NCBI GenBank assembly: GCA_035193785.1 | Contig: CP136572.1 | Location: forward strand, 3,349,376 to 3,413,375 | Direction: 5' to 3' | From: Planktothrix sp. GU0601_MAG3 | Lineage (GTDB): Bacteria; Cyanobacteriota; Cyanobacteriia; Cyanobacteriales; Microcoleaceae | Length of the DNA stretch: 64,000 nucleotides | Part shown: piece by piece, positions 1 to 64,000 of the stretch | Layout of the letters: each line of letters begins with the position of its first letter | Position numbering within the stretch: position 1 is the first letter of the stretch | Notes under the pieces: generated by a model | What the model was told of the DNA's origin: nothing | Databases searched by the model: none | Seen by the model: the letters and a program-made list of their open reading frames with translations, nothing else | Position numbers and translations under genes: made by a program

Positions 1-1
1 G

Positions 2-2228
2 GTTGAAGTTTCTCAAACCTTTGAAAATCCTTTTAAAGAACCTTTAGAAGCGATTTATGTATTCCCCCTCCCTGATCAAGCTGCGGTTGATCAGATGGTA
101 ATTAAAATTGGCGATCGCACGATAAAATCCCGCATTGAAACCCGGGAAGACGCCAAAGAAATCTATCAACGGGCTAAAGCTCAAGGTCGCACCACCGGGT
201 TATTAGAACAGGAAAGAGATAATATATTTACTCAGTCTGTAGCTAATATTCAACCGGGGGAACAAATATCCGTAACAATTCGCTATATTGATCAATTAAA
301 ATTTGAAGGAGGAAACTATGAATTTGTGTTTCCCATGGTGGTTGGCCCCCGCTATATTCCCGGTCAATTAATTAATAAAAATCAACCCAATACTAATCAA
401 GTTCCCGATGCGGATAGGATCACGCCTCCGATTATTGACCGAGAAACAAAATCCCCCCATAACATTCAAGTTGATCTGGAAATTGATGCTGGGGTTGCAA
501 TTGAAAATGTGCGTTCAACTTCCCATAAAATTATTACTAAACAGCAGGGAAATCGGATATTTGTTAGCTTAGATCAATCCGATCAAATTCCGAATAAAGA
601 TCTAATTCTAAGATATCAAATTTCAGGAGAAAATACCAGGGCAACGGTATTAACAGAAGCGAATCAACAGGGGGGACATTTTGCCGCCTATTTATTACCT
701 GCAATTAGTTATAATCCTAATCAAATTATTCCGAAAGATGTTATTTTTCTGATGGATACTTCCGGTTTCCCAAGAAGGAGAACCTCTGAAAAAATCTCAA
801 GAATTAATGAAACGATTTATTCAAGGATTAAATCCCGAAGATACCTTTAATATTATTGATTTTGCCAATAGCACTAATACCCTATCAGAAACTCCCTTAG
901 AAAATACCCCCGCTAACCGACAAAAAGCGATCAATTATATTAATCAATTAGAAGCCGATGGCGGGACGGAATTATTAAATGGAATCCAGACGGTTATGAA
1001 GTTTCCCACCCCCTCCAAAGGTCGCCTACGCAGTATTGTTTTGTTAACAGATGGATATATTGGAAATGATCAAGAAGTAATTGCAGAAGTACAAAATAAA
1101 CTGAAACCCGGAAATAGATTTTACGCCTTTGGGGTGGGCAGTTCTGTCAATCGTTTTTTACTCAATCGTTTAGGGGAAATTGGCCAGGGAACTACACAAA
1201 TTGTGCGTCAAGATGAACCCACAGAAACCGTCGTGGAAAACTTTTTTAAACAGATTAATAACCCCATTCTAACCGATCTTGAAATCAGTTGGCAAGGGGA
1301 AGGATTAAAACCCGAAATTTATCCGATCAGCTTATCAGATTTGTTTGATAATCAACCTTTAGTATTATTTGGACGTAAATTAGATCGTCGTAATGGCCTA
1401 TTAAAAATTACCGGAATAACGGCAAAAGGCGATCGCTATGAACAAACCTTACCTGTGAATTTTCCCGAGATAAATACTAAGGAATCTGGTAATATTGCCA
1501 TTGCTAAATTGTGGGGAAGGGCGAGAATTAAAGACCTGATGAATCAAATGTTTTCTGGGGAAACAAAATCAGGAGTTGAAGGAGTAACACGCACCGCTTT
1601 AGCCTATCAATTACTATCTGAATATACCGCCTTTGTCGCCGTGAGCGAAGAAGTTCGAGTCGATGCTAATGGAACTCGTAAAACCGTAGAAGTTCCCCTA
1701 GAATTACCGGAAGGGGTGAGTTATGACAGTATTTTTGACACACCCAAACCCGCCCAATTACCTTCAGCCCCTCCGATGAGTTTAGGGCGAACTCGTTCCG
1801 CATCTGGTTATAATAATTATGGCAGTCAAAGGAGTCCAGAAATTGCGCCGTCTCCCTCAATATTATCAGGATCAGATACATTATTGACAAGACTTGATAC
1901 ATCGAAAAATACGGCTTCTACTATTACCGTTGTTCAACTGACAGGAATTAGCGATCGCACCCTAATTAATGACCTAAACCGTTATTTACAAGGGTTGAAT
2001 TTAGCCGACGAAATCATTGGAAAAGTAACCTTTGAAATGATTATTGATCAAGGCAATGTCCAACGAGCAATTTTTGATGATGTTGACTCTAATCTGGATT
2101 TAGATAATAATATTAAACAGGCAATGATTATTGATCAAATTCGGCGATCGCTCCTAACTTGGCAACCTTCTACCCCCGTCAGTGGAAAACTCAAAATCAC
2201 CTTAGAATTAAAAGCCACAAAATCCTAA
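2..2228 (+). CDS. VIT (vault inter-alpha-trypsin) + von Willebrand factor A domain protein. The 5' end lies upstream of the window. The frame is broken at ~764-770 (ccGGTTTCcc), so the ORF track splits it into 95..850 and 807..2228
   Basis: The frame is open from position 2 (VEVSQTFENPFKEPLEAIYVFPLPDQAAVDQMVIKIGDR = VIT domain). Removing one T from GGTTTCC gives DTSGSQEGEPLKKSQELMKRF, a vWA MIDAS DxSGS motif, and joins the two ORFs. Confidence 0.7.
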
Positions 2229-2233
2229 ATTCC

Positions 2234-3248
2234 ATGAATCTTCCGACCTCAATTGTCAGCTTAAATCCGATTTATCCCCTGAGTATTGCGCCGATGATGG
2301 ATCGCACCGATCGCCATTATCGCTATTTTATGCGACAAATTACCCGGCGAACTTTGCTCTATACCGAAATGGTGACAACGGCGGCAATTTTACATGGAGA
2401 TCAGGAGCAATTATTAGGATTTTCCCCCGAAGAAAAACCCCTAGTATTACAGTTAGGAGGAGATAATCCAAATCATCTGGCAACCTGTGCTAAAATAGCC
2501 GAGGATCGGGGATATGATCAGGTTAATTTAAACGTAGGATGCCCCAGTGATCGGGTGCAAAATGGCAATTTTGGAGCCTGTTTAATGGCGCAACCGGAGT
2601 TAGTTGCTAAAGCCGTGGAAGCTATGCAAAAAGCAGTTAATATTCCGGTGACAATTAAACAGAGAATTGGTATTGATGACCAGGATAAATATGAAGATAT
2701 GGCGGATTTTGTCAGAATAGTTGCTAAGGCCGGATGTCAACATTTTACCATTCATGCTCGCAAGGCTTGGTTACAGGGTTTAAGCCCTAAAGAAAACCGG
2801 ACTATTCCCCCCTTAAGATATGAAGAAGTTCATCGTTTAAAACAAGAGTTTCCCCATCTATTTATTGAAATTAATGGCGGCTTTAAAACCTTAGCAGAAG
2901 TCAAAGATCAACTGCAATTTGTTGATGCTGTGATGCTCGGACGCGCCGCCTATGATCACCCCTATTTGTTCGCAATGGCGGATCAAGAAATCTATGGAGA
3001 AAAAACACCCCCCTTGACCCGTCAAGAAGTCATAGAAGCCATGTATCCTTATCTGGAATATTGGTTACAAAAAGGGGTGAAATTAAATAGTATGACCCGC
3101 CATTTTTTAGAGTTATTTGCCCAACAACCTGGAAACTAAAGCCTGGAAACGTTATATTAGTGAAAATGCCCATCTGACCCATGCTGGAGTAGAAGTTCTT
3201 GAGCGGGCATTGAAGCAGCTTCCCCAACCTTCAAACTCCTACTATTAA
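2234..3248 (+). CDS. dusA: tRNA-dihydrouridine synthase A. The frame is broken at ~3133-3138 (ctGGAAACta) and the ORF track stops at 3139
   Basis: APMMDRTDRHYRYF...LNVGCP...TIHARKA motifs of the Dus family. The start is at ATG 2234 (MNLPTS); the tracked start at 2159 overlaps the upstream gene. The third frame after 3139 continues as KAWKRYISENAHLTHAGVEVLERALKQL, which matches the DusA C-terminus. Confidence 0.8.
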
Positions 3249-3765
3249 AAAACAAGTTAAATAGGGTTCCCTTTCCTAAGATTTTATCCAATTCTCTCAT
3301 CGTAAAGAAAGGAACAAAAACAATCAATAAACATAATACTTGATAAAATAAATCGATTTGAGAAACTTGATTTTGCAGTTCCATTAAAATCCGACCCAGA
3401 GATTCCTGTTGAAATAAACCCACAATTAAATGTTCTGCACTATTAAAAAACAAAGCAATAATTGTAAATAAAATGGATTTGTAACCCACCGAAATGATTA
3501 AGGGTTTATCCTCATAGCGTTCTACAATTGGGACTTTTTCCGATAAAAGAATCACCTTTCCTAAAACTAATGCTCCCATAATTGTAATTCCGTAGTTAAA
3601 TCCATCAATGCCATATTTAACTAAAGCCAGGGAATTTAATGTTACTAAAATACTAAAGGATGAGGCTAAATATAAATTAATAATTCCGAGGTTAATGAAC
3701 TCACGAATTAAGATATTTAGCCAGTTCTTCTTAAATGTTGCTATTGCCGTCATATTTTCATTCAT
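3157..3765 (-). CDS. hypothetical membrane protein. The C-terminal ~30 codons are antisense to the dusA tail, so the true stop may lie earlier
   Basis: 202 aa ORF with several hydrophobic segments. It overlaps ispD by 8 nt (operon-like). No family recognised. Confidence 0.4.
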   Translation of the reverse strand: MNENMTAIATFKKNWLNILIREFINLGIINLYLASSFSILVTLNSLALVKYGIDGFNYGITIMGALVLGKVILLSEKVPIVERYEDKPLIISVGYKSILFTIIALFFNSAEHLIVGLFQQESLGRILMELQNQVSQIDLFYQVLCLLIVFVPFFTMRELDKILGKGTLFNLFFNSRSLKVGEAASMPAQELLLQHGSDGHFH

Positions 3766-4450
3766 GATTTTTGATTCTTGATCTTAAAATAAATTCTGCC
3801 ACACTTAGATCCACAGGGGTTGTTACTTTCAAATTAGTTTCTTCCCCCATAACAATATGAACGGATAACCCACATTTTTCAAATAAAGCCGCATCGTCGG
3901 TAACTTCCCAACCCTGTTGACGTCCTTGATTATGACATTCTTTTAATAATTTCACCTCGAAACCTTGGGGAGTTTGCGCCGCCCATAATTGTCGGCGATC
4001 GGGTGTATCTAAAACCACCCCATGCTCATCGACAACCTTAATTGTATCCTTGACTGGAACCGCCGCAATTAACCCCGAACAGGTTTGCAAAGTCGCCCCA
4101 CAGCGCTCGAATAATTCCGGTGTGGCCAAACATCTCGCCCCATCATGGATTAACACCCGCTCTGCATCCGGTGGTAAAGCCTGTAAGCCATTGTAAACCG
4201 ACTGTTGACGGGTTTCGCCCCCCTGGATTAACTCGACGGGTTTAGTTAAATTAACCTGGGCCAAAATTTCCTGAAAGTCGGGAAAATCCACGGGTTGACC
4301 CATGATCCCGATCCACTCAATACCCGTCGCCGCCTCCGCCGATTCAAGTGTCCAAGCTAATAGGGGTTTGTCCCATAGGGTCAGGAGCAATTTGTTGCGA
4401 TCGCTTCCCATTCTGCGTCCCATACCCGCCGCTGGAATTAATAAGTGCAT
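3758..4450 (-). CDS. ispD: 2-C-methyl-D-erythritol 4-phosphate cytidylyltransferase
   Basis: MHLLIPAAGMGRRMG...LIHDGARCL...TPQGF: typical IspD motifs over the full length, 230 aa. Confidence 0.9.
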   Translation of the reverse strand: MHLLIPAAGMGRRMGSDRNKLLLTLWDKPLLAWTLESAEAATGIEWIGIMGQPVDFPDFQEILAQVNLTKPVELIQGGETRQQSVYNGLQALPPDAERVLIHDGARCLATPELFERCGATLQTCSGLIAAVPVKDTIKVVDEHGVVLDTPDRRQLWAAQTPQGFEVKLLKECHNQGRQQGWEVTDDAALFEKCGLSVHIVMGEETNLKVTTPVDLSVAEFILRSRIKNHE

Positions 4451-4469
4451 TATGAAAATTTAGAGGTAA

Positions 4470-6090
4470 GATTGACAATTCTATGTTCATATTAGAATTA
4501 ACTAACAGCACGGAGGTACGGAGTCCGACAATTAGACTTAGGGCAATGTACTATCTAAGTGTTGAAACAGTCTATACTACAAAAAGGTCGAAAAGGAAGT
4601 TTTTAATGCAACTAACGTACAAATACCGCCTTAAACCCACAAAAGCCCAAATTGTAACGATTGCTATTCACCTAGAAACTCTGTCGTAGGCAGTACAACT
4701 ACCGCTTAGGTGAAAGGTTTAGGTGGTGGGAGGCCACAAGGACACCCGTAAATGCCTGTCCTTTAACTGCGTCAATCATCCCAGTTGAGGAAATTTACAA
4801 AAATATTCCTCTAACAAGGATACAAACTAGAGACGGTAGAAAAAAGGATGAAAATGGCAATTCTATCACCAAAAAAGGTGATATTTTCTCAAACATTGAA
4901 GGCGGTTATGTGCAGTGGCAAACCCTACAGTTAGCCGACATAAAAAACACCAAAAAACTATTCCCTGAATACAAGAACTTGGATTCTCAAGTTTTGCAGG
5001 ATGTAGTGAATCGGGTGGAAACTTCCTTTTCAAATTTTACCACACCCGACAAAAATGGTAATCGTAGAGGTAAACCCAGATTCAAAGGTTTTCAATACTA
5101 CAAATCCTTGACTTACCCACAACTTGATAATTTAAACATTATCAAGGATAAGCAAAATCGGATTTGTATTGACCTGGCAAAAATAGGTCAAGTACCGATG
5201 GTTTTCCATCGCCCAATACCAACAGGATTCAAAGTTAAGACGGGAACAGTTATCAAAGAAGCCGATGGGTGGTATATTTCCTTAACCCTAGAAGACAAAA
5301 CAGTTCCTGTAACGGTTGCAGAAATTCAACCGACTGATGAAAACACTCTTGGTATTGATTTAGGAATCACAAATTATGTCTATTTATCCAATGGCGAAAG
5401 AATTGAAAATCCTAGATTCTTGAGGAAGTCGGCTGAAAAATTAGCCAGACTTCAGGTGAAACTAGCTAATAGAGTTAAGGGTTCTAAACCTTGGAGAATT
5501 ATCAAAGATAAAATCTCCAAACTTCACCAATTCATAGCTAGAGCTAGGCTGGATTTTCAATTCCAAACTGCACACAAATTATTGGAACAGTGTGACGTTC
5601 TAATTCTTGAAGATTTGAGGATCAAGAATCTAACTAGACTTGCCAAAATCAAAACTGATATTGAGCAGGGCAATTTGGTTTATTTACCTAATGGTCAATC
5701 GGCTAAAAGTGGTTTGAATAAATCAATACTTGATGCCGCTCATGGTCAATTTTCTATGGTTCTCAAATATGTGGCCTGGAAATTAGGCAAAAGCGTTCTA
5801 TTTGTTGATCCGAAAGGGACTTCTCAGCACTGTTGGAATTGCTTTAATAAAGTACCTAAAGAATTGTCAGACCGATGGCATTCTTGTCAATGTGGGGAGT
5901 CTTTGGAGCGAGACGAAAATTCAGCCAAACTCATCAAAAAGATTGGCTTAAACTACGAAGGTGGCGGGGGAACTCCGTCACTCAAAAAAGCTCTTGAACA
6001 AAGAGAAAAAGAAGCCTGTGGTCTAACGGTAATCCGTTGACCGCCAGGTTTCGTTCACGCTGACCTTGTAGATTAACTCTTTAATTCTTT
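4470..6090. mobile_element. IS200/IS605-family insertion element carrying tnpB only (no tnpA), inserted between ispD and the GT9 gene. The ends are approximate
   Basis: A TnpB ORF, local AT-rich flanks, and a position between two housekeeping genes. Left and right ends were not mapped. Confidence 0.5.
4606..6040 (+). pseudogene. tnpB: IS605 OrfB / TnpB RNA-guided nuclease, interrupted by one frameshift at ~4681-4686
   Basis: The N-terminus MQLTYKYRLKPTKAQ (4606) is typical of TnpB. After the stop at 4689 the next frame reads CRRQYNYRLGERFRWWEATRTPVNACP and continues into ORF 4910..6040, which has the C-terminal zinc-finger CWNC...CQCG. Confidence 0.75.
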
Positions 6091-6094
6091 AATT

Positions 6095-7057
6095 ATGAGA
6101 ATACTAGCCCTTGTCCCAGGTGGAATAGGCGATCAAATTCTGTTTTTCCCCACCCTGGATGGCCTCAAGCAAGCCTATCCTGAAGCCCTAATTTCTGTTA
6201 TGGTAGAACCCAGAGCCAGAGGAGCTTATCGCGTTTGTAAGTCCGTGTCTGAAATTCTCACCTATGATTTTAAGGGACGGAACAGTTTGGCCGACTGGGG
6301 AAATTTTTTAGGAATTGTCCGTGACCGGGAATACGAAGTGGTATTATCCCTGGGCCAAAGTTGGACAGTGGGATTATTATTGTGGTTAACGGGTATTCCC
6401 ACGCGCATTGGTTACGCAGGCGGGGGTGAGGGGTTATTTATTAGCAACCCAGTCCCCCTAAAACCGGAGCAATACGCCGCCGAAATGTATTATGACCTGC
6501 TCAAAGGGTTGGACATTATTACCCCCTTCTCAGGATTATCAATTAATGTGCCCAAACTAGATCTCGACTGGGGAGAAGCCGAACAGAAACGGTTAGGAGT
6601 CAAGGATAGTGGTTATATTTTGATTCATGGGGGATCTAGCCAGTTAGCCAAACAAAAAGGCATTGATAAAATCTACCCCGTGGCCAGTTGGCAAAAAATT
6701 ATTCAAGATATTCAACAGCGCCAACCTAACCTCCCCGTGATCATTGTCCAGGGGCCAGAAGATGGGGCGTTAGTGCGGCAAATTGTCGAATCTTGTCCCC
6801 AGGTTAAAGTCACCCAACCGGAGGATATTGGTAAATTATCGGCGATGATCGCCTCGGCGAATTTAATGCTCTGTACCGATAGCGCCCCCATGCACCTAGC
6901 CGTTGCAGTGGGCACCTATACGATCGCCTTATTTGGCCCAACGGAACCCGCTAAATTATTACCAAAAAGCGATCGGGTCATTGGGATTAAATCCCCTTCA
7001 GGCAAAATGTCTGATATCTCTCCCGATCAAGTAATTAAAAAAATCTGGGGAGGCTGA
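6095..7057 (+). CDS. glycosyltransferase family 9 protein (ADP-heptose:LPS heptosyltransferase-like)
   Basis: MRILALVPGGIGDQILFFPTL N-terminus and the C-terminal MLCTDSAPMHLAVAVGT motif characteristic of GT9. Confidence 0.75.
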   Translation: MRILALVPGGIGDQILFFPTLDGLKQAYPEALISVMVEPRARGAYRVCKSVSEILTYDFKGRNSLADWGNFLGIVRDREYEVVLSLGQSWTVGLLLWLTGIPTRIGYAGGGEGLFISNPVPLKPEQYAAEMYYDLLKGLDIITPFSGLSINVPKLDLDWGEAEQKRLGVKDSGYILIHGGSSQLAKQKGIDKIYPVASWQKIIQDIQQRQPNLPVIIVQGPEDGALVRQIVESCPQVKVTQPEDIGKLSAMIASANLMLCTDSAPMHLAVAVGTYTIALFGPTEPAKLLPKSDRVIGIKSPSGKMSDISPDQVIKKIWGG

Positions 7058-7061
7058 ATTT

Positions 7062-7205
7062 CAGTTATCAGTTAACAGTTATCAGTTATCAGTTATCAGT
7101 TATCAGTTAATAGTTGTCAGTTAATAGTTGTCAGTTAATAGTTAGCAGTTAATAGTTAATAGTTAATAGTTAACTAATTAAAATCCGTGAAATCCGTGAA
7201 ATCCC
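7062..7205. repeat. tandem heptamer repeat (CAGTTAT/CAGTTAA/TAGTTAA units) followed by 2.5 units of AATCCGTGA
   Basis: The repeat is visible directly: cagttatcagttatcagttatcagttaatagttgtcagttaatag...aatccgtgaaatccgtgaaatcc. Confidence 0.85.
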
Positions 7206-7218
7206 CTTAATCCGTGAT

Positions 7219-8392
7219 ATGAATTATAATATTGAAGAAACAGTGATTGAACGCTACAAAGCGGGAGCCCAAACGGTACAACCTTCCCTCTGTTGTCCGG
7301 TGGAATATCAGGAAAATCAATATTTAGAAATTATTCCCCAGGAAATTATAGATAAAGACTATGGTTGTGGTGATCCCACCCGTTATGTTAACCCGGGGGA
7401 AACCGTGGTTGATTTAGGTTTCTGGGGCGGGTAAAAATTGTTATATGATCGCGCAAAAAGTCGGATCATCCGGTCAAGTTATCGGGGTAGATTTTAATGA
7501 TACAATGTTGGCTCTTTCCCGCAGCCATCAACCCGAAATAGCCCAAAAATTAGGCTATTTTAATACAAGTTTTGTTAAGGCAAAAATTCAGGATTTAGCC
7601 TTAGATTTAGATCAAGTGCAACGGTGGTTAACGGTTAATCCGATTCAATCAATTGAAGATCTGGGGAAATTTGAGTTAGAATGCGATCGCCTACGTCAAC
7701 AAAAGCCTTTAATTGCCGATAATAGTATTGATGTTGTTATTTCTAATTGTGTTTTAAATTTAGTTCGTCCCCAGGATAAGGATCAACTATTTCAAGAAAT
7801 TTATCGAGTTTTGAAACGGGGCGGACGGGCGGTTATTTCCGATATTGTTTGCGATCAAGATCCCACACCCAGAATTTTAAATGATCCCGATCTTTGGAGT
7901 GGTTGTATTGCTGGAGCTTTTCGGGAAAATGAGTTTTTAGAACGTTTTGAACAGGCCGGATTTTATGGGATTGAGATATTAGCCCGACAGGAAGAACCTT
8001 GGCAAGTGATTGATGGCATTGAGTTTCGTTCCCTAACAGTTTGTGCCTTTAAAGGCAAAGACGGCCCCTGTTTAGATGTAAACCAAGCCGTGATTTATAA
8101 AGGGCCATGGAAACAGGTAATGGACGATGACGGACATATTTTATATCGGGGGGAACGGATGGCAGTTTGTGATAAAACTTACCAAATTTATAATAACATA
8201 AACGGCCCCTATTATCAAGATATTTTAGGGATTTTACCCCATGAAACTATACCCCTAGAATCAGCCCCAGAATTCGATTGTAGACGGAATGCTATTCGTA
8301 AACCGGAAGAAACCAAGGGAGAGCATTATCACGTTACCATCACAAATTCCGATAATTCCTGTTGCGCTCCTGCGAGTTCTAGTTGTTGTTAA
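7219..8392 (+). CDS. arsM: arsenite S-adenosylmethionine methyltransferase (ArsM family). The frame is broken at ~7417-7423 (aGGTTTCTgg); the ORF track shows 7219..7434 and 7445..8392
   Basis: ERYKAGAQTV...CC N-terminal cysteine pair, SAM-binding motif VVDLG(S)GAGKNCY reconstituted by removing one T, DVVISNCVLNL, and a C-terminal Cys cluster. Confidence 0.7.
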
Positions 8393-8510
8393 ATCTTGAA
8401 AAAAAGATTATAACAAGTCCTGATCTAAGGTGATGTTCAGTAACTTTAGATTAGGGCGATCACTAATAGCTCGAAACACTTTATTGGTTTATAAATTACT
8501 TTCCTAACCA

Positions 8511-9404
8511 ATGGTACTGTTTGAACGATATGAAGACCAGGGACATATTATATTTCACGGTGATTCTTTACCTATTTTGTCAAGTGAAATAACATCTGGA
8601 TCTGTAGATCTAATTTTTATTGATCCTCCCTACAATATCGGGAAACAATTCTCAAATTTCCACGACAAGTGGGAGTCTGATGAGGAATATGCAGTATGGG
8701 CTTATAAATTACTGGATGAGTGTATTCGGATATTAAAGCCTAATGGAACTTTATATGTGATGGCAAGTACCCAAGCAATGCCATATTTTGATCTTTATTT
8801 GAGAAATAAAATAGTAATTCTGAGTCGCATTATATGGCATTATGATAGTTCAGGAGTTCAAGCCAAAAAATACTTTGGATCAATGTATGAACCTCTACTT
8901 CACTGTGTTAAAAATAAGAGTAATTATGTATTTAACTCGAACAATATTAAAGTAGAAGCAAAAACAGGCGCACAAAGAAAGTTAATTGATTATAGAAAAT
9001 CCGTTCCTAGTCCCTATAATTCGGAAAAAGTACCGGGGAATGTCTGGTATTTTCCTCGTGTTAGATATCTTATGGAAGAATACGAAAACCATCCTTCCCA
9101 AAAACCTGAAGCATTGCTAGAGAGGATAATTCTTGCTAGTAGTCAGGAGGGGGGTATTGTACTTGATCCATTTGGAGGTACATTTACATCAGGTGCGGTA
9201 GCCAAACGATTAGGAAGAATTTCTATTAGTATAGAATCTCAAGAGGAGTATCTTAAAATTGGTCTAAGGCGAGTTTTAGGATGGCAAGAATATAGAGGTG
9301 ATAAGCTATTACCTCCACAGAAAAAACAGACTAGAAGAAATAAAAAAAATCAAAATTTTGATTTTATCCAAAAGGAGCTTTTAAATGCCGACAGTACAGC
9401 ATGA
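8511..9404 (+). CDS. type II DNA methyltransferase, beta-class amino-MTase (N6-adenine or N4-cytosine)
   Basis: Motif IV DPPY (IFIDPPYN) precedes motif I VLDPFGGTFTSG, which is the beta-class order. The region is AT-rich relative to its neighbours. Confidence 0.85.
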   Translation: MVLFERYEDQGHIIFHGDSLPILSSEITSGSVDLIFIDPPYNIGKQFSNFHDKWESDEEYAVWAYKLLDECIRILKPNGTLYVMASTQAMPYFDLYLRNKIVILSRIIWHYDSSGVQAKKYFGSMYEPLLHCVKNKSNYVFNSNNIKVEAKTGAQRKLIDYRKSVPSPYNSEKVPGNVWYFPRVRYLMEEYENHPSQKPEALLERIILASSQEGGIVLDPFGGTFTSGAVAKRLGRISISIESQEEYLKIGLRRVLGWQEYRGDKLLPPQKKQTRRNKKNQNFDFIQKELLNADSTA

Positions 9405-10543
9405 ATTTACCGATAAAATTACTGAAATTTTAAATATATATTTCCCTGAACAGGGAAGTAGAATTTTAGATTATAGCGAGTTATTACAATATCTAAATAT
9501 TAAGACAAAAGCTGCCAATCGTGGTTCCAAGTCACGAGCAGGATTGGCAAATCATTATGCTATATATGTCTTGGTCGAGGACTATCTAAATAATGAGTTT
9601 CATATTAATGGCAATTATAGTGATTATGAAGGGGCAAAGTTTACAACACTTCTTCAGAGACAAAGAGAACTTCCATTTGGAAGTAAACTCCAAAATCATG
9701 CCCTAAATCATCGACTAAATGAAGAATTCAAAAAATACTTTCCAACATCATCCTATGTACCTATAATCAGAGATGCTAAAACCAATAAATATTGGATTAA
9801 TGAAAATCTATTGAAATGTTCTATTGATAATTCTCAAATAAATATTGCTAAAGCGATTAAAGATATTATTGATGCTTATATAGCGGCGCGAGGTCAAGCA
9901 TTCAATGAATTTATGATCTATTGTCAACAGATGATCGATATTCAGAAACAAGATCCTTCACAAGCGATTAAATTTATTAAAGATTTACTTAAACCTAATA
10001 TAGATGCAAGAGTTTTTGAAATTGTCAGCTACGCCATTTTGAAGGAATATTATGCAGACCAACAAATATATTGGGGTTGGTCACCCGATGAACTAAACGT
10101 GGAATATTTAGTTTTATATAAAACGGGTCGAACCAACGCAAATGATGGGGGTATAGACTTTGTAATGAAACCCCTTGGAAGATTTTTTCAAGTTACAGAA
10201 ACTCTTGATGCAGGTAAATATTTTCTCGATATTGATAAGGTTTCAGAGATATCCGATTACTTTTGTTGTTAAAACAGAACATACCGCTGAAACAATCTTA
10301 AACAAAATTAGAGAAAAAGCGACGGAAAAATATAATATTAAAGCCATTGTTAAAAAATATATGGAATCTGTGGAAGAAGTGATTAATATTCCCGAACTGA
10401 TGAGTCATTTTGATAGAGTTTTAGAACGGGGTAAAGGTGCGGCTGTGATTGAAGAAATCGTTTTACAAAGTCGTGTGGAATTTAATGTAGAAGCAGAGGA
10501 ACAAGATATTTTGATCAACGAAAATGGGGTTGAAGATGAGTAG
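9385..10543 (+). CDS. putative type II restriction endonuclease partnered with the upstream MTase. The frame is broken at ~10239-10244 (aaGGTTTCag); the ORF track shows 9385..10272 and 10175..10543
   Basis: Overlaps the MTase stop by 20 nt. It has no detectable family similarity, as is typical for restriction endonucleases. The sequence EIVSYAILKEY...DGGIDFVMK could form a PD-(D/E)xK-like core. Removing one T joins ...DIDKVQRYPITFVVKTEH. Confidence 0.45.
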
Positions 10544-10706
10544 ACATTGGTATTGCCAGAAGTCGCCGTTTTATATTAAGAATTGTTTCAAATTAAAACA
10601 AAATCGAGATTTTTGAACAATGGCAAAAGGTTAATTGTATCTTAAACAATATCCAGAGTTGAACAATTCACCCAGATTAAAAAACACAATTTAAACAGGA
10701 CTTCAC

Positions 10707-13252
10707 AATGATTAATACTGTAACACCAGTTCCCAAAGGGATTGGCGTTCTATTAAAAGCACCTTTATCGGGGCATATTCTACCCATTGAACAGGTTTCC
10801 CGACCCCGTATTTGCTCAAAAAATGGTTGGGGATGGGATTTCTATTGACCCCGTGAGTCAGGTTTTAGTAGCGCCTTGTGATGGGGAAGTGATCCAACTG
10901 CATCCGTCCCATCATGCGGTGACATTAAAAACCCCTGAAGGGTTAGAAGTGTTGATGCACATTGGTTTAGATACGGTGACATTGCGGGGTCAAGGATTTA
11001 GCCCTAAAGTTAAAATGGGCGATCGCATTCAAACCGGCGATCCCTTAATCGAATTTGATCTGGATTATATAGCTCTAAATGCTAAAAGTTTGCTCACCCA
11101 AATTGTGATTACTAATAGTGATCAAGTGGCAAATTTTCAAGCTAGTTCGGGAGAGGTTATTGCAGGGGAAACAGTTATTTTAGAACTGATTTTCGCCCCA
11201 ACAGTAATTGAAAATAACCCAATTTCTGCCGAGACAATTACCTCGGATGAAATTATTATTCCTAATCCTACCGGACTCCACGCTAGACCTTCGGCCGTCT
11301 TAGCAAATTTAGCTAAAAAATATCAATCCAAAATTCGGTTACAACGGGGCGAGCAAGACGCCAATGTTAAGAGTGTGGTCGGGTTAATGGCCATGGAAGT
11401 GAATAACGGCGATCGGGTGGTTTTGGTGGCCCAGGGGCCAGATGCGGCCGAAGCGATCGCCGAACTCACCGAGGCCATGGTTTCCGGGTTAGGGGAAGAA
11501 GGCAGTCTGCCCATTTCCGCCCCCGCCAGCGTCGCCCAAGGAGAAATATCGAATCCGGCCCCCCGTCGGCGTTCGGACGATCCTAACGTGGTTTTAGGGG
11601 TAGCCGCATCCTCTGGAATAGCAGTTGGTCAAACCTTCCGGGTTAGGGAACAGGAAATTGAGGTGACGGAAAAGGCCGAAAACCCCAATACAGAACGGCG
11701 TAAGTTAGAAACGGCGATCGAACAGGCCCAATTAGAGGTAGAAGCGTTACGGGCCAATGTTCATGGCCAGGGCGATCCGAGTAAATCAGCTATTTTCGCC
11801 GCCCATCAAGAATTATTAGAAGATCCCGAATTAATTGAGATTGCCACCAGCACCATTGATAAGGGAAAAAGTGCCGCTTTTGCCTGGAAACAAGCCTTTA
11901 CAAATAGTGCAGCCCAACTCGCACAATTACAAAATGAGTTGTTATCCCAACGGGCGAATGATGTCCGAGATGTGGGGCAAAGGGTATTAAGAATTCTCAC
12001 CGGAGTTACCTTAACTGGGCCGATTTATCCTGAGAATACTATCTTAATTGCTGAGGATTTAACTCCTTCGGATATGGCAACCTTGGATCGATCAAAAGTG
12101 ATTGGATTCTGTACCGTTGCCGGGGGTTCGACCTCTCACGTTGCGATTTTAGCCCGTTCTATGGAAATTCCGGCGATCGCAGGAACGGAACCTCAAGTAT
12201 TAGATTTACCCGACGGCACACCTGTTATTTTAGATGGCAGTAAAGGTACATTAAAATTAAATCCCACGACGGCGGAAATGGAACGGGTTAAAACCCTACA
12301 AATTGAAATAGCTAAAAAACGGCAAACCGACTTAGCTAATGCCATGAAACCAGCCATCACCACCGATGGACACCGGATGGAAATTGTTGCCAATATTGGG
12401 GGCAAATCGGAGGCAGAAACTTCGGTGAAATTGGGAGGAGAAGGAGTCGGTTTATTGCGAACGGAATTTGTATTTATGGAGCGGACATCTGCCCCCACAG
12501 AAGACGAACAAACGGAAATATATAGTAGTATTGCCCGGGTTTTAGGGAAGGATAGACCGTTAATTATTCGGACGTTAGATGTAGGTGGAGATAAGCCCTT
12601 ACCCTATTTACCTATTCCCCATGAAGAAAACCCCTTTTTAGGAGAACGGGGAATCAGATTTGGCTTTGATCGTCCTGAACTTTTAAGAACCCAATTCCGC
12701 GCTATTTTAAGATCGGCGGAGGCGGGAACATTGCGAATTATGTTCCCGATGATTGCCCGATTAGAAGAAATTAGAATGGCAAAAGCTATGTTAGAAGAAG
12801 AACGGGAAAAGTTAAATCTTCCCCCGGTTTCCGTGGGCATTATGGTGGAAGTTCCCTCGGCGGCGGTGATGGCGGAACAATTTGCTAAAGAGGTGGATTT
12901 CTTCTCCATTGGAACTAATGATTTAACCCAATATACTTTAGCAATGGATCGGGGACATCCGAAACTTGCCCCCTATGTTGATGGGTTGAATCCGGCGGTT
13001 TTACGATTAATTGATTTAACGGTAAAAGGAGCAACTAAAGAGGGAAAATGGGTAGGGGTTTGTGGCGGAATTGCCAGCGACCCTCAAGCAATTCCTTTAT
13101 TAATTGGTTTGGGAGTGAAGGAATTAAGTGTTAGTGTTCCCAGTATTCCCACTATTAAGGCACAAATACGGGAATTAAGTTTAGTTGAGTGTCAAGAATT
13201 AGCCCAAAAAGCATTAAATTCAGAAACGGGGGCGGATGTGCGGGCACTTTAA
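10707..13252 (+). CDS. PTS multiphosphoryl transfer protein: EIIA(Glc)-HPr-Enzyme I fusion. The frame is broken at ~10794-10799 (caGGTTTCcc) and the ORF track starts at 10787
   Basis: EIIA-Glc domain (HAVTLKTPEGLEVLMHIGLDTV). HPr domain (GLHARPSAVLANLAKK). EI domain (GGSTSHVAILARSMEIPAIAGT; IGTNDLTQYTLAMDR). The N-terminus MINTVTPVPKG...IEQV(P)DPVFAQKMVGDG is restored by removing one T. Confidence 0.85.
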
Positions 13253-13253
13253 G

Positions 13254-13279
13254 TAGAGACGTGCCATGGCGCGTCTCTA
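13254..13279. repeat. 26 bp GC-rich near-palindrome TAGAGACGTGCCATGGCGCGTCTCTA (copy 1 of 4), 2 nt after the PTS-MTP stop codon
   Basis: Seen directly. Related copies at 15267, 16273 and 21727. Confidence 0.8.
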
Positions 13280-13292
13280 GCAGTTATCAGTT

Positions 13293-13356
13293 GTAGGGGC
13301 GGGTTTCATCAAGATGCGCGGTGATTAACAAAGGTCTAAAAAAACCCGCCCGTAAC
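13293..13356. repeat. MITE-like hairpin element GTAGGGGCGGGTT...AACCCGCCCGTAAC (copy 1 of 4)
   Basis: Terminal inverted repeats GGGGCGGGTT/AACCCGCCC. Homologous copies at 21588, 44598 and 44711. Confidence 0.7.
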
Positions 13357-13420
13357 AGTTATCGGTTGTTAGTAACAATATCTAATAGAGCCCTGAAGGG
13401 CTCACTACTTAAGAAAAACG

Positions 13421-15253
13421 ATGTTCAAAAACGCTTTTGCTTTATTACAAAAAATGGGAAAGTCTTTAATGCTTCCCGTTTCAGTCTTACCCATTGCTGG
13501 CCTATTATTGGGATTGGGTAGTGCTCGTTTAATTGAATTACAAAATCTGGCATTGGGAACAATTTCTTCCCCTAAATTTTGGTGGCTACCTGAAGGTTTA
13601 GCAACCATTATGAAGACTTCCGGGGATGCAATTTTTGGTAATTTACCGATTATTTTTGCGATTTCCGTTGCGATTGGATTTGCGGAAAATGACGGGGTGG
13701 CTGCTTTGGCTGCAACGGTGGGATTTGTGGTTTTTGTCGCTTCTTTAGGGGCTGCTTCTACCACTTTTTTTGGGTTGAATCCCGAACAATTAAAACCTGT
13801 TATGGGCATTCCTTCCTTAGATACGGGGGTATTTGGCGGGTTAATTATGGGCTGTGTTGCAGCCTATTTATTTAACCGTTATTTCCGAATTCAACTCCCT
13901 CAATATCTGGGATTTTTTGCGGGAAAACGATTTGTTCCAATTGTGACTTCCTTTGCGGCAATCGCCATGGGAATCCTAATGAGCGTGGTCTGGCCGCCCA
14001 TTGGAGCCGCGATTTCTACGGCTGCAAATGCCGCCGCATCCGGTGGAAATGTTAGTCTTACCGCCGCAATTTATGGGCTTGTAGAACGGTTATTATTACC
14101 CTTTGGATTACATCATATTTGGAATGTGCCTTTCTTTTTTCAAATCGGATCATTTCTTGATCCACTTACGAATAGAGTGGTCACTGGAGACATTAATCGC
14201 TTCTTTGCTGGCGACCCAACGGCCGGAATTTTAGGGGGTGCTTATTGGTTCAAAATGTTCGGTTTACCGGCGGCTGCGATCGCTATTTGGCGGACAGCAA
14301 AACCCAAAAATCGAGCGTTAACTGGAGGGATTATGATCTCTGCTGCTTTCACCTCTTTCCTAACCGGAATTACCGAGCCGATTGAATTTTCATTTATGTT
14401 CGTAGCCCCGCCTTTATACGCGATTCATGCAGTAATGGCGGGCTTTTGTGATTGGTTATTTGTTGCCTTGGGTGGACGCATGGGATTTACCTTTTCCCAG
14501 GGATTTATTGACTTTTTCCTGTTTAATGGATTAGGCACAAAGGCGTGGTTAATTCCCGCTTTGGGGCCGTTTTTTGCGGCTTTATATTTCTGTGTTTTTT
14601 ACTTTGGAATCCGACAGTTTAACTTCTCCACTCCGGGTCGAGAAGATGAGGTAGAAACCGTAACCAAAATTACCCCGGGAACAGGTGTAGGGAGTCTGGC
14701 AATGGAGTTAGTTCGAGCGTTTGGCGGACGGAGTAATATTGCGACGTTGGATGCTTGTATTACTCGGTTACGCATCACAGTTAATGATATTAAAAAGGTG
14801 AATAAAGCTCGACTTAAAGCATTAGGAGCATCGGGAGTTTTAGAAATAGGAAATAGTGCCCAAGCCATATTCGGCCCCCGTTCGGAAAATTTAAAAACGG
14901 ATATGATGGAATATCTCAAAAATGCCGGGTCGGAGGCAGATTTGGTTGAGGAAATTACACCGGAAATTACAGAGGTTAATTCAACGGAAGCAGCGATTTT
15001 AACCCCAATCATCTCGGATTCCGAGGCAAAAAATCGGATTCAGCAGATCGTGATTGCCTTGGGTGGAAAACAGAATATTCAGAGTCTTGATGCGGTGGCG
15101 TTAACTCGATTACGAGTTAAAGTTATTGATAATAACCTAGTTGATGAAGACGCATTAAAAGCCGCAGGTGTGGAAGGAGTTTTACGTTTACCCAATGGTA
15201 TATTACATCTATTAGTGGGTTTGGGTGCGGAACAATATGCAAAAAATCAGTAA
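13421..15253 (+). CDS. PTS glucose-family EIICB component (PtsG/NagE-like) with a second degenerate EIIB-like domain
   Basis: The N-terminus MFKNAFALLQKMGKSLMLPVSVLPIAGLLLG is almost identical to E. coli PtsG. EIIB domain DACITRLRI with the active-site Cys. A second EIIB-like repeat LDAVALTRLRV lacks the Cys. Confidence 0.9.
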   Translation: MFKNAFALLQKMGKSLMLPVSVLPIAGLLLGLGSARLIELQNLALGTISSPKFWWLPEGLATIMKTSGDAIFGNLPIIFAISVAIGFAENDGVAALAATVGFVVFVASLGAASTTFFGLNPEQLKPVMGIPSLDTGVFGGLIMGCVAAYLFNRYFRIQLPQYLGFFAGKRFVPIVTSFAAIAMGILMSVVWPPIGAAISTAANAAASGGNVSLTAAIYGLVERLLLPFGLHHIWNVPFFFQIGSFLDPLTNRVVTGDINRFFAGDPTAGILGGAYWFKMFGLPAAAIAIWRTAKPKNRALTGGIMISAAFTSFLTGITEPIEFSFMFVAPPLYAIHAVMAGFCDWLFVALGGRMGFTFSQGFIDFFLFNGLGTKAWLIPALGPFFAALYFCVFYFGIRQFNFSTPGREDEVETVTKITPGTGVGSLAMELVRAFGGRSNIATLDACITRLRITVNDIKKVNKARLKALGASGVLEIGNSAQAIFGPRSENLKTDMMEYLKNAGSEADLVEEITPEITEVNSTEAAILTPIISDSEAKNRIQQIVIALGGKQNIQSLDAVALTRLRVKVIDNNLVDEDALKAAGVEGVLRLPNGILHLLVGLGAEQYAKNQ

Positions 15254-15266
15254 TCAGTAATCAGTG

Positions 15267-15292
15267 TAGAGACGTGCCACGGCGCGTCTCTA
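15267..15292. repeat. 26 bp palindrome family copy 2 (TAGAGACGTGCCACGGCGCGTCTCTA), 14 nt after the EIICB stop
   Basis: Seen directly. Flanked by CAGTAAT and CTGATAA short repeats. Confidence 0.8.
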
Positions 15293-15346
15293 GTGGTTAT
15301 ATTTTAACTTAACTGATAACTGATAACTGTTTACTGATCACTGATA

Positions 15347-16055
15347 TTAGATGGGTTCAAAATCCTTATTAAAATCGAGTTGATTGGCTTGGATTCCTGG
15401 TAAAAATGCAATTAGTTCTTCCAAACCAGATTTGTTAACAAAAATACCCGCTCCGCTTCCATACTCTGATAAGGTTAAATCCTTAAAGGTAATCACATCA
15501 TTTGTTTTATAAACAAAGTAATCTTCACCTACAGTAAAATCACTAATAAAGGCAAAATCCGTTAAACCTGCGGCTGTATAATAGGTGCTAGAATCAGAAC
15601 TCCCTAAATAAAATCCATCTAATCCTGCACCCCCGACTAAGGTATCAATTTCACCTGCTCCTGGAGTAGCCGAATTAACATCAATCCCCGCAATAAAATC
15701 ATCCCCAAGATCACCGGAAACATAATCATTTCCCCCACCACCCCCTAAAAGATCAATACCTTGACCTCCAAACAAAGAATCATTATCGTTTCCTCCAAAT
15801 AATAAATCTGAAACCTAAGTTACCAAAAACTTGATTTTTACCTAATTCTCCCAGCAGCACATCGTCCCCTTTCCCTCCAAATAGCAAATCATTCCCCGGA
15901 CTACCATAAATAACATCTGCTCCTAGATTGCCATTCATCGTATCATCGCCTTCAAGACCTTGCAGGGTGTCATTTCCCCCTAAGCCGTAAATTTCATCGT
16001 TTTCAATCAATCCAACTAGATTATCATCCGCTTCAGTTCCTAAAATTAAAGTCAT
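15347..16055 (-). CDS. hemolysin-type (RTX) calcium-binding repeat protein. The frame is broken at ~15808-15815; the ORF track shows 15783..16055 and 15347..15775
   Basis: GGxGxDxL nonapeptide repeats throughout (LGGNDTLQGLEGDDTMNGNLGADVIYGSPGNDLLFGG...). Removing one A from ctGAAACc joins ...GNLG SDLLFGGNDNDSLFGGQG. Confidence 0.7.
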
Positions 16056-16272
16056 TTTTTTAATCAGTTATTAGTTATCAATTATCAGTGATAAAACAAT
16101 TGTTGGTTGTTGTCAACTAAAATTATAGCAATAGGGAATAGATAGGCAATAGGGAATAGGTAAATACTTACTATGGGCAGCTTTTAGCTTTCAAGAATGT
16201 CCTAACAGATACGGCAACTGCTATGATATTTATACTTGATTGACGGGATTTTTTTGATAGACTGAGAACCAC

Positions 16273-16298
16273 TGGAGACGCGCCATGGCACGTCTCTA
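16273..16298. repeat. 26 bp palindrome family copy 3 (inverse orientation), immediately 3' of the minus-strand ComF-family gene
   Basis: GGAGACGCGCCATGGCACGTCTCTA. Flanked by GGGAATAG and CTGATGA short repeats. Confidence 0.8.
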
Positions 16299-16304
16299 CA
16301 GTGA

Positions 16305-16970
16305 TTACTGATGACTGATGACTGATTTTTGAGTGGTGGCGACCGCCACAATACCCGCGACAGAAATTCCCGATTTTTGGAGTTGATCAATGGCCGATTT
16401 AACCGTCGCACCGGTTGTATAAATATCATCTAAAATTAAAACTGAACCATTAGGAGGGCGACGCCGGAAATCCTGACCAATATTAAACACACTTTGCATT
16501 TCTTTTAAACGTTGACTGGGCGAAAGTTCGTGCAGTGATTCCGTCTGTTTAATTCGTTCTAAACCATGAGAAGATAGGGATAAACCCGTGAATTGACAAA
16601 AACTTTTCGCTAACAATTCGGCTTGATTAAACCCGCGTTTTTTCAACTTCGCTGGGTGTAGGGGAATGGGTACTACGGTAACAGGGGAGATCCCCGACCC
16701 GGGCGTCGATAACCAAGTTTCTGCCAATCCATAGCCCAAAGGTTTAGCTAATTCGGTATGATGATTATATTTGATAGCCGCGATCGCTCGTTTGAGAACA
16801 TCTTTGTACTGTCCCCAGACACAAAGCGGCACCTCAGAGGTAAATTTGGCTCCAGGAGGAAACCGACAGCGCAGTAACTGTCGTTCACAATAATCACAAA
16901 GTTCTGTTGTTGCAGGTCGGTTACATAACGGACAGTTGGGTTTGAGAAATAAACTTAAGATCGCTTTCAC
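16305..16970 (-). CDS. ComF-family protein (double zinc-ribbon + phosphoribosyltransferase domain)
   Basis: N-terminal CPLCNRP...CDYCERQL Cys4 motif and C-terminal PRTase motif VLILDDIYTTGATV. Confidence 0.7.
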   Translation of the reverse strand: MKAILSLFLKPNCPLCNRPATTELCDYCERQLLRCRFPPGAKFTSEVPLCVWGQYKDVLKRAIAAIKYNHHTELAKPLGYGLAETWLSTPGSGISPVTVVPIPLHPAKLKKRGFNQAELLAKSFCQFTGLSLSSHGLERIKQTESLHELSPSQRLKEMQSVFNIGQDFRRRPPNGSVLILDDIYTTGATVKSAIDQLQKSGISVAGIVAVATTQKSVISHQ

Positions 16971-17015
16971 AGTTCAGGTTTTCAGATCAAGTTATTACTA
17001 AATTTAGTTGAAAGT

Positions 17016-19463
17016 GTGGATAATTTTTATGGGCTTCACGAAATTCAATCTCATCATCGCGATGTTGTCGGGGAGCCAGCCTTTTATTTAAGCCAATTGC
17101 TCCATCAGGGTTATCCGGTTTTACCCGGTTTTGTAGTTAAGAATCAGTTATTTTGGGAGATTTTACAAACCATTGATTGGTTACAACCCCTATTTGTCGA
17201 TTTACCCAAATCATCCCTCTATTTTGACATCAATCAACCCCGTCAATTACAAATTATTGCTCAACACCTTTGTCAACAACTGATTGATAGTCGTTTACCC
17301 CCGTCCTGGAGTCAGAAAATCCAAGACAGCATTGACCAATTAAAAGCCCCAGCGTTGATTTTTTATCCCAGTCTGAGCACTCCCCATCACTTACAAACAT
17401 CGGGACTTTTTAAATCGGTGATCAGTTGGGCGGGTACTCCCACAGCTTTATCGGGATTAAAACAAGCCTACTGTGAATTTTTTCGGGCTAAAAGTTTATT
17501 ATATTGGCAAAGATACAAGATAGAATTACAAGATTTATGTCCTGTGGTCTTAGTTCAACCCCTCCAGTCTACGATCGCTTCCGGTTTTGTTGAAATTCGC
17601 CCTCACGGTTGGGAAATAAACTCCACTTGGGGTTTGGAATTTTCCCTCTTATGGGGAGAAAGCCATCCTGATATTTATTTAATCCAACCCCAAACGGGAA
17701 TCATTCAACAACAACAATTAGGCTCTAAAACCATTCTCTATAATTTAAAATCTACTCCTGATCAACCCACAAAATATCCGATTCCCCAAAAACAATTCGC
17801 AATTCCAAATACTCAATTTCCAATTTATGCTACCTCGATTTCTGAACAGCAACAGGGATTTTCCCTAACTCCGAAACAACTACAAAAGTTAATCAATTTT
17901 ATCCAAAATATTACACAGTTTAATCCGGCAATTACTCGATTGGATTGGCGTTTATTACCACAGCCTCAAACTCAAGAACCCCAATTCTATTTTGTCGGTG
18001 TTCACTGTTCCGAAAGCAGTCCCCATTCTAGTTCTGTCATTTCCCATTCTAGCCCCCATCAACAGCATTTTCAAGGACTAGCTCTAGCATCGGGAAAATC
18101 TCAAGGAACTGCATATATTCTAACGGAAACACAACCCATACCCTCACAATTACCGGAGAATACCGTGTTAGTCGTTCCGGCAATTACTTGGGATTATTTA
18201 CCCCTATTAAAGCAGACTGTTGCTATTGTTGCTGAAAAGGGAGGAATGACCAGTCATGGCGCAATTGTGGCGCGAGAATTGGGTATACCTGCTGTTTGTG
18301 GAATCGTGAATGCAACCCGGGAAATAAAAATGGGTGAGTCTATTTTTGTTGATGGAAATTATGGGGAAGTTTATGTGATTAAGCCTGATTATCCGGTTGA
18401 TCAAAAGTTTGTCAAACGAAGTTTTGAACCACTGAAACCGACTCGAAATATTACCTATGCAAATTCTACCCCCTTGATGGTTAATATTAGTCAATCAAGT
18501 TCTATCCAGCGACTTCATTCTTTACCCATTGATGGGGTAGGTCTATTGCGATCAGAATTGATCGCTCTTGAAATATTAGAACGTTCTGAATATCCGACCA
18601 AAAATTCCTGGGTTTCTCAGAAAGTTGGGGACAAATTATATGATTTTAATACCTGGATTTCATCCCAAAAACAGCAAAAGTTTGTTCAAGAAATGACTGA
18701 ACTTATTCATCAGATGGCTATGGTTTTATCCCCTAGACCCGTTTATTATCGCTCCTTGGATTTAAGAGAAATAGAACAATCGGTATCGGGATTAAATTAT
18801 TTTTACCCCCTCCTGGGTAGTGGGGAGAGTAAGAATAGGAAATTATCCTCTCAGGATAGTATGAATAGGGGAAATTTTCCAGCTTCAGATTCTCCATCTT
18901 TAGAACGTCTGATTTTATTTGATTTAGAAATTCAAGTATTATTAAGATTGTATGAATCGGGAAATAAAAATATTCATTTAATTATACCATTTATGCGTTC
19001 TGTTGAAGAATTTACTATTTATAAAAAGCGGATCGAAGCATCGGAATTAATCCATTATCCTGAGTTGCAATTGTGGATTATGGCGGAAGTTCCGTCGATT
19101 CTATTTTTATTACCTGATTATGTGAAAGCTGGGGTTCAAGGAATTTCAATTGGAACCAATGATCTGACCCAATTATTATTTGGAATTGATCGAAATAAAA
19201 TGCAGGTATTCCCAGGTTTATATGAAAGTAATCCCGCTTTAAAAAAAGCGATAAAACAGTTAATTGAAATGGCAAAAACAGCGAATATTCCCTGTTCAAT
19301 CTGTGGAGATGCTCCAGCTTTATATCCCGAATTAATTGCAGATTTAGTTCAGTGGGGAATTACGTCGATTTCCGTTAATTTAGATGCCGTTGAATCGACC
19401 TATATGGCGATCGCTAAATCAGAAAAACCCATTCCCCTAGAAACCTCCCACCATCATCTTTAG
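17016..19463 (+). CDS. PEP-utilizing enzyme, phosphoenolpyruvate synthase-like (divergent)
   Basis: Central mobile His domain (GGMTSHGAIVARELGIPAVCG). C-terminal PEP/pyruvate TIM-barrel (MAEVPS...GISIGTNDLTQLLFGIDRN). N-terminal region weakly PPDK_N-like. The domain order is the same as in PpsA. Confidence 0.6.
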   Translation: MDNFYGLHEIQSHHRDVVGEPAFYLSQLLHQGYPVLPGFVVKNQLFWEILQTIDWLQPLFVDLPKSSLYFDINQPRQLQIIAQHLCQQLIDSRLPPSWSQKIQDSIDQLKAPALIFYPSLSTPHHLQTSGLFKSVISWAGTPTALSGLKQAYCEFFRAKSLLYWQRYKIELQDLCPVVLVQPLQSTIASGFVEIRPHGWEINSTWGLEFSLLWGESHPDIYLIQPQTGIIQQQQLGSKTILYNLKSTPDQPTKYPIPQKQFAIPNTQFPIYATSISEQQQGFSLTPKQLQKLINFIQNITQFNPAITRLDWRLLPQPQTQEPQFYFVGVHCSESSPHSSSVISHSSPHQQHFQGLALASGKSQGTAYILTETQPIPSQLPENTVLVVPAITWDYLPLLKQTVAIVAEKGGMTSHGAIVARELGIPAVCGIVNATREIKMGESIFVDGNYGEVYVIKPDYPVDQKFVKRSFEPLKPTRNITYANSTPLMVNISQSSSIQRLHSLPIDGVGLLRSELIALEILERSEYPTKNSWVSQKVGDKLYDFNTWISSQKQQKFVQEMTELIHQMAMVLSPRPVYYRSLDLREIEQSVSGLNYFYPLLGSGESKNRKLSSQDSMNRGNFPASDSPSLERLILFDLEIQVLLRLYESGNKNIHLIIPFMRSVEEFTIYKKRIEASELIHYPELQLWIMAEVPSILFLLPDYVKAGVQGISIGTNDLTQLLFGIDRNKMQVFPGLYESNPALKKAIKQLIEMAKTANIPCSICGDAPALYPELIADLVQWGITSISVNLDAVESTYMAIAKSEKPIPLETSHHHL

Positions 19464-19520
19464 GGTCGGGGCGAGAAGACCCCGCCCTCAACCCCAGGGC
19501 TGTTTCATTCTTTGTAGGGG

Positions 19521-19640
19521 CAATCCCCCCGTGGTTGCCCCAATCCCCCCGTGGTTGCCCCAATCCCCCCGTGGTTGCCCCAATCCCCCCGTGGTTGCCC
19601 CAATCCCCCCGTGATTGCCCCAATCCCTGAAACGCCTGCA
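19521..19640. repeat. tandem array of five 20 bp units (CAATCCCCCCGTGGTTGCCC) plus a degenerate sixth, bracketed by a 17 bp inverted repeat (CAGGGCTGTTTCATTCT at 19495 and AGAATGAAACAGCCCTG at 19701)
   Basis: Seen directly. ORF-track entries 19414..19731 and 19488..19724 are translations of the repeat. Confidence 0.85.
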
Positions 19641-19740
19641 AATCGGGGATTGGGAGGGTAGGCACGGGGGCACTACCCCTACAAAACCCGGGTTTCCCTG
19701 AGAATGAAACAGCCCTGCCCTCAACCCTCAACCCTCAACC

Positions 19741-20248
19741 TTAATATTGAGTCCGTTGGAAGGCTTCTTCCGGGGAAATATTACCGTAAATTACCGATAA
19801 AATTCCGGGTAAATAGTCATCCATCGTTGAAACACTGGTATAGATTAAATGTTTAATTAATGCCGGATTTAGAGCCGCATCTTCCGCATCTAAACTGGTT
19901 TTATATCGAAGTTCCCCATCTTGGAAATTCATTTCAAAATTTCCCACCACTGTCCCATAGTTGAGCAGGGTAATAAATGTCGCCATATTGTAGCGTTTAT
20001 ATTCAGGAAACCTTCACCGGACAAATGGAATAAACCGCAATTTGCCGTTCTTCTTCCCTAACAATTGTATAACAATCAAATCGGCCGTTTTTGCCCTCTA
20101 CACCTAATGCCAAGACTCGCCGATGTTCAATTTCTCTATAAACCCAACCATCTAGGGTCATAAAGTCAATGAGCACATCAAATACAGCCCGATCTGATGG
20201 GTATTCTTGAGAAAGTAATTCCGGGTTTTGTTCTGACACAGTAAACAT
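19741..20248 (-). CDS. YbjN-domain protein (putative sensory transduction regulator family). The frame is broken at ~20006-20011 (caGGAAACc); the ORF track shows two 81 aa halves
   Basis: Removing one A gives ...DCYTIVREEERQIAVYSICPVKVPEYKRYNMATFITLLNYGTVVGNFEMNFQDGELRYKT, a typical ~165 aa YbjN fold signature. Confidence 0.55.
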
Positions 20249-20297
20249 CCTTAATTTTCCTATATCTACAACGTTCTTTGAGTAGTGGCTTCAACAA

Positions 20298-20900
20298 TTA
20301 CGCTCGATGGGAGTTATCCGGCGTTGGCATATTATACGCAATTTTATTTGCTTTGGCACTCCGGTAAACAATATTAGTTAATTCATAATAAATGGGGGGA
20401 TACAAGGAGTAAAGTTGACCATAATAAAATCGATTTTTATATCGGTTATAATCTTGAATTTTTTTTCTAATTCCCGATCCTAAACGAGAATTTTTTTCAA
20501 AGGTTTTATCACTCTGTTCAATTGTCCATTTAATTTCTTCACCCTCAACCCCGCGACTAATTAAATCAAAACACTGTTCAAGAACTTGACTAATTCTTTC
20601 CCTGTCTTTAGATTGAAATTCTAATCCCTCTTGATCAGAATTTCTGGGTAATAACTGCAACCGATAGCATCCATTGGGATCAGCATGGGGATACCAACCG
20701 AGTTTTAAGGTATAACCCTTTTGATTAATAATCCAGTCTGTTTCCTTAAACTCAATTGATTGGAGTACGAGCAAGTTTTCATTATAAAATTGCTGATTGA
20801 GAATGCGACCATCCTGTACAAACGGATCTTCATCCCCAAAAGAATTATGAGTGATTGCCCAACCACTAGGAATATTCAGACGAACAAGGTTTGATTGCAT
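20298..20900 (-). CDS. hypothetical protein (200 aa), likely co-transcribed with the downstream YbjN-like gene
   Basis: Long ORF on the same strand as YbjN with a 50 nt gap. No family recognised. Confidence 0.4.
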   Translation of the reverse strand: MQSNLVRLNIPSGWAITHNSFGDEDPFVQDGRILNQQFYNENLLVLQSIEFKETDWIINQKGYTLKLGWYPHADPNGCYRLQLLPRNSDQEGLEFQSKDRERISQVLEQCFDLISRGVEGEEIKWTIEQSDKTFEKNSRLGSGIRKKIQDYNRYKNRFYYGQLYSLYPPIYYELTNIVYRSAKANKIAYNMPTPDNSHRA

Positions 20901-21122
20901 AAATTAGGATTGACTGGATCAAGAATCAAGTAAACTCAGCTATCTGGTGTGCCGTTAGCAGCCATTAATATCGCTTTCTGCCCACTTCTGACGAATTATA
21001 ATGCAACTTCTGATCAATATCATGTTTTTTTATAGACCGCAAGGCAAATATCCCCGTTACCTGTTTCGGATCTAAGGCTGATGGGCGGATTAATGGAGGT
21101 GTGATTGCATTGAAGTGAGTTT

Positions 21123-21573
21123 ATGTTTAAATATCCTATTTTAGCCTTAGCGACCCTGGTGGCGACTCTGGGTGTCGGGTTGAGTTCTCCGAGTATTGCT
21201 CAACTATTTGACCAGACATCATCACCATCGGACTCGAATGTACAAGCAAAAGTTGATCCGAGTCAATTGATTACGGTCAGACTGCGGAATAAAACCAATC
21301 AAACCCTAGTTTATGCCTTAGCCAATGATCATTCCCAATGGTTAGCACCTGGTAAAGTAAAACTGAAGAATTTTTAGTCAAAGTCGGAGGTCAACCCGGA
21401 GAAACCAGCACGATTTTCATTAATAAACCGGACAATACTTATCCCTTAATTTATAATTTCCAAGTTGTTCCTAAAAATATATTAACCGTTGAAATCAGTC
21501 CCACCAGTGCAGATAATCCCAGCCAAAAACGCACGATTTATATTGATGAACGAGGAAAAGTTTATTCTTTTTA
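21123..21573 (+). CDS. small secreted hypothetical protein. The frame is broken near 21370 (T5 run). The 3' end is partly duplicated downstream, beyond a MITE-like insertion
   Basis: N-terminal signal peptide MFKYPILALATLVATLGVGLSSPSIAQ. After the stop at 21377 an open frame continues VKVGGQPGETSTIF...IYIDERGKVYSF. A 50 bp copy of the tail (...AKNPRFILMNRGNFILL-like: agccaaaaacccacgatttatattgatgaatagggg) recurs at 21658-21710. Confidence 0.4.
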
Positions 21574-21587
21574 ATCAGTCATCAGTT

Positions 21588-21649
21588 GTAGGGGCGGGTT
21601 TCATCGAGATTTAGGTAATTAGCTCATATCTAACAGAACCCGCCCTTAC
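21588..21649. repeat. MITE-like hairpin element copy 2 (GTAGGGGCGGGTT...AACCCGCCCTTAC), inserted at the 3' end of the secreted-protein gene
   Basis: Same terminal inverted repeats as 13293..13356. Confidence 0.7.
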
Positions 21650-21726
21650 AAGATTAGCCAAAAACCCACGATTTATATTGATGAATAGGGGAAACTTTAT
21701 TCTTTTGAATGAGCAAATAAAAGAGA

Positions 21727-21752
21727 GAGAGACGCGCCGTGGCACGTCTCTA
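21727..21752. repeat. 26 bp palindrome family copy 4 (GAGAGACGCGCCGTGGCACGTCTCTA), 5 nt after the ppc stop (minus strand)
   Basis: Seen directly. Confidence 0.8.
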
Positions 21753-21757
21753 CAAGA

Positions 21758-24700
21758 TCAGCCTGTATTTCGCATTCCGGCGGCAATTCCGTTAATGGTT
21801 AATAGGGCACCTCGGAGTAATTCACCTTTGCTATAACGGGAATGGACAACACCCGAAGCCATGGATTTGCCATGTTGACGTAACCGTTTTAACAAGGCCA
21901 CCTGTAATAAACCTAAAGGAATAATCGTGGCATTGCGTAACTGTACCGAACGCTGTAAGACTGGATCATCTTCTAATAGTCGTTGATGTCCGGTGATTTC
22001 TTGGACTAACTCCACGGTGAGATAGTATTCGGCGAGGATTTGTTGGAATAATAGCTCAAACCGTTCGAGATCATCGGGATGACTTAACTCCCGGACGTAG
22101 TGATGGGCTATTTCCATATCTACTTTAGCCAAGGTCATTTCCGTCTTAGAAATCAACACTTTAAAGAATGGCCATTTGACGTAGAAATACCGCAGGAGTT
22201 TGAGATTTTCCTGGGGTTCCTCGTTAATAAATGTCTGTAAAGCGGTTCCCACACCATACCAAGAAGGCAGTAAAAAACGGCTCTGAGTCCAGCTAAATAC
22301 CCAGGGAATCGCCCTTAAACCAGAAATATCCTTTTTCTTATCCCCACTGCGACGGGCGGGGCGAGAACTGATTTGTAGTTGGCTAATTTCTTGGATGGGG
22401 GTGACTTGATGGAAGAATTCGGGTAAATCGGGTTCTTCATAAATTAAAGCCCGATAGTGCTCCCGCGATCGCATCGATAACTCCTCCATAATTTGATTCC
22501 AGGGATCAATCTCATCAAAGCCGTTATGGAGGAGACTGGCTTGGATGGCCGCGGTGGTGACACTTTCCAAATTAAATAAAGCCAACTGCGGGAGAGAATA
22601 TTTAGACGCCAGGACTTCCCCCTGTTCCGTAATTTTAATCCGGCCATTAATACTGCGGCCAGGTTGAGCCAAAACCGCTTTATAGGCTGGGCCACCCCCT
22701 CGACCCACCGAACCCCCGCGTCCGTGGAAGATTCGCAGACCGACCTTATAGGATTCAGACACTTTCTGTAAGGCTTTTTGGGCTTTATGAATTTCCCAGT
22801 TACTACTCAAGAAACCCGAATCTTTATTACTATCGGAGTACCCTAACATAATCTCTTGTAAAGACAGATCCGGATCTTGACTTACGAGTTTATATTGTTC
22901 ATAACCCCCGGCTAACATTGCCCGATATAAAGGTAATTCAAACAAGGTAGTCATAACTCGGGGAGCGCGTTTGAGATCCTCTACCGTTTCAAATAGAGGA
23001 ACAACAATAACATTCCCAATTCCGGTGGCTGGATCATAAAGTCCGGCTTCTTTTGCCAAGAGTAATACTTCCAGTAAATCACTGGCTTCATTACTCATAC
23101 TAATAATATAGGTTTGGCAAATTTCCGGCCCAAATTCCTGTTGTAACTCCCGCATTACCCTAAAGGTGGTGATAGTTTCGCAGGTTTTTTCAGAAAACGG
23201 TAATTCAGCCGGAATTAAAGGGCGACGGGTTTGGAGTTCCGTTGCTAACCAAAGACATCTTTCTGCTTCTGAAAGCTCGGTGTAGGGTTTGGGTAAAACT
23301 TGCAAATAGTTAGTAACTTCGTTTAGAGCATTACAATGAATCGAAGACTCCTGACGCATATCTAACCGCGCTAAACTAAACCCAAAAACCTCCACCTGAC
23401 AGATCAGATTTTCCAGTTCCTGACAGTTCATTCCCGTTTCCTCTAGGTTGCGTTGAATCATTTTCAACTCCACCAAGAATTCATTCCCCGAGCGGTATAA
23501 CTTAATCGCTTCATGGTCAGGAACTAGACGTTCTCGGATGCGAGACATCTCCGCATTATTGTACATTTGCCAATTGCGATCGCGGGTATTTTCCAATCGT
23601 TTTTGAACATAAGATAGTTTTAAACGATAGGGTTCTTGACGATAGCGAATGGCGGTTTGATCATAGATATCAGGTAATTGTCCTTGATCTCGATCCAAAG
23701 ATTCTAATAATTCTGGAAGAACCTCACTCCAATGTAAGGATAAACTCAATAACCGACTCAGGCGCTTGACCGCTTCAATATATTTTTCTAGGACAATATG
23801 ACGCTGATAACAAGCGGTTTTCCAAGTCACTTCCGGTGTCACCGATGGATTTCCGTCCCGATCTGAACCCACCCAAGATCCGAATTTACAGAAATCATGT
23901 TTGGGTAATTTCAGATAGGGAAAAGAAACATTTAAAGCGTGTTTTAAGCGCTTATAAAGTTGAGGAATGGTATCAAATATAACTTCCTGAAAATAGTGCA
24001 GGGAATAATCTACCTCATCCAGAAAACCGTTGGTTTAAATTGGTGTAGTTCATCGGTACGCCACCACAGCCGAATTTCTTCGGTCAAGTTTTCATGGAGT
24101 TCTTCTGTCCATTCGGACATAATCGAAGACTCTCCTAGCTCCTCAGTTCTGAGTCCACCAAAACTTTCATCAACTTGATCGAGTTGTTCTAGGATAGTGG
24201 CAATACGACGCTGTTTGGTTCTAATTGTATGGCGAACAATTTCCGTCGGGTGGGCGGTAAATACCATCCGCACATCCAATTGATCTAATAATCTTTGGAT
24301 CTTTTGGGCGGGAACATTTAACTGTCTGAGCATCGGAAACAGGGAATGGAAAGTAGCCAACTCCCGATCCTGTTCGCTGTAATTGGTAACATTGGTTAGG
24401 GGTAGTGGACTTTCTTCTTGATCGGAAAAACGTTGATTCCGAGCCTCAAAAGTAGACATGGATTTTACCGGGGAGACGGGTAACTTTCCTTTGCCTTTTC
24501 CATGGTTATAAGCAATTTGCTGTTCCCGTTGTTCATAGTGCTGTTCAACAATATTAATCAGTTGAAAATATAAGGCAAATCCCCGGGCGGCACGAATGGC
24601 TTCGTTAATATCAAGTTGTTCAATTAACTTGAGCGCATCCGATCCTTGGAATTCTTCAGCTTGCCCTTCGGGTGAGGTCATTGATGCTAACTTATGGAGT

Positions 24701-24864
24701 AAGTCCACCAGTTGTTGGCCGCACTCTTGACAAAGGACGGACTCCCAGACGTCCTCTATGATCTTGAGACGATTGCGTAAAAATAAATCCGAAGTAGTGG
24801 TTGGCGGGTTTGATGAAACGACCGTGTTTGGAGCCTGTTCGGAAGATTGGAGCAGTGAACTCAT
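21758..24864 (-). CDS. ppc: phosphoenolpyruvate carboxylase. The frame is broken at ~24020-24027 (cGGTTTTCTGg, two extra T); the ORF track shows 21758..23872 and 24010..24864
   Basis: VFTAHPTE motif. [14 protein letters not shown] motif. C-terminal [15 protein letters not shown]. Removing two T joins ...[23 protein letters not shown]...[14 protein letters not shown]. Confidence 0.9.
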
Positions 24865-25378
24865 AATGGTCTGTTCCTGTGTTGCAAGAATATCAAGTTA
24901 TTGTATTGCCTAGTTTCTCCTAAAACACGGAACTTTGCAGTCAAATCTGTCACCGTTCTCTATTCTATTTTTTGTCTGCTATTCGGAAAATGCAGAATTG
25001 GAAGGCGATCCCCCCGGAAAATTTCTTCGCTGTTGGTGCTGAGGTTCAGTATCAGATCATGGAACACCTTTGTCCCTAATGCAGCTATTAATAGGGGTGC
25101 GGTAGTCAAACTAACCAAACACTCTTGGGGAAAAGTCATGGGGTTGGGACTTTTAGCCGGATAATTATTGCTGGGGGTGGGTTGCATAGATAATTAATTT
25201 GTGTCGCATCGCAACAACGGGGAGTTGTTCCAAACTTTGGACGAATCATGCCAAAATTGTAGTCGAATTATAACATAGAGTTTCCCATTCGGTGAACTAC
25301 GGGATTAACCCCGGAAATTGGAGTTCAATGGGGATGAAATTCACGAATCGGGCCGTTTGGTAGGGGTAGGGAGTTGAC

Positions 25379-28300
25379 TTGAAGGCTAATAAAACAGTTT
25401 TAACCGGAGAGGGTTTAGCTTTAACCCAATGGGCAGAAGAAGCCGTTGGACTTGCGGATGTGCAGGTTCAGATTCGTTTGCGTGGCAATCATTTACACGT
25501 TCTGTGTGAAGCACCCATCAGTCCCGATGAAAAAATCGCCACATCTAATTTTTCTAGTGCCTTAACCCAAAGGAATCTAACGGCCTTACTCCCGCCGAAT
25601 CAACCGATCTACAAGATTTTTTTATCCGGTCGCAGTTTGGGGGCGGCCCGACCGGATTGGACAGTCAAGCTCGAATACACGGAATTACAATTTCAGGGGG
25701 CTTCTGCCCAACCCCCTAAGTCCGTTGAAAGCTCCCCAGCAGCCGTTTCCCAACCTGTTACTGAGCAGAAACACAACCCCTTAACAAAAATTGCTGGCCT
25801 TTTTAGACGCCCTCAACTCGCCCCTGTAAACGGAGCAGGGGGAGCAGGGGGAGCAGGGGGAGTAGGGGGAGCGGGGGAGGCAGGGGGAGTAGGGGGAGTA
25901 GGGGGAGCAGGGGGGGTAGGGGGAGCGGGGGAGGCAGGGGGAGTAGGGGGAGCAGGGGAAGTAGGGGGAGCAGGGGGAGTAGGGGGAGCAGAGGGAGCAG
26001 GGGGAGTAGGGGGAGCAGGGGAAGTAGGGGGAGCAGAGGGAGCAGGGGGAGTAGGGGGGGATGAGGAGACGATTTCACCTGAACCAGAACCATTTTCCTC
26101 CCTCGCCGATGAGGGGCTTGCCTTCACTTCTATGCCTATGGAGTTTAATACTCTGGGGGAGGAAGCACCGGAAGCGGTGGGAGTGTCCTCCCTGGCTGAC
26201 GACTCACCATCGGCGCAAGTATCAACCAATCCTGAACCATTAACCGTCAATGACCCACCATCGGCGCAAGTATTAACAATTAACCCTCAACCATCAACGG
26301 TTACAGCTATTGAGGTGTCAACGGAAAGTTTGGCGCGTCAGGGATATCCCGATGCGATCGCCAGCTACCTCAGCGAAATTTTAGGGGGATTGGGGGTTGG
26401 GGTGAAGGTGACGATTCGGGAAAAATCCCCGAAGGGGAAAAAAACCGAAGCCCTACCAGAAACAAATCCATCGGGTCGGCGGCTGTGGGTGTTGTGTGAA
26501 TCGGCCTATAGTCCCGATCCCTCCCTATTAGCCGAACCCATTGCTCAACGGTTGCGACAGTTGCAGCTTGAAGGGTTCCGGGATGCTTGTATTTTGTTGC
26601 AAGTCCAAGGGGAATCTACCCCCGACTGGATGTTACGGATTGATTTAACCCCACCGGATCGGATTCTTAAACAGTGGGGACGCTGGGGAGATGAACAGGC
26701 GATCGCCCGCTTACTGAATGACAAATTGATTCAATTGCAGGTGGAAGTCCGAACTACCTTGAAAGAATCCACCCTGCATCTATTCTGTACAGACGTGTCC
26801 GGGCGCGTCTCTACTCAACCGAACGGTGCAACCAAAAGCCGCAGGCGTCAGGTGCCCGATAAACAGGCGGTGATGGATATTGTTGTCCCCCTATTGGATA
26901 TCCTGGCTCCCCAAGGGATTTGCGCCGCCACGGTCTATGGTTTAGAAACCACCACCACCCAAGCTAAACCGGGGGCTCCGATTTGGGTGGATTGGTTAAA
27001 TTTACCCGCCGCCCAACATTCTGACCTCCAGCCCTCGACCCTAACCTTAGCGGAACAGGGCAATATTCATGCCTTACGCTTTGTTCTGAGTCGTTTAATT
27101 AATCCCGATTTAGAGCTAAAACTGGCCACCGGGGGCATTCGGGTACTGTTATTACAAAAGGCTGAATTACTGCACGTTATGACCGAGGGGGCCACTTGTC
27201 CGTCCCAGTCTCAGGTGGCCCCGATGATTGCTCAATTTTTGCGCAGCCATCGGATTAGTGGTATTTCCGGGGTGAGAATTTATGGCCGTCGTTCAGGACA
27301 AAAACTGCCTCTCTGGCGCTACGGGATTTATTTAAAAACCAGTCAACCGGATACTGTCCCCTCTGCCTTACCCGATTTTGTTAGTCCCCCAGAGGAAGGC
27401 GAAACCCTGGGAGACAAGTCATCCCTACCCGATGGTTTAGTCCTGCGTCCTGACCTAAACCTGGAGCATCTGGAGGTCGATGTTTCCCGACCCTCAAATC
27501 TGCTCTATCCCAATTGGCGAGAGGTTTTAGATCGGGGGGCTGAAGTTTTAGCTCAAGGATTGATCTCGACCCGGTTATTTACCCCCCGGGTGGCAATGAT
27601 GGTTTCCCGACCCAGCAAAACCCACCGTTATCAAAAAATTGCCTTAGCTTTAGTTTGGGCAACCTTGGGGGGATTATTTGTTGTACAGGCAGATAAAATC
27701 CTGGGGGAATTGTTGGGGGAAATTCCCATGAATGGGGTCGGGGAAATGGTAATTACTACTGATAATCCCGGTAATTTAGAGGAAAAAAACTCGGAAATTA
27801 TCGTCGCATCAGATATTACGGAAAGTCAGAAAAATGCGAAAGAAAATGATGTCTTTAATGGAAGTAATTTTGTTTCTTCCACGGTCAAACCTTCCAAATG
27901 TAATTTGTCTGATACAAAATTAGGGTTGGAAGCCTGTAAGTTAGCTCAATTTCTTTATCCCACTTTTAAAAGCCCCCAATTAGATGAACAGTTGACTCGA
28001 TATCAGCATTTTATTTTAACGGAAAAACGCCCCCCGGATATTATGATTATTGGGAGTTCTAGGGCTTTACGGGGAATTGATCCAGAGGTTTTAGAAACTG
28101 AGTTAAAATCCCGGGGTTATGGAAAATTAAAAGTTTATAATTTTGGGGTGAATGGGGCAACTTTACAAATCGTTGATTTAATTATTCGTCAGATTTTACC
28201 CCCGGAACAATTGCCTAAGTTAATTATTCTGGCCGATGGGGTACGCGCCCTCAATAGTGGCCGAGTTGATCGAACTTATGAAACTATTTCTGCCTCGGAA

Positions 28301-29041
28301 GGTTATCAACAAATTTCTCAGGGAACATTTCAGATTCAACCTCAAATTGAGCAGAAGCAGCAATCTATCCTAGGTTGGCAATCTAATTTAGGGAGTTTAG
28401 CTAAAAAATTTCATCAAGGAGAGTTGAATTTTGGGGAGTTTCAAACGGAATTAAATCAACAGTTTGTCGGCTATTCACAAGTTTATGGAAAACGCGATCG
28501 CCTACAATTTCTGTTACAGTCTATAGTCAGGGGAGAAGGGTTTAAAAACCAAATTAAATCCCCCGTGGATGAAGCCGAACCTTTTAATGATCAATCACTG
28601 AAAACCTCTGAGTTTTTACCCAGTGGATTTTTACCCCTATCGACTCAGTTTATTCCTGAAGTTTATTATAAAAATCATTCTCAAGTTTCTGGTTATTATG
28701 ATGGAGACTATCAAGGGTTTGAATTAGAGGGAAAACAAACCACGGCTTTAAAAAATCTGATTGAATATGTAGACTCTAAAAATATTGATTTGGTGTTTGT
28801 TAATATGCCCCTAACCCAAGATTATTTGGATCAAATTCGGATGGCTTACGAACAAAAATTCAGGGATTTTATGAACTCTATTAGTCAAGAAACGGGACTC
28901 ACTTTTATTGATTTATCCAACGAATGGTTACAAAATTATAATTATTTTTCTGATCCAAGTCACCTAAATCAATCTGGTGCGGTGGTTGTTTCTCAAAAGT
29001 TAGTTGAACTGGATCAAATTCCATGGCCGAGGAGAAAGTAG
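25379..29041 (+). CDS. large hypothetical multidomain protein (1220 aa): four internal ~80 aa repeats, a Gly/Ala-rich low-complexity stretch, and a C-terminal SGNH/GDSL-hydrolase-like domain
   Basis: Repeated modules ([21 protein letters not shown]; [14 protein letters not shown]; [12 protein letters not shown]; [18 protein letters not shown]). (GAGGVGG)n region at 25810-26070. C-terminal blocks [18 protein letters not shown] and DPSHLN resemble SGNH blocks I, III and V. Confidence 0.65.
25810..26070. repeat. G-rich dodecamer tandem repeat (GGGGGAGCAGGG/GGGGGAGTAGGG) embedded in the CDS, encoding (GAGGVGG)n
   Basis: The same nucleotide repeat family occurs non-coding at 35053..35104 and 51717..51795 on the opposite strand. 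Confidence 0.8.
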
Positions 29042-29160
29042 GGAATTCGGATCGTGAATTGATTAATCTGCGTAAAACTGCAAACTTTCTTAACAAAAAC
29101 AGTTACATACCCTCCCATAATTTGTCACAATAGAAGTATTTAAACGGTTATTCCGTACCT

Positions 29161-29773
29161 GTGAACCCCATGATGATGACGCTCTATCTATTCTGTCTTA
29201 CCATTGGCGGGGGTTTTGTGATTTTGTCCGCCTTTGCTGGACTTGACGGGATCGATTTTGATACTCATTTTGACATGGATGTGGAACTGTCTGAACCCGC
29301 GAAGGATTCGGGAACTCTCACATCCAGAAACCCATCGAAAATCCCCTAAACCATCGTTTCACTTACCCTTTTTAACTTTACGATTTTGGACGTTTGGTAG
29401 TTGTTTTTTTGGCTTAACCGGATTTGTTTTAACAAAACTTAATCCTCTCCTCCCTCCGGCGGTGATTTTTGCGATTTCTCTGGGAATTGGAGTTAGCTTT
29501 GGAACCATAATTGTAGGAATTTTAGCCCGACTTCACCGACAACAAGCCAATAGTTTAATTCTATCTGAAGATCTGATTGGATTATGGGGAACCGTTGAAA
29601 TTCCCTTTGATCAAAATTGCAAAGGTAAAGTTCGATTATACCTGAAAGAATCCATGGTAGATGTTGTCGCCATTACAGAAGATACCCATAGCTTTGAAAA
29701 AGGGGATAAGGTTTTTGTCGTTGGTAGAAATCATAATAAGGTCTTAGTCATTTCTGAGGAAAACTTGAATTAA
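29161..29773 (+). CDS. NfeD-like membrane protein (short form, OB-fold C-terminus). The frame is broken at ~29325-29333 (ccaGAAACCc)
   Basis: N-terminal hydrophobic and acidic region (DGIDFDTHFDMDVE), transmembrane helices, and a C-terminal beta-rich domain (KGKVRLYLKESMVDVVAITED...VFVVGRNHNKVLVI). It sits immediately upstream of the flotillin genes, which is the canonical arrangement. Confidence 0.6.
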
Positions 29774-29896
29774 GGATTAAGATTGAGGAGAATCCCAAAA
29801 AGATCAAAGATAATAGAGAATTAATGCTCTCCCAATCCCCTAATTTTAATCCTGGGGATTTCTCGGTTCCCCTTTAACTGATTTATTGGAGTAGAA

Positions 29897-31228
29897 ATGA
29901 CCCAAAATTATATTCCCAAAATTCACAATTCACCGATGATTACGGAAGTTGCCCAAGTTCCTAACACGGATAATCCTCCTGACAATAGTTCTAGCAGTAT
30001 TGGAACTGCTTTACCCGTCGCCCTTTCTATTTTTGGTGTAATTGTTTTTCTGTGGTTTCTAAATACCTTTCTGCAAATTTGTAAACCTAATGAAATTTTG
30101 ATTTTATCCGGTCGTAAACGCCGGAATAAAGAGGGACAGGAACTAGGTTATCGGGTAATTTTTGGCGGTCGGACAATGTGTATTCCCATTTTAGAAACCG
30201 TTAAAACCATGGATTTACGCACAATGCCCGTGCGAGTGGAAATTAAAAATGCCTATTCTAAAGGAGGAACTCCGTTAAATATTCAAGCGATCGCTAATGT
30301 TAAAATATCTAATGATCGACAAATTGTGGGAAATGCGATTGAACGCTTTTTAGAGCGAGATCGTTCGGAAATTTCTCGGGTTGCTAAGGAAACCTTAGAA
30401 GGAAATTTACGCGGTGTTGTGGGAACTTTAACCCCAGAACAATTAAACGAAGACCGTCTACAATTTGCTGAAAGTATTGCCGAAGATGTTTCCCGGGATT
30501 TATCGAAATTAGGCCTACAATTAGATACTTTAAAAATCCAAAGTGTGTCCGATGATGTGGATTATCTTAACTCCATTGGTCGCCGTCAAATTGCCTTAAT
30601 TATTCGAGATGCGGAAATCGCCGAATCGAATGCTATGGCTGAAGCTGAACAAACTGAAGCCGACTGTCGGCGACAGGCAGAAGTGGCAAAAACCCAAGCC
30701 CAAACTATTGTTTTACAGAAGGGAAATGAACTGAGAAAAATCAAAGCTGAATTAGAACAACAAGCCCGTTCTGAGGAGGAAAGAACCACCGCCGCCGGGG
30801 AAGAAGCTCGGGCAAAAGCGGAACAATTATTGCAAACAGTTCGGGCAGAATTAGAGCGGTTACGGTTAGAATCCGATGAGGTTTTACCAGCCGATGCTCA
30901 ACGTCAAGCGCAGGAATTAAGAGCCCGAGGAGAGGCGGCTTCTTTAACCGAAAATGCTTTGGCGGCGGCGACAGTAACGGATTTATTAAATCAGGTTTGG
31001 CAGGAAACGGGCTCGGATGCTTCGGAATTATTTAATTTACAACAAATTGAAATGATTCTGCGGGAAGCGGCTAAGGTTCCTAACCGGGTGAAGTTACAAA
31101 ATATTAATGTTATTGATAGTGGGGATGGTAAATCCGTTGCGGGTGTGGTTAATATCTATCCTGAAATTTTTCGGCAGTTTTTGGAAACGGTTGAACATAT
31201 TTTGGGGGTGAAATTATCGGCAAAATAG
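29897..31228 (+). CDS. flotillin-like SPFH/band 7 protein (FloT/YuaG-like)
   Basis: N-terminal transmembrane segment, SPFH domain (ILILSGRKRR...NAYSKGGTPLNIQAIANVKI), and long Ala/Glu-rich coiled-coil flotillin repeats. Confidence 0.85.
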   Translation: MTQNYIPKIHNSPMITEVAQVPNTDNPPDNSSSSIGTALPVALSIFGVIVFLWFLNTFLQICKPNEILILSGRKRRNKEGQELGYRVIFGGRTMCIPILETVKTMDLRTMPVRVEIKNAYSKGGTPLNIQAIANVKISNDRQIVGNAIERFLERDRSEISRVAKETLEGNLRGVVGTLTPEQLNEDRLQFAESIAEDVSRDLSKLGLQLDTLKIQSVSDDVDYLNSIGRRQIALIIRDAEIAESNAMAEAEQTEADCRRQAEVAKTQAQTIVLQKGNELRKIKAELEQQARSEEERTTAAGEEARAKAEQLLQTVRAELERLRLESDEVLPADAQRQAQELRARGEAASLTENALAAATVTDLLNQVWQETGSDASELFNLQQIEMILREAAKVPNRVKLQNINVIDSGDGKSVAGVVNIYPEIFRQFLETVEHILGVKLSAK

Positions 31229-31291
31229 TATCTTTAAGATGGCGCTTAAGCGCAACAACGGCGCAACAACATATTTTAGGAGATTTTCAAC

Positions 31292-32609
31292 ATGGGAATT
31301 ATCATTGCCTTATTAGGGGTTTTGGGATTAGGAAACCGGGGCGGGATTTTTAATTATTCGCAACCTATACTATATTTGCCAACCCAGTGAAGTGTTGATT
31401 TTTGCTGGCAGTCGTAGCACTGTTGAAGGCGGAACAGACGTTGGTTATCGTTTGGTTAAGGGGGGAAGTAGTATTAGAATTCCTCTATTAGAAGATGCTT
31501 TTCGGATGGATTTAACCAATATGATTATTGAGTTAAAAGTCTCCAATGCCTATTCTAAAGGAGGCATTCCGTTAACCGTTGAAGGGGTGGCTAATATTAA
31601 AATTGCTGGGGAAGAACCAACTATTCATAATGCCATTGAACGGTTATTAGGAAAGAGTCGGAAGGAAATTGAACAATTAGCAAAAGATACCTTAGAAGGG
31701 AATTTACGCGGTGTTTTAGCCAGTTTAACCCCGGAACAGGTGAATGGGGATAAATTAGCTTTTGCTAAGAGTTTATTAGTGGAAGCAGAAGATGATTTAG
31801 AAAAGTTGGGGTTAGTGTTAGATACCTTGCAGGTTCAAAATATCTTTGATGAAGTGGGATATTTGGATTCTATTGGGAGAAAACAACGGGCAGATTTATT
31901 CCGAGATTCCCGAATTGCTGAGGCTAAAGCCCATGCAGAATCAATTATCCAAACCGCAGAAAATGAAAAAAATACTTCTTTGAAAAAGTTAGAAACGGAT
32001 ATTGAAGTTGCCAAAGCTGAGGCAGAAAGACGGGTTAAGGATGCCGTGACTAAACGACAGGCTGTAATTGCAGAATCGGAGTCGGAAACGGCTTCTAAGG
32101 TGGCAAAAACCCAGGCTCAGGTGTTAGTTCAGCAAGCCCGAATTAAGCAGGTCGAACAACAGTTACAGGCGGATGTCGTAGCACCGGCGGAGGCTCAGTG
32201 TAAACGGGCTATGGCGGAAGCAAAAGGGAATGCGTCTCAAATATTAGAAGCGGGAAAAGCTCAAGCGGAAGCAACTAAAAGATTAGCTGAATCTTGGAAG
32301 TTAGCGGGGTCAAATGCCCGGGAGATTTTCCTATATCAAAAATTAGAAGTATTGTTAAAAACTATTGTGGAAACTGTTCCTAAAGTGGAAGTGGATAATG
32401 TTACCATTGTCAATAGTCAGCAAGGAGGAAGCGCGACAAAGTTAGCCGCCTTTTTAACGGAATTGAAGCAAACCACTGGGATTGATTTGGCGGAAACTAT
32501 TGAAACTATGAGTCGAAATCATTCCCCATCCCAACCGATTCCTCCGATTGTCCCTCAACTGTTAAAATCAGTCTCTAAAAATTCCCCCGAATCTGATTTG
32601 GAAACCTAA
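31292..32609 (+). CDS. second flotillin-like SPFH protein (paralog of the upstream gene). The frame is broken at ~31331-31337 (aGGAAACCg) and the ORF track starts at 31392
   Basis: Removing one A gives MGIIIALLGVLGLGTGAGFLIIRNLYYICQPSEVLIFAGSRS, a transmembrane helix plus junction that parallels the first flotillin (FLQICKPNEILILSGRK). The rest of the SPFH and coiled-coil regions is homologous. Confidence 0.8.
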
Positions 32610-32709
32610 TTCTTTTGTAAATTAAACTGTAGGGGTGAGATATCCTCGCCCTGACTTTTAAGCTTAATAATCTGGATCTTAAGATAGCCCTGAAGGGCTT
32701 ACTACGGGG

Positions 32710-33114
32710 ATGAGACAATATCAATGGATTGTTTTTATCAGTTTAATTGCTTTAATTCCGATTGGATTAGGGAGTAAATTTTATCGAGGGCCTTTTGATT
32801 TATGGTTTAATAATTCCGTTGGTGGGGTATTTTATGAAATGTTTTGGGTGCTTTTGGTGGTTTTAATCAAACCGAAATTATCCCCGGGATGGGTGGCATT
32901 TTGGGTATTTATTATTACTTCTAGTTTGGAATTTGCCCAACTCTGGAAACCGCCTTTTTTAGAAGTGATTCGAGCTAATTTATTGGGTCGTTTATTATTA
33001 GGAACAACCTTTTCCTGGTGGGATTTTCCCTATTATATAATTGGTTGTGGATTGGTTTGGTTAGGATTAAAATATCTGAAATCCTATTTAAAGTTATATA
33101 GTAATCCTAAATAG
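32710..33114 (+). CDS. small integral membrane protein, DUF2809-like
   Basis: 134 aa with four hydrophobic segments and a GLGSKFYRGPF motif. Preceded by the AGCCCTGAAGGGCT hairpin. Confidence 0.4.
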   Translation: MRQYQWIVFISLIALIPIGLGSKFYRGPFDLWFNNSVGGVFYEMFWVLLVVLIKPKLSPGWVAFWVFIITSSLEFAQLWKPPFLEVIRANLLGRLLLGTTFSWWDFPYYIIGCGLVWLGLKYLKSYLKLYSNPK

Positions 33115-33264
33115 GTTATAATATTTTAATCATTATACGAAATCCGAAACAGCCAGAATTATTATCTCTGTTCCCTGTTCCCAGATCCGGTGTTCCCTAT
33201 TCCCTTTTGATCAGGAATAGGGGTAAGAAACAGGGTTTCTACAGAGATGTTGATCAACCCAATT

Positions 33265-34999
33265 TTAACTAATTAATACTGGGTTCCCGTTTTCCGATAA
33301 TGGACGGCTGTAACCCCCTCTGGATTCAATACCTGACCCTGATGAAACCGTGGCATAAATCACCCAATGATCGCCACATTCCATCCGATTTTTAACCTCA
33401 CAATCGAGATAGGCTAGGGCATCTTTTAGGATCAAACAACCACTAGATGTTTCTTCTGTTTCTAGGTCAACAAACCGATTTTCTCCGGGTTCAAATCGCT
33501 TGAGAAAATGTTTTCGCAGTTGTTTTCCTTCCTGCAAAATATTTAGAACAAAGCGATCGCCAATATGAGTTAAGGGTTCCAAGGCCCGATCCTTGGCCAC
33601 CGCTACGGTAAACCCCGGAGGGTTGAAGGTCGCCTGGGACACCCAGGACGCTAACATGGCGCTGTACATCTCCCCCCGACGCCCGGAAACGACGCACAGG
33701 GAACCCACCACACGCCCCAAGGCTTGGGCGGTGCGATCGGCCCCCGAGGAGGTAGCTGTGGGACGAAATGCCCGACGTTTTTGGGTGCGTTTGAGGGTTT
33801 GAGCAAAATCAATTGCCGCTTCTTTGCAGGTTTGTAGGGTGATATCCGTAGGAGCAAATTTTACTCGGATGGGTTCAAAACCAAATTTATAACCCGCATC
33901 TTTTAGGCGATTTTCTAATAAGTCAATTGCTTCTCCACTCCATCCATAGGAGCCAAATACTCCGGCTAATTTATTGGTTGAAGCTGTATTTAGAATCACT
34001 CCTAAAGCGGTTTGAATTTGGGTAGGAGCATGACCTCCTAATGTGGGAGAACCAATAATAAATCCATCACATTTTTCTAGGGCTTCTTGAATTTCTGAGG
34101 ATTTGGCATATTCACAATTAATTAATTCTACGGCGACATCGGATTTTGTTAATCCCTTGGCGATCGCTTGGGCAACTGTGGCGGTATTTCCATAGGCTGA
34201 GGCATATAATAATGCTACAGTTAAGTCTTGAGATTTCTGTTTTTCACTCCAATCTCGATATAGATTTGTTAGTTCGGTTTTGCCATGTTTAACTAACGGC
34301 CCATGACCGGTTTCCATAGAATTTAATTGGGGGTAATTCCTTGATTTTATCGAGGATAGAAATAACTTGTTTGGCTTGGGCTGCATGAAGACAGTCATAA
34401 TAAAACCGCCGATCATCGCTATACACTGACCAGCCCTCATCAAAGACTTGATCGCCGCAAACGTGCGCCCCAAATAGCTTATCGGAGAATAAAATTTCCG
34501 TGGCTTGATCATAGGTTAAAAGGGAATCAGGCCAGCGAGGAGTGGGAGTTAAAACAAACTGCAATTGATGACCTTGACCTAAATCTAAGGTTTCTTCTCC
34601 TTTGATGGTTAAAATTTTTAAGTTGTTGTTTGCAAAATATTCTCGTAATGCTAGGGCGGCTGGATTTGAACAAACGAATGTTACATCGGGTGATAATTCT
34701 AATAAAGCCTTTAATGTTGCCCCTCGATTAGCATTAAAGTGACCCAAAATAATATAATCCAACTGTTCCAAATTCCTGCGAGTTTGTAACGCTTCAATAT
34801 AATTTTGGGTAAAGGATTCTCCGGGGGGATCAATAATTGCAGTTTGATCGGCTTCAATAATATAACTGTTCGCCGTTGTTCCCCGTTGCAGGGAATATTC
34901 AACTTCAAATTTTAACCGATCCCAAGTGCGCGATCGCACGACTTTGGTATTGTCTCCAATTAAAAAAACTTGAACATCCCGTGGTTTTTGATTATCCAT
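33265..34999 (-). CDS. flavodiiron protein (Flv1/Flv3-type; metallo-beta-lactamase + flavodoxin + flavin-reductase domains). The frame is broken at ~34309-34315 (ccGGTTTCCat)
   Basis: LGHFNANRG beta-lactamase-like di-iron region. Flavodoxin region (LLYASAYGNTATVAQAI). C-terminal flavin reductase domain. Removing one T joins ...PPIKFYGTGHGPLV. Confidence 0.85.
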
Positions 35000-35052
35000 A
35001 ATCTTATCTTAAAAAACGTTTTTTGATCTCTCTTAAGCCTTAATAATTAATC

Positions 35053-35104
35053 CTCCTACCTCCCCTTCTCCCCCTTCTCCCCTGCCCCCCTGCTCCCCCT
35101 GCTC
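35053..35104. repeat. C-rich (G-rich on the minus strand) dodecamer repeat between the two flv genes
   Basis: cctcctacctccccttctcccccttctcccctgcccccctgctccccctgctc. Same family as 25810..26070 and 51717..51795. Confidence 0.7.
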
Positions 35105-35148
35105 TTATTAAGAGTGGGGGATCTAATCAGGGTTAATTCTAATCAGGG

Positions 35149-36882
35149 TTAATAATGATTTCCGACTTTGCGATGGTGAACCGCAGGTAGCACATCTGGA
35201 TCACTAACTCGTCCATTATCAACGGTGGCGTAAACAAGCCAATGATCACTTAACTCCATCCGACTTTGGACTTGACATTCTAAATAGGCTAGGGAATCTG
35301 TTAGAATCGGACTGCCATTATTAGCGGTTTGGGTATTAATTCCCTCAAACCGATCCGCACCCGGAGTAAATCGTTTTAAGAAGTGTCTCATCAGTTTTTG
35401 ATAATTACTTTCTGCCAAAACATTCAGCACAAATTTATCATCAACCTGCATTAAGGCTTCAATGGCTCGATCCTTAGCAACGGCAATAGTTAATCCTAAT
35501 GGTTGAAAACTCGCCTGAGTCACCCAGGAGGCTAACATCGCACTACTGACTTCTCCTTTTTGAGCCGTAATAATATACAATCCACCGCTTAGGCGTCCCA
35601 TGGCTTTATCTAAGTTACTATCCAGGGATTTCATCTGCTTAACGGTTTTATCTCGACTCAACCATTGTCCGATATCCGTGCCCGCTTCGTCGCAGGTTTG
35701 ATAGGTGGTATCTTGAGGCGTTTCCGTAATCCGAATTGAAGGAAATGCTTGCTTTAATCCAGCGTCATTGAGTTTAACTTGCAACGGATATAAGGATAAA
35801 TCATTTCCGCCTCCCGACTCGTATAAACCGTAGGATTGTTTATTATGAGCCGATGCAATAATGGTGTTAATGGTTTCTCCTGCGAGTTCCGAACCTACAC
35901 CCGAAACCGGGGGCATTCCGATCACAAATCCCGCAGAAAACCCATTACTAATTCCCGCACTTCCGTGGCTTCAGATGTTCGTAAATCCATCATTTCCACG
36001 GCAACACCTGTTTTTGTAATCCCGTGGGCGATGGCTTGGGAGAGGCGATCGCTATAACCATAGTCGGAGAAATAAAACACCGCTACAGTAGTTTCAGATT
36101 TAGTTTGTTCGTGACTCCATTTCCAATAACGTCCTTTTAATTCTTCTAAATTATGCCGTAATAACGGGCCGTGTCCCGTGGCAATTGTGGTAATTTCTCC
36201 TAAAGGTTCCATGCGTTTAATCGCATTAATTACCGAACGAGCATTAGGAGCCATCAAACACTCATAATAAAAGTGAAAATCCGGTTCAATTGCTGCTAAG
36301 TTCTCATCGTAGGTTTGATCGGAACAATAGTGCATTCCAAACGCATCGCAAGTAAATAGGGTTTGGCTTTTCCGATCAAAGCTAAAAATTGTATCCGGCC
36401 AATGTAAATTCGGGGAGGAAACAAATTCTAAAACATGATCATTTCCTAAATCTAAGGTATCGCCATTTTTAACTAATTGGCGTTGAAAGGGCGTATGGGT
36501 TAAATTTTCTAAAAATTGAATTGCTATTTTCGACCCCACAACCGTAACATTGGGAGCGAGTTCTAAGATATCTTTAACCAAGCCACTGTGATCGGGTTCG
36601 GTATGACTAATAATTAAATAGTCAATATCCGCAGGATTAATTAATCCCTTGAGTGTATCTAAATATAGTTGCCGGAATTTGGCATGGGATGTGTCAACGA
36701 GGGCGATTTTTTCCCCTCGAATGATAAATGAATTATAGGTTGTACCGTTTTGCAGGCCAAATTCTATATCAAATCTGTCCCGATCCCAGTCCAGGGAAAC
36801 GAATAGCAGTGGTATCAGCAGCAATCTCTTGAACTTCAATTGTTAAACGATTTTGTTTTACACGATCAGTGAGGGCTACCAT
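35149..36882 (-). CDS. flavodiiron protein, second tandem copy. The frame is broken twice: ~36795-36802 (cGTTTCCCtgg, one extra T) and ~35935-35944 (gGGTTTTCTGcgg, two extra T)
   Basis: ISHTEPDHSG...CDAFGMHYC...TGHGPLL motifs. The N-terminus MVALTDRVKQNRLTIEVQEIAADTTAIR(S)LDWDRDRFDIEF is restored by removing one T. ...RELVMGSAGFVIGMPPVSG is restored by removing two T. Confidence 0.8.
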
Positions 36883-37195
36883 TCATGACCTCCCTAGATA
36901 ATTGGTTATGACTTTTTAAGTTGTGATTCTATTGTGGCACGGATTAATGGTAAAGATTTATTAAAAAACCTATCACCCAGTTAAGATTTGCAAAAGTAAA
37001 GTTATTGATGGTTGGCGAGTGTCCTGGCTCCCCTGGCTTTTTCGGCCCCCATCTTTACAAAACCTTAACAATTGCTGACAAATTTTTACAAAATTTTCAA
37101 ATAGGGGGCTTGACCCCTCACCTAGAAAAAGTTATATTGTGGTATGTAGATGCACCCTGATGGTAGGGAGAGTTGCCAAGGTGACTCTCTTTTTT

Positions 37196-37816
37196 TTATC
37201 CCATTGCGGAACGGCCCTGTTTCCCTAATTTAAAGAAGACAAAATAACCCAAATAAAGAATATAAACGGCTAAACCCACCAAAGCAAAGAAGCCTAAAAA
37301 CTGAGGGGTCAAATTAGGACTAAAAGTTTGTCGATATAACCAGGGAGGATCTAGCCAAATCCGGCAAGTTGCATCCGCGATTAACTCTTTTTGACCTTGA
37401 GAAAATCCACAATGTACAACCGGAATTAAAGCGATCGCACCCAAAAGATTATAAACCGTCGCCGCCCAACGCCAAGCAGTAAAGAGCAACTTCAGACCGG
37501 AATTAGGCATTTCTGAAACTTCCTCATTCAGATCCACCCAAAACCAGAGGGAAATCGGAATTAAAACCCGCGCCATCAGCAAGGTCAGAAAACCAATTGG
37601 GAGGGCAGCAACCATTAAATACAAACTAATAATCAACAAACTAGCAACCCGCAAATAGGTGATCATTAAGTGTTGAATGGCTTCAACTTTCTGAACAAAA
37701 GACCAAACAAAGATCACCAAGGGAATAATCAGTGCAAATATAACCGCCAGCCGATAGTCCGTCCATACCAACGGTTGTAACCAGGAAGATTCGACGGCTA
37801 GTAAACAATTAAACAT
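37196..37816 (-). CDS. hypothetical polytopic membrane protein
   Basis: 206 aa with 5-6 hydrophobic helices. No family recognised. Confidence 0.45.
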   Translation of the reverse strand: MFNCLLAVESSWLQPLVWTDYRLAVIFALIIPLVIFVWSFVQKVEAIQHLMITYLRVASLLIISLYLMVAALPIGFLTLLMARVLIPISLWFWVDLNEEVSEMPNSGLKLLFTAWRWAATVYNLLGAIALIPVVHCGFSQGQKELIADATCRIWLDPPWLYRQTFSPNLTPQFLGFFALVGLAVYILYLGYFVFFKLGKQGRSAMG

Positions 37817-37924
37817 CCTAAATTATGAAATCCAATAAAGAAAAATTAAGCAACTGGGTTAACTCAGGTTAACTCTCAGTTGCTGATTAATTAACAAACA
37901 CTAGACAGCCTAAAAAACAACTAA

Positions 37925-38146
37925 TTAGTCTTCATAAAGCCGACATTCAGCGGCATCAGGGTGATCGTTGCAATAGACTTCAAAAGAGCTTTGCGGTTTT
38001 TCTTGTTTTTGGTGTGAAGCTTCCGCTTGTAATTCTTCCACCGCATCCCAAGCTGCTGCACATTCTTTAGAGGTGGCTCCGCTGACGTCACAGACTGTGC
38101 GAGCTTCCACTAGTTCTTTCTCGATGAGTTCGTTGATTTTGTTCAT
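37925..38146 (-). CDS. cp12: CP12, Calvin-cycle regulatory protein
   Basis: 73 aa with the AWDAVEEL core and the C-terminal CxxxHPDAAECRxYED cysteine pair, both diagnostic of CP12. Confidence 0.85.
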   Translation of the reverse strand: MNKINELIEKELVEARTVCDVSGATSKECAAAWDAVEELQAEASHQKQEKPQSSFEVYCNDHPDAAECRLYED

Positions 38147-38428
38147 AAACCTTGCGTTTAATCTAATCTACATAAGTACAGGTTCCAATCCCACTTTAGA
38201 ACATTGAGTAAGGATTACCCACTTTGTCCTTTTTGTCCGGCTAGTGCCGATCAAGTTGGGATTTCCTTCCTACTGTAATACATCAGTTTAAAATGTGAAC
38301 CACCTAAACTAACAATTTGGTGCAGTGTGGGCTTCCAGATTTGCAATTGATCAAACATTGCATCTGCTGTATTTCCACACAATCTGCTATCTTAGCACAA
38401 GAGAGCAGACTATTGAGGGAGGGCGAAG

Positions 38429-39709
38429 ATGGCGGAATCGACAACCAAACCTATGCGCTGGGTTAGTGCTTTATCTCAACGTCCTTCCTTAGAAGCGGCG
38501 GTGAAGGAGGTTGTGGAAATTACTCAAGATGCCTTACGAGCTTCTCCAGACCTAGGCTTAGTCTTTATTTCCTCGGCCTTTAGCAGTGAATATTCCCGAC
38601 TGATGCCCTTACTCCAAGAACACCTGAAGCTTCCCACCCTGATTGGTTGTGGTGCCGGGGGCGTGATTGGCATGAATTCCGATTACCAGGCGGAGGAAAT
38701 CGAGGGAGAACCAGCCCTGAGTCTGACCTTAGCCCATTTACCTGGTGTTGAAATCCATCCGTTTCACTTATCGGCTGATGATTTGCCCGATTTGGACAGT
38801 TCCCCGGATCGGTGGGTGGAATTAATTGGTGTCAAACCCGAAGATCAGCCACAATTTATCCTGTTAGTTGATCCCTACTTTGGCCAAATCAATGATTTTT
38901 TACAGGGCTTAGATTATGCCTACCCGGGTTCGGTGAAAGTGGGAGGACTGGCCAGTGCTGGGGTCATGGGAGGGGGAACGGGGGTATTTTCCGATTCCAA
39001 ACGTCACCCGGAAGAAATTGTCGGCTTGGCGTTGTCTGGCAATATTCTGATTGAAACCATTGTTGCCCAGGGTTGTCGCCCCATTGGAGATCCCTACCGC
39101 GTAACCAAGGCTGAACGCAATATTGTCTTGGAAGTAGAAACGCCATCGGAAGATTCCCCCCTGGAAACCACTTCTGCCGTTTCTGTGCGCCTATCTCCCT
39201 TGGAAGCATTGCAAGATTTGGTACAGCAATTGAGCGAAGAAGATCGACAACTGGCTCAACATTCGTTGTTTATTGGGGTGGTGCGGGATGAATTCAAACA
39301 GATCTTGGAACCGGGAGATTTTTTAATTCGGAATTTAATTGGGGTTGATCCCAAGGCTGGGGCGATTGCCATTGGCGATCGGGTTCGTCCCGGACAACGG
39401 ATTCAATTTCACCTCAGAGATGCTCGGACTTCGGCAGAGGATTTAGAATTATTAATAGAACGTTATCAACGGCAGGCTTCTTCTTTTCCCCAAGGAGTCA
39501 CAAATGCCGGGGCATTGATGTTTTCCTGTTTAGGACGAGGAGAAGGACTTTATGGGGAAGCGGATTTCGACTCCCGACTGTTCCGACGGTGTTTTAATAT
39601 TCCCTTGAGTGGCTTTTTCTGCAATGGTGAAATTGGCCCGGTGGGAAATGCCACGTTTCTACACGGTTATACCTCGGTTTTTGGAATTTTTAGGCAGAAA
39701 AACTATTAA
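38429..39709 (+). CDS. FIST-domain (FIST N + FIST C) sensory protein
   Basis: 426 aa. The N-terminal half (LVFISSAFS...LIGCGAGGVIG) and C-terminal half (ALMFSCLGRGEGLYG...FFCNGEIGP) match the FIST architecture. Confidence 0.6.
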   Translation: MAESTTKPMRWVSALSQRPSLEAAVKEVVEITQDALRASPDLGLVFISSAFSSEYSRLMPLLQEHLKLPTLIGCGAGGVIGMNSDYQAEEIEGEPALSLTLAHLPGVEIHPFHLSADDLPDLDSSPDRWVELIGVKPEDQPQFILLVDPYFGQINDFLQGLDYAYPGSVKVGGLASAGVMGGGTGVFSDSKRHPEEIVGLALSGNILIETIVAQGCRPIGDPYRVTKAERNIVLEVETPSEDSPLETTSAVSVRLSPLEALQDLVQQLSEEDRQLAQHSLFIGVVRDEFKQILEPGDFLIRNLIGVDPKAGAIAIGDRVRPGQRIQFHLRDARTSAEDLELLIERYQRQASSFPQGVTNAGALMFSCLGRGEGLYGEADFDSRLFRRCFNIPLSGFFCNGEIGPVGNATFLHGYTSVFGIFRQKNY

Positions 39710-39744
39710 TTAATATCGATTCGATATTTGTAAAAACTCGGTGT

Positions 39745-40353
39745 TTGAAGTTTATGCAGGAAGATTCAAAACGGCTTTCAGTTTTAACACAACTGTTTAC
39801 AGTCGGCATTGATCGGGCAGATATCATGTTAGAAATGATCTCCCGATCGCCGATTAAGTTAAAGTTACTATCCGTGGATTTATTCCCCCCGCAACGGTTA
39901 CCGATGCACTTGGAAAAATTGGTGGGTTTCCAGGGAATAAAAGCTGTAGAAATGACATTTACAGGAGAGTTTCAAGGGAATACTCAACTGATATTTCCTC
40001 AAAAAACTGCGGCAATATTAATTGATTTGATTGAAAGTGAAGATCGGCGTAAATTAGATAAGGGGGCTTTTGAAAAAGCCATTTTTAGTGAAGTGGGAAA
40101 TATTTTTTATAATGGCATCATGGGAGTGATTAGTACCCTCTGTGAATATGGAATTACCTATATGATTCCTAAATATAAGGAAGGAGATCTCAGAAGTATA
40201 TTATTAGGGAGTTTATCTCCTAAATATTCAATTGCTTTGATGGGAACTATTGAATTGTTCAAAGATCGAAATTTAGTCTTCTGGTTTCAATTTGATACCC
40301 TGGAAAAACTATTGGAAAAAAGCAATAATCTGGGGGATTATTTTGATGTTTAA
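39745..40353 (+). CDS. CheC/CheX-like chemotaxis phosphatase family protein (tentative)
   Basis: About 200 aa with an E-x2-N motif (SEVGNIFYNGIMGVIS) characteristic of the CheC/CheX/FliY family. It is 35 nt downstream of the FIST gene. Confidence 0.4.
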   Translation: MKFMQEDSKRLSVLTQLFTVGIDRADIMLEMISRSPIKLKLLSVDLFPPQRLPMHLEKLVGFQGIKAVEMTFTGEFQGNTQLIFPQKTAAILIDLIESEDRRKLDKGAFEKAIFSEVGNIFYNGIMGVISTLCEYGITYMIPKYKEGDLRSILLGSLSPKYSIALMGTIELFKDRNLVFWFQFDTLEKLLEKSNNLGDYFDV

Positions 40354-40360
40354 TCATAGG

Positions 40361-40426
40361 GAAGGGAATGGGGAATGGGGAATGGGTAATGGGTAATGGG
40401 TAATGGGTAATGGGGAATAGGGAATT
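40361..40426. repeat. tandem GGGAATG/GGGTAAT hexa- and heptamer repeat
   Basis: gggaatggggaatggggaatgggtaatgggtaatgggtaatgggtaatggggaataggg. Confidence 0.8.
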
Positions 40427-41511
40427 AAGATAAAACTAACTGAGCAAAATTATCAATTTGATCTGTAGCACTAAATTCTTCAAAGTAACTACGCACGGAG
40501 GGGGGAAACAGTTCAAAATTGAATTGTGTATCTCCATTGGCAATATCCGCCCAAAAATAACGCAGATGGGGAACTATTTTTTCTGCTTCTTGATGGGTTA
40601 ATTTTAACGGAGGATTAGTTAATAGTTTCATCATAAAGGGAAAAGAACGTTTCCCCCATCCATTCCCGGGATTTTAAGGGTAAATCCGGCCAATCTTCAA
40701 CGGCGGTAATCCGATGGGATTCTATTTTTAAAACAGGTTTTCCCTGAGAATTAGTATGAACATGAATCACGCGATAGGGATGGGGATAACTAACTAATGA
40801 TCCGGTTGTAATATCATAAATTCCTTGCCATTGGGCAATATCTTGAACGTGCAAATGTCCGGTAAAAACTAACCGCACCCCGGCTTGTTTTAAAATTTCT
40901 AAAAAACGCGGAGCATTTTCTAACATATATCGTCGCCCTAAAGGATTCGTCGCCTGTCCGGGTAAATGTTCAATCACATTATGATGAATCATCACGAAAA
41001 CTAATTTATTTTCGACTTGAGATAACACCTGTTCTAACCACTCTAACTGTTGTTCTTCTAAACAGCCTATTTGATTGCCGTGGCTATCAAAATGATTGGA
41101 ATTTAACCCAATTAATTGTAACCCGGGTAAAATTTCCTGGGTATAATCTAAACCTTGGTGATTTTCATAGCCAAAAGCTCGATAATATTGGGGAAATTCC
41201 TTTAATCCAATGGAATTTTTATGGCTTTCTAAGGCTGGAATATCATGGTTTCCAGGAATTACATAGACTGGATAGGGCAGTTGGCTTAATCGTTGACTTA
41301 ACCATTGATGATTTTCCCGTTCTCCATGTTGAGTTAAATCCCCGGGTAGGAGTAGAAAATCTAAATCTAATTCCCCTAAATGGTCTAATGCCAATTCTAA
41401 AGCCGGGATACTCACTTCCACTAAATGGAAACGATGGGGATGCTCCCATATTGTTTGAGGTAGGGCAATATGCAAGTCACTGACAATGGCAAATTTAAAA
41501 TTTAAGTTCAT
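40425..41511 (-). CDS. calcineurin-like metallophosphoesterase. The frame is broken at ~40648-40654 (aaCGTTTCCcc); the ORF track shows 40615..41511 and 40425..40634
   Basis: FAIVSDLHI...LPGDLTQHG...PGNHD...GHLH motifs. Removing one T joins ...WMGERSFPFMMKLLTNPPLKLTHQEAEK. Confidence 0.7.
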
Positions 41512-41921
41512 AAATCAATCAGCAAAAGGGCGAACAAAAAAGGTATTACTCGATGCAATAATTGACAAAATCAAGTTATCATTAAAAGTCCATTATTTTA
41601 TTGGATGGGATTTGATCTCTTTACTAAAAGAATATAGCGAAATTTATCCCATTTTTTAAAGAATATTAATAATTTTAACATTACTTCATTATCCTCTGCC
41701 GAAACTTAAACTGTCAGATGTTTTTATTTTTACGGATAAAATTGATATCGCCTGAAAAGGCGTGTATTTGTAATTTTTAATACAACAGCAACGGATTTTT
41801 GAAGGTATACAACCCGTATATGTACTCATTTCTTAACATAACTCTAACATAAAGTTAAAATTATTTAAGAAATGTAATACAATGGTTAAATAATTGTTAA
41901 GGATTTTTAGCAGTATTATCG

Positions 41922-42095
41922 ATGCACAAAGACTATTATGGCTTGTTGATCTCCACCCTCAGTCTTCGCCATCGCTGGAAATGGCAAATTATTCTCCCCT
42001 ATGGCGAATATTTGACCTCCGACGAAGACTACGCCTCCGCAGAAGAAGCACTCCAGGAAGGAAAATCTTGGTTAGAAACGGAAGTCAGCGTTTAA
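41922..42095 (+). CDS. possible small protein (57 aa; below the ORF-track cutoff) in an AT-rich intergenic region. It might extend to ~42216 if the GAAAC at 42075 carries the same insertion
   Basis: ATG 41922: MHKDYYGLLISTLSLRHRWKWQIILPYGEYLTSDEDYASAEEALQEGKSWLETEVSV. Removing one A from ttaGAAACgg opens a further 40 codons that look protein-like (...WLERKSAFNAINSCLAQFYSSGVLNPSEYSSLMDSLRGITERCSSD). Confidence 0.25.
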   Translation: MHKDYYGLLISTLSLRHRWKWQIILPYGEYLTSDEDYASAEEALQEGKSWLETEVSV

Positions 42096-42206
42096 TGCGA
42101 TTAATAGCTGTCTGGCTCAGTTTTATAGTTCAGGGGTACTTAATCCTTCGGAATACAGCAGTTTGATGGATTCTCTGCGGGGAATCACCGAACGCTGTTC
42201 ATCGGA

Positions 42207-42893
42207 TTAAATCGGTTTGAATTCATCAATCCAGCCTGTCCGAAAATGACCGATTTGATTGGCTTGCCAAATTTGACCACTATTAATATCTAAACCTGTT
42301 AACCAACCTTGTCCATAAACCCAAGTATCAATACAAATGGCATAGCCTAAATTAACAGGTTTACCACTGGTTTGACGGGTATGACCACAAACCATAGTTT
42401 TTCCTGAAATATGGGGTTTTGCATGATGAAATTTTGCCCCAAATAATTGTTCTGTGGGTTGTTGATTTAAGGGAAGTTGGGGGTCAACATTGCCATGAAC
42501 AAAAAAATGGTGTTCCGTTTCCCAATAATTCACACACAGGTTTTCCATAAATTCCCAATGGTGGGCGGGAATGGTTTCTAACTTAGGTTTTTTTCCGATA
42601 GTCGGATAGGAAGCCAAGGTTTGATCACCTCCCCATTTAAACCAAGCATCAAACTGTTGGGGGGAGTGACGCGCTTCTAACATCAGAATTTCGTGGTTTC
42701 CCCGCAGGGCGACTAACTTTCCGGTTTGATGCAGGGTAATCAATCTTTCCAGTACCCCGTTAGAATCTGGCCCTCGATCCACATAATCCCCTAGGGTAAT
42801 GATTAAATCATCCCCTTGAGGCTTAATCACAGATAGGAGAGTATCCCAAGCCATTGAACAGCCGTGAATATCCGCAATGGCAATAATTCGCAT
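42207..42893 (-). CDS. serine/threonine protein phosphatase (PPP-family metallophosphoesterase, ApaH-like)
   Basis: IAIADIHGC, LGDYVDRGPDS and LRGNHE motifs. Confidence 0.75.
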   Translation of the reverse strand: MRIIAIADIHGCSMAWDTLLSVIKPQGDDLIITLGDYVDRGPDSNGVLERLITLHQTGKLVALRGNHEILMLEARHSPQQFDAWFKWGGDQTLASYPTIGKKPKLETIPAHHWEFMENLCVNYWETEHHFFVHGNVDPQLPLNQQPTEQLFGAKFHHAKPHISGKTMVCGHTRQTSGKPVNLGYAICIDTWVYGQGWLTGLDINSGQIWQANQIGHFRTGWIDEFKPI

Positions 42894-42895
42894 AG

Positions 42896-43465
42896 TTAGT
42901 TATGTACAATCACGGGGGTTCCTACTGATGCCCAATCAAATAACCATTTGGCATGATTGACCGCAACATTGGTACAACCGTGGGAAACGGGTGTGCCAAA
43001 TAAATTATGCCAATAGGCTCCATGAATTGCCATCCCCCCATCGTAGTACATCGTATAGGGAACATCGGGAACATCATAATCGGGGCCAGTCATGCGGGTT
43101 GTCTCATATTTCGTATAGACTTTAAAGACTCCGGTGCGGGTGGGGGTGTCCGCTTTTCCCGTGGAAACAATTACCGCATACACGGGTTTATTTCCTTCCC
43201 AAGCTATTAACCTTTGTCGAGATAAATCTATTAAAATCCAACGTTCTGAAGATTGCTGTAATTCTATCAGATTACGCGCAATTAGGTTGTGTTGTTCATT
43301 GGCGATCGCTAAATTTCCTGGGGAGAATCCGGTGATTAATGTTAACACCGTCGCGCTGGCTATTATTCCCAAAAAACTTGATTTTGTTATGGGAAAGTGG
43401 GGTTGTTTGACCGGATTAAACCTGAAACCAGATCGGGGTTTAATTAAGGGGTTAAAAGTTTTCAT
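42896..43465 (-). CDS. L,D-transpeptidase (YkuD domain), secreted
   Basis: N-terminal hydrophobic signal/anchor. Catalytic region ...MAIHGAY...SHGCTNV (His/Cys active site). Confidence 0.8.
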
Positions 43466-43701
43466 ACTCGACTCCTTGGGTTTGACTTAGCAAGTGTAGC
43501 AATCCGCGACGCGCGAGACGGAGGTTGTAACATTTTATTGTAGGGGTTGGGTCTCTTAAACCTGTTTGTGCCTGGGTTGGATCTGCCAATCCCTAAAGGT
43601 TTTGATCACAAATCCTACAAGGATTATTATAGATTTCCTGGCGAGCTTGAATACTGCCATACCTCAAATTGTATTCCGTTATCGCCTATTCCTTCACAAA
43701 T

Positions 43702-44346
43702 TCAAGGGGAAATTTCGGATAACTGTTGTAGGAGATTTTGAGTTTTTTTGGCGATCGCTTGCCAATTTTTTTGGGCGATTAAATCCGGTGGAAATAAGTC
43801 TCCGGCGAGTCCCACCGCGATCGCTCCCGCTTGAATAAACTCAACGGCATTATTTAAAGTTACCCCCCCTGTGGGAATCAAGGGAATATTTCCCATCGGC
43901 CCTTTAATACTTCTAATATAATCTACACCCCCAACTGCGGAAATAGGAAATACCTTAACACAACTAGCCCCTGCTTGCCAGGCGGTGATAATTTCTGTCG
44001 GGGATAATGCCCCCGGAATTATCGGAATTTCCGCTTGTTTTGCCACCTGAATCATGGCGGGGTTAGTATGGGGAGAAAATAGGAATTGCGCCCCGGCGGC
44101 GATCGCCTTCTGCACATCTTCAATGGTGAATAATGTGCCAGTGCCGATTAAACATTCAGGCAATTCAGACCGTAATTCCGCAATTAATTCTGGGGCTTGA
44201 TCGCTATTCCAAGTAATTTCAATTAACCCCATACCTCCGGCGGCGGTTGCCTGGGCCATTTGTTTTCCGATTTGCCGTTGGCGAGTGCGGATAACTGCGA
44301 TCGCTCGATATTTTTTTAACCAAGATAACCAAAGTTCAGAAGTCAC
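43702..44346 (-). CDS. eda: 2-dehydro-3-deoxyphosphogluconate aldolase / 4-hydroxy-2-oxoglutarate aldolase
   Basis: 214 aa. AVIRT...GMGLIEITW...GTGTL...VKVFP...IPTGGV is the typical KDPG aldolase pattern, with the Schiff-base Lys in VKVFP. Confidence 0.8.
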   Translation of the reverse strand: MTSELWLSWLKKYRAIAVIRTRQRQIGKQMAQATAAGGMGLIEITWNSDQAPELIAELRSELPECLIGTGTLFTIEDVQKAIAAGAQFLFSPHTNPAMIQVAKQAEIPIIPGALSPTEIITAWQAGASCVKVFPISAVGGVDYIRSIKGPMGNIPLIPTGGVTLNNAVEFIQAGAIAVGLAGDLFPPDLIAQKNWQAIAKKTQNLLQQLSEISP

Positions 44347-44597
44347 TTTTAAATTAAAATATCCTTAAAATTGATTAACAATATTACCAGGTTTATTATA
44401 GCAGATTTAAGATATTATTTATTCCCTTATTCAAGGTTAATAGCAGTTTTTAGTCGGGTGAGGGACTGGTGAGGGTTTTAGGTTTGTATCCTTCTGCCTG
44501 TCTTTGTTTCTTTGTGGTTCCCCAGAAAATGATATAATTTTATCTAAGATTGCAAACCCTTTTTTTGATGGGCTTCCTGCTTTGCTGGCCAGGATTC

Positions 44598-44775
44598 GTA
44601 GGGGCGGGTTCGAGTTAATCTTTGAAACCCACAAATAGTTTATCTAAACCCGCCCCTAAACCCGCCCCTGACTCACCCCAAAATTCTATCAGTAATTAAA
44701 AATTCATGGCGGGGTCGGGCGGGTTGATAATAGTTATCGGTGGGAATTATAAATTAATTCGGAACCCGCCCCTAC
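44598..44775. repeat. two adjacent MITE-like hairpin elements (copies 3 and 4 of the GGGGCGGGTT...AACCCGCCCC family) in the eda / substrate-binding-protein intergenic region
   Basis: gtaggggcgggttcgag...aacccgcccctaaacccgcccctg, and ggggtcgggcgggtt...aacccgcccctac. Confidence 0.7.
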
Positions 44776-44905
44776 GGGTTTTATTCCTATAATTATTCTT
44801 GCTAATATGACCGTTGAACGAATTACATCGGGGTTAAATTTAGATTCATTTTTCGAGTCAATATATCTTTTCCCCTTGCTTTGAGTTGCCAATTAATGTT
44901 ATAGG

Positions 44906-45809
44906 ATGACAGGACGTTTTAATCTGGTTAAGAATCTAATACCGATGGACAAAAAACTTGCTGTTTCTCTTTTGAGTCTTCTTTTCACCGTTAGTTTTCC
45001 CCTCTCGGGTTGGGCGGAAACCGTGTTAGAAAAAGTTAACCGGACAGGGGTATTGACGGCTGGGGTGAGGACGGATGCGGTTCCCTTTGGTTATACGGAC
45101 AAAAATAACACCTTGCAAGGGTATTCCGTTGATTTAATTAAACTTATTCAACAGCGCCTAGAAAAACAACTGAATAAACCGATTAAATTAGAATTAAAAA
45201 CCGTTGACTTAAAAAACAGATTTGATCAGGTAGAAACAGGCAAATTAGATATTGTCTGTGAGGCTACCAGTATCACTCCAGAACGGGAACAAAATGTTGA
45301 TTTTTCTACCCCCTATTTTACCAGTGGGATTCAACTTTTGGCAAGAGAAGCGGATGCAGAACGTTTAAACCCAACCCGCACTTCTGAAACCCAATTGCAA
45401 ACAATCAGGGAAAGTAATATTACCGTGGGATTCTTATTGGGAAACAACAACCGATGATCAATTTCGTCCCGTTTATCCTGAAGCGAAATGGCAAGTTATT
45501 GGCAGTCGTGCGGATGGAATTCGTCGCTTAAAAGCGGAAGAAATTGATTTAATTGCCAGTGATGGGATTCTCTTATTGGGCGAATTGTGGCGACAGGGAC
45601 TGGACTTTAAAGCCTTTAGTTTAGTACCTTCACAACCCCTAACCTTTGAAAATTACGGTTGTATTTTACCTAAAAATAGTTCTCAATGGGGAACTTTAGT
45701 TAATCAAACAATTACCAGTGAGCAAAATACCCAACTCTGGAATAAATGGTTTGATCCTAAAACCGGGCGTTTTCCTTATCAACGGTTTCAAACTAGCACA
45801 AAATCTTAA
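44906..45809 (+). CDS. ABC transporter substrate-binding protein, family 3 (polar amino acids). The frame is broken at ~45439-45446 (tGGGAAACa); the ORF track shows 44906..45457 and 45576..45809
   Basis: Signal peptide, then TGVLTAGVRTDAVPFGY...YSVDLIKLI...DIVCEATSITPER...DFSTPYF. Removing one A gives ...NITVGFLLGTTTDDQFRPVYPEAKWQVIGS...RRLKAEEIDLIASDGILLLGELWRQG, which runs into the second ORF. Confidence 0.7.
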
Positions 45810-45877
45810 AAAAAACTAAACCACAGGAATTAACTGCCTGTGGTTTTAGTTCTAGGTTTAAGGGTAATTTATGATGC

Positions 45878-46084
45878 TTAATCAACGACATGAATTAGCC
45901 CCCGTCTTAGGCGTTCAAAAACCTGATCAATATAGGAATGTTCTTCTGAACTTAATGCGTCTTTGGAGAGTAGTAATGACATCAATAATCGTTGGTCATT
46001 GCGGGTAATTTTTCGAGAGCAAAAAATTTGATTAACCAATCTTTCGACACTAACAGAGGGTTCAGTCATCAACATGGGCAGCAC
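45878..46084 (-). CDS. small hypothetical protein (68 aa)
   Basis: ORF with a plausible ATG. No neighbouring gene overlaps it. No family recognised. Confidence 0.3.
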   Translation of the reverse strand: MLPMLMTEPSVSVERLVNQIFCSRKITRNDQRLLMSLLLSKDALSSEEHSYIDQVFERLRRGLIHVVD

Positions 46085-46306
46085 CTACAACCTGATGGGT
46101 TCATCCTATATTATATTATTGATTGAATAGCTGATTTTGCCAGTGATATAAACTGCGCAATTCCTGTGATTAAAGTCACTTTTTAATCGTGATTTTGATC
46201 AAGTTAACAAAAATAGAGATAAAACCAAAATTCTGCTTGGGAACGGTAGCAATCACCCCGATAATATTCTATCATAGCCATAACAAGCTTTTGATTAGTC
46301 TGTCCT

Positions 46307-47074
46307 ATGAAACAAAAAATTATCGCTGGCGTTGCTCTGTTAGTAGTGCTTAGTCCCCTAACTCCAGCCCAAGCCGAAAATTTACAACAGACTCAACAAC
46401 TTTTATCAACCAAACAATGTCAAAATTGCGACCTCAGTGGTGCAGGTTTGGTACTAGCAAATTTAGTCGGTGCTAATCTCAATGGTGCTAACCTGGTGGG
46501 AGCGAACCTCAGCCGAGCTAACCTGACGGGAGCAGACCTGCGGGGGGCGAATCTAGGTGGGGCGAGTTTATTCGGGGCTAACTTAACCGGGGCGAATTTG
46601 GCGGGGGCTAACCTGAATGGCACGGATTTAAGAAGTTCCTATCTCACTAATGCAATTTTAGATGCTAAAAGTATTAATAATGCTCAGTTAGTTGGTGTTA
46701 TCGGACTTCCGGCGAGTGTGGGCGATGCGGAGGACTTTTACCGTCTGGGAGTAAGTGAAGCTAAAGCGGGTCATTATGTCAACGCCATTGATTTTTATAA
46801 TCAAGCATTGAGATTAGACGAAAAGTTAGCCGCCGCCTATTTTGCTCGCAGTATGGCGCTGGCTGATTTGGGGAATTTAACGGGGGCTATGGCTGATGCA
46901 AAACAAGCCGAACAACTGTATAAAACTTTAAATTCTCCAGAGGGCGAAAAAATTTCCCTCCAGTTAGTTGAAGCCTTGGAATATCGATTAAATCCCGAAG
47001 AAAATAAACCGCGCGGTGGATTTGTCGGAATGTTAGAATCGGCGGCTCCGATATTATTAAAGTTGCTGTTTTAA
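46307..47074 (+). CDS. pentapeptide-repeat protein with N-terminal signal peptide and a C-terminal TPR-like region
   Basis: Signal peptide [23 protein letters not shown]. Eleven or more A(N/D)LxG pentapeptide units ([31 protein letters not shown]...). Confidence 0.8.
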
Positions 47075-47189
47075 TCCAGAAAATCCCAGGAGCAAAACCC
47101 GTTTAAAAACAGGGGTTGATTTGAGCTAAAATAATTTAATGCCAACTATTATATCATGGATTTAGGGGAGTTCAGGGGGGAATGAATCA

Positions 47190-48902
47190 ATGGGCGATCG
47201 CAAAAATAAATCCTTATGGGATTCGATTAGTCGAAAAGCAGCCAAAGCCAGTCAGTCTTTGACGGAAAAAGCCACTGAAGCCGCTAAACAATCCGTATCC
47301 CATGCGGGAGAATCCATTACCCATAAGGCCACCGAAGCCGGAAAAACGATTCGGGATACGGCCACCCATTCCGTAGAATCTACTTGGAAAAAAGGTCAAG
47401 ATTGGATGGATTATTTGGGTTCAGAATTAGAAGAACCTTTATCCAATCCCCAGGGAACCGATTGCAGTTTAGATGAACTGTATCATATTTTTATTGCCTA
47501 TCAAACGGCCGATCAAGGAGGAAGTCAAACCGTTACCTTAAAAAATGGTAAAACCTACACCGTTAGAATTCCGCCCCACCGCACAGAAGGGGCAAATTTA
47601 AGAATGAAAGGCTGTGGAATTCGGGGAAATGATGCCTTTTTAGTCTTGCATAGTTTTTACAACTCAGAATTAAATCTGGATCGACAAATCAATCGTTTAA
47701 TTAATCAATTCCCTCTCTATGAACAAACTAAGATTAGATGTTTAGAAGCCTATAATCGTCTAAATAATGGACAAGCAACTCAAGATTTTACCGCCTTAGA
47801 TTTATTAGATTATTTGGTGCTAACCTCTAAACTGTATTCTGATATCGGTCAACGTTATATTATTGCCAGCCATCATTCCCGTTGTTTGACCCTAGAACAT
47901 TGCTTGGAAAAAGCCTTAGAAACATCGGATTTGGAGTTAGAAGCAAAAAATCAATTAAAAGGAACCTATCAATATGTCCGGTCAGGGGAAGCGGTTCCCG
48001 ATTTAGATGCCCTAACAAAAATTGATACGATTATTCTCAATTCCTCCTTAAAATCCAACTTAAAAAAATACTATTTGCGTGGAAGTATTACCGCCAGGGT
48101 TTTAACCTTAGATATTCTGATTATTAATACTATTTATAATCAATCCCAACTATCCGAATCCGATAAAAAACGCTATGCAAAAGCCTATATTCAACTGCGA
48201 GAAGGGAAAAATGTTGTCGATGCTTTGACCTTAATTAGTTTAGATGAATGGGTGATTAATGCAGAAATTCCAGCCCAGGGGAAACTGATTTATCAACTCA
48301 TCCGTCAACCGGATTTAGCTTTAAATAATGAGTTTGATGATAATGACTATTTAGAGACTTTTAAAACTATTCAAACAACGCTCCAATCTATCTTAGAAAA
48401 GCATCAAGATTATCCCGCAACGGATATTCAACGGATTGATATTGCCGAGGTTAAAATTGATCGATTGGCGGAAAAATCCTATAATTCCGTTTCTCGGGGC
48501 GGCTTGGGTTTATTATCGGGAAATGTGATTATTAAAGGGGCGATTCCTGTAATGGAAATGACCGCTCGGGTGGCGATCGCAGAAGTAGCACAAAAGTCAA
48601 TTTCTGATAAGATCAAATTGGGAATTCCGACGGTTTCAGAAACTAGAAATCCCTCCACTGCGATTGGAAATAATTGGATGGCGGTGGGCTCCTTTGGAGA
48701 GGGTGAAAAACCGATTGACCATCTATGCGGCGCGGCATTTTATCGGACAATTATGGGTGAAATAGACGGAGTTGGTGGCTTTGCTGAAGCCGCTAGTAAT
48801 AAACCGATTCATCAAGGGTTAGGACTGCTGAAACTCTTGAAGGGACAACCGGATAAACAACGGATTATTAAGGATTTGGAAACTCAAATGTATAGGATAT
48901 AG
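47190..48902 (+). CDS. hypothetical protein (570 aa) with an N-terminal amphipathic 11-mer-like repeat and a DnaJ C-terminal-domain-like segment
   Basis: KATEAAKQSV.HAGESITHKATEAGKTI repeats. QTVTLKNGKTYTVRIPPHRTEGANLRMKGCGIRGNDAFLVLH resembles DnaJ CTD. The remainder is unassigned. Confidence 0.55.
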   Translation: MGDRKNKSLWDSISRKAAKASQSLTEKATEAAKQSVSHAGESITHKATEAGKTIRDTATHSVESTWKKGQDWMDYLGSELEEPLSNPQGTDCSLDELYHIFIAYQTADQGGSQTVTLKNGKTYTVRIPPHRTEGANLRMKGCGIRGNDAFLVLHSFYNSELNLDRQINRLINQFPLYEQTKIRCLEAYNRLNNGQATQDFTALDLLDYLVLTSKLYSDIGQRYIIASHHSRCLTLEHCLEKALETSDLELEAKNQLKGTYQYVRSGEAVPDLDALTKIDTIILNSSLKSNLKKYYLRGSITARVLTLDILIINTIYNQSQLSESDKKRYAKAYIQLREGKNVVDALTLISLDEWVINAEIPAQGKLIYQLIRQPDLALNNEFDDNDYLETFKTIQTTLQSILEKHQDYPATDIQRIDIAEVKIDRLAEKSYNSVSRGGLGLLSGNVIIKGAIPVMEMTARVAIAEVAQKSISDKIKLGIPTVSETRNPSTAIGNNWMAVGSFGEGEKPIDHLCGAAFYRTIMGEIDGVGGFAEAASNKPIHQGLGLLKLLKGQPDKQRIIKDLETQMYRI

Positions 48903-49073
48903 GAGGGAATAGGGATCACAGATTTAAGAGGATTTCACGGATTTCACGGATTTTAATTTGTGTTAATCTGCGTCATCCTCTTAAATTGGTGATCGGGAAT
49001 GGGGAATGGGTAAAAAGGAACTTGGGATCACGGTAGAATGGAATGGTTTAAAGATTAAATTGGATGATCTCCC

Positions 49074-49382
49074 ATGACTTCAGAAGCAAATATATCGACG
49101 GAATCAACGACGGGCGCGGATGCAATTGATGTGGCGATCGCGAAAGGAATTGACTTTGATGGTACAGCAATTCCTCCGGTTAAGTTAGACCTTTACCATA
49201 AAGTTATGGGTTTAGAAGCCGGACGTCAACGCAGTGGTGTGAGTAATACCATGCGGTCTCGAATTGTTCGGATTGGTGCTAAACATATTCCTGAAACCGA
49301 ACTTAATCAATTATTAATTGATGCGGGATTTCAAGGTTTAAAAGAGAAGGAAATCCTGTTCTATTATGGCGGTAAATCCTAA
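49074..49382 (+). CDS. hypothetical protein (102 aa)
   Basis: ORF with good coding periodicity, in a region otherwise free of overlapping ORFs. Confidence 0.45.
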   Translation: MTSEANISTESTTGADAIDVAIAKGIDFDGTAIPPVKLDLYHKVMGLEAGRQRSGVSNTMRSRIVRIGAKHIPETELNQLLIDAGFQGLKEKEILFYYGGKS

Positions 49383-49511
49383 GAAATTGAGTCCTTTTGA
49401 CACTTTTTTACCTGGTTGGGTTTATTAATCTCCAACGGCAATTAGGACAAAATATATGCTTGTAATTCGGTGTCTTGGCGCAGGCTTAAGCACCGAATCC
49501 ATCTTTATTAT

Positions 49512-50021
49512 TTATAAATTTTTTAGTTGTTGTCTTAATTCATCCAATGCAGAATCAGATGTTTCTAATGGTTCAGTTTTTTCGGGACAGAATTGTAATT
49601 CAATCTCAATTTCTGATTTTGGATAAGGTGAAGACTCTGAATTATAAGTAAAGTTTTTATAGTCTTCAGGAAAAAGATTAACTGTGCTTTTTATAATTAA
49701 TTTTCCACTAATCCAACCTTTACCAGAACTTAAACTTAATAATTTACATTCAACGGACGCACTAAAATTAGTCCAAGAACTTTGCGTTAATTGTAGTTCA
49801 ATTTTTCCATCGATTTCATAGTAATACTTATTAAGAAAATTAAAAAAGGTAAATGTTTGAGAGCGATTATTATCCGAACGGTTATAATATCGGCTTAAAT
49901 CATCCATCGCAAATTCTTTAAACCTAGCAACAGTAAAAGTATCTTTATCAATCAATAAAAGATCGTCATCACAAGTTAAAGGATAAAAATTATCAGTCAT
50001 GGGACTTAATCTCAAAAGCAA
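49512..50021 (-). CDS. hypothetical protein in a markedly AT-rich segment (orphan-like)
   Basis: 169 aa ORF. The region 49400-50160 has noticeably lower GC than its neighbours. No family recognised. Confidence 0.35.
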   Translation of the reverse strand: MLLRLSPMTDNFYPLTCDDDLLLIDKDTFTVARFKEFAMDDLSRYYNRSDNNRSQTFTFFNFLNKYYYEIDGKIELQLTQSSWTNFSASVECKLLSLSSGKGWISGKLIIKSTVNLFPEDYKNFTYNSESSPYPKSEIEIELQFCPEKTEPLETSDSALDELRQQLKNL

Positions 50022-50142
50022 ATGTGTTCTAAGATTATACCTAACAGAAACAGAAACCTGGTTTCTTCAAGAAACTAGGTTTCTATAGGGTTTCTATAAT
50101 TGTACAATCAAAAACTGCTAATCAATTCAAGAACAAAAAACC

Positions 50143-51415
50143 GTGAAAATTCTAGTAGTGGGAAATGGGGGACGGGAAACACGCCATCGCTTGGACATTA
50201 CTCCAGTCGCCCCAGGTTGAAAAAGTATTTTGTACCCCGGGAAATGGCGGGACAGCTACCCTTAAAGGTTGTGAAAATTATTCGATTTCCGTAGAAAACT
50301 TTGAAGCTATCAAAAACTTAGTTCAAAATCAGGATATTTCCCTAGTGGTAGTCGGGCCAGAATTACCCCTGGCTTTGGGAATTACCGACTATTTACAACA
50401 ACATAATATTAAAGTATTCGGCCCCAACCAAGCCGGGGCACAACTCGAAGCCAGTAAAGCCTGGTCAAAAGCCTTCATGGAAGATGCCGGAATTCCCACG
50501 GCTAAGGCGGCCGTCTTTACCGATGCAGCCAGTGCTAAAGCCTATATTCAAACCGCCCCTATTGTCGTCAAAGCCGATGGGTTAGCAGCCGGAAAAGGTG
50601 TCACCGTTGCGACCACCGTAGAAATGGCCCATGAAGCTATAGATACCATTTTCGCCGGGGAATTTGGCCAGGATAACCTGCGGGTGGTGGTGGAGGACTT
50701 TCTAACCGGACAGGAAGTATCCGTACTCGCCCTAACAGACGGGTTAACTATTCGGCCCTTAGTTCCAGCCCAAGACCATAAACAGGTCGGAGAGGGGGAT
50801 ACTGGCCCCAACACGGGGGGAATGGGGGCTTATGCTCCCACCCCCATTCTCCCCCCGGAACTGCTGTCTCGCGTGCAACAGTCGGTCTTAGAACCCACGT
50901 TAGCCACCCTGCGTCAACGGGGTATTGACTATCGGGGAGTGGTCTACGCCGGGTTGATGATTTCCCCGGAAGGAGAAATTCAGGTATTGGAATTTAACTG
51001 TCGGTTTGGCGACCCCGAAACCCAAACGGTTCTCGCCCTGTTAGAAACCCCCCTAGAAGAAGTCCTACTCGCCTGTTGTGAACAGCGGCTAGAACAGGTT
51101 GCTTTAACCTGGAAATCGGGGGTTTCTGTGTGTGTGGTATTAGCTTCCGGGGGTTATCCGGGTTCCTACCAAAAAGGCAAAGTCATCACCGGAATAGAAG
51201 ATGCAGAAGCATCGGGGGCCATCGTATTCCATGGGGGAACTAAACTACAAGACGGCCAAATTCTCACCGACGGCGGACGAGTTTTAGGGGTTACGGCCAT
51301 TGGGTCTACTTTCCAAGAGGCCATCACCCAAACCTACAAAGCGGTTAACTATATCAATTTTGAAGGACTCTACTATCGTCGGGATATTGGTTGTCGGGTG
51401 ACGGTTGATGGTTAA
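50143..51415 (+). CDS. purD: phosphoribosylamine--glycine ligase. GTG start at 50143. The frame is broken at ~50174-50181 (cGGGAAACac) and the ORF track starts at 50165
   Basis: Removing one A gives [25 protein letters not shown], the canonical PurD N-terminus. ATP-grasp body with C-terminal ...GGRVLGVTA... Confidence 0.85.
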
Positions 51416-51716
51416 GTTATTCAGCATCTAAATTCCCCATCCTGAAATCATAAAACTCTTGCCGTGCGAGCGTCCTCGCTCGCTAGAAATAATAATTTAT
51501 TGTTGATTTTTAGTTGTTAATTGTTGGTTATTAATTGTTAGCAAGGGAGGACGCATTGGTGTCAATTTAAGCATCCGAAGCCCTGAAACTAAAGTTCGGG
51601 CTAAAAGCTGAAGTCATCTAAAGATGACTAAGATCATTCTTCATTAACCCGTTTTAACGGGTTTGAGCTTTAAGCCTGAAATTTATTTCCAGGCTTTTAC
51701 ACTGATGGGGCGAACA

Positions 51717-51795
51717 CTCCCCCTGCTCCCCCTGCTCCCCCTGCTCCCCCCACTCCCCCTGCTCCTCCACTCCCCCACTCCCCCGCTTTCCCCGT
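51717..51795. repeat. C-rich dodecamer repeat (CCCCTGCTCCCC units), same family as 25810..26070
   Basis: ccctgctccccctgctccccctgctccccccactccccctgctcctccactcccccactcccc. Confidence 0.75.
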
Positions 51796-51917
51796 CTGCT
51801 GTTACTATGTATAGTGTGTGTGTTAACAAAACTTAATGCTTCTGTTAGACACAACTCTGGGTCTCTATAGGCAAATATGGTATATGGACAAATCACCGAA
51901 TCATTCCCGTATCGCCG

Positions 51918-54086
51918 ATGAACACAGAGTTACCCCACAACCGTCAACCCCCAAATCCTCAACAAATGCTGAAACTCCTGAAACAAATAGGTGAGATTAT
52001 TGGCAGATGGTGGTCAGAGTTTACCCTGCAAACTCGGTTAATGGCGGGGGCGACCCTGGTAGTTTCTCTGTTGATGAGTAGTTTAACGTTTTGGGCCGTC
52101 AACACCATTCAGGAAGATGCTCGCATCAATGATACCCGTTACGGTCGAGATTTAGGATTACTATTAGCCGCCAATGTTTCCCCCCTAATTGCTGAAGAAA
52201 AACGGGATGAAGTCGCAAGGTTTTCCCGTCAATTTTACACAAGTACCTCCAGTATCCGTTATATGTTATATGCGGATCAAGATGGGGAAATTTATCTAGG
52301 TTTGCCCTTTTCTGATTCGGCGGTACAAAATTCCTTAACCCTGCGGCGGCGGATGCAATTACCTGATAATTTTTTAGCTAGTGTGCAGTCAGGAAATTTT
52401 GCCGATTTGCCGATGGTTAGACAACATTTAACCCCCGCCGGAGAGGTGACGGATGTTTTTGTTCCGATGATGCACAATGGGAATTATTTAGGGATTTTAG
52501 CAATTGGAATTAATCCTAATCCTACCGTTGTTGTATCATCGAATTTAACCCGGGATGTAACTTTAGCGGTGTTTGTTTCAATTTGGGTAATGGTAATTTT
52601 AGGGGCGGTATTTAATGCTTTAACTATTACTCAACCGATTAAAGAATTAGTTCAAGGAGTAAAAAATATTGCCATTGGAAACTTTAATCAACGGGTTGAT
52701 TTACCCTTTGGGGGAGAATTAGGGGAATTAATTTCCAGTTTCAACGAAATGGCAGAACGCCTAGAAAGCTTTGAAGAACAAAATATTGAAGAACTAACCG
52801 CCGAAAAAGCTAAGTTAGAAACCTTGGTTTCAACCATTGCCGATGGGGCGGTTTTAATTGATGCCGAACTGAATTTAATTTTAGTTAATCCCACCGCCCG
52901 ACGTCTATTTAGCTGGGAAGGGACAACGGTTATTGGCAATAATGTTCTGAATTTTTTACCGCCCATGGTGGTAGAAGAATTATCACAACCTTTACAAAAA
53001 ATTGCCAGTGGAACTTTAGATGGTGGAGAGTTTCGTTGTTCTTTGGGAGAACCAACAAATCGGACATTGCGGATTTTATTAACCACGGTTTTATTACATA
53101 AATCTCCGGGTGCTGAACCCCTTTGTCATAGCTGTATTCATGATAGGGATAATAGTTGTGAATTATCCGAACGTCCCCATGTTCAGGAGTGTACTTTATA
53201 TGACTATAATCCGATGTCAAATTCTCCTGGGGAGGAAAATTATCGGGAAAGTTTAAAAGGAATTGCAATGACAATTCAGGATATCACCCGTGAGGTCGAG
53301 TTAAATGATGCTAAGAGTCAGTTTATTAGTAATATCTCCCATGAGTTAAGAACACCATTATTTAATATAAAATCCTTTATTGAAACCCTCCATGATTATG
53401 GAGATGATTTAACCGAAGAACAGCGACAGGAGTTTTTAGCCACCGCCAACCATGAAACTGATCGTTTAACTCGTTTAGTCAATGATGTGTTAGATTTGTC
53501 TCGCTTAGAATCCTGTCGCATCTACAATTTTGAACCCGTTGATATGGCGCAAGTGGTAGAACAAACCTTGAGAACCTATCAACTAAATGCCAAGGATAAA
53601 GGAATTGAACTTAGTCGAGAAATAGAACCAGATTTACCTTTGGTGTTAGGACATTATGATTTATTATTGCAAGTCTTAACTAATTTAGTCGGAAATTCTC
53701 TGAAATTTACCACTTCGGGGGGACGGGTAATTATTCGAGTTTATCTACTAGAAGAAGAAGATTTCAAGAAAAATCAAGAAGTCGAAGAAATCGAAAAAGG
53801 AGGCTGGATTATTTCTCCTCCTCCTCCCCGTCCTATTGATTTACATTTAACGGGAAATCGACCTAAAACCCGTTATATTAGAACCGAAGTTTCCGATACG
53901 GGAACCGGAATTGCACCGGAAGACCAAGATGCTATTTTTGCTCGTTTCTTCCGGGTAGAAAATCGCGTTCATACCCTAGAAGGAACGGGATTAGGATTGT
54001 CTATTGTCAAAAATATTATTGAAAAACACCGAAGTCAAGTTCATTTAATTAGTGAGTTAGGCATCGGAAACCACCTTCTGGTTTGA
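51918..54086 (+). CDS. nblS: sensor histidine kinase NblS/Hik33 (DspA)-type: two TM segments, HAMP, PAS, HisKA, HATPase
   Basis: The N-terminal region LQTRLMAGATLVVSLLMSSLTFWAVNTIQEDARINDTRYGRDLGLLLAANVSPLIAE matches the conserved NblS periplasmic/TM region. H-box ISHELRTPL. G-box GTGLGLSIV. Confidence 0.7.
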   Translation: MNTELPHNRQPPNPQQMLKLLKQIGEIIGRWWSEFTLQTRLMAGATLVVSLLMSSLTFWAVNTIQEDARINDTRYGRDLGLLLAANVSPLIAEEKRDEVARFSRQFYTSTSSIRYMLYADQDGEIYLGLPFSDSAVQNSLTLRRRMQLPDNFLASVQSGNFADLPMVRQHLTPAGEVTDVFVPMMHNGNYLGILAIGINPNPTVVVSSNLTRDVTLAVFVSIWVMVILGAVFNALTITQPIKELVQGVKNIAIGNFNQRVDLPFGGELGELISSFNEMAERLESFEEQNIEELTAEKAKLETLVSTIADGAVLIDAELNLILVNPTARRLFSWEGTTVIGNNVLNFLPPMVVEELSQPLQKIASGTLDGGEFRCSLGEPTNRTLRILLTTVLLHKSPGAEPLCHSCIHDRDNSCELSERPHVQECTLYDYNPMSNSPGEENYRESLKGIAMTIQDITREVELNDAKSQFISNISHELRTPLFNIKSFIETLHDYGDDLTEEQRQEFLATANHETDRLTRLVNDVLDLSRLESCRIYNFEPVDMAQVVEQTLRTYQLNAKDKGIELSREIEPDLPLVLGHYDLLLQVLTNLVGNSLKFTTSGGRVIIRVYLLEEEDFKKNQEVEEIEKGGWIISPPPPRPIDLHLTGNRPKTRYIRTEVSDTGTGIAPEDQDAIFARFFRVENRVHTLEGTGLGLSIVKNIIEKHRSQVHLISELGIGNHLLV

Positions 54087-54578
54087 TTTAGTAGTATCTC
54101 AGGAAGAAACGCCATCTTCATCTTTTAGTAATGATGTTTTTATGGGAGAACCCTCGGTCTCTATTGCTAAAGGATAGGATCACAAAAATCCATTATTATC
54201 GTACTGAATGAATGCAGCAACCGATGAAAAACAGTGATAATCAATGATTAACCTAAGAGGGAACACATCAAAAGTTAGACCTAAATCTTGCTGAAAGCGA
54301 TTAATTAATCCTTAACTATGCCATAGGAAAATCCTTTCAAACTGGTGATGGGTTATCTGCTATCGTAGGCGATCGCTAAACTATGATATGATGCACTCGC
54401 TTTGTTGATTCTGTGCAGAAAAGACAGATCGCCGTGTTTATTGATGGTGTTAGGATTCAAGCCTCGGATTGTCCGGTAGTGACCGACGACATCTTAGAAT
54501 CCCTTTTTGGTGTGGCTGTGGGAGTGTCAAACCTTGACCCAAATTCAATTGTTAATTAAGGTTCTTAGCGTGTCACGA

Positions 54579-56523
54579 ATGGGAAAAACTCTATTTTTGC
54601 GTTGGTTAATGCCTGGTTTCGTCAGCTTTTTTATCCTGACCTCTCCCGCCAAAGCAGCCAGTCTGCAATCTTGGCAATTTGAAAGCTCTCAAAACCGCCT
54701 CAGCTTTACCACCGATGGGGGGGTACAACCCAAAGCTCAACTGCTCTCCAACCCCGCCCGATTAGTCATTGATTTGCCCGGAACCAGTTTAGGGGGCGTC
54801 AACCGTCAACAATTAATTGGGGGAGCAATTCGGGAAATTCGAGTCGGTCAGGTCGATAACCAAACCACAAGGATTGTGGTGGAATTGGTTGATGGTTATA
54901 CTCTCGATCCTCAAGGAGTACAATTTAGGGGGATTTCCCCGACCCAGTGGACGGTACAACTACCCTCGCCTCAAGCCGTCGGCACCCCGGCTCCTGTTCC
55001 GGTAACGGCCGCAACCCGTCCCGCCCTGTCTATACCCCAAACCCCGCCCGTCAGACCCCCCGCCCCAGCACCTGTTCCTTTGCCCAGGAGCCTGCCTCAA
55101 CAGACCGTTAATCGTTCTATTTCCCAGCAGCCTCAAACCACCTTAGCTCAGGTCGAGGTGCGGGATAATGGCATTGTGCTGCATACTACGGGCAAAATGG
55201 CTGATATTGAATTTAAACAAAGTCAAGATCGCAGTTGGATGACTTTGGATATTCTAGGTGCCATCTTAGCAGCCCGTTCAAACAGCACTGGAAAACAGGT
55301 GAACCGAGATGGGGTGACGGTTTCTCAAGTCACCCAACTCTCAAATAACCCCCCAGTGGTTCGGGTAACCATGAGTACCCCGCAACGAAATCAAAACTGG
55401 CAAGCCCGGTCATCGGCCGGAGGCGTGGCCGTTTGGCCCCAGGGAAGCACTCCCCCAGCCGTCCAATTATCGGGGGGATTTGCTCAAATTCGTTCCGTGG
55501 AAATCCGCAATCAACAACTTCTGATCCAAGCTGATCAGCCTCTGAACTATAGTAGCGGTTGGGATAATCAAACTCAGTCCTATAGTATTACCTTTTTCTC
55601 CGCAGCCTTGGCCGAAGGCGTTGCCTTACCCCAACGACAGGTGGGAAGTCCGATTATTTGGACGAGGGTACGTCGGGAAGATCCCCAAACCTTTACCCTA
55701 TTAATTAAACCGGCAACTCGCATTGAAGTGGGACAAATTAGCCAAGGCAGTCCTCAACAGCTTGCCTTAGCCTTTGTGGGAGAGGGCCTGGGAACCGGAA
55801 CTTCGGTTCGTCCCCCCTTTGCTACGGTTCCCACCCCTAACCCTAGACCCTTTCCCCCTAGAAACTAATCCTAATCCCTCACCTTTTCCCCCTCGTTCTA
55901 ATCCTCCTCAAACTAATATCAATCCCTTCCCCTTCCCACCCCGCACCGCTAACCCCCCCTCTAATAATCCGATTTCCAATGGTCGGGTGGTGGTAATTAT
56001 TGATCCTGGACATGGGGGAAGTGATGCGGGTGCTGTGGGGGTGGGAGGACTGCAAGAAAAAGATGTGGTATTCTCAATTTCTCAACAGGTGGCGCAGATT
56101 TTGCAGCAAAATGGAGTACAGGCGGTGATGACTCGTCTGGATGATCGCACCGTTGAGTTAGAACCCCGGGTAGACATGGCGAATCGGATAAATGCAACCT
56201 TGTTTGTGAGTATTCACGCCAATGCGGCCACAAATGCAGCGGCTAGTGGGATTGAAACCTATTACTACAGTAGCGGAGCTCGTCTGGCCCAATATGTTCA
56301 AAACAGTATGATTAGTAGTTTTTCCCAAATTCCGAACCGTGGTGTCAAGACCGCTCGTTTTTATGTACTGCGAAATACTTCTATGCCTTCGATATTAGTG
56401 GAAACGGGGTTTGTTACTAATAATTATGATGCCTATATGTTAGGCGATCCCTCTCAACGGGGACGCATGGCCCAAGCAATCGCCCAAGGGATTCTGCAAT
56501 ATTTAAGGGATAACCGATATTGA
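54579..56523 (+). CDS. N-acetylmuramoyl-L-alanine amidase (AmiC-like) with two N-terminal AMIN domains and a Pro-rich linker. The frame is broken at ~55857-55866 (ctaGAAACTaat); the ORF track shows 54507..55868 and 55774..56523
   Basis: Signal peptide MGKTLFLRWLMPGFVSFFILTSPAKA. AMIN repeats (RLSFTTDGGVQPKAQLLSNPARLVIDLPG). Amidase_3 domain VVIIDPGHGGSDAGAVG...VSIHANA...ETGFVTN. Removing one A reads through the PxP linker into the catalytic domain. Confidence 0.75.
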
Positions 56524-56747
56524 ACTACTCACCGCAATAGGTTGTGGTAGGGGCAATTCATTAATTTTCCCTGCCACAATGATTAAATTTCAAAAAATAT
56601 TACCCCTGTTCCTTGTTCCCTAGCGCATAGCGCTATAGCAAATTATTATATATCGGTTTTTGTGCCAATAAAAAACCCCACCTGACGAATCAGGCAGGGT
56701 CTTTAAAATTAACAATCTAAGCAGTGATTAGACTTCTAGGTAAAACC

Positions 56748-58209
56748 CTAGTCTAAGTCGGGCATAGACAGTACAGCTTCCGATTTCCGGTCAATACCTT
56801 TCTCAAAACCAGCCACCGCAGCCCGGGCGCGACCCGCGTGCCAAAGGTGACCAATCAAGAAGAAGAAGCCCACGATGAAGTGGAAACCAGCCAACCAAGC
56901 CCGGGGGTTAACATAGTTAAACCCTTGAGCTTCGGTAATGATTCCACCCACGGAGTTAATCGAACCGTTAGGAGCGTGGGTCATGTACTCAGAAGCGCGA
57001 CGAATTTGCCAAGGTTGGATATCGTTTTTCAGCTTGTTGAGGTCAAGACCGTTGGGGCCACGCAGAGGCTCTAACCAGGGGCCACGGAAATCCCAGAAGC
57101 GCATGGTTTCACCACCAAAGATGATTTCCCCTGTAGGAGAACGCATCAGGTATTTACCCAGACCCGTCGGGCCTTGGGCGGAACCGATATTGGCTCCCAG
57201 TTTTTGGTCACGGACTAAGAACACAAAGGACTGAGCCTGAGAAGATTCAGCGTTTGTGGGGCCGTAGAACTCGCTGGGATAAGCGGTATTATTGAACCAA
57301 ACATAGGAAGCGGCGATAAAGCCCATCAAGGACAGAGCGCCTAAACTGTAAGACAGATAAGCCTCTCCAGACCAGATGAAAGCCCGACGCGCCCAGCCAA
57401 AGGGTTTGGTTAGGATGTGCCAGATACCACCGGCAATGCAGATCAGACCAATCCAGATGTGACCGCCGATGATGTCTTCCATGTTGTCAACACCGATGAT
57501 CCAGCCTTCTCCCCCAAAAGGAGCCTTAGCCAAATAGCCAAAGATCGCGGCGGGGTTGAGAGTCGGATTGGCAATCACACGGACGTCGCCACCACCCGGG
57601 GCCCAAGTGTCATAGACACCCCCAAAGAACATGGCTTTGAACACTAACAGGAAAGCCCCCAGACCCAAGATAATCAGGTGATACCCGATAATATTGGTCA
57701 TTTGGTTTTTATCTTTCCAGTCATAACCAAAGAAAGAAGAATATTCTTCTAAAATTTCAGGGCCACGGACGGCATGATAAATACCGCCTAAACCCAAAAC
57801 CGCAGAGGAAATTAAGTGCAGAAACCCCAATCACGAAGTAGGGGAAGGTATCGATCACTTCACCACCAGGGCCCACACCCCATCCGAGGGTAGCCATGTG
57901 GGGGATCAGGATCAAACCTTGTTCATACATGGGCTTTTCAGGAACGAAGTGAGCCACTTCAAACAGGGTCATCGCCCCAGCCCAGAACACGATCAAACCA
58001 GCGTGAGCAACGTGAGCGCCCAGCAACTTACCAGACAAATTAATCAGACGGGCATTACCTGACCACCAGGCGAATCCAGTGGATTCTAGGTCACGGCCGC
58101 CGACATAAGAAGTATTAGAGAGCGTTACCACGCGGTAATACCTCCTCAGGGAAAATAAAGTTTTCGTGGGGTTGATCCGCAGGAGCCATCCAAGCCCGCA
58201 GACCTTCAT
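56748..58209 (-). CDS. psbC: photosystem II CP43 chlorophyll apoprotein. The frame is broken at ~57818-57830 (gcaGAAACCcc = GGGGTTTCTGC on the coding strand). The 5' end overlaps psbD as usual and the exact start codon is uncertain
   Basis: ...[37 protein letters not shown]... and the C-terminal ...[23 protein letters not shown] are near-identical to CP43. Removing one T joins [15 protein letters not shown]. Confidence 0.9.
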
Positions 58210-59173
58210 TTAACAGAATGTTCTTAGTATAGAACGTTTCAAATTCAGGATCTTCCGCCGCCCGTAACTCTTGGGAAACGAAATCATAAGCCCGTAGGTT
58301 CAGAGCTAAACCAACAATGCCGATGGAACTCATCCACAGACCCGTGACGGGCACGAATAACATGAAAAAGTGTAACCAACGTTTGTTAGAAAAAGCAATC
58401 CCGAAAATTTGTGACCAAAAACGGTTGGCGGTCACCATCGAATAGGTTTCTTCAGCTTGAGTTGGTTCAAAAGCCCGGAATGTATTGGCTGTATCCCCAT
58501 CTTCAAACAGAGTATTTTCTACCGTCGCTCCGTGAATAGCGCACAACAGCGCACCACCCAGGATTCCAGCCACTCCCATCATGTGGAAGGGGTTCAGCGT
58601 CCAGTTATGGAAGCCTTGCAGGAACAGAATAAACCGGAAAATTCCAGCTACCCCAAAGCTAGGGCCAAAGAACCAACTAGATTGACCCAAGGGGTACATC
58701 AGGAAGACACTGACGAACACCGCAATCGGGCCAGTAAAGGCGATCGCGTTATAGGGACGAATACCGACTAAACGGGCGATTTCCAACTGACGCAGACAAA
58801 ATCCGATCAGGGCAAAAGCACCGTGCAGAGCAATAAAAGCCCATAAACCGCCCAGTTGACACCAACGGGTGAAATCCCACTGAGCTTCAGGCCCCCAGAG
58901 GAACAGCAGGGAATGTCCCAAGCTGTTAGCGGGGCTACTGACGGCTGCGGTAATGAAATTGCAGCCTTCTAAATAAGAGCTTGCTAAACCGTGGGTGTAC
59001 CAGGAAGTCACAAAGGTTGTTCCAGTTAACCAGCCACCGAGAGCTAGATAAGCACAGGGGAACAGCAGAACTCCTGACCAACCCACGAAGACGAAGCGAT
59101 CGCGTTTGAGCCAGTCGTCGAGGACATCAAAGGTGCCTCTCTCAACTTGCGGCCGTTCGACTGCTATAGTCAT
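58115..59173 (-). CDS. psbD: photosystem II D2 protein
   Basis: [34 protein letters not shown]...[12 protein letters not shown] is a full-length D2, 352 aa from ATG 59173. The ORF-track start at 59236 is an upstream in-frame extension. Confidence 0.9.
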
Positions 59174-59517
59174 TGGGTGAACGATCCTCTTGGGTTTATG
59201 TAAAACATTATCCTTCGTGAAGTACCCAGCAATCAATCGGAATTGCGATTTTTGCCTGGGTTGACCCTTTTACTGGTTTGACCCTCTGTGGGAATCATGC
59301 CGAACTCCGTTCGGTCGAAGGTCTCACAAAGCAGTTTCTACCCCTTGCGGGATAAACTGTTCAGTAATTGGTCTAATGCTTATCGCCTCCAGCTTTTTCC
59401 CTCGTTTAACCGGGGGACATTTAGCGGTAGACTGTTAAGCAAGTTAACATAACTATATATTACAGTTAACAATTTTGGCAAAGGTGTCAACGGTCAAGAT
59501 CCACACTCCTACGTTCC

Positions 59518-60084
59518 ATGAGTACCCAAACAAAGACTACAACGAATCAAATTCTTTCTCAGAAAGTTACGGGTTCCCGTCGCTTCAGCAACTATTGGTG
59601 GGCCAGTGTGATCTCCATTGGCGGCACGGGTTTCCTTCTATCCGGTATTTCCAGCTATTTGAAAATTAATCTTTTACCCTTCGCCGATCCGACTCAACTA
59701 ATCTTTATCCCCCAAGGCATTGTCATGGGGTTATATGGAGCCGCTGCTTTATTGCTGGCTTTGTATTTATGGTTAGTGATTCTCTGGGATTTGGGCGGGG
59801 GATACAATGAATTTAACTGGGATACGGGAAAAGTTAGTATTTTCCGATGGGGGTTTCCTGGAAAAAACCGCAAGGTTGAGTTCAGTAGCAACCTTAATAA
59901 TATTCAATCCATTCGTGTTGATATCAAGGATGGAATTAACCCCCGTCGAGCTTTGTATCTCAAACTCAAAGACCGTCGGGAAATCCCCCTAACCCGTGTG
60001 GGCCAACCCCTCCCCCTGTCCGATGTGGAAAACCAAGGGGCAGAATTAGCTAAGTTTTTACAAGTCCCCTTAGAAGGCTTGTAG
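59518..60084 (+). CDS. ycf4: photosystem I assembly protein Ycf4
   Basis: [28 protein letters not shown]...LLPFADP and two transmembrane helices are the Ycf4 signature. Confidence 0.85.
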
Positions 60085-60106
60085 AAACCTCCGACTGAAA
60101 AAAAAG

Positions 60107-60880
60107 TTGAAACCTAAGATGAAAAAACTCAACACACAGCAATGGTTTTTACCAGTTTTGCTGATTTGTGTATTAATCTTCGGGGGCTGTGCCACTAATA
60201 CAACCTCCACCGAAATCCAAAATAACAATCCTGCTGGTAGTCAAGCTGCTACACCTATTTCCCAAAATCCAACTCAACCTATGACAACAAATTTACCTCA
60301 ATTAAATGGAAAAGCTACGGTGGTGATGACGGTCAACGGATCGCCGATTACGATTGAAGTGGACGGAACCAATGCCCCGGTTACGGCCGGAAACTTTGTT
60401 GATCTAGTCAATAAGGGAGTTTACGACGGTCTGGTCTTCCATCGGGTTGTCCGTAAGCCTGATCCCTTCGTGGTTCAAGGGGGCGATCCCCAAAGTAAAG
60501 ATCCCAAGTTCCCCAGCGCTAGATTAGGTACTGGGGGATTTATTGATCCGGCTACCTCGAAAGAACGCATGATTCCCTTAGAAATTAAGCCCAAAGGCGC
60601 GGAACAGCCGATTTATAGTAAAACCTTAGAAAGCGCCCGGATCACCGCCGCCCCCGTTTTATCCCACCGTCGCGGTGCTGTGGCTATGGCCCGTTCTCAA
60701 TTTCCCGATTCTGCTTCCTCGCAGTTCTATTTTTCCTTGGCGGAATTACCCTTTCTGGATGGGAGTTATGCGGTTTTTGGGAATGTTACCGATGGGATGA
60801 ATGTGGTTGATCAGATTGAACAGGGTGATCGCATTGACTCAGCTAAGGTGACGCAAGGTTTAGAAAATCTGAAAAATTAA
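60107..60880 (+). CDS. cyclophilin-type peptidyl-prolyl cis-trans isomerase, lipoprotein/secreted
   Basis: Lipobox LIFGGCATN. Cyclophilin core FHRVVRKPDPFVVQGGDP...FYFSLAELPFLDGSYAVFGNV. Confidence 0.85.
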   Translation: MKPKMKKLNTQQWFLPVLLICVLIFGGCATNTTSTEIQNNNPAGSQAATPISQNPTQPMTTNLPQLNGKATVVMTVNGSPITIEVDGTNAPVTAGNFVDLVNKGVYDGLVFHRVVRKPDPFVVQGGDPQSKDPKFPSARLGTGGFIDPATSKERMIPLEIKPKGAEQPIYSKTLESARITAAPVLSHRRGAVAMARSQFPDSASSQFYFSLAELPFLDGSYAVFGNVTDGMNVVDQIEQGDRIDSAKVTQGLENLKN

Positions 60881-61046
60881 TGAACCATTAAGAAGTGTAA
60901 ACATTACGCTTCCTGGGGTGGGTGAAGCCGTGAAAGCAGCCAAGACACCCACCCTAAAAATTGCCATTATCTTTATTTAAACTGAATTCTAGGAAGTCAG
61001 AATCACTCTAAAATCCCAATTTCTGATTTCTAATTCCTCACAAATA

Positions 61047-62189
61047 ATGAATGTTATTGTTACTGGTATTGGTTTAATCTCTGCATTAGGAAATTTGGAG
61101 AAAACCTGGAAAAAATTGTTATCGGGTCAGTCGGGAATATTCCCCCATCAACCTTTCGGTGAACTTCCGACAAAACCCTTGGCTTTAATTCATAGTACCC
61201 CGTCTGATCCTACGGAATTATTAGAAACTGCGATCGCCGATGCCTTAATTATGGCTAATTTAACCCCTCCTTTATTAGACTGTGGGGTTGTCATGGGTTC
61301 GAGTCGGGGGTATCAGGGAAAATTGGAACAATTAGCGGGATTTTACCCCTGCTTACTAAGAGAGGATGAAGGGATTAATTTAAGCAAATTTGTAGATTAT
61401 TTACCTTTTAATATTGCTTTAAATGCAGCTAAAAAAATAGGTTCTACGGAAATTATTTTATCACCAATGGCGGCTTGTTCTACGGGAATTTGGGCGATCG
61501 CTCAAGGATTTGAACTGATTAAAACCCAACGGTGTGAACGGGTAATTGTTGGGGCTGTGGAAGCACCCATTACTCCTTTAACCTTAGCAGGATTTGAACA
61601 AATGGGAGCCTTAGCTAACACAGGTTGCTATCCTTTTGATCGAGATCGAGAGGGATTTGTTTTAGGGGAAGGTGCGGCTATTTTTATCTTAGAATCAGAG
61701 GATTTAGCCCAACGGCGAAAGGCTCAAATTTATGGGGAAATATTAGGATTTGGATTGACAGCAGATGCTGGTTATAGTAATAAACCTGATCTAGTTGGAA
61801 AAAGTGCGATCACCGCCATTCAAACCTGTTTAAAAAATAGTAATTTATCGAGGGATAAAATTGATTATATTCATACCCATGGAACCGCTACAAAATTAAA
61901 TGATGACCATGAAGTTAAATTAATTAAACAGTTATTTCCCTCGGGTGTTTCTGTTAGTTCAACAAAAGGCGCGACGGGACACACATTAGGGGCGTCAGGA
62001 GCTTTAGGAGTGGCTTTTAGTTTAATGACATTAAAAGATCAACTTCTCCCCCCCTGTGTGGGTTTAAAAACACCGGAATTTGATTTGGATTTTGTTACCT
62101 GCGTTCGTTCTAGTATCGTTAAAAATATTCTCTGTTTTAGTTTTGGATTTGGAGGACAAAATGCTATTATTGCAATTGGTAAAGCCTAA
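61047..62189 (+). CDS. beta-ketoacyl-[ACP] synthase family protein (short KAS II-like)
   Basis: Active-site Cys region SPMAACSTGIWAI. His motifs IHTHGTATKLND and GATGHTLGASG. C-terminal CFSFGFGGQNA. Confidence 0.75.
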   Translation: MNVIVTGIGLISALGNLEKTWKKLLSGQSGIFPHQPFGELPTKPLALIHSTPSDPTELLETAIADALIMANLTPPLLDCGVVMGSSRGYQGKLEQLAGFYPCLLREDEGINLSKFVDYLPFNIALNAAKKIGSTEIILSPMAACSTGIWAIAQGFELIKTQRCERVIVGAVEAPITPLTLAGFEQMGALANTGCYPFDRDREGFVLGEGAAIFILESEDLAQRRKAQIYGEILGFGLTADAGYSNKPDLVGKSAITAIQTCLKNSNLSRDKIDYIHTHGTATKLNDDHEVKLIKQLFPSGVSVSSTKGATGHTLGASGALGVAFSLMTLKDQLLPPCVGLKTPEFDLDFVTCVRSSIVKNILCFSFGFGGQNAIIAIGKA

Positions 62190-62300
62190 TCACGGATTTG
62201 GACGGATTAACGGGATTTCACGGATTTAGTTTCAGGTTGTGACGCTTAGGGGTACTCATTGAACATAATCTAAATTGATCAAGGCTAATTACAATAAATA

Positions 62301-63434
62301 ATGCCATTAACTGAACGTTTATCTAAAATTAAATGGGAGCATATTCCCTCAACCCTATCTTTATTTTCGGGATGTGGAGGAATGGATTTACCTTTACATA
62401 AAGCAGGATTTAACGTGGTTTGGGCGATTGATGCGAATGGGGATGCTTGTCAAACTTTTCGCCGGAATATTGGGGATGTAATTGTTCATAATCAAATTGA
62501 AAATATTAATATTGCTGAAGTTCCTGATGCGGATTTAATTACGGGGGGTTTCCCTTGTCAAGATTTTTCAATGATTTGGAAACGTCCGGGATTAGAAGGG
62601 GAACGAGGAAATTTATATACTTATTTTCTGAAATTTGTTCAAGATAAAAGACCGAAAGCGTTTATTGCTGAAAATGTTAAAGGGTTATTAAGTGCGAATA
62701 ATTATCAAGCAATTCAACGGATTATTGCTGATTTTGAGAATATTGAACCAGGGTATTTAGTCAAACCCAAACTCTATAATTTTGCCGATTATGGGGTTCC
62801 CCAATTTCGAGAACGGGTATTATTAGTGGGAATTAGAAAAGATACGGGATTTAATTTTATTCATCCTCAACCGGAATATGGGTTAAATCGAAAATATCCC
62901 TATCGGACTGCATCGGACGCATTAGCAGGGGTAGAAAATATTTCCAATAATAATGAACATCAAAAGATTCAACCGAGAACTATTGAAATTTTAAAACGAA
63001 TTAAACCAGGTGGCAATTTTACCGATATTCCTAAAGATAGCGAATATTATGTTAAAGGCATGATTAGTCATGTTTATCGACGTTTACACCCCGACCAACC
63101 TTCGACTACTGTTATCGCAGGGGGAGGCGGCGGAACTTGGGGATATCATTACGATGAACCCAGGGCATTAACCAATCGGGAACGCGCTAGGTTACAATCT
63201 TTTCCAGATGATTTTATCTTTGAAGGATCATTTACAGAAATTCGCCGCCAAATTGGGAATGCGGTTCCTCCTGATGGTATTGTGGCGTTAATTGTAGGGT
63301 TAATTCCTTTATTTACTGGGGAATATCAGAGTGTTGATTTATATAAGTTAAGTGAAAATTTGCAAAAATTATCAATTAAAGAAAGATTGAAATTAGCGGG
63401 TCAAGAAAACCATGAATTAGTATCACTCCGGTAA
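62301..63434 (+). CDS. DNA (cytosine-5)-methyltransferase
   Basis: Motif I LFSGCGG, motif IV GGFPCQDFS, motif VI ENVKGLL, and the C-terminal QIGNAVPP. Confidence 0.9.
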   Translation: MPLTERLSKIKWEHIPSTLSLFSGCGGMDLPLHKAGFNVVWAIDANGDACQTFRRNIGDVIVHNQIENINIAEVPDADLITGGFPCQDFSMIWKRPGLEGERGNLYTYFLKFVQDKRPKAFIAENVKGLLSANNYQAIQRIIADFENIEPGYLVKPKLYNFADYGVPQFRERVLLVGIRKDTGFNFIHPQPEYGLNRKYPYRTASDALAGVENISNNNEHQKIQPRTIEILKRIKPGGNFTDIPKDSEYYVKGMISHVYRRLHPDQPSTTVIAGGGGGTWGYHYDEPRALTNRERARLQSFPDDFIFEGSFTEIRRQIGNAVPPDGIVALIVGLIPLFTGEYQSVDLYKLSENLQKLSIKERLKLAGQENHELVSLR

Positions 63435-63890
63435 ATAATCGGGGTTTAAAGTGTCCTCTTGGGAAAACGGTGATTCTACAGGAAAGGTATTAATTGATAA
63501 TCCCGTTTCATCAGCAGCTAATTCTCTGGCATCTTGATAACATTCTTGAAAAACTTCAAGAAAATATCGCTTTAAACTGGGACTATTTTTAAAATCATTT
63601 CGTAATCTTTTGCGATGTTCTCGAATAGTAAATAGCCAGCTATTCGTTCGTTTATCAGATTGATACTTATATTTTAATAGGTGCATTAATAAAATCCTGA
63701 GATTACTCTCAATTGCAGATTTTTCACTTCTTCCCATAGCTTCTAATTCTTCAATTAAATTAACCATATCAACTTCAGCTAATTTTCCATGTTGTAACTG
63801 ATGAATAGTATTCATTAACCACAAATGATAATCTTCTTCGTATAAACCAGAAGTTTGTTTAGATTCTGTGATGGAGAGTTGGGTTGTCAT
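63423..63890 (-). CDS. DUF29 domain protein
   Basis: 155 aa starting MTTQLSITESKQTSGLYEEDYHLWLMNTIHQLQ, which matches the conserved N-terminus of the cyanobacterial DUF29 family. Confidence 0.7.
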   Translation of the reverse strand: MTTQLSITESKQTSGLYEEDYHLWLMNTIHQLQHGKLAEVDMVNLIEELEAMGRSEKSAIESNLRILLMHLLKYKYQSDKRTNSWLFTIREHRKRLRNDFKNSPSLKRYFLEVFQECYQDARELAADETGLSINTFPVESPFSQEDTLNPDYLPE

Positions 63891-63902
63891 GGGATATCCT
63901 AG

Positions 63903-64000
63903 ACTCAGTTAATTTTAATTATAGCAAATTGATAAGAGGGAACAGGGAACAGGGAACAGGGAACAGGGAATAGGGAATAGGGAATAGGGAATAGGGAATA
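63903..64000. repeat. tandem heptamer repeat GGGAACA/GGGAATA running to the end of the window
   Basis: gggaacagggaacagggaacagggaatagggaatagggaatagggaatagggaata. Confidence 0.85.

Follow-up and report, generated by a model that had tools for sequence, protein, structure and literature searches.

The frameshifts that interrupt genes throughout this 64-kb stretch of a Planktothrix-like metagenome-assembled genome (MAG), which we call the window, are very likely sequencing errors specific to one organism and one motif and not biology, arising through an over-count of the TT/AA dinucleotide at GTTC/GAAC in HiFi reads. The surplus bases are restricted to this assembly, are present in the k-mers of its reads, and vary in number when one and the same read set is assembled in two ways.

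Surplus bases at GTTC and GAAC

Twenty-two sites in the window carry a lengthened run, with G-TTT-C in place of G-TT-C at 20 and G-TTTT-C at two, on either strand. An earlier note on this DNA had claimed the pattern for 19 firm sites, and at each of them G-T3/4-C or G-A3/4-C indeed lies no more than a few bases from the coordinate given there; three sites are additional (21599, 33345 and 54068). The sites are as follows.

765..769, plus strand: GTTTC, +1 T; VIT/vWA protein, 95..2228 when repaired; VWA_3 (215-368) crosses the junction at aa 224
3132..3136, minus strand: GAAAC, +1 A; dusA; Dus domain (43-351) crosses the junction at aa 325
4675..4679, minus strand: GAAAC, +1 A; tnpB (IS605 OrfB); 14-nt shift zone 4676-4689; HTH_OrfB_IS605 (42-85) crosses aa 65
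7418..7422, plus strand: GTTTC (GGTTTCTG), +1 T; arsM-like SAM-dependent methyltransferase; 17-nt zone 7418-7434; Methyltransf_31 (59-140) crosses the junction at aa 67 after repair
10240..10244, plus strand: GTTTC, +1 T; putative restriction endonuclease adjoining the YhdJ-like methyltransferase; least certain placement
10795..10799, plus strand: GTTTC, +1 T; PTS EIIA-HPr-EI fusion; PTS_EIIA_1 (16-139) crosses the junction at aa 30
15810..15814, minus strand: GAAAC, +1 A; RTX-repeat protein; zone 15783-15814
20007..20011, minus strand: GAAAC, +1 A; YbjN-like protein; 11-nt zone 20003-20013; YbjN domain (24-149) crosses aa 80
21598..21602, plus strand: GTTTC, +1 T; intergenic, newly found; GGGTTC in PCC 11201
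24022..24027, minus strand: GAAAAC (CAGAAAACC), +2 A; ppc; two relatives each 2 nt shorter; PEPcase (29-1034) unbroken once repaired
29327..29331, minus strand: GAAAC (CAGAAACC), +1 A; NfeD-like protein; GAAC in both relatives
31332..31336, minus strand: GAAAC, +1 A; N-terminus of the second flotillin (Band_7) gene; GGAAC in both relatives
33344..33348, minus strand: GAAAC, +1 A; C-terminus of flavodiiron gene 33273..34999, newly found; GAAC in PCC 11201; Flavin_Reduct (429-568) crosses the junction at aa 551
34310..34314, plus strand: GTTTC, +1 T; the same flavodiiron gene, 33273..34999; PCC 11201 1 nt shorter; repaired protein 574 aa
35936..35941, minus strand: GAAAAC (CAGAAAACC), +2 A; second flavodiiron gene, 35149..36882; CAGAACC in PCC 11201; Flavodoxin_1 (268-398) crosses the junction at aa 315
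36796..36800, minus strand: GAAAC, +1 A; N-terminus of the second flavodiiron gene, 35149..36882; GGGAACG in PCC 11201
40649..40653, plus strand: GTTTC, +1 T; metallophosphoesterase; PCC 11201 1 nt shorter
45441..45445, minus strand: GAAAC, +1 A; solute-binding protein; SBP_bac_3 (50-282) crosses the junction at aa 179
50176..50180, minus strand: GAAAC, +1 A; purD; GAGAAC in a metagenome relative (L096)
54067..54071, minus strand: GAAAC, +1 A; C-terminal tail of histidine kinase 51918..54086, newly found; GGAAC in three metagenome relatives; repaired tail ...GIGTTFWFDL
55861..55865, minus strand: GAAAC, +1 A; amiC linker; a metagenome relative (L095) 1 nt shorter
57821..57825, minus strand: GAAAC (CAGAAACC), +1 A; psbC; PSII domain (44-483) unbroken once repaired

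Deleting the extra base or bases yields full-length conserved proteins, for example CP43, PurD, PEP carboxylase and the two flavodiiron proteins, and the repaired genes are single ORFs of normal length in which uninterrupted Pfam domains cross 11 of the junctions. The alignment of repaired proteins that the earlier note had proposed as a check shows no break at the junction: solved CP43 structures align across aa 129 of the psbC product, and in PurD the GARS_N profile is matched over positions 1-100 of 100 and the E. coli structure aligns through GNGGREHA. ORF lengths, Pfam continuity, these structures and the DNA of relatives agree that shortening the run recovers the protein, as had been claimed. 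Two placements required a choice among motif copies. The zone in the putative restriction endonuclease (10169-10272) holds three copies in a protein with no family match, and the junction looks protein-like only if the base is removed at 10241; in the RTX-repeat protein, deletion at 15810..15814 keeps the nonapeptide register, which deletion at the 15789 copy loses.

The sites make up about 4% of the GTTC/GAAC occurrences in the window (22 of ~529), 11% of GGTTC and five of seven GGTTCTG. All 22 footprints lie within GTTC/GAAC; their flanks vary, the sole bias being G at -1 (14 of 21 sites, p = 5e-5), and this is a property of error footprints, not of measured modification. Both DNA strands are affected, as are codon phases 0 and 1, with the sense orientation GTTC at 11 sites and GAAC at 10. 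Chance is excluded because such runs occupy only 1.3% of the window, because no other homopolymer context is as enriched as GTTTC where ORFs merge (20/222, Fisher p = 4e-7), and because, in the alignments to relatives, frame-changing surpluses of 1-2 nt in coding DNA are confined to the motif. GTTTC at 13479 and 59631 is genuine although it lies in ORF-overlap zones, since the EIIBC and Ycf4 ORFs there are already full-length as deposited. Beyond the window the pattern held as predicted: a split lpxB, 756 bp upstream, is mended by one T less in GGTTTCC, a 23rd site.

The earlier account needs amending in its details. A two-base deletion, put forward for three sites, is right for 24023 and 35937 and wrong for the third; the plus strand has three four-A runs of the CAGAAACC type (CAGAAAACC), two of them shifts, and the run at 37586 is intact. 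The break placed in a T5 run at 21370 is in fact due to GTAAA at 21357, where these 5 bp are duplicated in tandem; neither relative has the duplication, and its removal restores a 148-aa ORF.

Relatives, source reads and a second assembly

The window was aligned with the DNA of Planktothrix sp. PCC 11201 and P. paucivesiculata PCC 9631, and with that of metagenome relatives. GTTC/GAAC stands in the relatives at all 12 sites that their DNA covers, including 24023, 29328, 31333, 34311, 35937, 36797 and 40650 in the PCC 11201/PCC 9631 alignment and 50177 and 55862 in metagenome relatives. In these alignments every frame-changing surplus of 1-2 nt in coding DNA falls in the motif, and the remaining small indels are intergenic.

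By sequence comparison, the window is 100% identical to contig JAULAM010000015.1 of GCA_030545275.1. The Planktothrix-like MAG was assembled with hifiasm-meta from PacBio Sequel II HiFi reads alone and left unpolished (PMC10720407). It has 5,913 CDS against 4,275-4,328 in references of similar size, a surplus of ~1,600, and a BUSCO score of 95.9%, whereas the other five MAGs from the same run, one of them a 32%-GC Flavobacterium, reach 100% with normal CDS counts (PMC10720407). Among the six MAGs, then, extra CDS and reduced completeness are confined to the affected organism. Extrapolating 22 sites per 64 kb to the 5.1-Mb genome gives ~1,750 errors, an agreement with the ~1,600 surplus CDS that we count in favor of an artefact.

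A Logan k-mer assembly of the same reads (SRR25183167) was compared with the deposited sequence over ~31.7 kb. The two differ at only two positions, 29328 and 55862, each a motif site where Logan has one further A, making a run of four. Logan contigs also end inside motif runs at 3133 and 21599. At the former, in dusA, contig L090 ends GGAA| and L086 starts |AAC, both within the A run, which implies that versions with two A and with at least three A are both in the reads; at the latter, L092 ends within the T run. At 765..769, L090 has the same run length as the deposited sequence. Disagreement in length among the reads is thus seen indirectly, through the Logan differences and the in-run contig breaks; most Logan contigs match the inserted length of hifiasm, and from this it follows that the wrong length dominates the reads at most sites.

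That base-calling or assembly went wrong at one specific motif, possibly through a modified base in GAAC/GTTC, had been suggested earlier; this reading fits all of the evidence, its modification component being probable. It is supported by the HiFi-only unpolished assembly, the GTTC of relatives, the variation in Logan run length, and the surplus CDS with low BUSCO; the “deliberate or unknown sequence-level process” that the earlier note had entertained is not needed. Systematic consensus errors in other long-read data, such as homopolymer indels and the errors of nanopore assemblies at methylation motifs, are alike in several respects: spurious indels break genes up, raise the number of CDS and depress BUSCO, the errors attach to a short motif in one organism's DNA, and polishing or homology removes them. 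The present case differs in the platform (PacBio HiFi), in the two-base run, in being always an insertion, and in the motif GTTC/GAAC. Motif errors of nanopore reads are mostly substitutions at Dam/Dcm-type sites.

We propose that HiFi reads count one or two bases too many in the TT/AA dinucleotide of some GTTC/GAAC sites, and that hifiasm-meta would have passed the majority read length into its unpolished consensus. The over-count may arise at the level of the polymerase or of the CCS consensus, where a modification of GAAC/GTTC could perturb incorporation of the adjacent T/A, the likeliest routes being repeated sampling of the cognate nucleotide or lengthened pulses called as two bases.

Other sources of the longer run

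One alternative is that the Sequel II chemistry or the CCS model errs in sequence contexts of the GGTTC type, independently of modification and thus in any organism. Penetrance is strongly tied to the flanks, as polymerase context effects would have it. However, the companion MAGs from the same run are free of the symptoms, and HiFi is very widely used, yet our literature searches turned up no such motif error. We regard this explanation as unlikely.

Lower still in probability, and in our view improbable, is that some library molecules do contain the extra bases, which would have been created in vitro where motif-specific nicks or lesions (an oxidised phosphorothioate linkage, say, or the cut of an endogenous nicking enzyme) were filled in during SMRTbell damage repair. 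Heterogeneous run length in the reads would suit this, as would the liability of phosphorothioate linkages to break by oxidation and to form phosphonate (PMC6435447). However, a repair outcome of this kind is without supporting evidence, and the inserted base always equals the base of the dinucleotide, whichever the strand, which over-counting of pulses fits more simply.

Real mutation, whether as massive pseudogenisation or through a hypermutable motif, is very improbable, although most Logan contigs show the inserted length of the deposited sequence. Pseudogene-rich, reductive genomes also have many split ORFs, but here there is one lesion type at one motif, and core photosynthesis and purine genes are affected. 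Single-copy essential psbC, purD, ppc and lpxB are hit, at about one lesion per 3 kb, in flanking sequence that is free of other decay and perfectly conserved; the insertions are absent from relatives at 92% DNA identity, and run length is not constant within one read set. That essential genes are struck had already been taken to argue against true gene decay, a conclusion that the repaired psbC, purD and ppc and the insertion-free relatives sustain.

Programmed recoding at GTTTC, by ribosomal frameshifting or transcriptional slippage, can be set aside almost entirely: it too interrupts frames at a recurrent short T/A run common to the shift sites, but here that run is just 3-4 nt, far too short, with no X XXY YYZ heptamer, long A/T run or stimulatory element, the shifts occur in two codon phases and both sense orientations with surpluses of both +1 and +2, intergenic site 21599 is also affected, the reads vary in run length, and relatives lack the shifts.

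A candidate DNA modification

Within the favored explanation, an over-count in HiFi reads, the error probably has its cause in a modification that this organism's DNA carries at GAAC/GTTC. Ordinary m6A is probably insufficient, as none of the 299 GATC sites in the window is shifted. The earlier note had looked to methyltransferases within the window, and this link is not supported. ORF 8511-9404 encodes a YhdJ-type adenine methyltransferase (NF008572, E = 4e-145), which like YhdJ itself is probably specific for ATGCAT, a sequence with 0 occurrences in the 64 kb; ORF 62301-63434 encodes a Dcm-type C5 methyltransferase. Neither type explains the motif as a modifier of GAAC/GTTC. Neither dnd, ssp nor other modification genes were seen in the ~73 kb of contig with listed genes and Pfam hits.

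GAAC/GTTC is the canonical motif of Dnd phosphorothioation, and we speculate that the modification is of this type, GpsAAC/GpsTTC. The Dnd systems of E. coli B7A and of Salmonella enterica Cerro 87 have the identical 4-bp core, complementary on both strands; flanking-sequence biases are known for the system, and the kinetics of the SMRT polymerase are altered by it. Phosphorothioate on both strands might, speculatively, bias passes of both strands in one direction. Dnd modification occupies a small part of the sites available to it. The error footprints here favor CAGAACC, which differs from the flank preference reported for B7A. Clusters of dndBCDE have been reported in Microcoleus, also a filamentous cyanobacterium (PMC8546630), and in the order Cyanobacteriales (PMC8569181). 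SMRT kinetic signals of phosphorothioate are weaker than those of m6A (PMC6459556; PMC9521924), and literature searches found no report of insertions in HiFi data at GAAC/GTTC, nor of any where phosphorothioate occurs.

Reported occupancy of phosphorothioate sites runs from under 5% to about 17% (PMC7461809; PMC6459556). The 4% share of affected sites resembles these values; a threshold effect in the consensus caller could equally produce it.

The spurious frameshifts need repair before any gene in this DNA is read. We tentatively suggest, as a possibility that is well short of even odds, that the footprints form a map of site-selective modification, for which the best candidate is Dnd phosphorothioation with a strong preference for CAGAACC/GGTTCTG, or a derivative that oxidation makes of it, and which would lead the Sequel II HiFi consensus to over-count the neighboring T/A on both strands. 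If this is true, HiFi-only genomes of phosphorothioate-bearing organisms would suffer systematic corruption, each carrying over 1,000 false frameshifts, and phosphorothioate or similar epigenomes could become readable from the indel footprints in existing HiFi assemblies.

Frameshift sites and their repair

The frameshift positions listed in the earlier note all carry G-T3/4-C or its complement, and a mechanical scan for one- or two-base deletions joining two long open frames recovered them and confined several of the shifts to very short stretches: 11 nt for site 20008, 14 nt for 4676 and 17 nt for 7419. No other homopolymer context of the window is as enriched in the ORF-joining zones as GTTTC (20/222; Fisher p = 4e-7). 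Deleting the surplus restores the proteins, as had been claimed: single ORFs of the expected size appear, domains run through the junction and structure alignments are unbroken. The Pfam domains that cross a repaired junction are vWA, Dus, TnpB, SAM methyltransferase, PTS-EIIA, YbjN, PEPcase, Flavin_Reduct, Flavodoxin_1, SBP_bac_3, GARS_N and PSII, and the repaired CP43 and PurD match solved structures with no break at the junction. Eighteen genes in the window are apparently broken, and in a 19th, which codes for a histidine kinase, the C-terminal tail is corrupted.

Principal features affected by frameshifts (window coordinates where given)
PEP carboxylase, 1,034 aa after repair
33273-36882, tandem pair of flavodiiron protein genes, repaired products of 574 and 576 aa, two spurious insertions per gene
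PurD, 423 aa after repair
psbC ORF, 486 aa after repair
-756 (L085 3150; L089 8438), upstream of the window, lpxB, split by GGTTTCC
21352-21361, GTAAA GTAAA tandem duplication, breaking a secreted-looking ORF of 148 aa (21123..21574)

The lpxB gene served as an out-of-sample test beyond the window, and removing one T from its GGTTTCC mended it. A possible further site lies at -5998 (GGGTTTCTC), where a 282-nt open frame grows to 510 nt on repair. In the RTX gene the repeat register is kept by a deletion at 15811 and lost by a deletion at the adjacent copy of the motif; for the putative endonuclease, three placements come into question, with 10241 the likeliest. Two GTTTC copies in ORF-overlap zones, 13479 and 59631, were considered as error sites but are genuine: NCBIfam shows the uncorrected EIIBC and Ycf4 ORFs to be full-length, and the "repaired" versions lose their N-terminal match. 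For 42077, which had been listed as possible, neither a homologue nor a domain was found by which to judge it.

Two of the three double-T shifts proposed at CAGAAAACC hold, but 37586 is intact. The break at 21370 is not due to the T5 run that had been named as its cause, but to the 5-bp unit GTAAA being repeated in tandem at 21357; with the duplicate removed there is a 148-aa ORF collinear with its orthologue in P. paucivesiculata PCC 9631. This duplication is missing in both Planktothrix relatives, yet it is also present in a second assembly of the same reads (Logan), so it is a true variant of the strain or else a read error of another, consistent kind.

Relatives, reads and the origin of the extra bases

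The nearest genomes are Planktothrix sp. PCC 11201 (99% protein and ~92% DNA identity) and PCC 9631, and a DNA alignment to both spans 20-41 kb of the window. The relatives read GTTC/GAAC at 29328, 31333, 34311, 36797 and 40650, and also at 24023 and 35937, where they are 2 nt shorter. The alignment exposes two sites missed by the earlier note, one at 33345 in the C-terminus of the first flavodiiron gene and one at 21599 in intergenic sequence; the remaining small length differences are all intergenic. Metagenome relatives bear out 50177 and 55862 and reveal a hidden site at 54068, 18 nt ahead of the histidine kinase stop codon, the repair of which gives the C-terminal tail ...GIGTTFWFDL.

Every stretch compared between the window and JAULAM010000015.1 (GCA_030545275.1) is identical, and an intact flotillin protein of the window is encoded both there and on a Logan contig from run SRR25183167. 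The DNA came from a Han River enrichment culture; PacBio Sequel II HiFi was the sole chemistry used, and the hifiasm-meta assembly was not polished with a second one (PMC10720407). MAG3, the Planktothrix-like genome (5.1 Mb, 40.5% GC), was reported with 5,913 CDS, where comparably sized references have 4,275-4,328, and with a BUSCO score of 95.9%; the run's five further MAGs score 100% and have ordinary CDS counts (PMC10720407). The total of 22 motif sites in 64 kb extrapolates to ~1,750 in 5.1 Mb, in agreement with the ~1,600 surplus CDS of the source paper.

Six Logan contigs, assembled from k-mers of these HiFi reads, cover ~31.7 kb of the contig and 14 motif sites, 13 in the window plus the lpxB site upstream. 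Against the deposited sequence they show just two differences: Logan has one more A at 29328 and one more at 55862. At the A run 3133-3135, contig L090 ends in GGAA and L086 begins with AAC, as would be expected where many reads carry two A and many others three or more; L092 likewise stops within the T run of site 21599. Since the extra bases are present in the reads themselves, and there in unstable number, an assembler bug is excluded, and a fixed genomic sequence is argued against.

The other Logan contig ends fall in tandem repeats, in repeated elements or in the psbD/psbC overlap (58208), the last possibly owing to a second copy of psbD. Short tandem repeats lie at 7060-7130, 25960-26110, 33170-33210, 40380-40420 and 51700-51790, with the units AGTTATC, GGGGGAGCA-like, TGTTCCC/TATTCCC, GGGTAAT and CCCCCTGCT; they are mostly intergenic, although one falls inside a 1,220-aa ORF (25379..29041), and it is at these repeats that Logan contigs terminate. 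A GT microsatellite at 51816-51823 varies among relatives. The Logan end at 19692, between GG and GTTTCCC, was rejected as a heterogeneous site, as it is the edge of a ~120-nt repeat the copies of which elsewhere also read GTTTC. This element (19601-19720), which contains a genuine GGTTTCCC, is 95% identical to an unrelated position in another Oscillatoriales MAG (L007 18149-18268) and matches L005 in part; it looks like a small dispersed repeat.

The extra bases are not a real feature of the genome. Recoding at GTTTC is not supported: the run is only 3-4 nt long, the motif occurs in two codon phases and both sense orientations, surpluses of +1 and +2 are both found, and an intergenic site is also affected. 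An apparent codon-phase bias, with 0/21 sites in phase 2 versus 10% in the background, is not significant (p = 0.24). Genuine mutation is untenable, given that the hits include essential genes present in single copy, the sequence around the sites shows perfect conservation, the relatives lack the sites and the symptoms are confined to one organism.

Sequence context and a candidate modification

In the HiFi reads of one organism of the run, the TT/AA dinucleotide is over-counted to a degree that varies with the flank. Out of ~529 GTTC/GAAC sites in the repaired window, 22 (4%) are affected. G occupies the -1 position in 14/21 sites versus 23% of the background (p = 5e-5), and no affected site has G at +1. 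Penetrance is 11% for GGTTC, 2% for HGTTC and 5/7 for GGTTCTG/CAGAACC, a context that includes both +2 sites and 29328, where Logan adds another base. An extended or bipartite motif (Type I/IIB-like) was rejected, as no position within ±12 nt is conserved besides the -1/+1 preferences.

These data confirm and extend the earlier observation and support the reading preferred there, that of an artefact possibly linked to DNA modification. We infer that a modification at GAAC/GTTC would disturb nucleotide incorporation and that the consensus model would take the disturbance for an extra base, whether by repeated cognate sampling or by lengthened pulses. The literature searched describes no HiFi error at modified motifs or at GAAC/GTTC.

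Dnd phosphorothioation is a speculative candidate for this modification. GAAC/GTTC is its canonical motif and the same core as the error sites here; both strands are modified and few sites are occupied (PMC6459556, PMC7461809), with flank biases (PMC6435447) and signals detectable by SMRT kinetics (PMC6459556, PMC9521924). Clusters of dndBCDE are known from Cyanobacteriales (PMC8569181), including Microcoleus (PMC8546630). However, the kinetic signals are reported to be weaker than those of m6A (PMC6459556, PMC9521924). No dnd genes were seen in the ~73 kb of contig inspected, and no ORF with SGGKDS or DGQHR was present in the loci examined.

Adenine methylation of the ordinary kind would probably not be a sufficient cause: GATC methylation is common in cyanobacteria, and on the assumption that it occurs here, 0/299 GATC sites in the window carry a shift. 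The proposed tie to the methyltransferases in the window is rejected, these enzymes being a YhdJ-type m6A and a Dcm-type.

Other loci and implications

The YhdJ-type adenine methyltransferase (NF008572, E = 4e-145) adjoins a 385-aa protein without a family match (8511-10543), likely forming a Type II restriction-modification pair. ATGCAT, which we take to be the YhdJ/AvaIII/NsiI site, is missing from the 64 kb versus ~20 expected from base composition, which suggests active restriction avoidance. At 10708-15253 lies a complete-looking sugar phosphotransferase system, made up of an 847-aa EIIA-HPr-EI fusion protein and a 610-aa EIIBC of the glucose type (TIGR02002, E = 2e-197); such transporters are uncommon in cyanobacteria. 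An Rfam match to IsrR, the isiA antisense RNA, at 57533-57719 (plus strand; 169 bits), which lies antisense to psbC, is probably a consequence of the homology of isiA and psbC and is no proof of an antisense RNA gene.

Genes of the window should be read only after the spurious bases are deleted, and no claims of pseudogenes, recoding or gene fragments should be drawn from them. This unpolished HiFi MAG in GenBank probably carries ~1,600-1,750 false frameshifts, and protein collections already contain its split proteins. HiFi is usually held to be free of motif-specific error; the case here is an organism-specific exception, recognisable from sequence alone by an excess of ORF-restoring GTTTC sites. 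The remaining interest is methodological and, as a lead, concerns GAAC/GTTC-directed modification in Planktothrix. If the cause is confirmed, it would point to such DNA modification in a bloom-forming cyanobacterial genus.

What the first reader, a model, noticed from the sequence alone, without database searches (positions are those of the whole stretch)
10707..15292. Complete glucose-family PTS (EIIA-HPr-EI fusion + PtsG-like EIICBB') in a cyanobacterial chromosome, bracketed by palindromic elements and next to an R-M cassette
PEP-dependent sugar phosphotransferase systems are generally reported as rare or absent in cyanobacteria. Here a multiphosphoryl transfer protein with the unusual domain order EIIA(Glc)-HPr-EI sits directly upstream of an EIICB whose N-terminus is nearly identical to enterobacterial PtsG. 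That EIICB carries an extra Cys-less EIIB-like domain. Both genes are followed within 2-14 nt by copies of the same 26 bp palindrome. The R-M pair lies immediately upstream. A PEP-synthase-like gene, PEP carboxylase and, further away, KDPG aldolase are nearby. Together this suggests an acquired sugar-uptake module wired into PEP metabolism. The substrate (glucose, GlcNAc or maltose) cannot be assigned from sequence.
Basis: partly seen in the sequence, partly recalled or inferred. Interest (0 to 1): 0.7.

Follow-up and report, generated by a model that had tools for sequence, protein, structure and literature searches.

The report
Conserved glucose PTS cassette in Planktothrix
A two-gene, self-contained glucose phosphotransferase uptake system is encoded here in a Planktothrix cyanobacterium, but it is a conserved, already annotated cassette shared with many filamentous cyanobacteria and about a dozen other phyla, not a recent island, and the frameshift in its first gene is most likely an assembly error.

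Summary
The two genes exist as described. Gene 1 (10708-13252) is an EIIA(Glc)-HPr-EI multiphosphoryl transfer protein. Gene 2 (13421-15253) is a PtsG-type EIIC-EIIB with an extra Cys-less EIIB-fold domain.

- Gene 1 carries a +1 frameshift (extra T at about 10796). At least eight other conserved genes in the window, including PEPC and psbC, are split the same way. The source is a long-contig MAG (Planktothrix sp. GU0601_MAG3), so this is most likely assembly error.
- The cassette is not an island. It sits at a syntenic locus in other Planktothrix, has host-like codon usage and dN/dS of about 0.1. It occurs in 25 or more cyanobacterial species that form one clade (bootstrap 100 for both genes). 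The same architecture, second EIIB included, occurs in about a dozen other phyla.
- The 26-nt palindrome is a dispersed 3'-end hairpin (four copies, absent at these sites in relatives). The R-M pair lies in a strain-variable, compositionally foreign segment.

Substrate can be inferred. All glucose-contact residues of E. coli IIC(Glc) are identical, and NCBIfam glucose-specific cut-offs are passed while the GlcNAc cut-off is not.

The finding is moderately interesting. Literature says cyanobacteria lack a PTS, and the tandem EIIB is undescribed for the glucose family.

The parts
10708..13252 (+). Gene for the multiphosphoryl transfer protein EIIA(Glc)-HPr-EI. It is 847 aa once the extra T is removed. 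As it stands it reads frame 1 for codons 1-30, then frame 2 from 10787/10798.
   Evidence: Pfam and NCBIfam. Homologues of 847-852 aa begin MINTVTPV. It is 96% identical to the intact P. paucivesiculata PCC 9631 protein.
10796..10798 (+). T-run carrying one extra T relative to all relatives (GGTTTCCC against GGTTCCC). This is the frameshift site.
   Evidence: DNA alignment A1, metagenome contig L089, tblastn frame switch.
10790..11125 (+). EIIA(Glc) domain. Its first ~14 profile positions lie upstream in the other frame. Active-site His codons are at 10913-10915 and 10958-10960.
   Evidence: PF00358. Alignment to E. coli IIA(Glc) 1f3g with both His conserved.
11243..11479 (+). HPr domain. The phospho-His codon is at 11279-11281.
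   Evidence: PF00381. Alignment to solved HPr proteins with GLHARP conserved.
11597..13177 (+). Enzyme I module. His189-equivalent codon at 12137-12139 and Cys502-equivalent codon at 13061-13063.
   Evidence: PF05524, PF00391, PF02896 and TIGR01417 at 576 bits against a 341.7 cut-off. Alignment to E. coli EI.
13253..13280 (+). Hairpin copy 1, immediately after the MTP stop codon.
13278..13369 (+). Second small palindromic unit (arms 13294-13306 and 13342-13354), flanked by 17-nt direct repeats, in the MTP-EIICB spacer.
   Evidence: It is duplicated in relative L034.
13421..15253 (+). PtsG-type permease EIIC-EIIB-EIIB' (610 aa). It is identical to GenBank WRH65501.1.
13457..14443 (+). EIIC membrane domain. 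The GITE Glu319 codon is at 14375-14377 and His231/232 at 14111-14116. All glucose-contact residues are conserved.
   Evidence: PF02378. Residue mapping onto E. coli IIC(Glc) using PMC11393339.
14678..14920 (+). Canonical EIIB domain with the phospho-acceptor Cys446 (codon 14756-14758) and the TRLR arginines.
15020..15241 (+). Second, Cys-less EIIB-fold domain (B'). Val559 (codon 15095-15097) sits in place of the Cys, and TRLR is kept.
15266..15293 (+). Hairpin copy 2, 13 nt after the EIICB stop codon. It is embedded between inverted ATCAGTN heptamer arrays (15243-15348).
16273..16299 (-). Hairpin copy 3, just 3' of the ComF-like gene. It is not part of the PTS and shows the element is dispersed.
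21727..21753 (-). Hairpin copy 4, just 3' of PEPC and followed by a U-rich tract. It is not part of the PTS.
8511..10543 (+). Type II R-M pair: methyltransferase 8511-9404 and restriction enzyme split into 9385-10272 and 10175-10543. It is low-GC, lies in the strain-variable upstream segment, and is not linked to the PTS.
   Evidence: It is absent upstream of the PTS in P. agardhii.

Best explanation
The locus encodes a self-contained, glucose-specific PEP:sugar phosphotransferase system made of two co-transcribed genes.

**Inferred mechanism**
- PEP phosphorylates the EI module (His451 in 821-aa ORF numbering).
- The phosphoryl group passes within the same polypeptide to the HPr His165 and then to the EIIA(Glc) His58.
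- It then moves to Cys446 of the first EIIB domain of the permease.
- Finally it moves to the 6-OH of glucose held in the PtsG-like elevator-type EIIC, releasing glucose-6-phosphate inside the cell.
- The C-terminal second EIIB domain cannot accept phosphate in cyanobacteria because it lacks the Cys. It most likely acts as a protein-protein docking or regulatory module for the fused donor protein, by analogy with IIB' of FruA.

**Evolutionary reading**
- The cassette is an old, mobile two-gene unit present in many phyla.
- Cyanobacteria hold one monophyletic lineage of it. In Planktothrix it is a conserved chromosomal core locus under purifying selection.

**Features that are not part of the system**
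- The frameshift in this window is most likely an indel error of a long-read MAG assembly.
- The flanking palindromes are copies of a genome-wide 3'-end RNA hairpin element.
- The R-M cassette is an unrelated strain-specific insertion.

**Shown here:** domain content, catalytic and sugar-contact residues, synteny, phylogeny, selection and composition. **Inferred:** actual transport activity, the role of B', and the artefact status of the frameshift.
For: **Domains, family cut-offs and residues**
- Pfam order EIIA_1, HPr, EI in gene 1 and EIIC plus 2x EIIB in gene 2.
- TIGR02002 scores 657 against a 591.8 cut-off and the PtsG equivalog scores 650 against 647. The GlcNAc model scores 471 against 553. 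Nine other clades of the cassette behave the same way.
- Full-length alignment to E. coli PtsG.
- E202, R203, H211, H212, N215, K257, G295, T297, E298, F337 and S338 are identical in the window and in all 21 cyanobacterial sequences. The residue list comes from PMC11393339.
- Phospho-acceptor His and Cys residues are conserved in EIIA, HPr, EI and EIIB.

**Second EIIB (B')**
- It is a duplicate of B with the EIIB(Glc) fold: TM 0.77-0.82 to 3bp3, 1o2f_B and 3bp8_C.
- TRLR is kept in every sequence that has the domain. The Cys is kept in 20 of the 67 sequences that have the domain and in no cyanobacterium.

**Not an island**
- Window 10482-24085 is syntenic at 87-95% nucleotide identity with P. 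agardhii, and the upstream side differs.
- The cassette is also present in L034, L090, PCC 9631 and PCC 11201.
- GC, GC3 and RSCU are typical of the window, whereas the R-M pair is atypical.
- dN/dS is 0.08 for the MTP and 0.12 for the EIICB.

**Distribution and phylogeny**
- The top 120 homologues of each protein are 66-96% identical. Every one that carries a source name is cyanobacterial, but most carry no name.
- The genome scan finds the MTP, usually with EIIC-B-B' directly downstream, in 25 or more cyanobacterial species. It also finds it in Proteobacteria, Chloroflexota, Actinomycetota, Acidobacteriota, Verrucomicrobiota, Myxococcota and others.
- Burkholderia sp. RPE67 carries the same pair at 54% and 56% identity.
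- Cyanobacteria are monophyletic with bootstrap 100 in both gene trees.

**Frameshift as artefact**
- Four of eight syntenic genes switch frame relative to P. agardhii.
- psbC, the AMIN-amidase, Flv, the restriction enzyme, PEPC and VIT/VWA are also split.
- The source contig is 3.5 Mb from a MAG.
- All relatives and a metagenome contig carry the intact allele.

**Hairpins**
- There are four copies, each just 3' of a stop codon and co-oriented with that gene.
- The sense RNA forms an 11-bp stem using a G.U pair, while the antisense strand has an A.C mismatch.
- They are absent at these sites in P. agardhii and in L034.
Against: - No experiment. Nothing shows transport or phosphorylation in any cyanobacterium.
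- As the sequence stands, the EIIA domain is truncated, and I could not inspect reads.
- The repaired 847-aa protein is not in the protein collection as an exact sequence. No independent assembly confirms the intact allele in this strain.
- A genome paper cites earlier work that organic-carbon uptake by Planktothrix is low (PMC9398003).
- No sugar-responsive regulator or glucose-catabolic gene is consistently adjacent, either in cyanobacteria or elsewhere.
- Specificity is inferred from similarity to E. coli PtsG. One gating residue differs (Q219 to F), and a 16-residue insertion follows the N-terminal helix.
- The trees are neighbour-joining only.
Confidence: 0.75

Rival explanations
1. One reading: a recently acquired sugar-uptake island, delimited by the two palindromes, brought in together with the R-M cassette and functionally wired to the neighbouring PEP-metabolism genes.
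For: - The cassette is phylogenetically patchy and shared with many phyla.
- The segment immediately upstream is variable and carries an R-M pair and a TnpB.
- Identical palindromes follow both genes.
Against: - The locus is syntenic in other Planktothrix, and only the upstream side varies.
- Codon usage and GC are host-like, while the R-M pair's are not.
- dN/dS is about 0.1.
- Cyanobacterial copies are monophyletic.
- The palindromes also follow two unrelated genes and are missing at the PTS in close relatives.
- There is no tRNA gene in the window. No integrase domain turned up among the upstream ORFs scanned.
- Adjacency to ppsA and ppc is not kept in Thermoleptolyngbya or in Leptolyngbya PCC 7375.
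Confidence: 0.04
2. The frameshift is real. In this strain the MTP gene is a fresh pseudogene, or makes only an N-terminally truncated product from an internal start, so the PTS is non-functional here.
For: - The sequence as given has the extra T, and the assembly's gene call is an 809-aa product.
- No independent assembly of this strain covers the site. L088 covers only the EIICB gene.
- The repaired protein is not in the collection.
Against: - At least eight other conserved genes in the same 64 kb are split by small indels, including ppc and psbC. Established knowledge says a photoautotroph needs both.
- Three of the four indels mapped against P. agardhii lengthen a short homopolymer by one base.
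- The source is a long-contig MAG.
- The rest of the gene is 96% identical to an intact orthologue with no further lesion and shows strong purifying selection.
Confidence: 0.12
3. The cassette is a GlcNAc (NagF/NagE-like), maltose or other sugar PTS rather than a glucose PTS.
For: - The fused EI-HPr-EIIA plus EIIBC layout is best characterised for the GlcNAc system NagFE of Ralstonia eutropha (PMC3222305).
- Members occur in chitinolytic Chitinibacteraceae.
- Two of the non-cyanobacterial neighbourhoods contain SIS or amidohydrolase genes.
Against: - The GlcNAc-specific NCBIfam cut-off is failed by the window protein and by nine other clades, while the glucose-specific cut-off is passed.
- It is 56% identical to PtsG with every glucose contact identical.
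- Maltose and alpha-glucoside models score far below their cut-offs.
- Neighbourhoods more often contain GH1, LamB, OprB, PGM, GH15 and PFK.
Confidence: 0.1
4. In cyanobacteria the cassette works mainly as a sensor or regulator, reporting external glucose or the PEP:pyruvate ratio through the phosphorylation state of EIIA or B', rather than as a nutritional uptake route.
For: - PTS proteins are well-known regulators in other bacteria (established knowledge).
- Organic-carbon uptake by Planktothrix is reported to be low (PMC9398003).
- The conserved Cys-less B' keeps its TRLR loop, which suggests a binding function.
- E. coli EIIB is a docking site for the repressor Mlc (PDB 3bp8).
Against: - The full transport machinery and the sugar-binding site are conserved under purifying selection.
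- No partner regulator is encoded nearby.
- Sensing and transport are not mutually exclusive.
Confidence: 0.15

Closest known systems
E. coli glucose PTS (PtsI, PtsH, Crr, PtsG)
   Same: - Same phosphoryl relay and the same protein families.
- The EIICB is 56% identical over the whole of PtsG.
- All glucose-contact residues, Cys421, Arg424/426 and the GITE motif are identical.
- The EIIA, HPr and EI active-site residues are conserved.
   Different: - EI, HPr and EIIA are fused into one polypeptide in the order EIIA-HPr-EI and are dedicated to one permease.
- The permease has a 16-residue insertion after the N-terminal helix.
- It also has a ~110-residue C-terminal extension with a second, Cys-less EIIB domain.
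- Gating residue Q219 is Phe.
- No Mlc, SgrS or Crp context is evident.
NagF/NagE GlcNAc PTS of Ralstonia eutropha (Cupriavidus necator) H16
   Same: An autonomous two-gene PTS. It has a fused EI-HPr-EIIA protein plus an EIIBC permease, and it works independently of the general EI and HPr (PMC3222305).
   Different: - The window permease and all sampled cassette members fail the GlcNAc-specific model and pass the glucose-specific one.
- There is no nagA, nagB or porin context in Planktothrix.
- I did not compare with the NagE or NagF sequences directly.
Fructose PTS FruB (FPr/MTP) with FruA (IIB'BC)
   Same: - A fused phosphoryl-transfer protein is paired with a permease that carries a duplicated IIB domain.
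- That duplicated domain is reported to act in protein-protein interaction rather than phosphoryl transfer (PMC6872149, PMC2405797).
- MTPs with an N-terminal IIA(Glc) are thought to derive from FruB-type MTPs (PMC2405797).
   Different: - It belongs to a different EII family (Fru, not Glc).
- The duplicated domain is N-terminal in FruA and C-terminal here.
- The B' function here is untested.
Uncharacterised orthologous cassette, e.g. Burkholderia sp. RPE67 plasmid p1 BRPE67_DCDS08030/08040
   Same: - Same gene order and same domain architecture, including a Cys-less second EIIB (LEPLAATRLRV).
- Identity is 54% for the MTP and 56% for the permease.
- It is annotated as PEP-protein phosphotransferase plus glucose-specific IIBC.
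   Different: It lies in a different phylum and on a chromid. It lacks the 16-residue N-terminal insertion. It is likewise not characterised experimentally, as far as I could find.

Membership tests
PTS glucose-glucoside (Glc) family, PtsG-type EIICB | Matches the curated glucose-specific IIBC models above their cut-offs | tested here: met
   TIGR02002 scores 657.2 against a 591.8 cut-off. NF008301 (PtsG) scores 650.3 against 647.
PTS glucose-glucoside (Glc) family, PtsG-type EIICB | Sugar-binding residues of IIC(Glc): E202, R203, H211, H212, N215, K257, T297, E298, F337 | tested here: met
   All are identical in the window protein and in 21 of 21 cyanobacterial homologues. The residue list is from PMC11393339.
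PTS glucose-glucoside (Glc) family, PtsG-type EIICB | Phosphorylatable Cys and flanking Arg residues in EIIB (Cys421, Arg424, Arg426) | tested here: met
   Cys446, Arg449 and Arg451. These positions are invariant in all 73 aligned sequences.
PTS phosphoryl-transfer chain (EI, HPr, EIIA-Glc) | Active-site His in EIIA (two), in HPr and in EI, and the catalytic Cys in EI | tested here: met
   Alignments to solved IIA(Glc), HPr and EI.
PTS phosphoryl-transfer chain (EI, HPr, EIIA-Glc) | Uninterrupted reading frame | tested here: inconclusive
   There is a +1 T at 10796-10798 in the window only. It is probably an assembly error, given at least eight other split genes. Reads were not available.
PTS (any) | PEP-dependent transport coupled to phosphorylation of the sugar | not testable with these tools
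   This needs uptake or phosphorylation assays, or complementation.
GlcNAc PTS (NagE / NagFE type) | Matches the GlcNAc-specific IIBC model above its cut-off | tested here: not met
   TIGR01998 scores 471 against a 553.2 cut-off for the window. It scores 456-520 for nine other cassette clades.
GlcNAc PTS (NagE / NagFE type) | Clustered with nagA/nagB-type catabolic genes | tested here: not met
   None are in the window or in the Planktothrix, Thermoleptolyngbya or Leptolyngbya loci. Only 2 of 138 neighbouring ORFs elsewhere match SIS or Amidohydro_1.
Recently acquired genomic island | Absent from the same locus in close relatives | tested here: not met
   It is present at the syntenic locus in P. 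agardhii and in two metagenome contigs, and in L034 and L090. Intact orthologues exist in PCC 9631 and PCC 11201.
Recently acquired genomic island | Deviant base composition or codon usage | tested here: not met
   GC is 0.46 and 0.43 against 0.423 +/- 0.055 for the window. RSCU distance is 0.34 and 0.32 against 0.41 +/- 0.13.
Recently acquired genomic island | Bounded by integration hallmarks (tRNA gene, integrase, terminal repeats specific to the element) | tested here: not met
   There is no tRNA gene in the window and no integrase domain among the ORFs scanned between 95 and 19463. The repeats are a dispersed family that also follows two unrelated genes.
FruA-type IIB' (non-phosphorylatable duplicated IIB) | Extra IIB-fold domain lacking the phospho-acceptor Cys, next to a functional IIB | tested here: met
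   The resemblance is functional only. The domain belongs to the Glc-type EIIB family (PF00367), not to the fructose family, so this is not membership of the FruA family.
REP-like / 3'-end hairpin repeat | Multiple near-identical intergenic palindromes, oriented with the upstream gene and stable as RNA | tested here: met
   There are four copies and none are expected by chance. Sense-strand folding energy is -18 to -24 kcal/mol, and the antisense strand is weaker.
Intrinsic terminator | GC-rich stem followed directly by a U-tract | tested here: inconclusive
   The consensus scan does not call the hairpins as terminators. Only copy 4 is followed closely by a U-rich tract.
Type II restriction-modification system | Adjacent methyltransferase and restriction endonuclease | tested here: met
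   MTase_II E = 6.5e-134. REase_II matches profile positions 1-288 and 267-374 in two overlapping ORFs, so it is split.

The most novel reading that the evidence does not exclude
The EIIA(Glc)-HPr-EI plus EIIC-EIIB-EIIB' cassette may be a distinct, so far uncharacterised subclass of glucose PTS spread across a dozen or more phyla.

- Its second EIIB domain was an ancestral second phospho-acceptor. It is still Cys-bearing in Acidobacteriota, Verrucomicrobiota and Competibacteraceae.
- In cyanobacteria, Actinomycetota, Chloroflexota and Betaproteobacteria that domain has become a non-phosphorylatable docking or regulatory module for the fused donor protein.
- In filamentous cyanobacteria the cassette would be a functional PEP-driven glucose uptake or sensing route. 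That would overturn the textbook statement that oxygenic phototrophs lack a PTS.
Probability: 0.25. Interest if true: 0.6.

Novelty: new member of a known kind. Interest (0 to 1): 0.35.

Why it matters
**Cyanobacterial physiology**
- Accounts of cyanobacterial sugar uptake that I could read consider only GlcP or GlcH permeases and ABC systems (PMC10515406, PMC9958718).
- A conserved, selected PtsG-type system in Planktothrix, Leptolyngbya, Nodosilinea, Thermoleptolyngbya, Kovacikia, Chroococcus and others therefore adds an overlooked candidate route. It could serve mixotrophy, glucose re-uptake or carbon sensing in bloom- and mat-forming cyanobacteria.

**PTS biology**
- It offers a natural series of Cys-bearing and Cys-less versions for testing what such pseudo-domains do.

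**What it does not change**
- None of this is a new kind of system. The genes are already named correctly in GenBank.

Tried and rejected
- **Programmed +1 frameshifting at GUU-UCC.** Rejected. All relatives have the in-frame sequence, and many unrelated genes in the window are split in the same way.
- **Independent confirmation of the frameshift allele.**
  - The only other contig with this strain's exact EIICB (Logan SRR25183167) does not reach the site.
  - The metagenome pattern scan found one contig, and it carries the intact allele.
- **Naming the nearest non-cyanobacterial relatives from the 50%-identity representative library.** The hits carried almost no names. The genome-contig scan and the plasmid tblastn were informative instead.
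- **Inferring substrate from gene neighbourhood in other phyla.** There is no constant context, only a weak glucose/glucoside flavour.
- **Palindromes as canonical intrinsic terminators.** Not supported by the consensus scan.
- **Known RNA families in 10000-17100.** None found.
- **Literature on a cyanobacterial PTS.** No paper in the searchable library describes one. Barabote and Saier 2005 is not held.

Full report
**What is in the sequence**

Two co-directional genes fill 10708-15253.

The first gene carries Pfam PTS_EIIA_1, PTS-HPr, PEP-utilisers_N, PEP-utilizers and PEP-utilizers_C in that order. It passes the NCBIfam enzyme I model, at 576 bits against a 341.7 cut-off.

The second gene carries PTS_EIIC and two PTS_EIIB stretches.
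- It aligns from its first residue to residue 501 with the whole of E. coli PtsG (E = 5e-161). The first 35 residues are almost identical, followed by a 16-residue insertion.
- Overall identity to PtsG is 56%.
- Residues 502-610 are extra. They contain a copy of the EIIB domain (47% identity to the first, E = 7e-12).
- In that copy Val559 replaces the phospho-acceptor Cys, while the TRLR loop is kept.
- An AlphaFold model of residues 511-610 has a core pLDDT of 85-90. It matches solved E. coli EIIB(Glc) structures best, with TM 0.77-0.82 and rmsd 1.3-2.2 A.

The gene does not read through from its ATG at 10708.
- After 30 codons (MINTVTPVPKGIGVLLKAPLSGHILPIEQV) the frame runs into a stop. The rest of the protein is in the next frame.
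- Homologues are 847-852 residues long and begin with the same peptide.
- DNA alignment shows one extra T in the window, GGTTTCCC against GGTTCCC.
- A metagenome contig with the same flanks has the intact version.

I then compared the whole syntenic stretch with P. agardhii. Four of eight genes change frame in the window:
- the MTP,
- an RTX-like gene (+1 A at 15811),
- a YbjN-like gene (+1 A at 20008),
- PEP carboxylase (+2 at 24021).

Elsewhere in the window several more genes are cut into adjacent or overlapping ORFs:
- psbC, an AMIN-amidase and a flavodiiron protein,
- the restriction enzyme,
- PEPC and a VIT/VWA protein.

The window comes from a 3.54-Mb contig of GCA_030545275.1, Planktothrix sp. 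GU0601_MAG3. Its gene caller produced an 809-residue MTP plus a 46-residue upstream ORF.

A photoautotroph cannot plausibly have lost ppc and psbC (established knowledge). I therefore read all these lesions, including the one in the MTP, as indel errors of a long-read MAG assembly. This is an inference, because reads were not available.

Two further results fit that reading. Apart from the one base, the MTP is 96% identical to the intact protein of P. paucivesiculata PCC 9631. dN/dS against P. agardhii is 0.08 for the MTP and 0.12 for the permease.

**Substrate and mechanism**

The permease passes both curated glucose-specific models and fails the GlcNAc, maltose and alpha-glucoside models. 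Nine other clades of the same cassette behave identically.

The residues that hold glucose in the cryo-EM structures of E. coli IIC(Glc) are E202, R203, H211, H212, N215, K257, T297, E298 and F337, plus G295 and S338 (PMC11393339). All are identical in the window protein and in all 21 cyanobacterial homologues. Only the gate residue Q219 is Phe.

The phospho-acceptor residues are all in place:
- two His in EIIA, one in HPr, and His and Cys in EI,
- Cys446 with Arg449 and Arg451 in EIIB.

The simplest reading is a self-contained glucose PTS. The relay runs from PEP to the EI module, then to the HPr module, the EIIA module, EIIB Cys446 and finally glucose in the EIIC.

The Cys-less B' cannot take part in that relay. 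By analogy with the IIB' of FruA, I propose it docks or regulates the fused donor. IIB' of FruA is reported to act in protein-protein interaction rather than phosphoryl transfer (PMC6872149, PMC2405797). This step is inferred, not shown.

**Island or resident?**

Evidence from within Planktothrix:
- Window 10482-24085 is collinear with P. agardhii and two metagenome contigs at 87-95% nucleotide identity. The shared order is MTP, EIICB, RTX-like, ComF-like, PpsA-like, YbjN, a 200-aa ORF and PEPC.
- Upstream of 10482 the genomes differ. P. agardhii has toxin-antitoxin and DUF433 genes there. The window has an IS605-type TnpB, an ArsM-like methyltransferase and the type II R-M pair.
- The PTS genes have typical GC, GC3 and codon usage for the window. 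The R-M genes are clearly atypical, with GC 0.35 and 0.32 and RSCU distance 0.69 and 0.66.
- There is no tRNA gene in the window.

So the R-M pair is a separate strain-specific insertion, and the PTS is a resident core locus of the genus.

Evidence from beyond the genus:
- The top 120 homologues of each protein are 66-96% identical. All those that carry a source name are cyanobacterial, though most carry none. Named genera include Planktothrix, Phormidium, Kovacikia, Leptolyngbya, Nodosilinea, Thermoleptolyngbya, Trichocoleus, Elainella and Aphanothece.
- In Thermoleptolyngbya and Leptolyngbya PCC 7375 the two genes are adjacent but the flanks are unrelated. Linkage to ppsA and ppc is therefore genus-specific.

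**The wider family**

It also returned full-length EIIA-HPr-EI proteins at 55-65% identity from these groups:
- Competibacteraceae, Chromatiaceae and Chitinibacteraceae,
- other Burkholderiales,
- Anaerolineae, Actinomycetota and Acidobacteriota,
- Verrucomicrobiota, Polyangia and Methylomirabilota,
- Phycisphaerales, Desulfobulbia and Lentisphaeria.

In nearly all loci with enough sequence, an EIICB that aligns through the second EIIB lies directly downstream. Burkholderia sp. RPE67 plasmid p1 has the same pair, at 54% identity for the MTP and 56% for the permease.

Neighbour-joining trees of both proteins recover the cyanobacteria as one clade with bootstrap 100. The two trees are broadly congruent.

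In the second EIIB, the Cys is retained in 20 of the 67 sequences that have the domain:
- Cys kept: Acidobacteriota, Verrucomicrobiota, Competibacteraceae, Methylomirabilota, Phycisphaerales and Desulfogranum.
- Cys replaced: all cyanobacteria (Val, Ala or Thr), Actinomycetota, Chloroflexota, Chromatiaceae and Betaproteobacteria.

This suggests a true tandem duplication that later degenerated.

Neighbouring genes in other phyla show no constant context. There is only a weak glucose/glucoside flavour: GH1, LamB, OprB, PGM, GH15 and PFK.

**The palindromes**

- The 26-nt palindrome occurs four times in the window, each within a few bases 3' of a stop codon and in the orientation of that gene.
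- On the sense strand it folds into an 11-bp stem with a 4-nt loop using a G.U pair (-18 to -24 kcal/mol). The antisense strand has an A.C mismatch and is weaker. This points to a role in RNA.
- The consensus scan does not call it an intrinsic terminator.
- At the same sites, P. agardhii and the closest relative L034 lack it. They carry other small repeats instead.

It is a dispersed, apparently mobile 3'-end hairpin family, not a boundary of the PTS.

**Comparison with what is known**

- MTPs with an N-terminal IIA(Glc) are a described class, thought to derive from FruB-type proteins (PMC2405797).
- An autonomous fused system, NagF/NagE, is characterised in Ralstonia eutropha (PMC3222305).
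- Two accounts of cyanobacterial sugar uptake mention no PTS (PMC10515406 and PMC9958718).
- I found no paper on a cyanobacterial PTS.
- GenBank already names these proteins PtsG / glucose-specific IIBC and multiphosphoryl transfer protein.

**Verdict**

This is a real, correctly recognised glucose-family PTS. It is ordinary in kind, resident rather than recently acquired, and probably intact in vivo.

Its modest interest lies in two points:
- the overlooked presence of a conserved PTS in many filamentous cyanobacteria,
- the uncharacterised tandem EIIB.

Noticed in passing
window 807-850, 10175-10272, 10796, 15811, 20008, 24021, 35922-35925, 55774-55868, 57757-57830: Many conserved genes are cut into two adjacent or overlapping ORFs by small indels. 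They are VIT/VWA, the type II restriction enzyme, the MTP, an RTX-like gene, YbjN, PEPC, a flavodiiron protein, an AMIN-amidase and psbC. The pattern fits indel errors of a long-read MAG assembly (GCA_030545275.1). Any pseudogene call in this window should be distrusted.
   Followed up: partly
window 13253-13280, 15266-15293, 16273-16299 (-), 21727-21753 (-): A 26-28 nt hairpin family, GTAGAGACGTGCCAYGGCGCGTCTCTA. Each copy sits just 3' of a stop codon and is co-oriented with that gene. The stem is perfect only on the sense RNA, through a G.U pair. It is absent at the same sites in P. agardhii and in the closest relative, so it appears to be a mobile 3'-end element.
   Followed up: partly
window 15243-15348 and 13278-13369; L034 1985-2215 and 4040-4150: Arrays of ATCAGTN heptamers (STRR-like) flank the hairpins in inverted orientation. 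A second small palindromic unit (GGGGCGGGTTT ... AAACCCGCCC) with 17-nt direct repeats sits in the MTP-EIICB spacer and is duplicated in relative L034. The intergenic spacers of this locus turn over quickly between Planktothrix lineages.
   Followed up: no
window 4910-6040: An IS605-family OrfB/TnpB (Cas12f-like) gene lies in the strain-variable segment upstream of the PTS.
   Followed up: no
window 7445-8392: An ArsM-like SAM methyltransferase matches the model only from position 79 (241 bits against a 500 cut-off). It may be N-terminally truncated or another split gene.
   Followed up: no
window 62301-63434: A C-5 cytosine DNA methyltransferase with low GC3 (0.24) lies near the end of the window. 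It may belong to a second R-M system.
   Followed up: no
L034 (DATNRE010000839.1): This contig is labelled Candidatus Obscuribacterales. It is collinear with the Planktothrix locus at 81-94% nucleotide identity, and its MTP is 98% identical. It is probably a mis-binned or mislabelled Planktothrix contig.
   Followed up: partly
P0002 / L090 (GCA_015657685.1), HPr-EI linker: This Planktothrix MTP has a ~45-residue stretch of unrelated sequence (GQMRPKRSPNSPRPCVPGWGKK...) between otherwise identical flanks. It looks like a compensated double frameshift in the linker.
   Followed up: no
alignment of cassette EIICBs (loci L025-L084), second EIIB: Where the second EIIB keeps a Cys (motif VDACAETRLR), there is one more residue between the Cys and TRLR than in the canonical DACITRLR loop. 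It is open whether this Cys is phosphorylated.
   Followed up: no
L007 / L017 (Leptolyngbya sp. PCC 7375) 12735-16597: A HAD-family hydrolase gene starts at the EIICB stop codon. It is followed by a histidine phosphatase and a glycogen phosphorylase. This is a possible functional link to glucose-phosphate or glycogen metabolism that Planktothrix does not share.
   Followed up: no
L033, L036, L041, L050, L059, L064 (Chromatiaceae and related): The EIIC of these cassettes aligns in two pieces (residues ~4-118 and ~123-607) separated by about 280-290 nt in most of these loci. This suggests an insertion in, or interruption of, the N-terminal part of EIIC.
   Followed up: no
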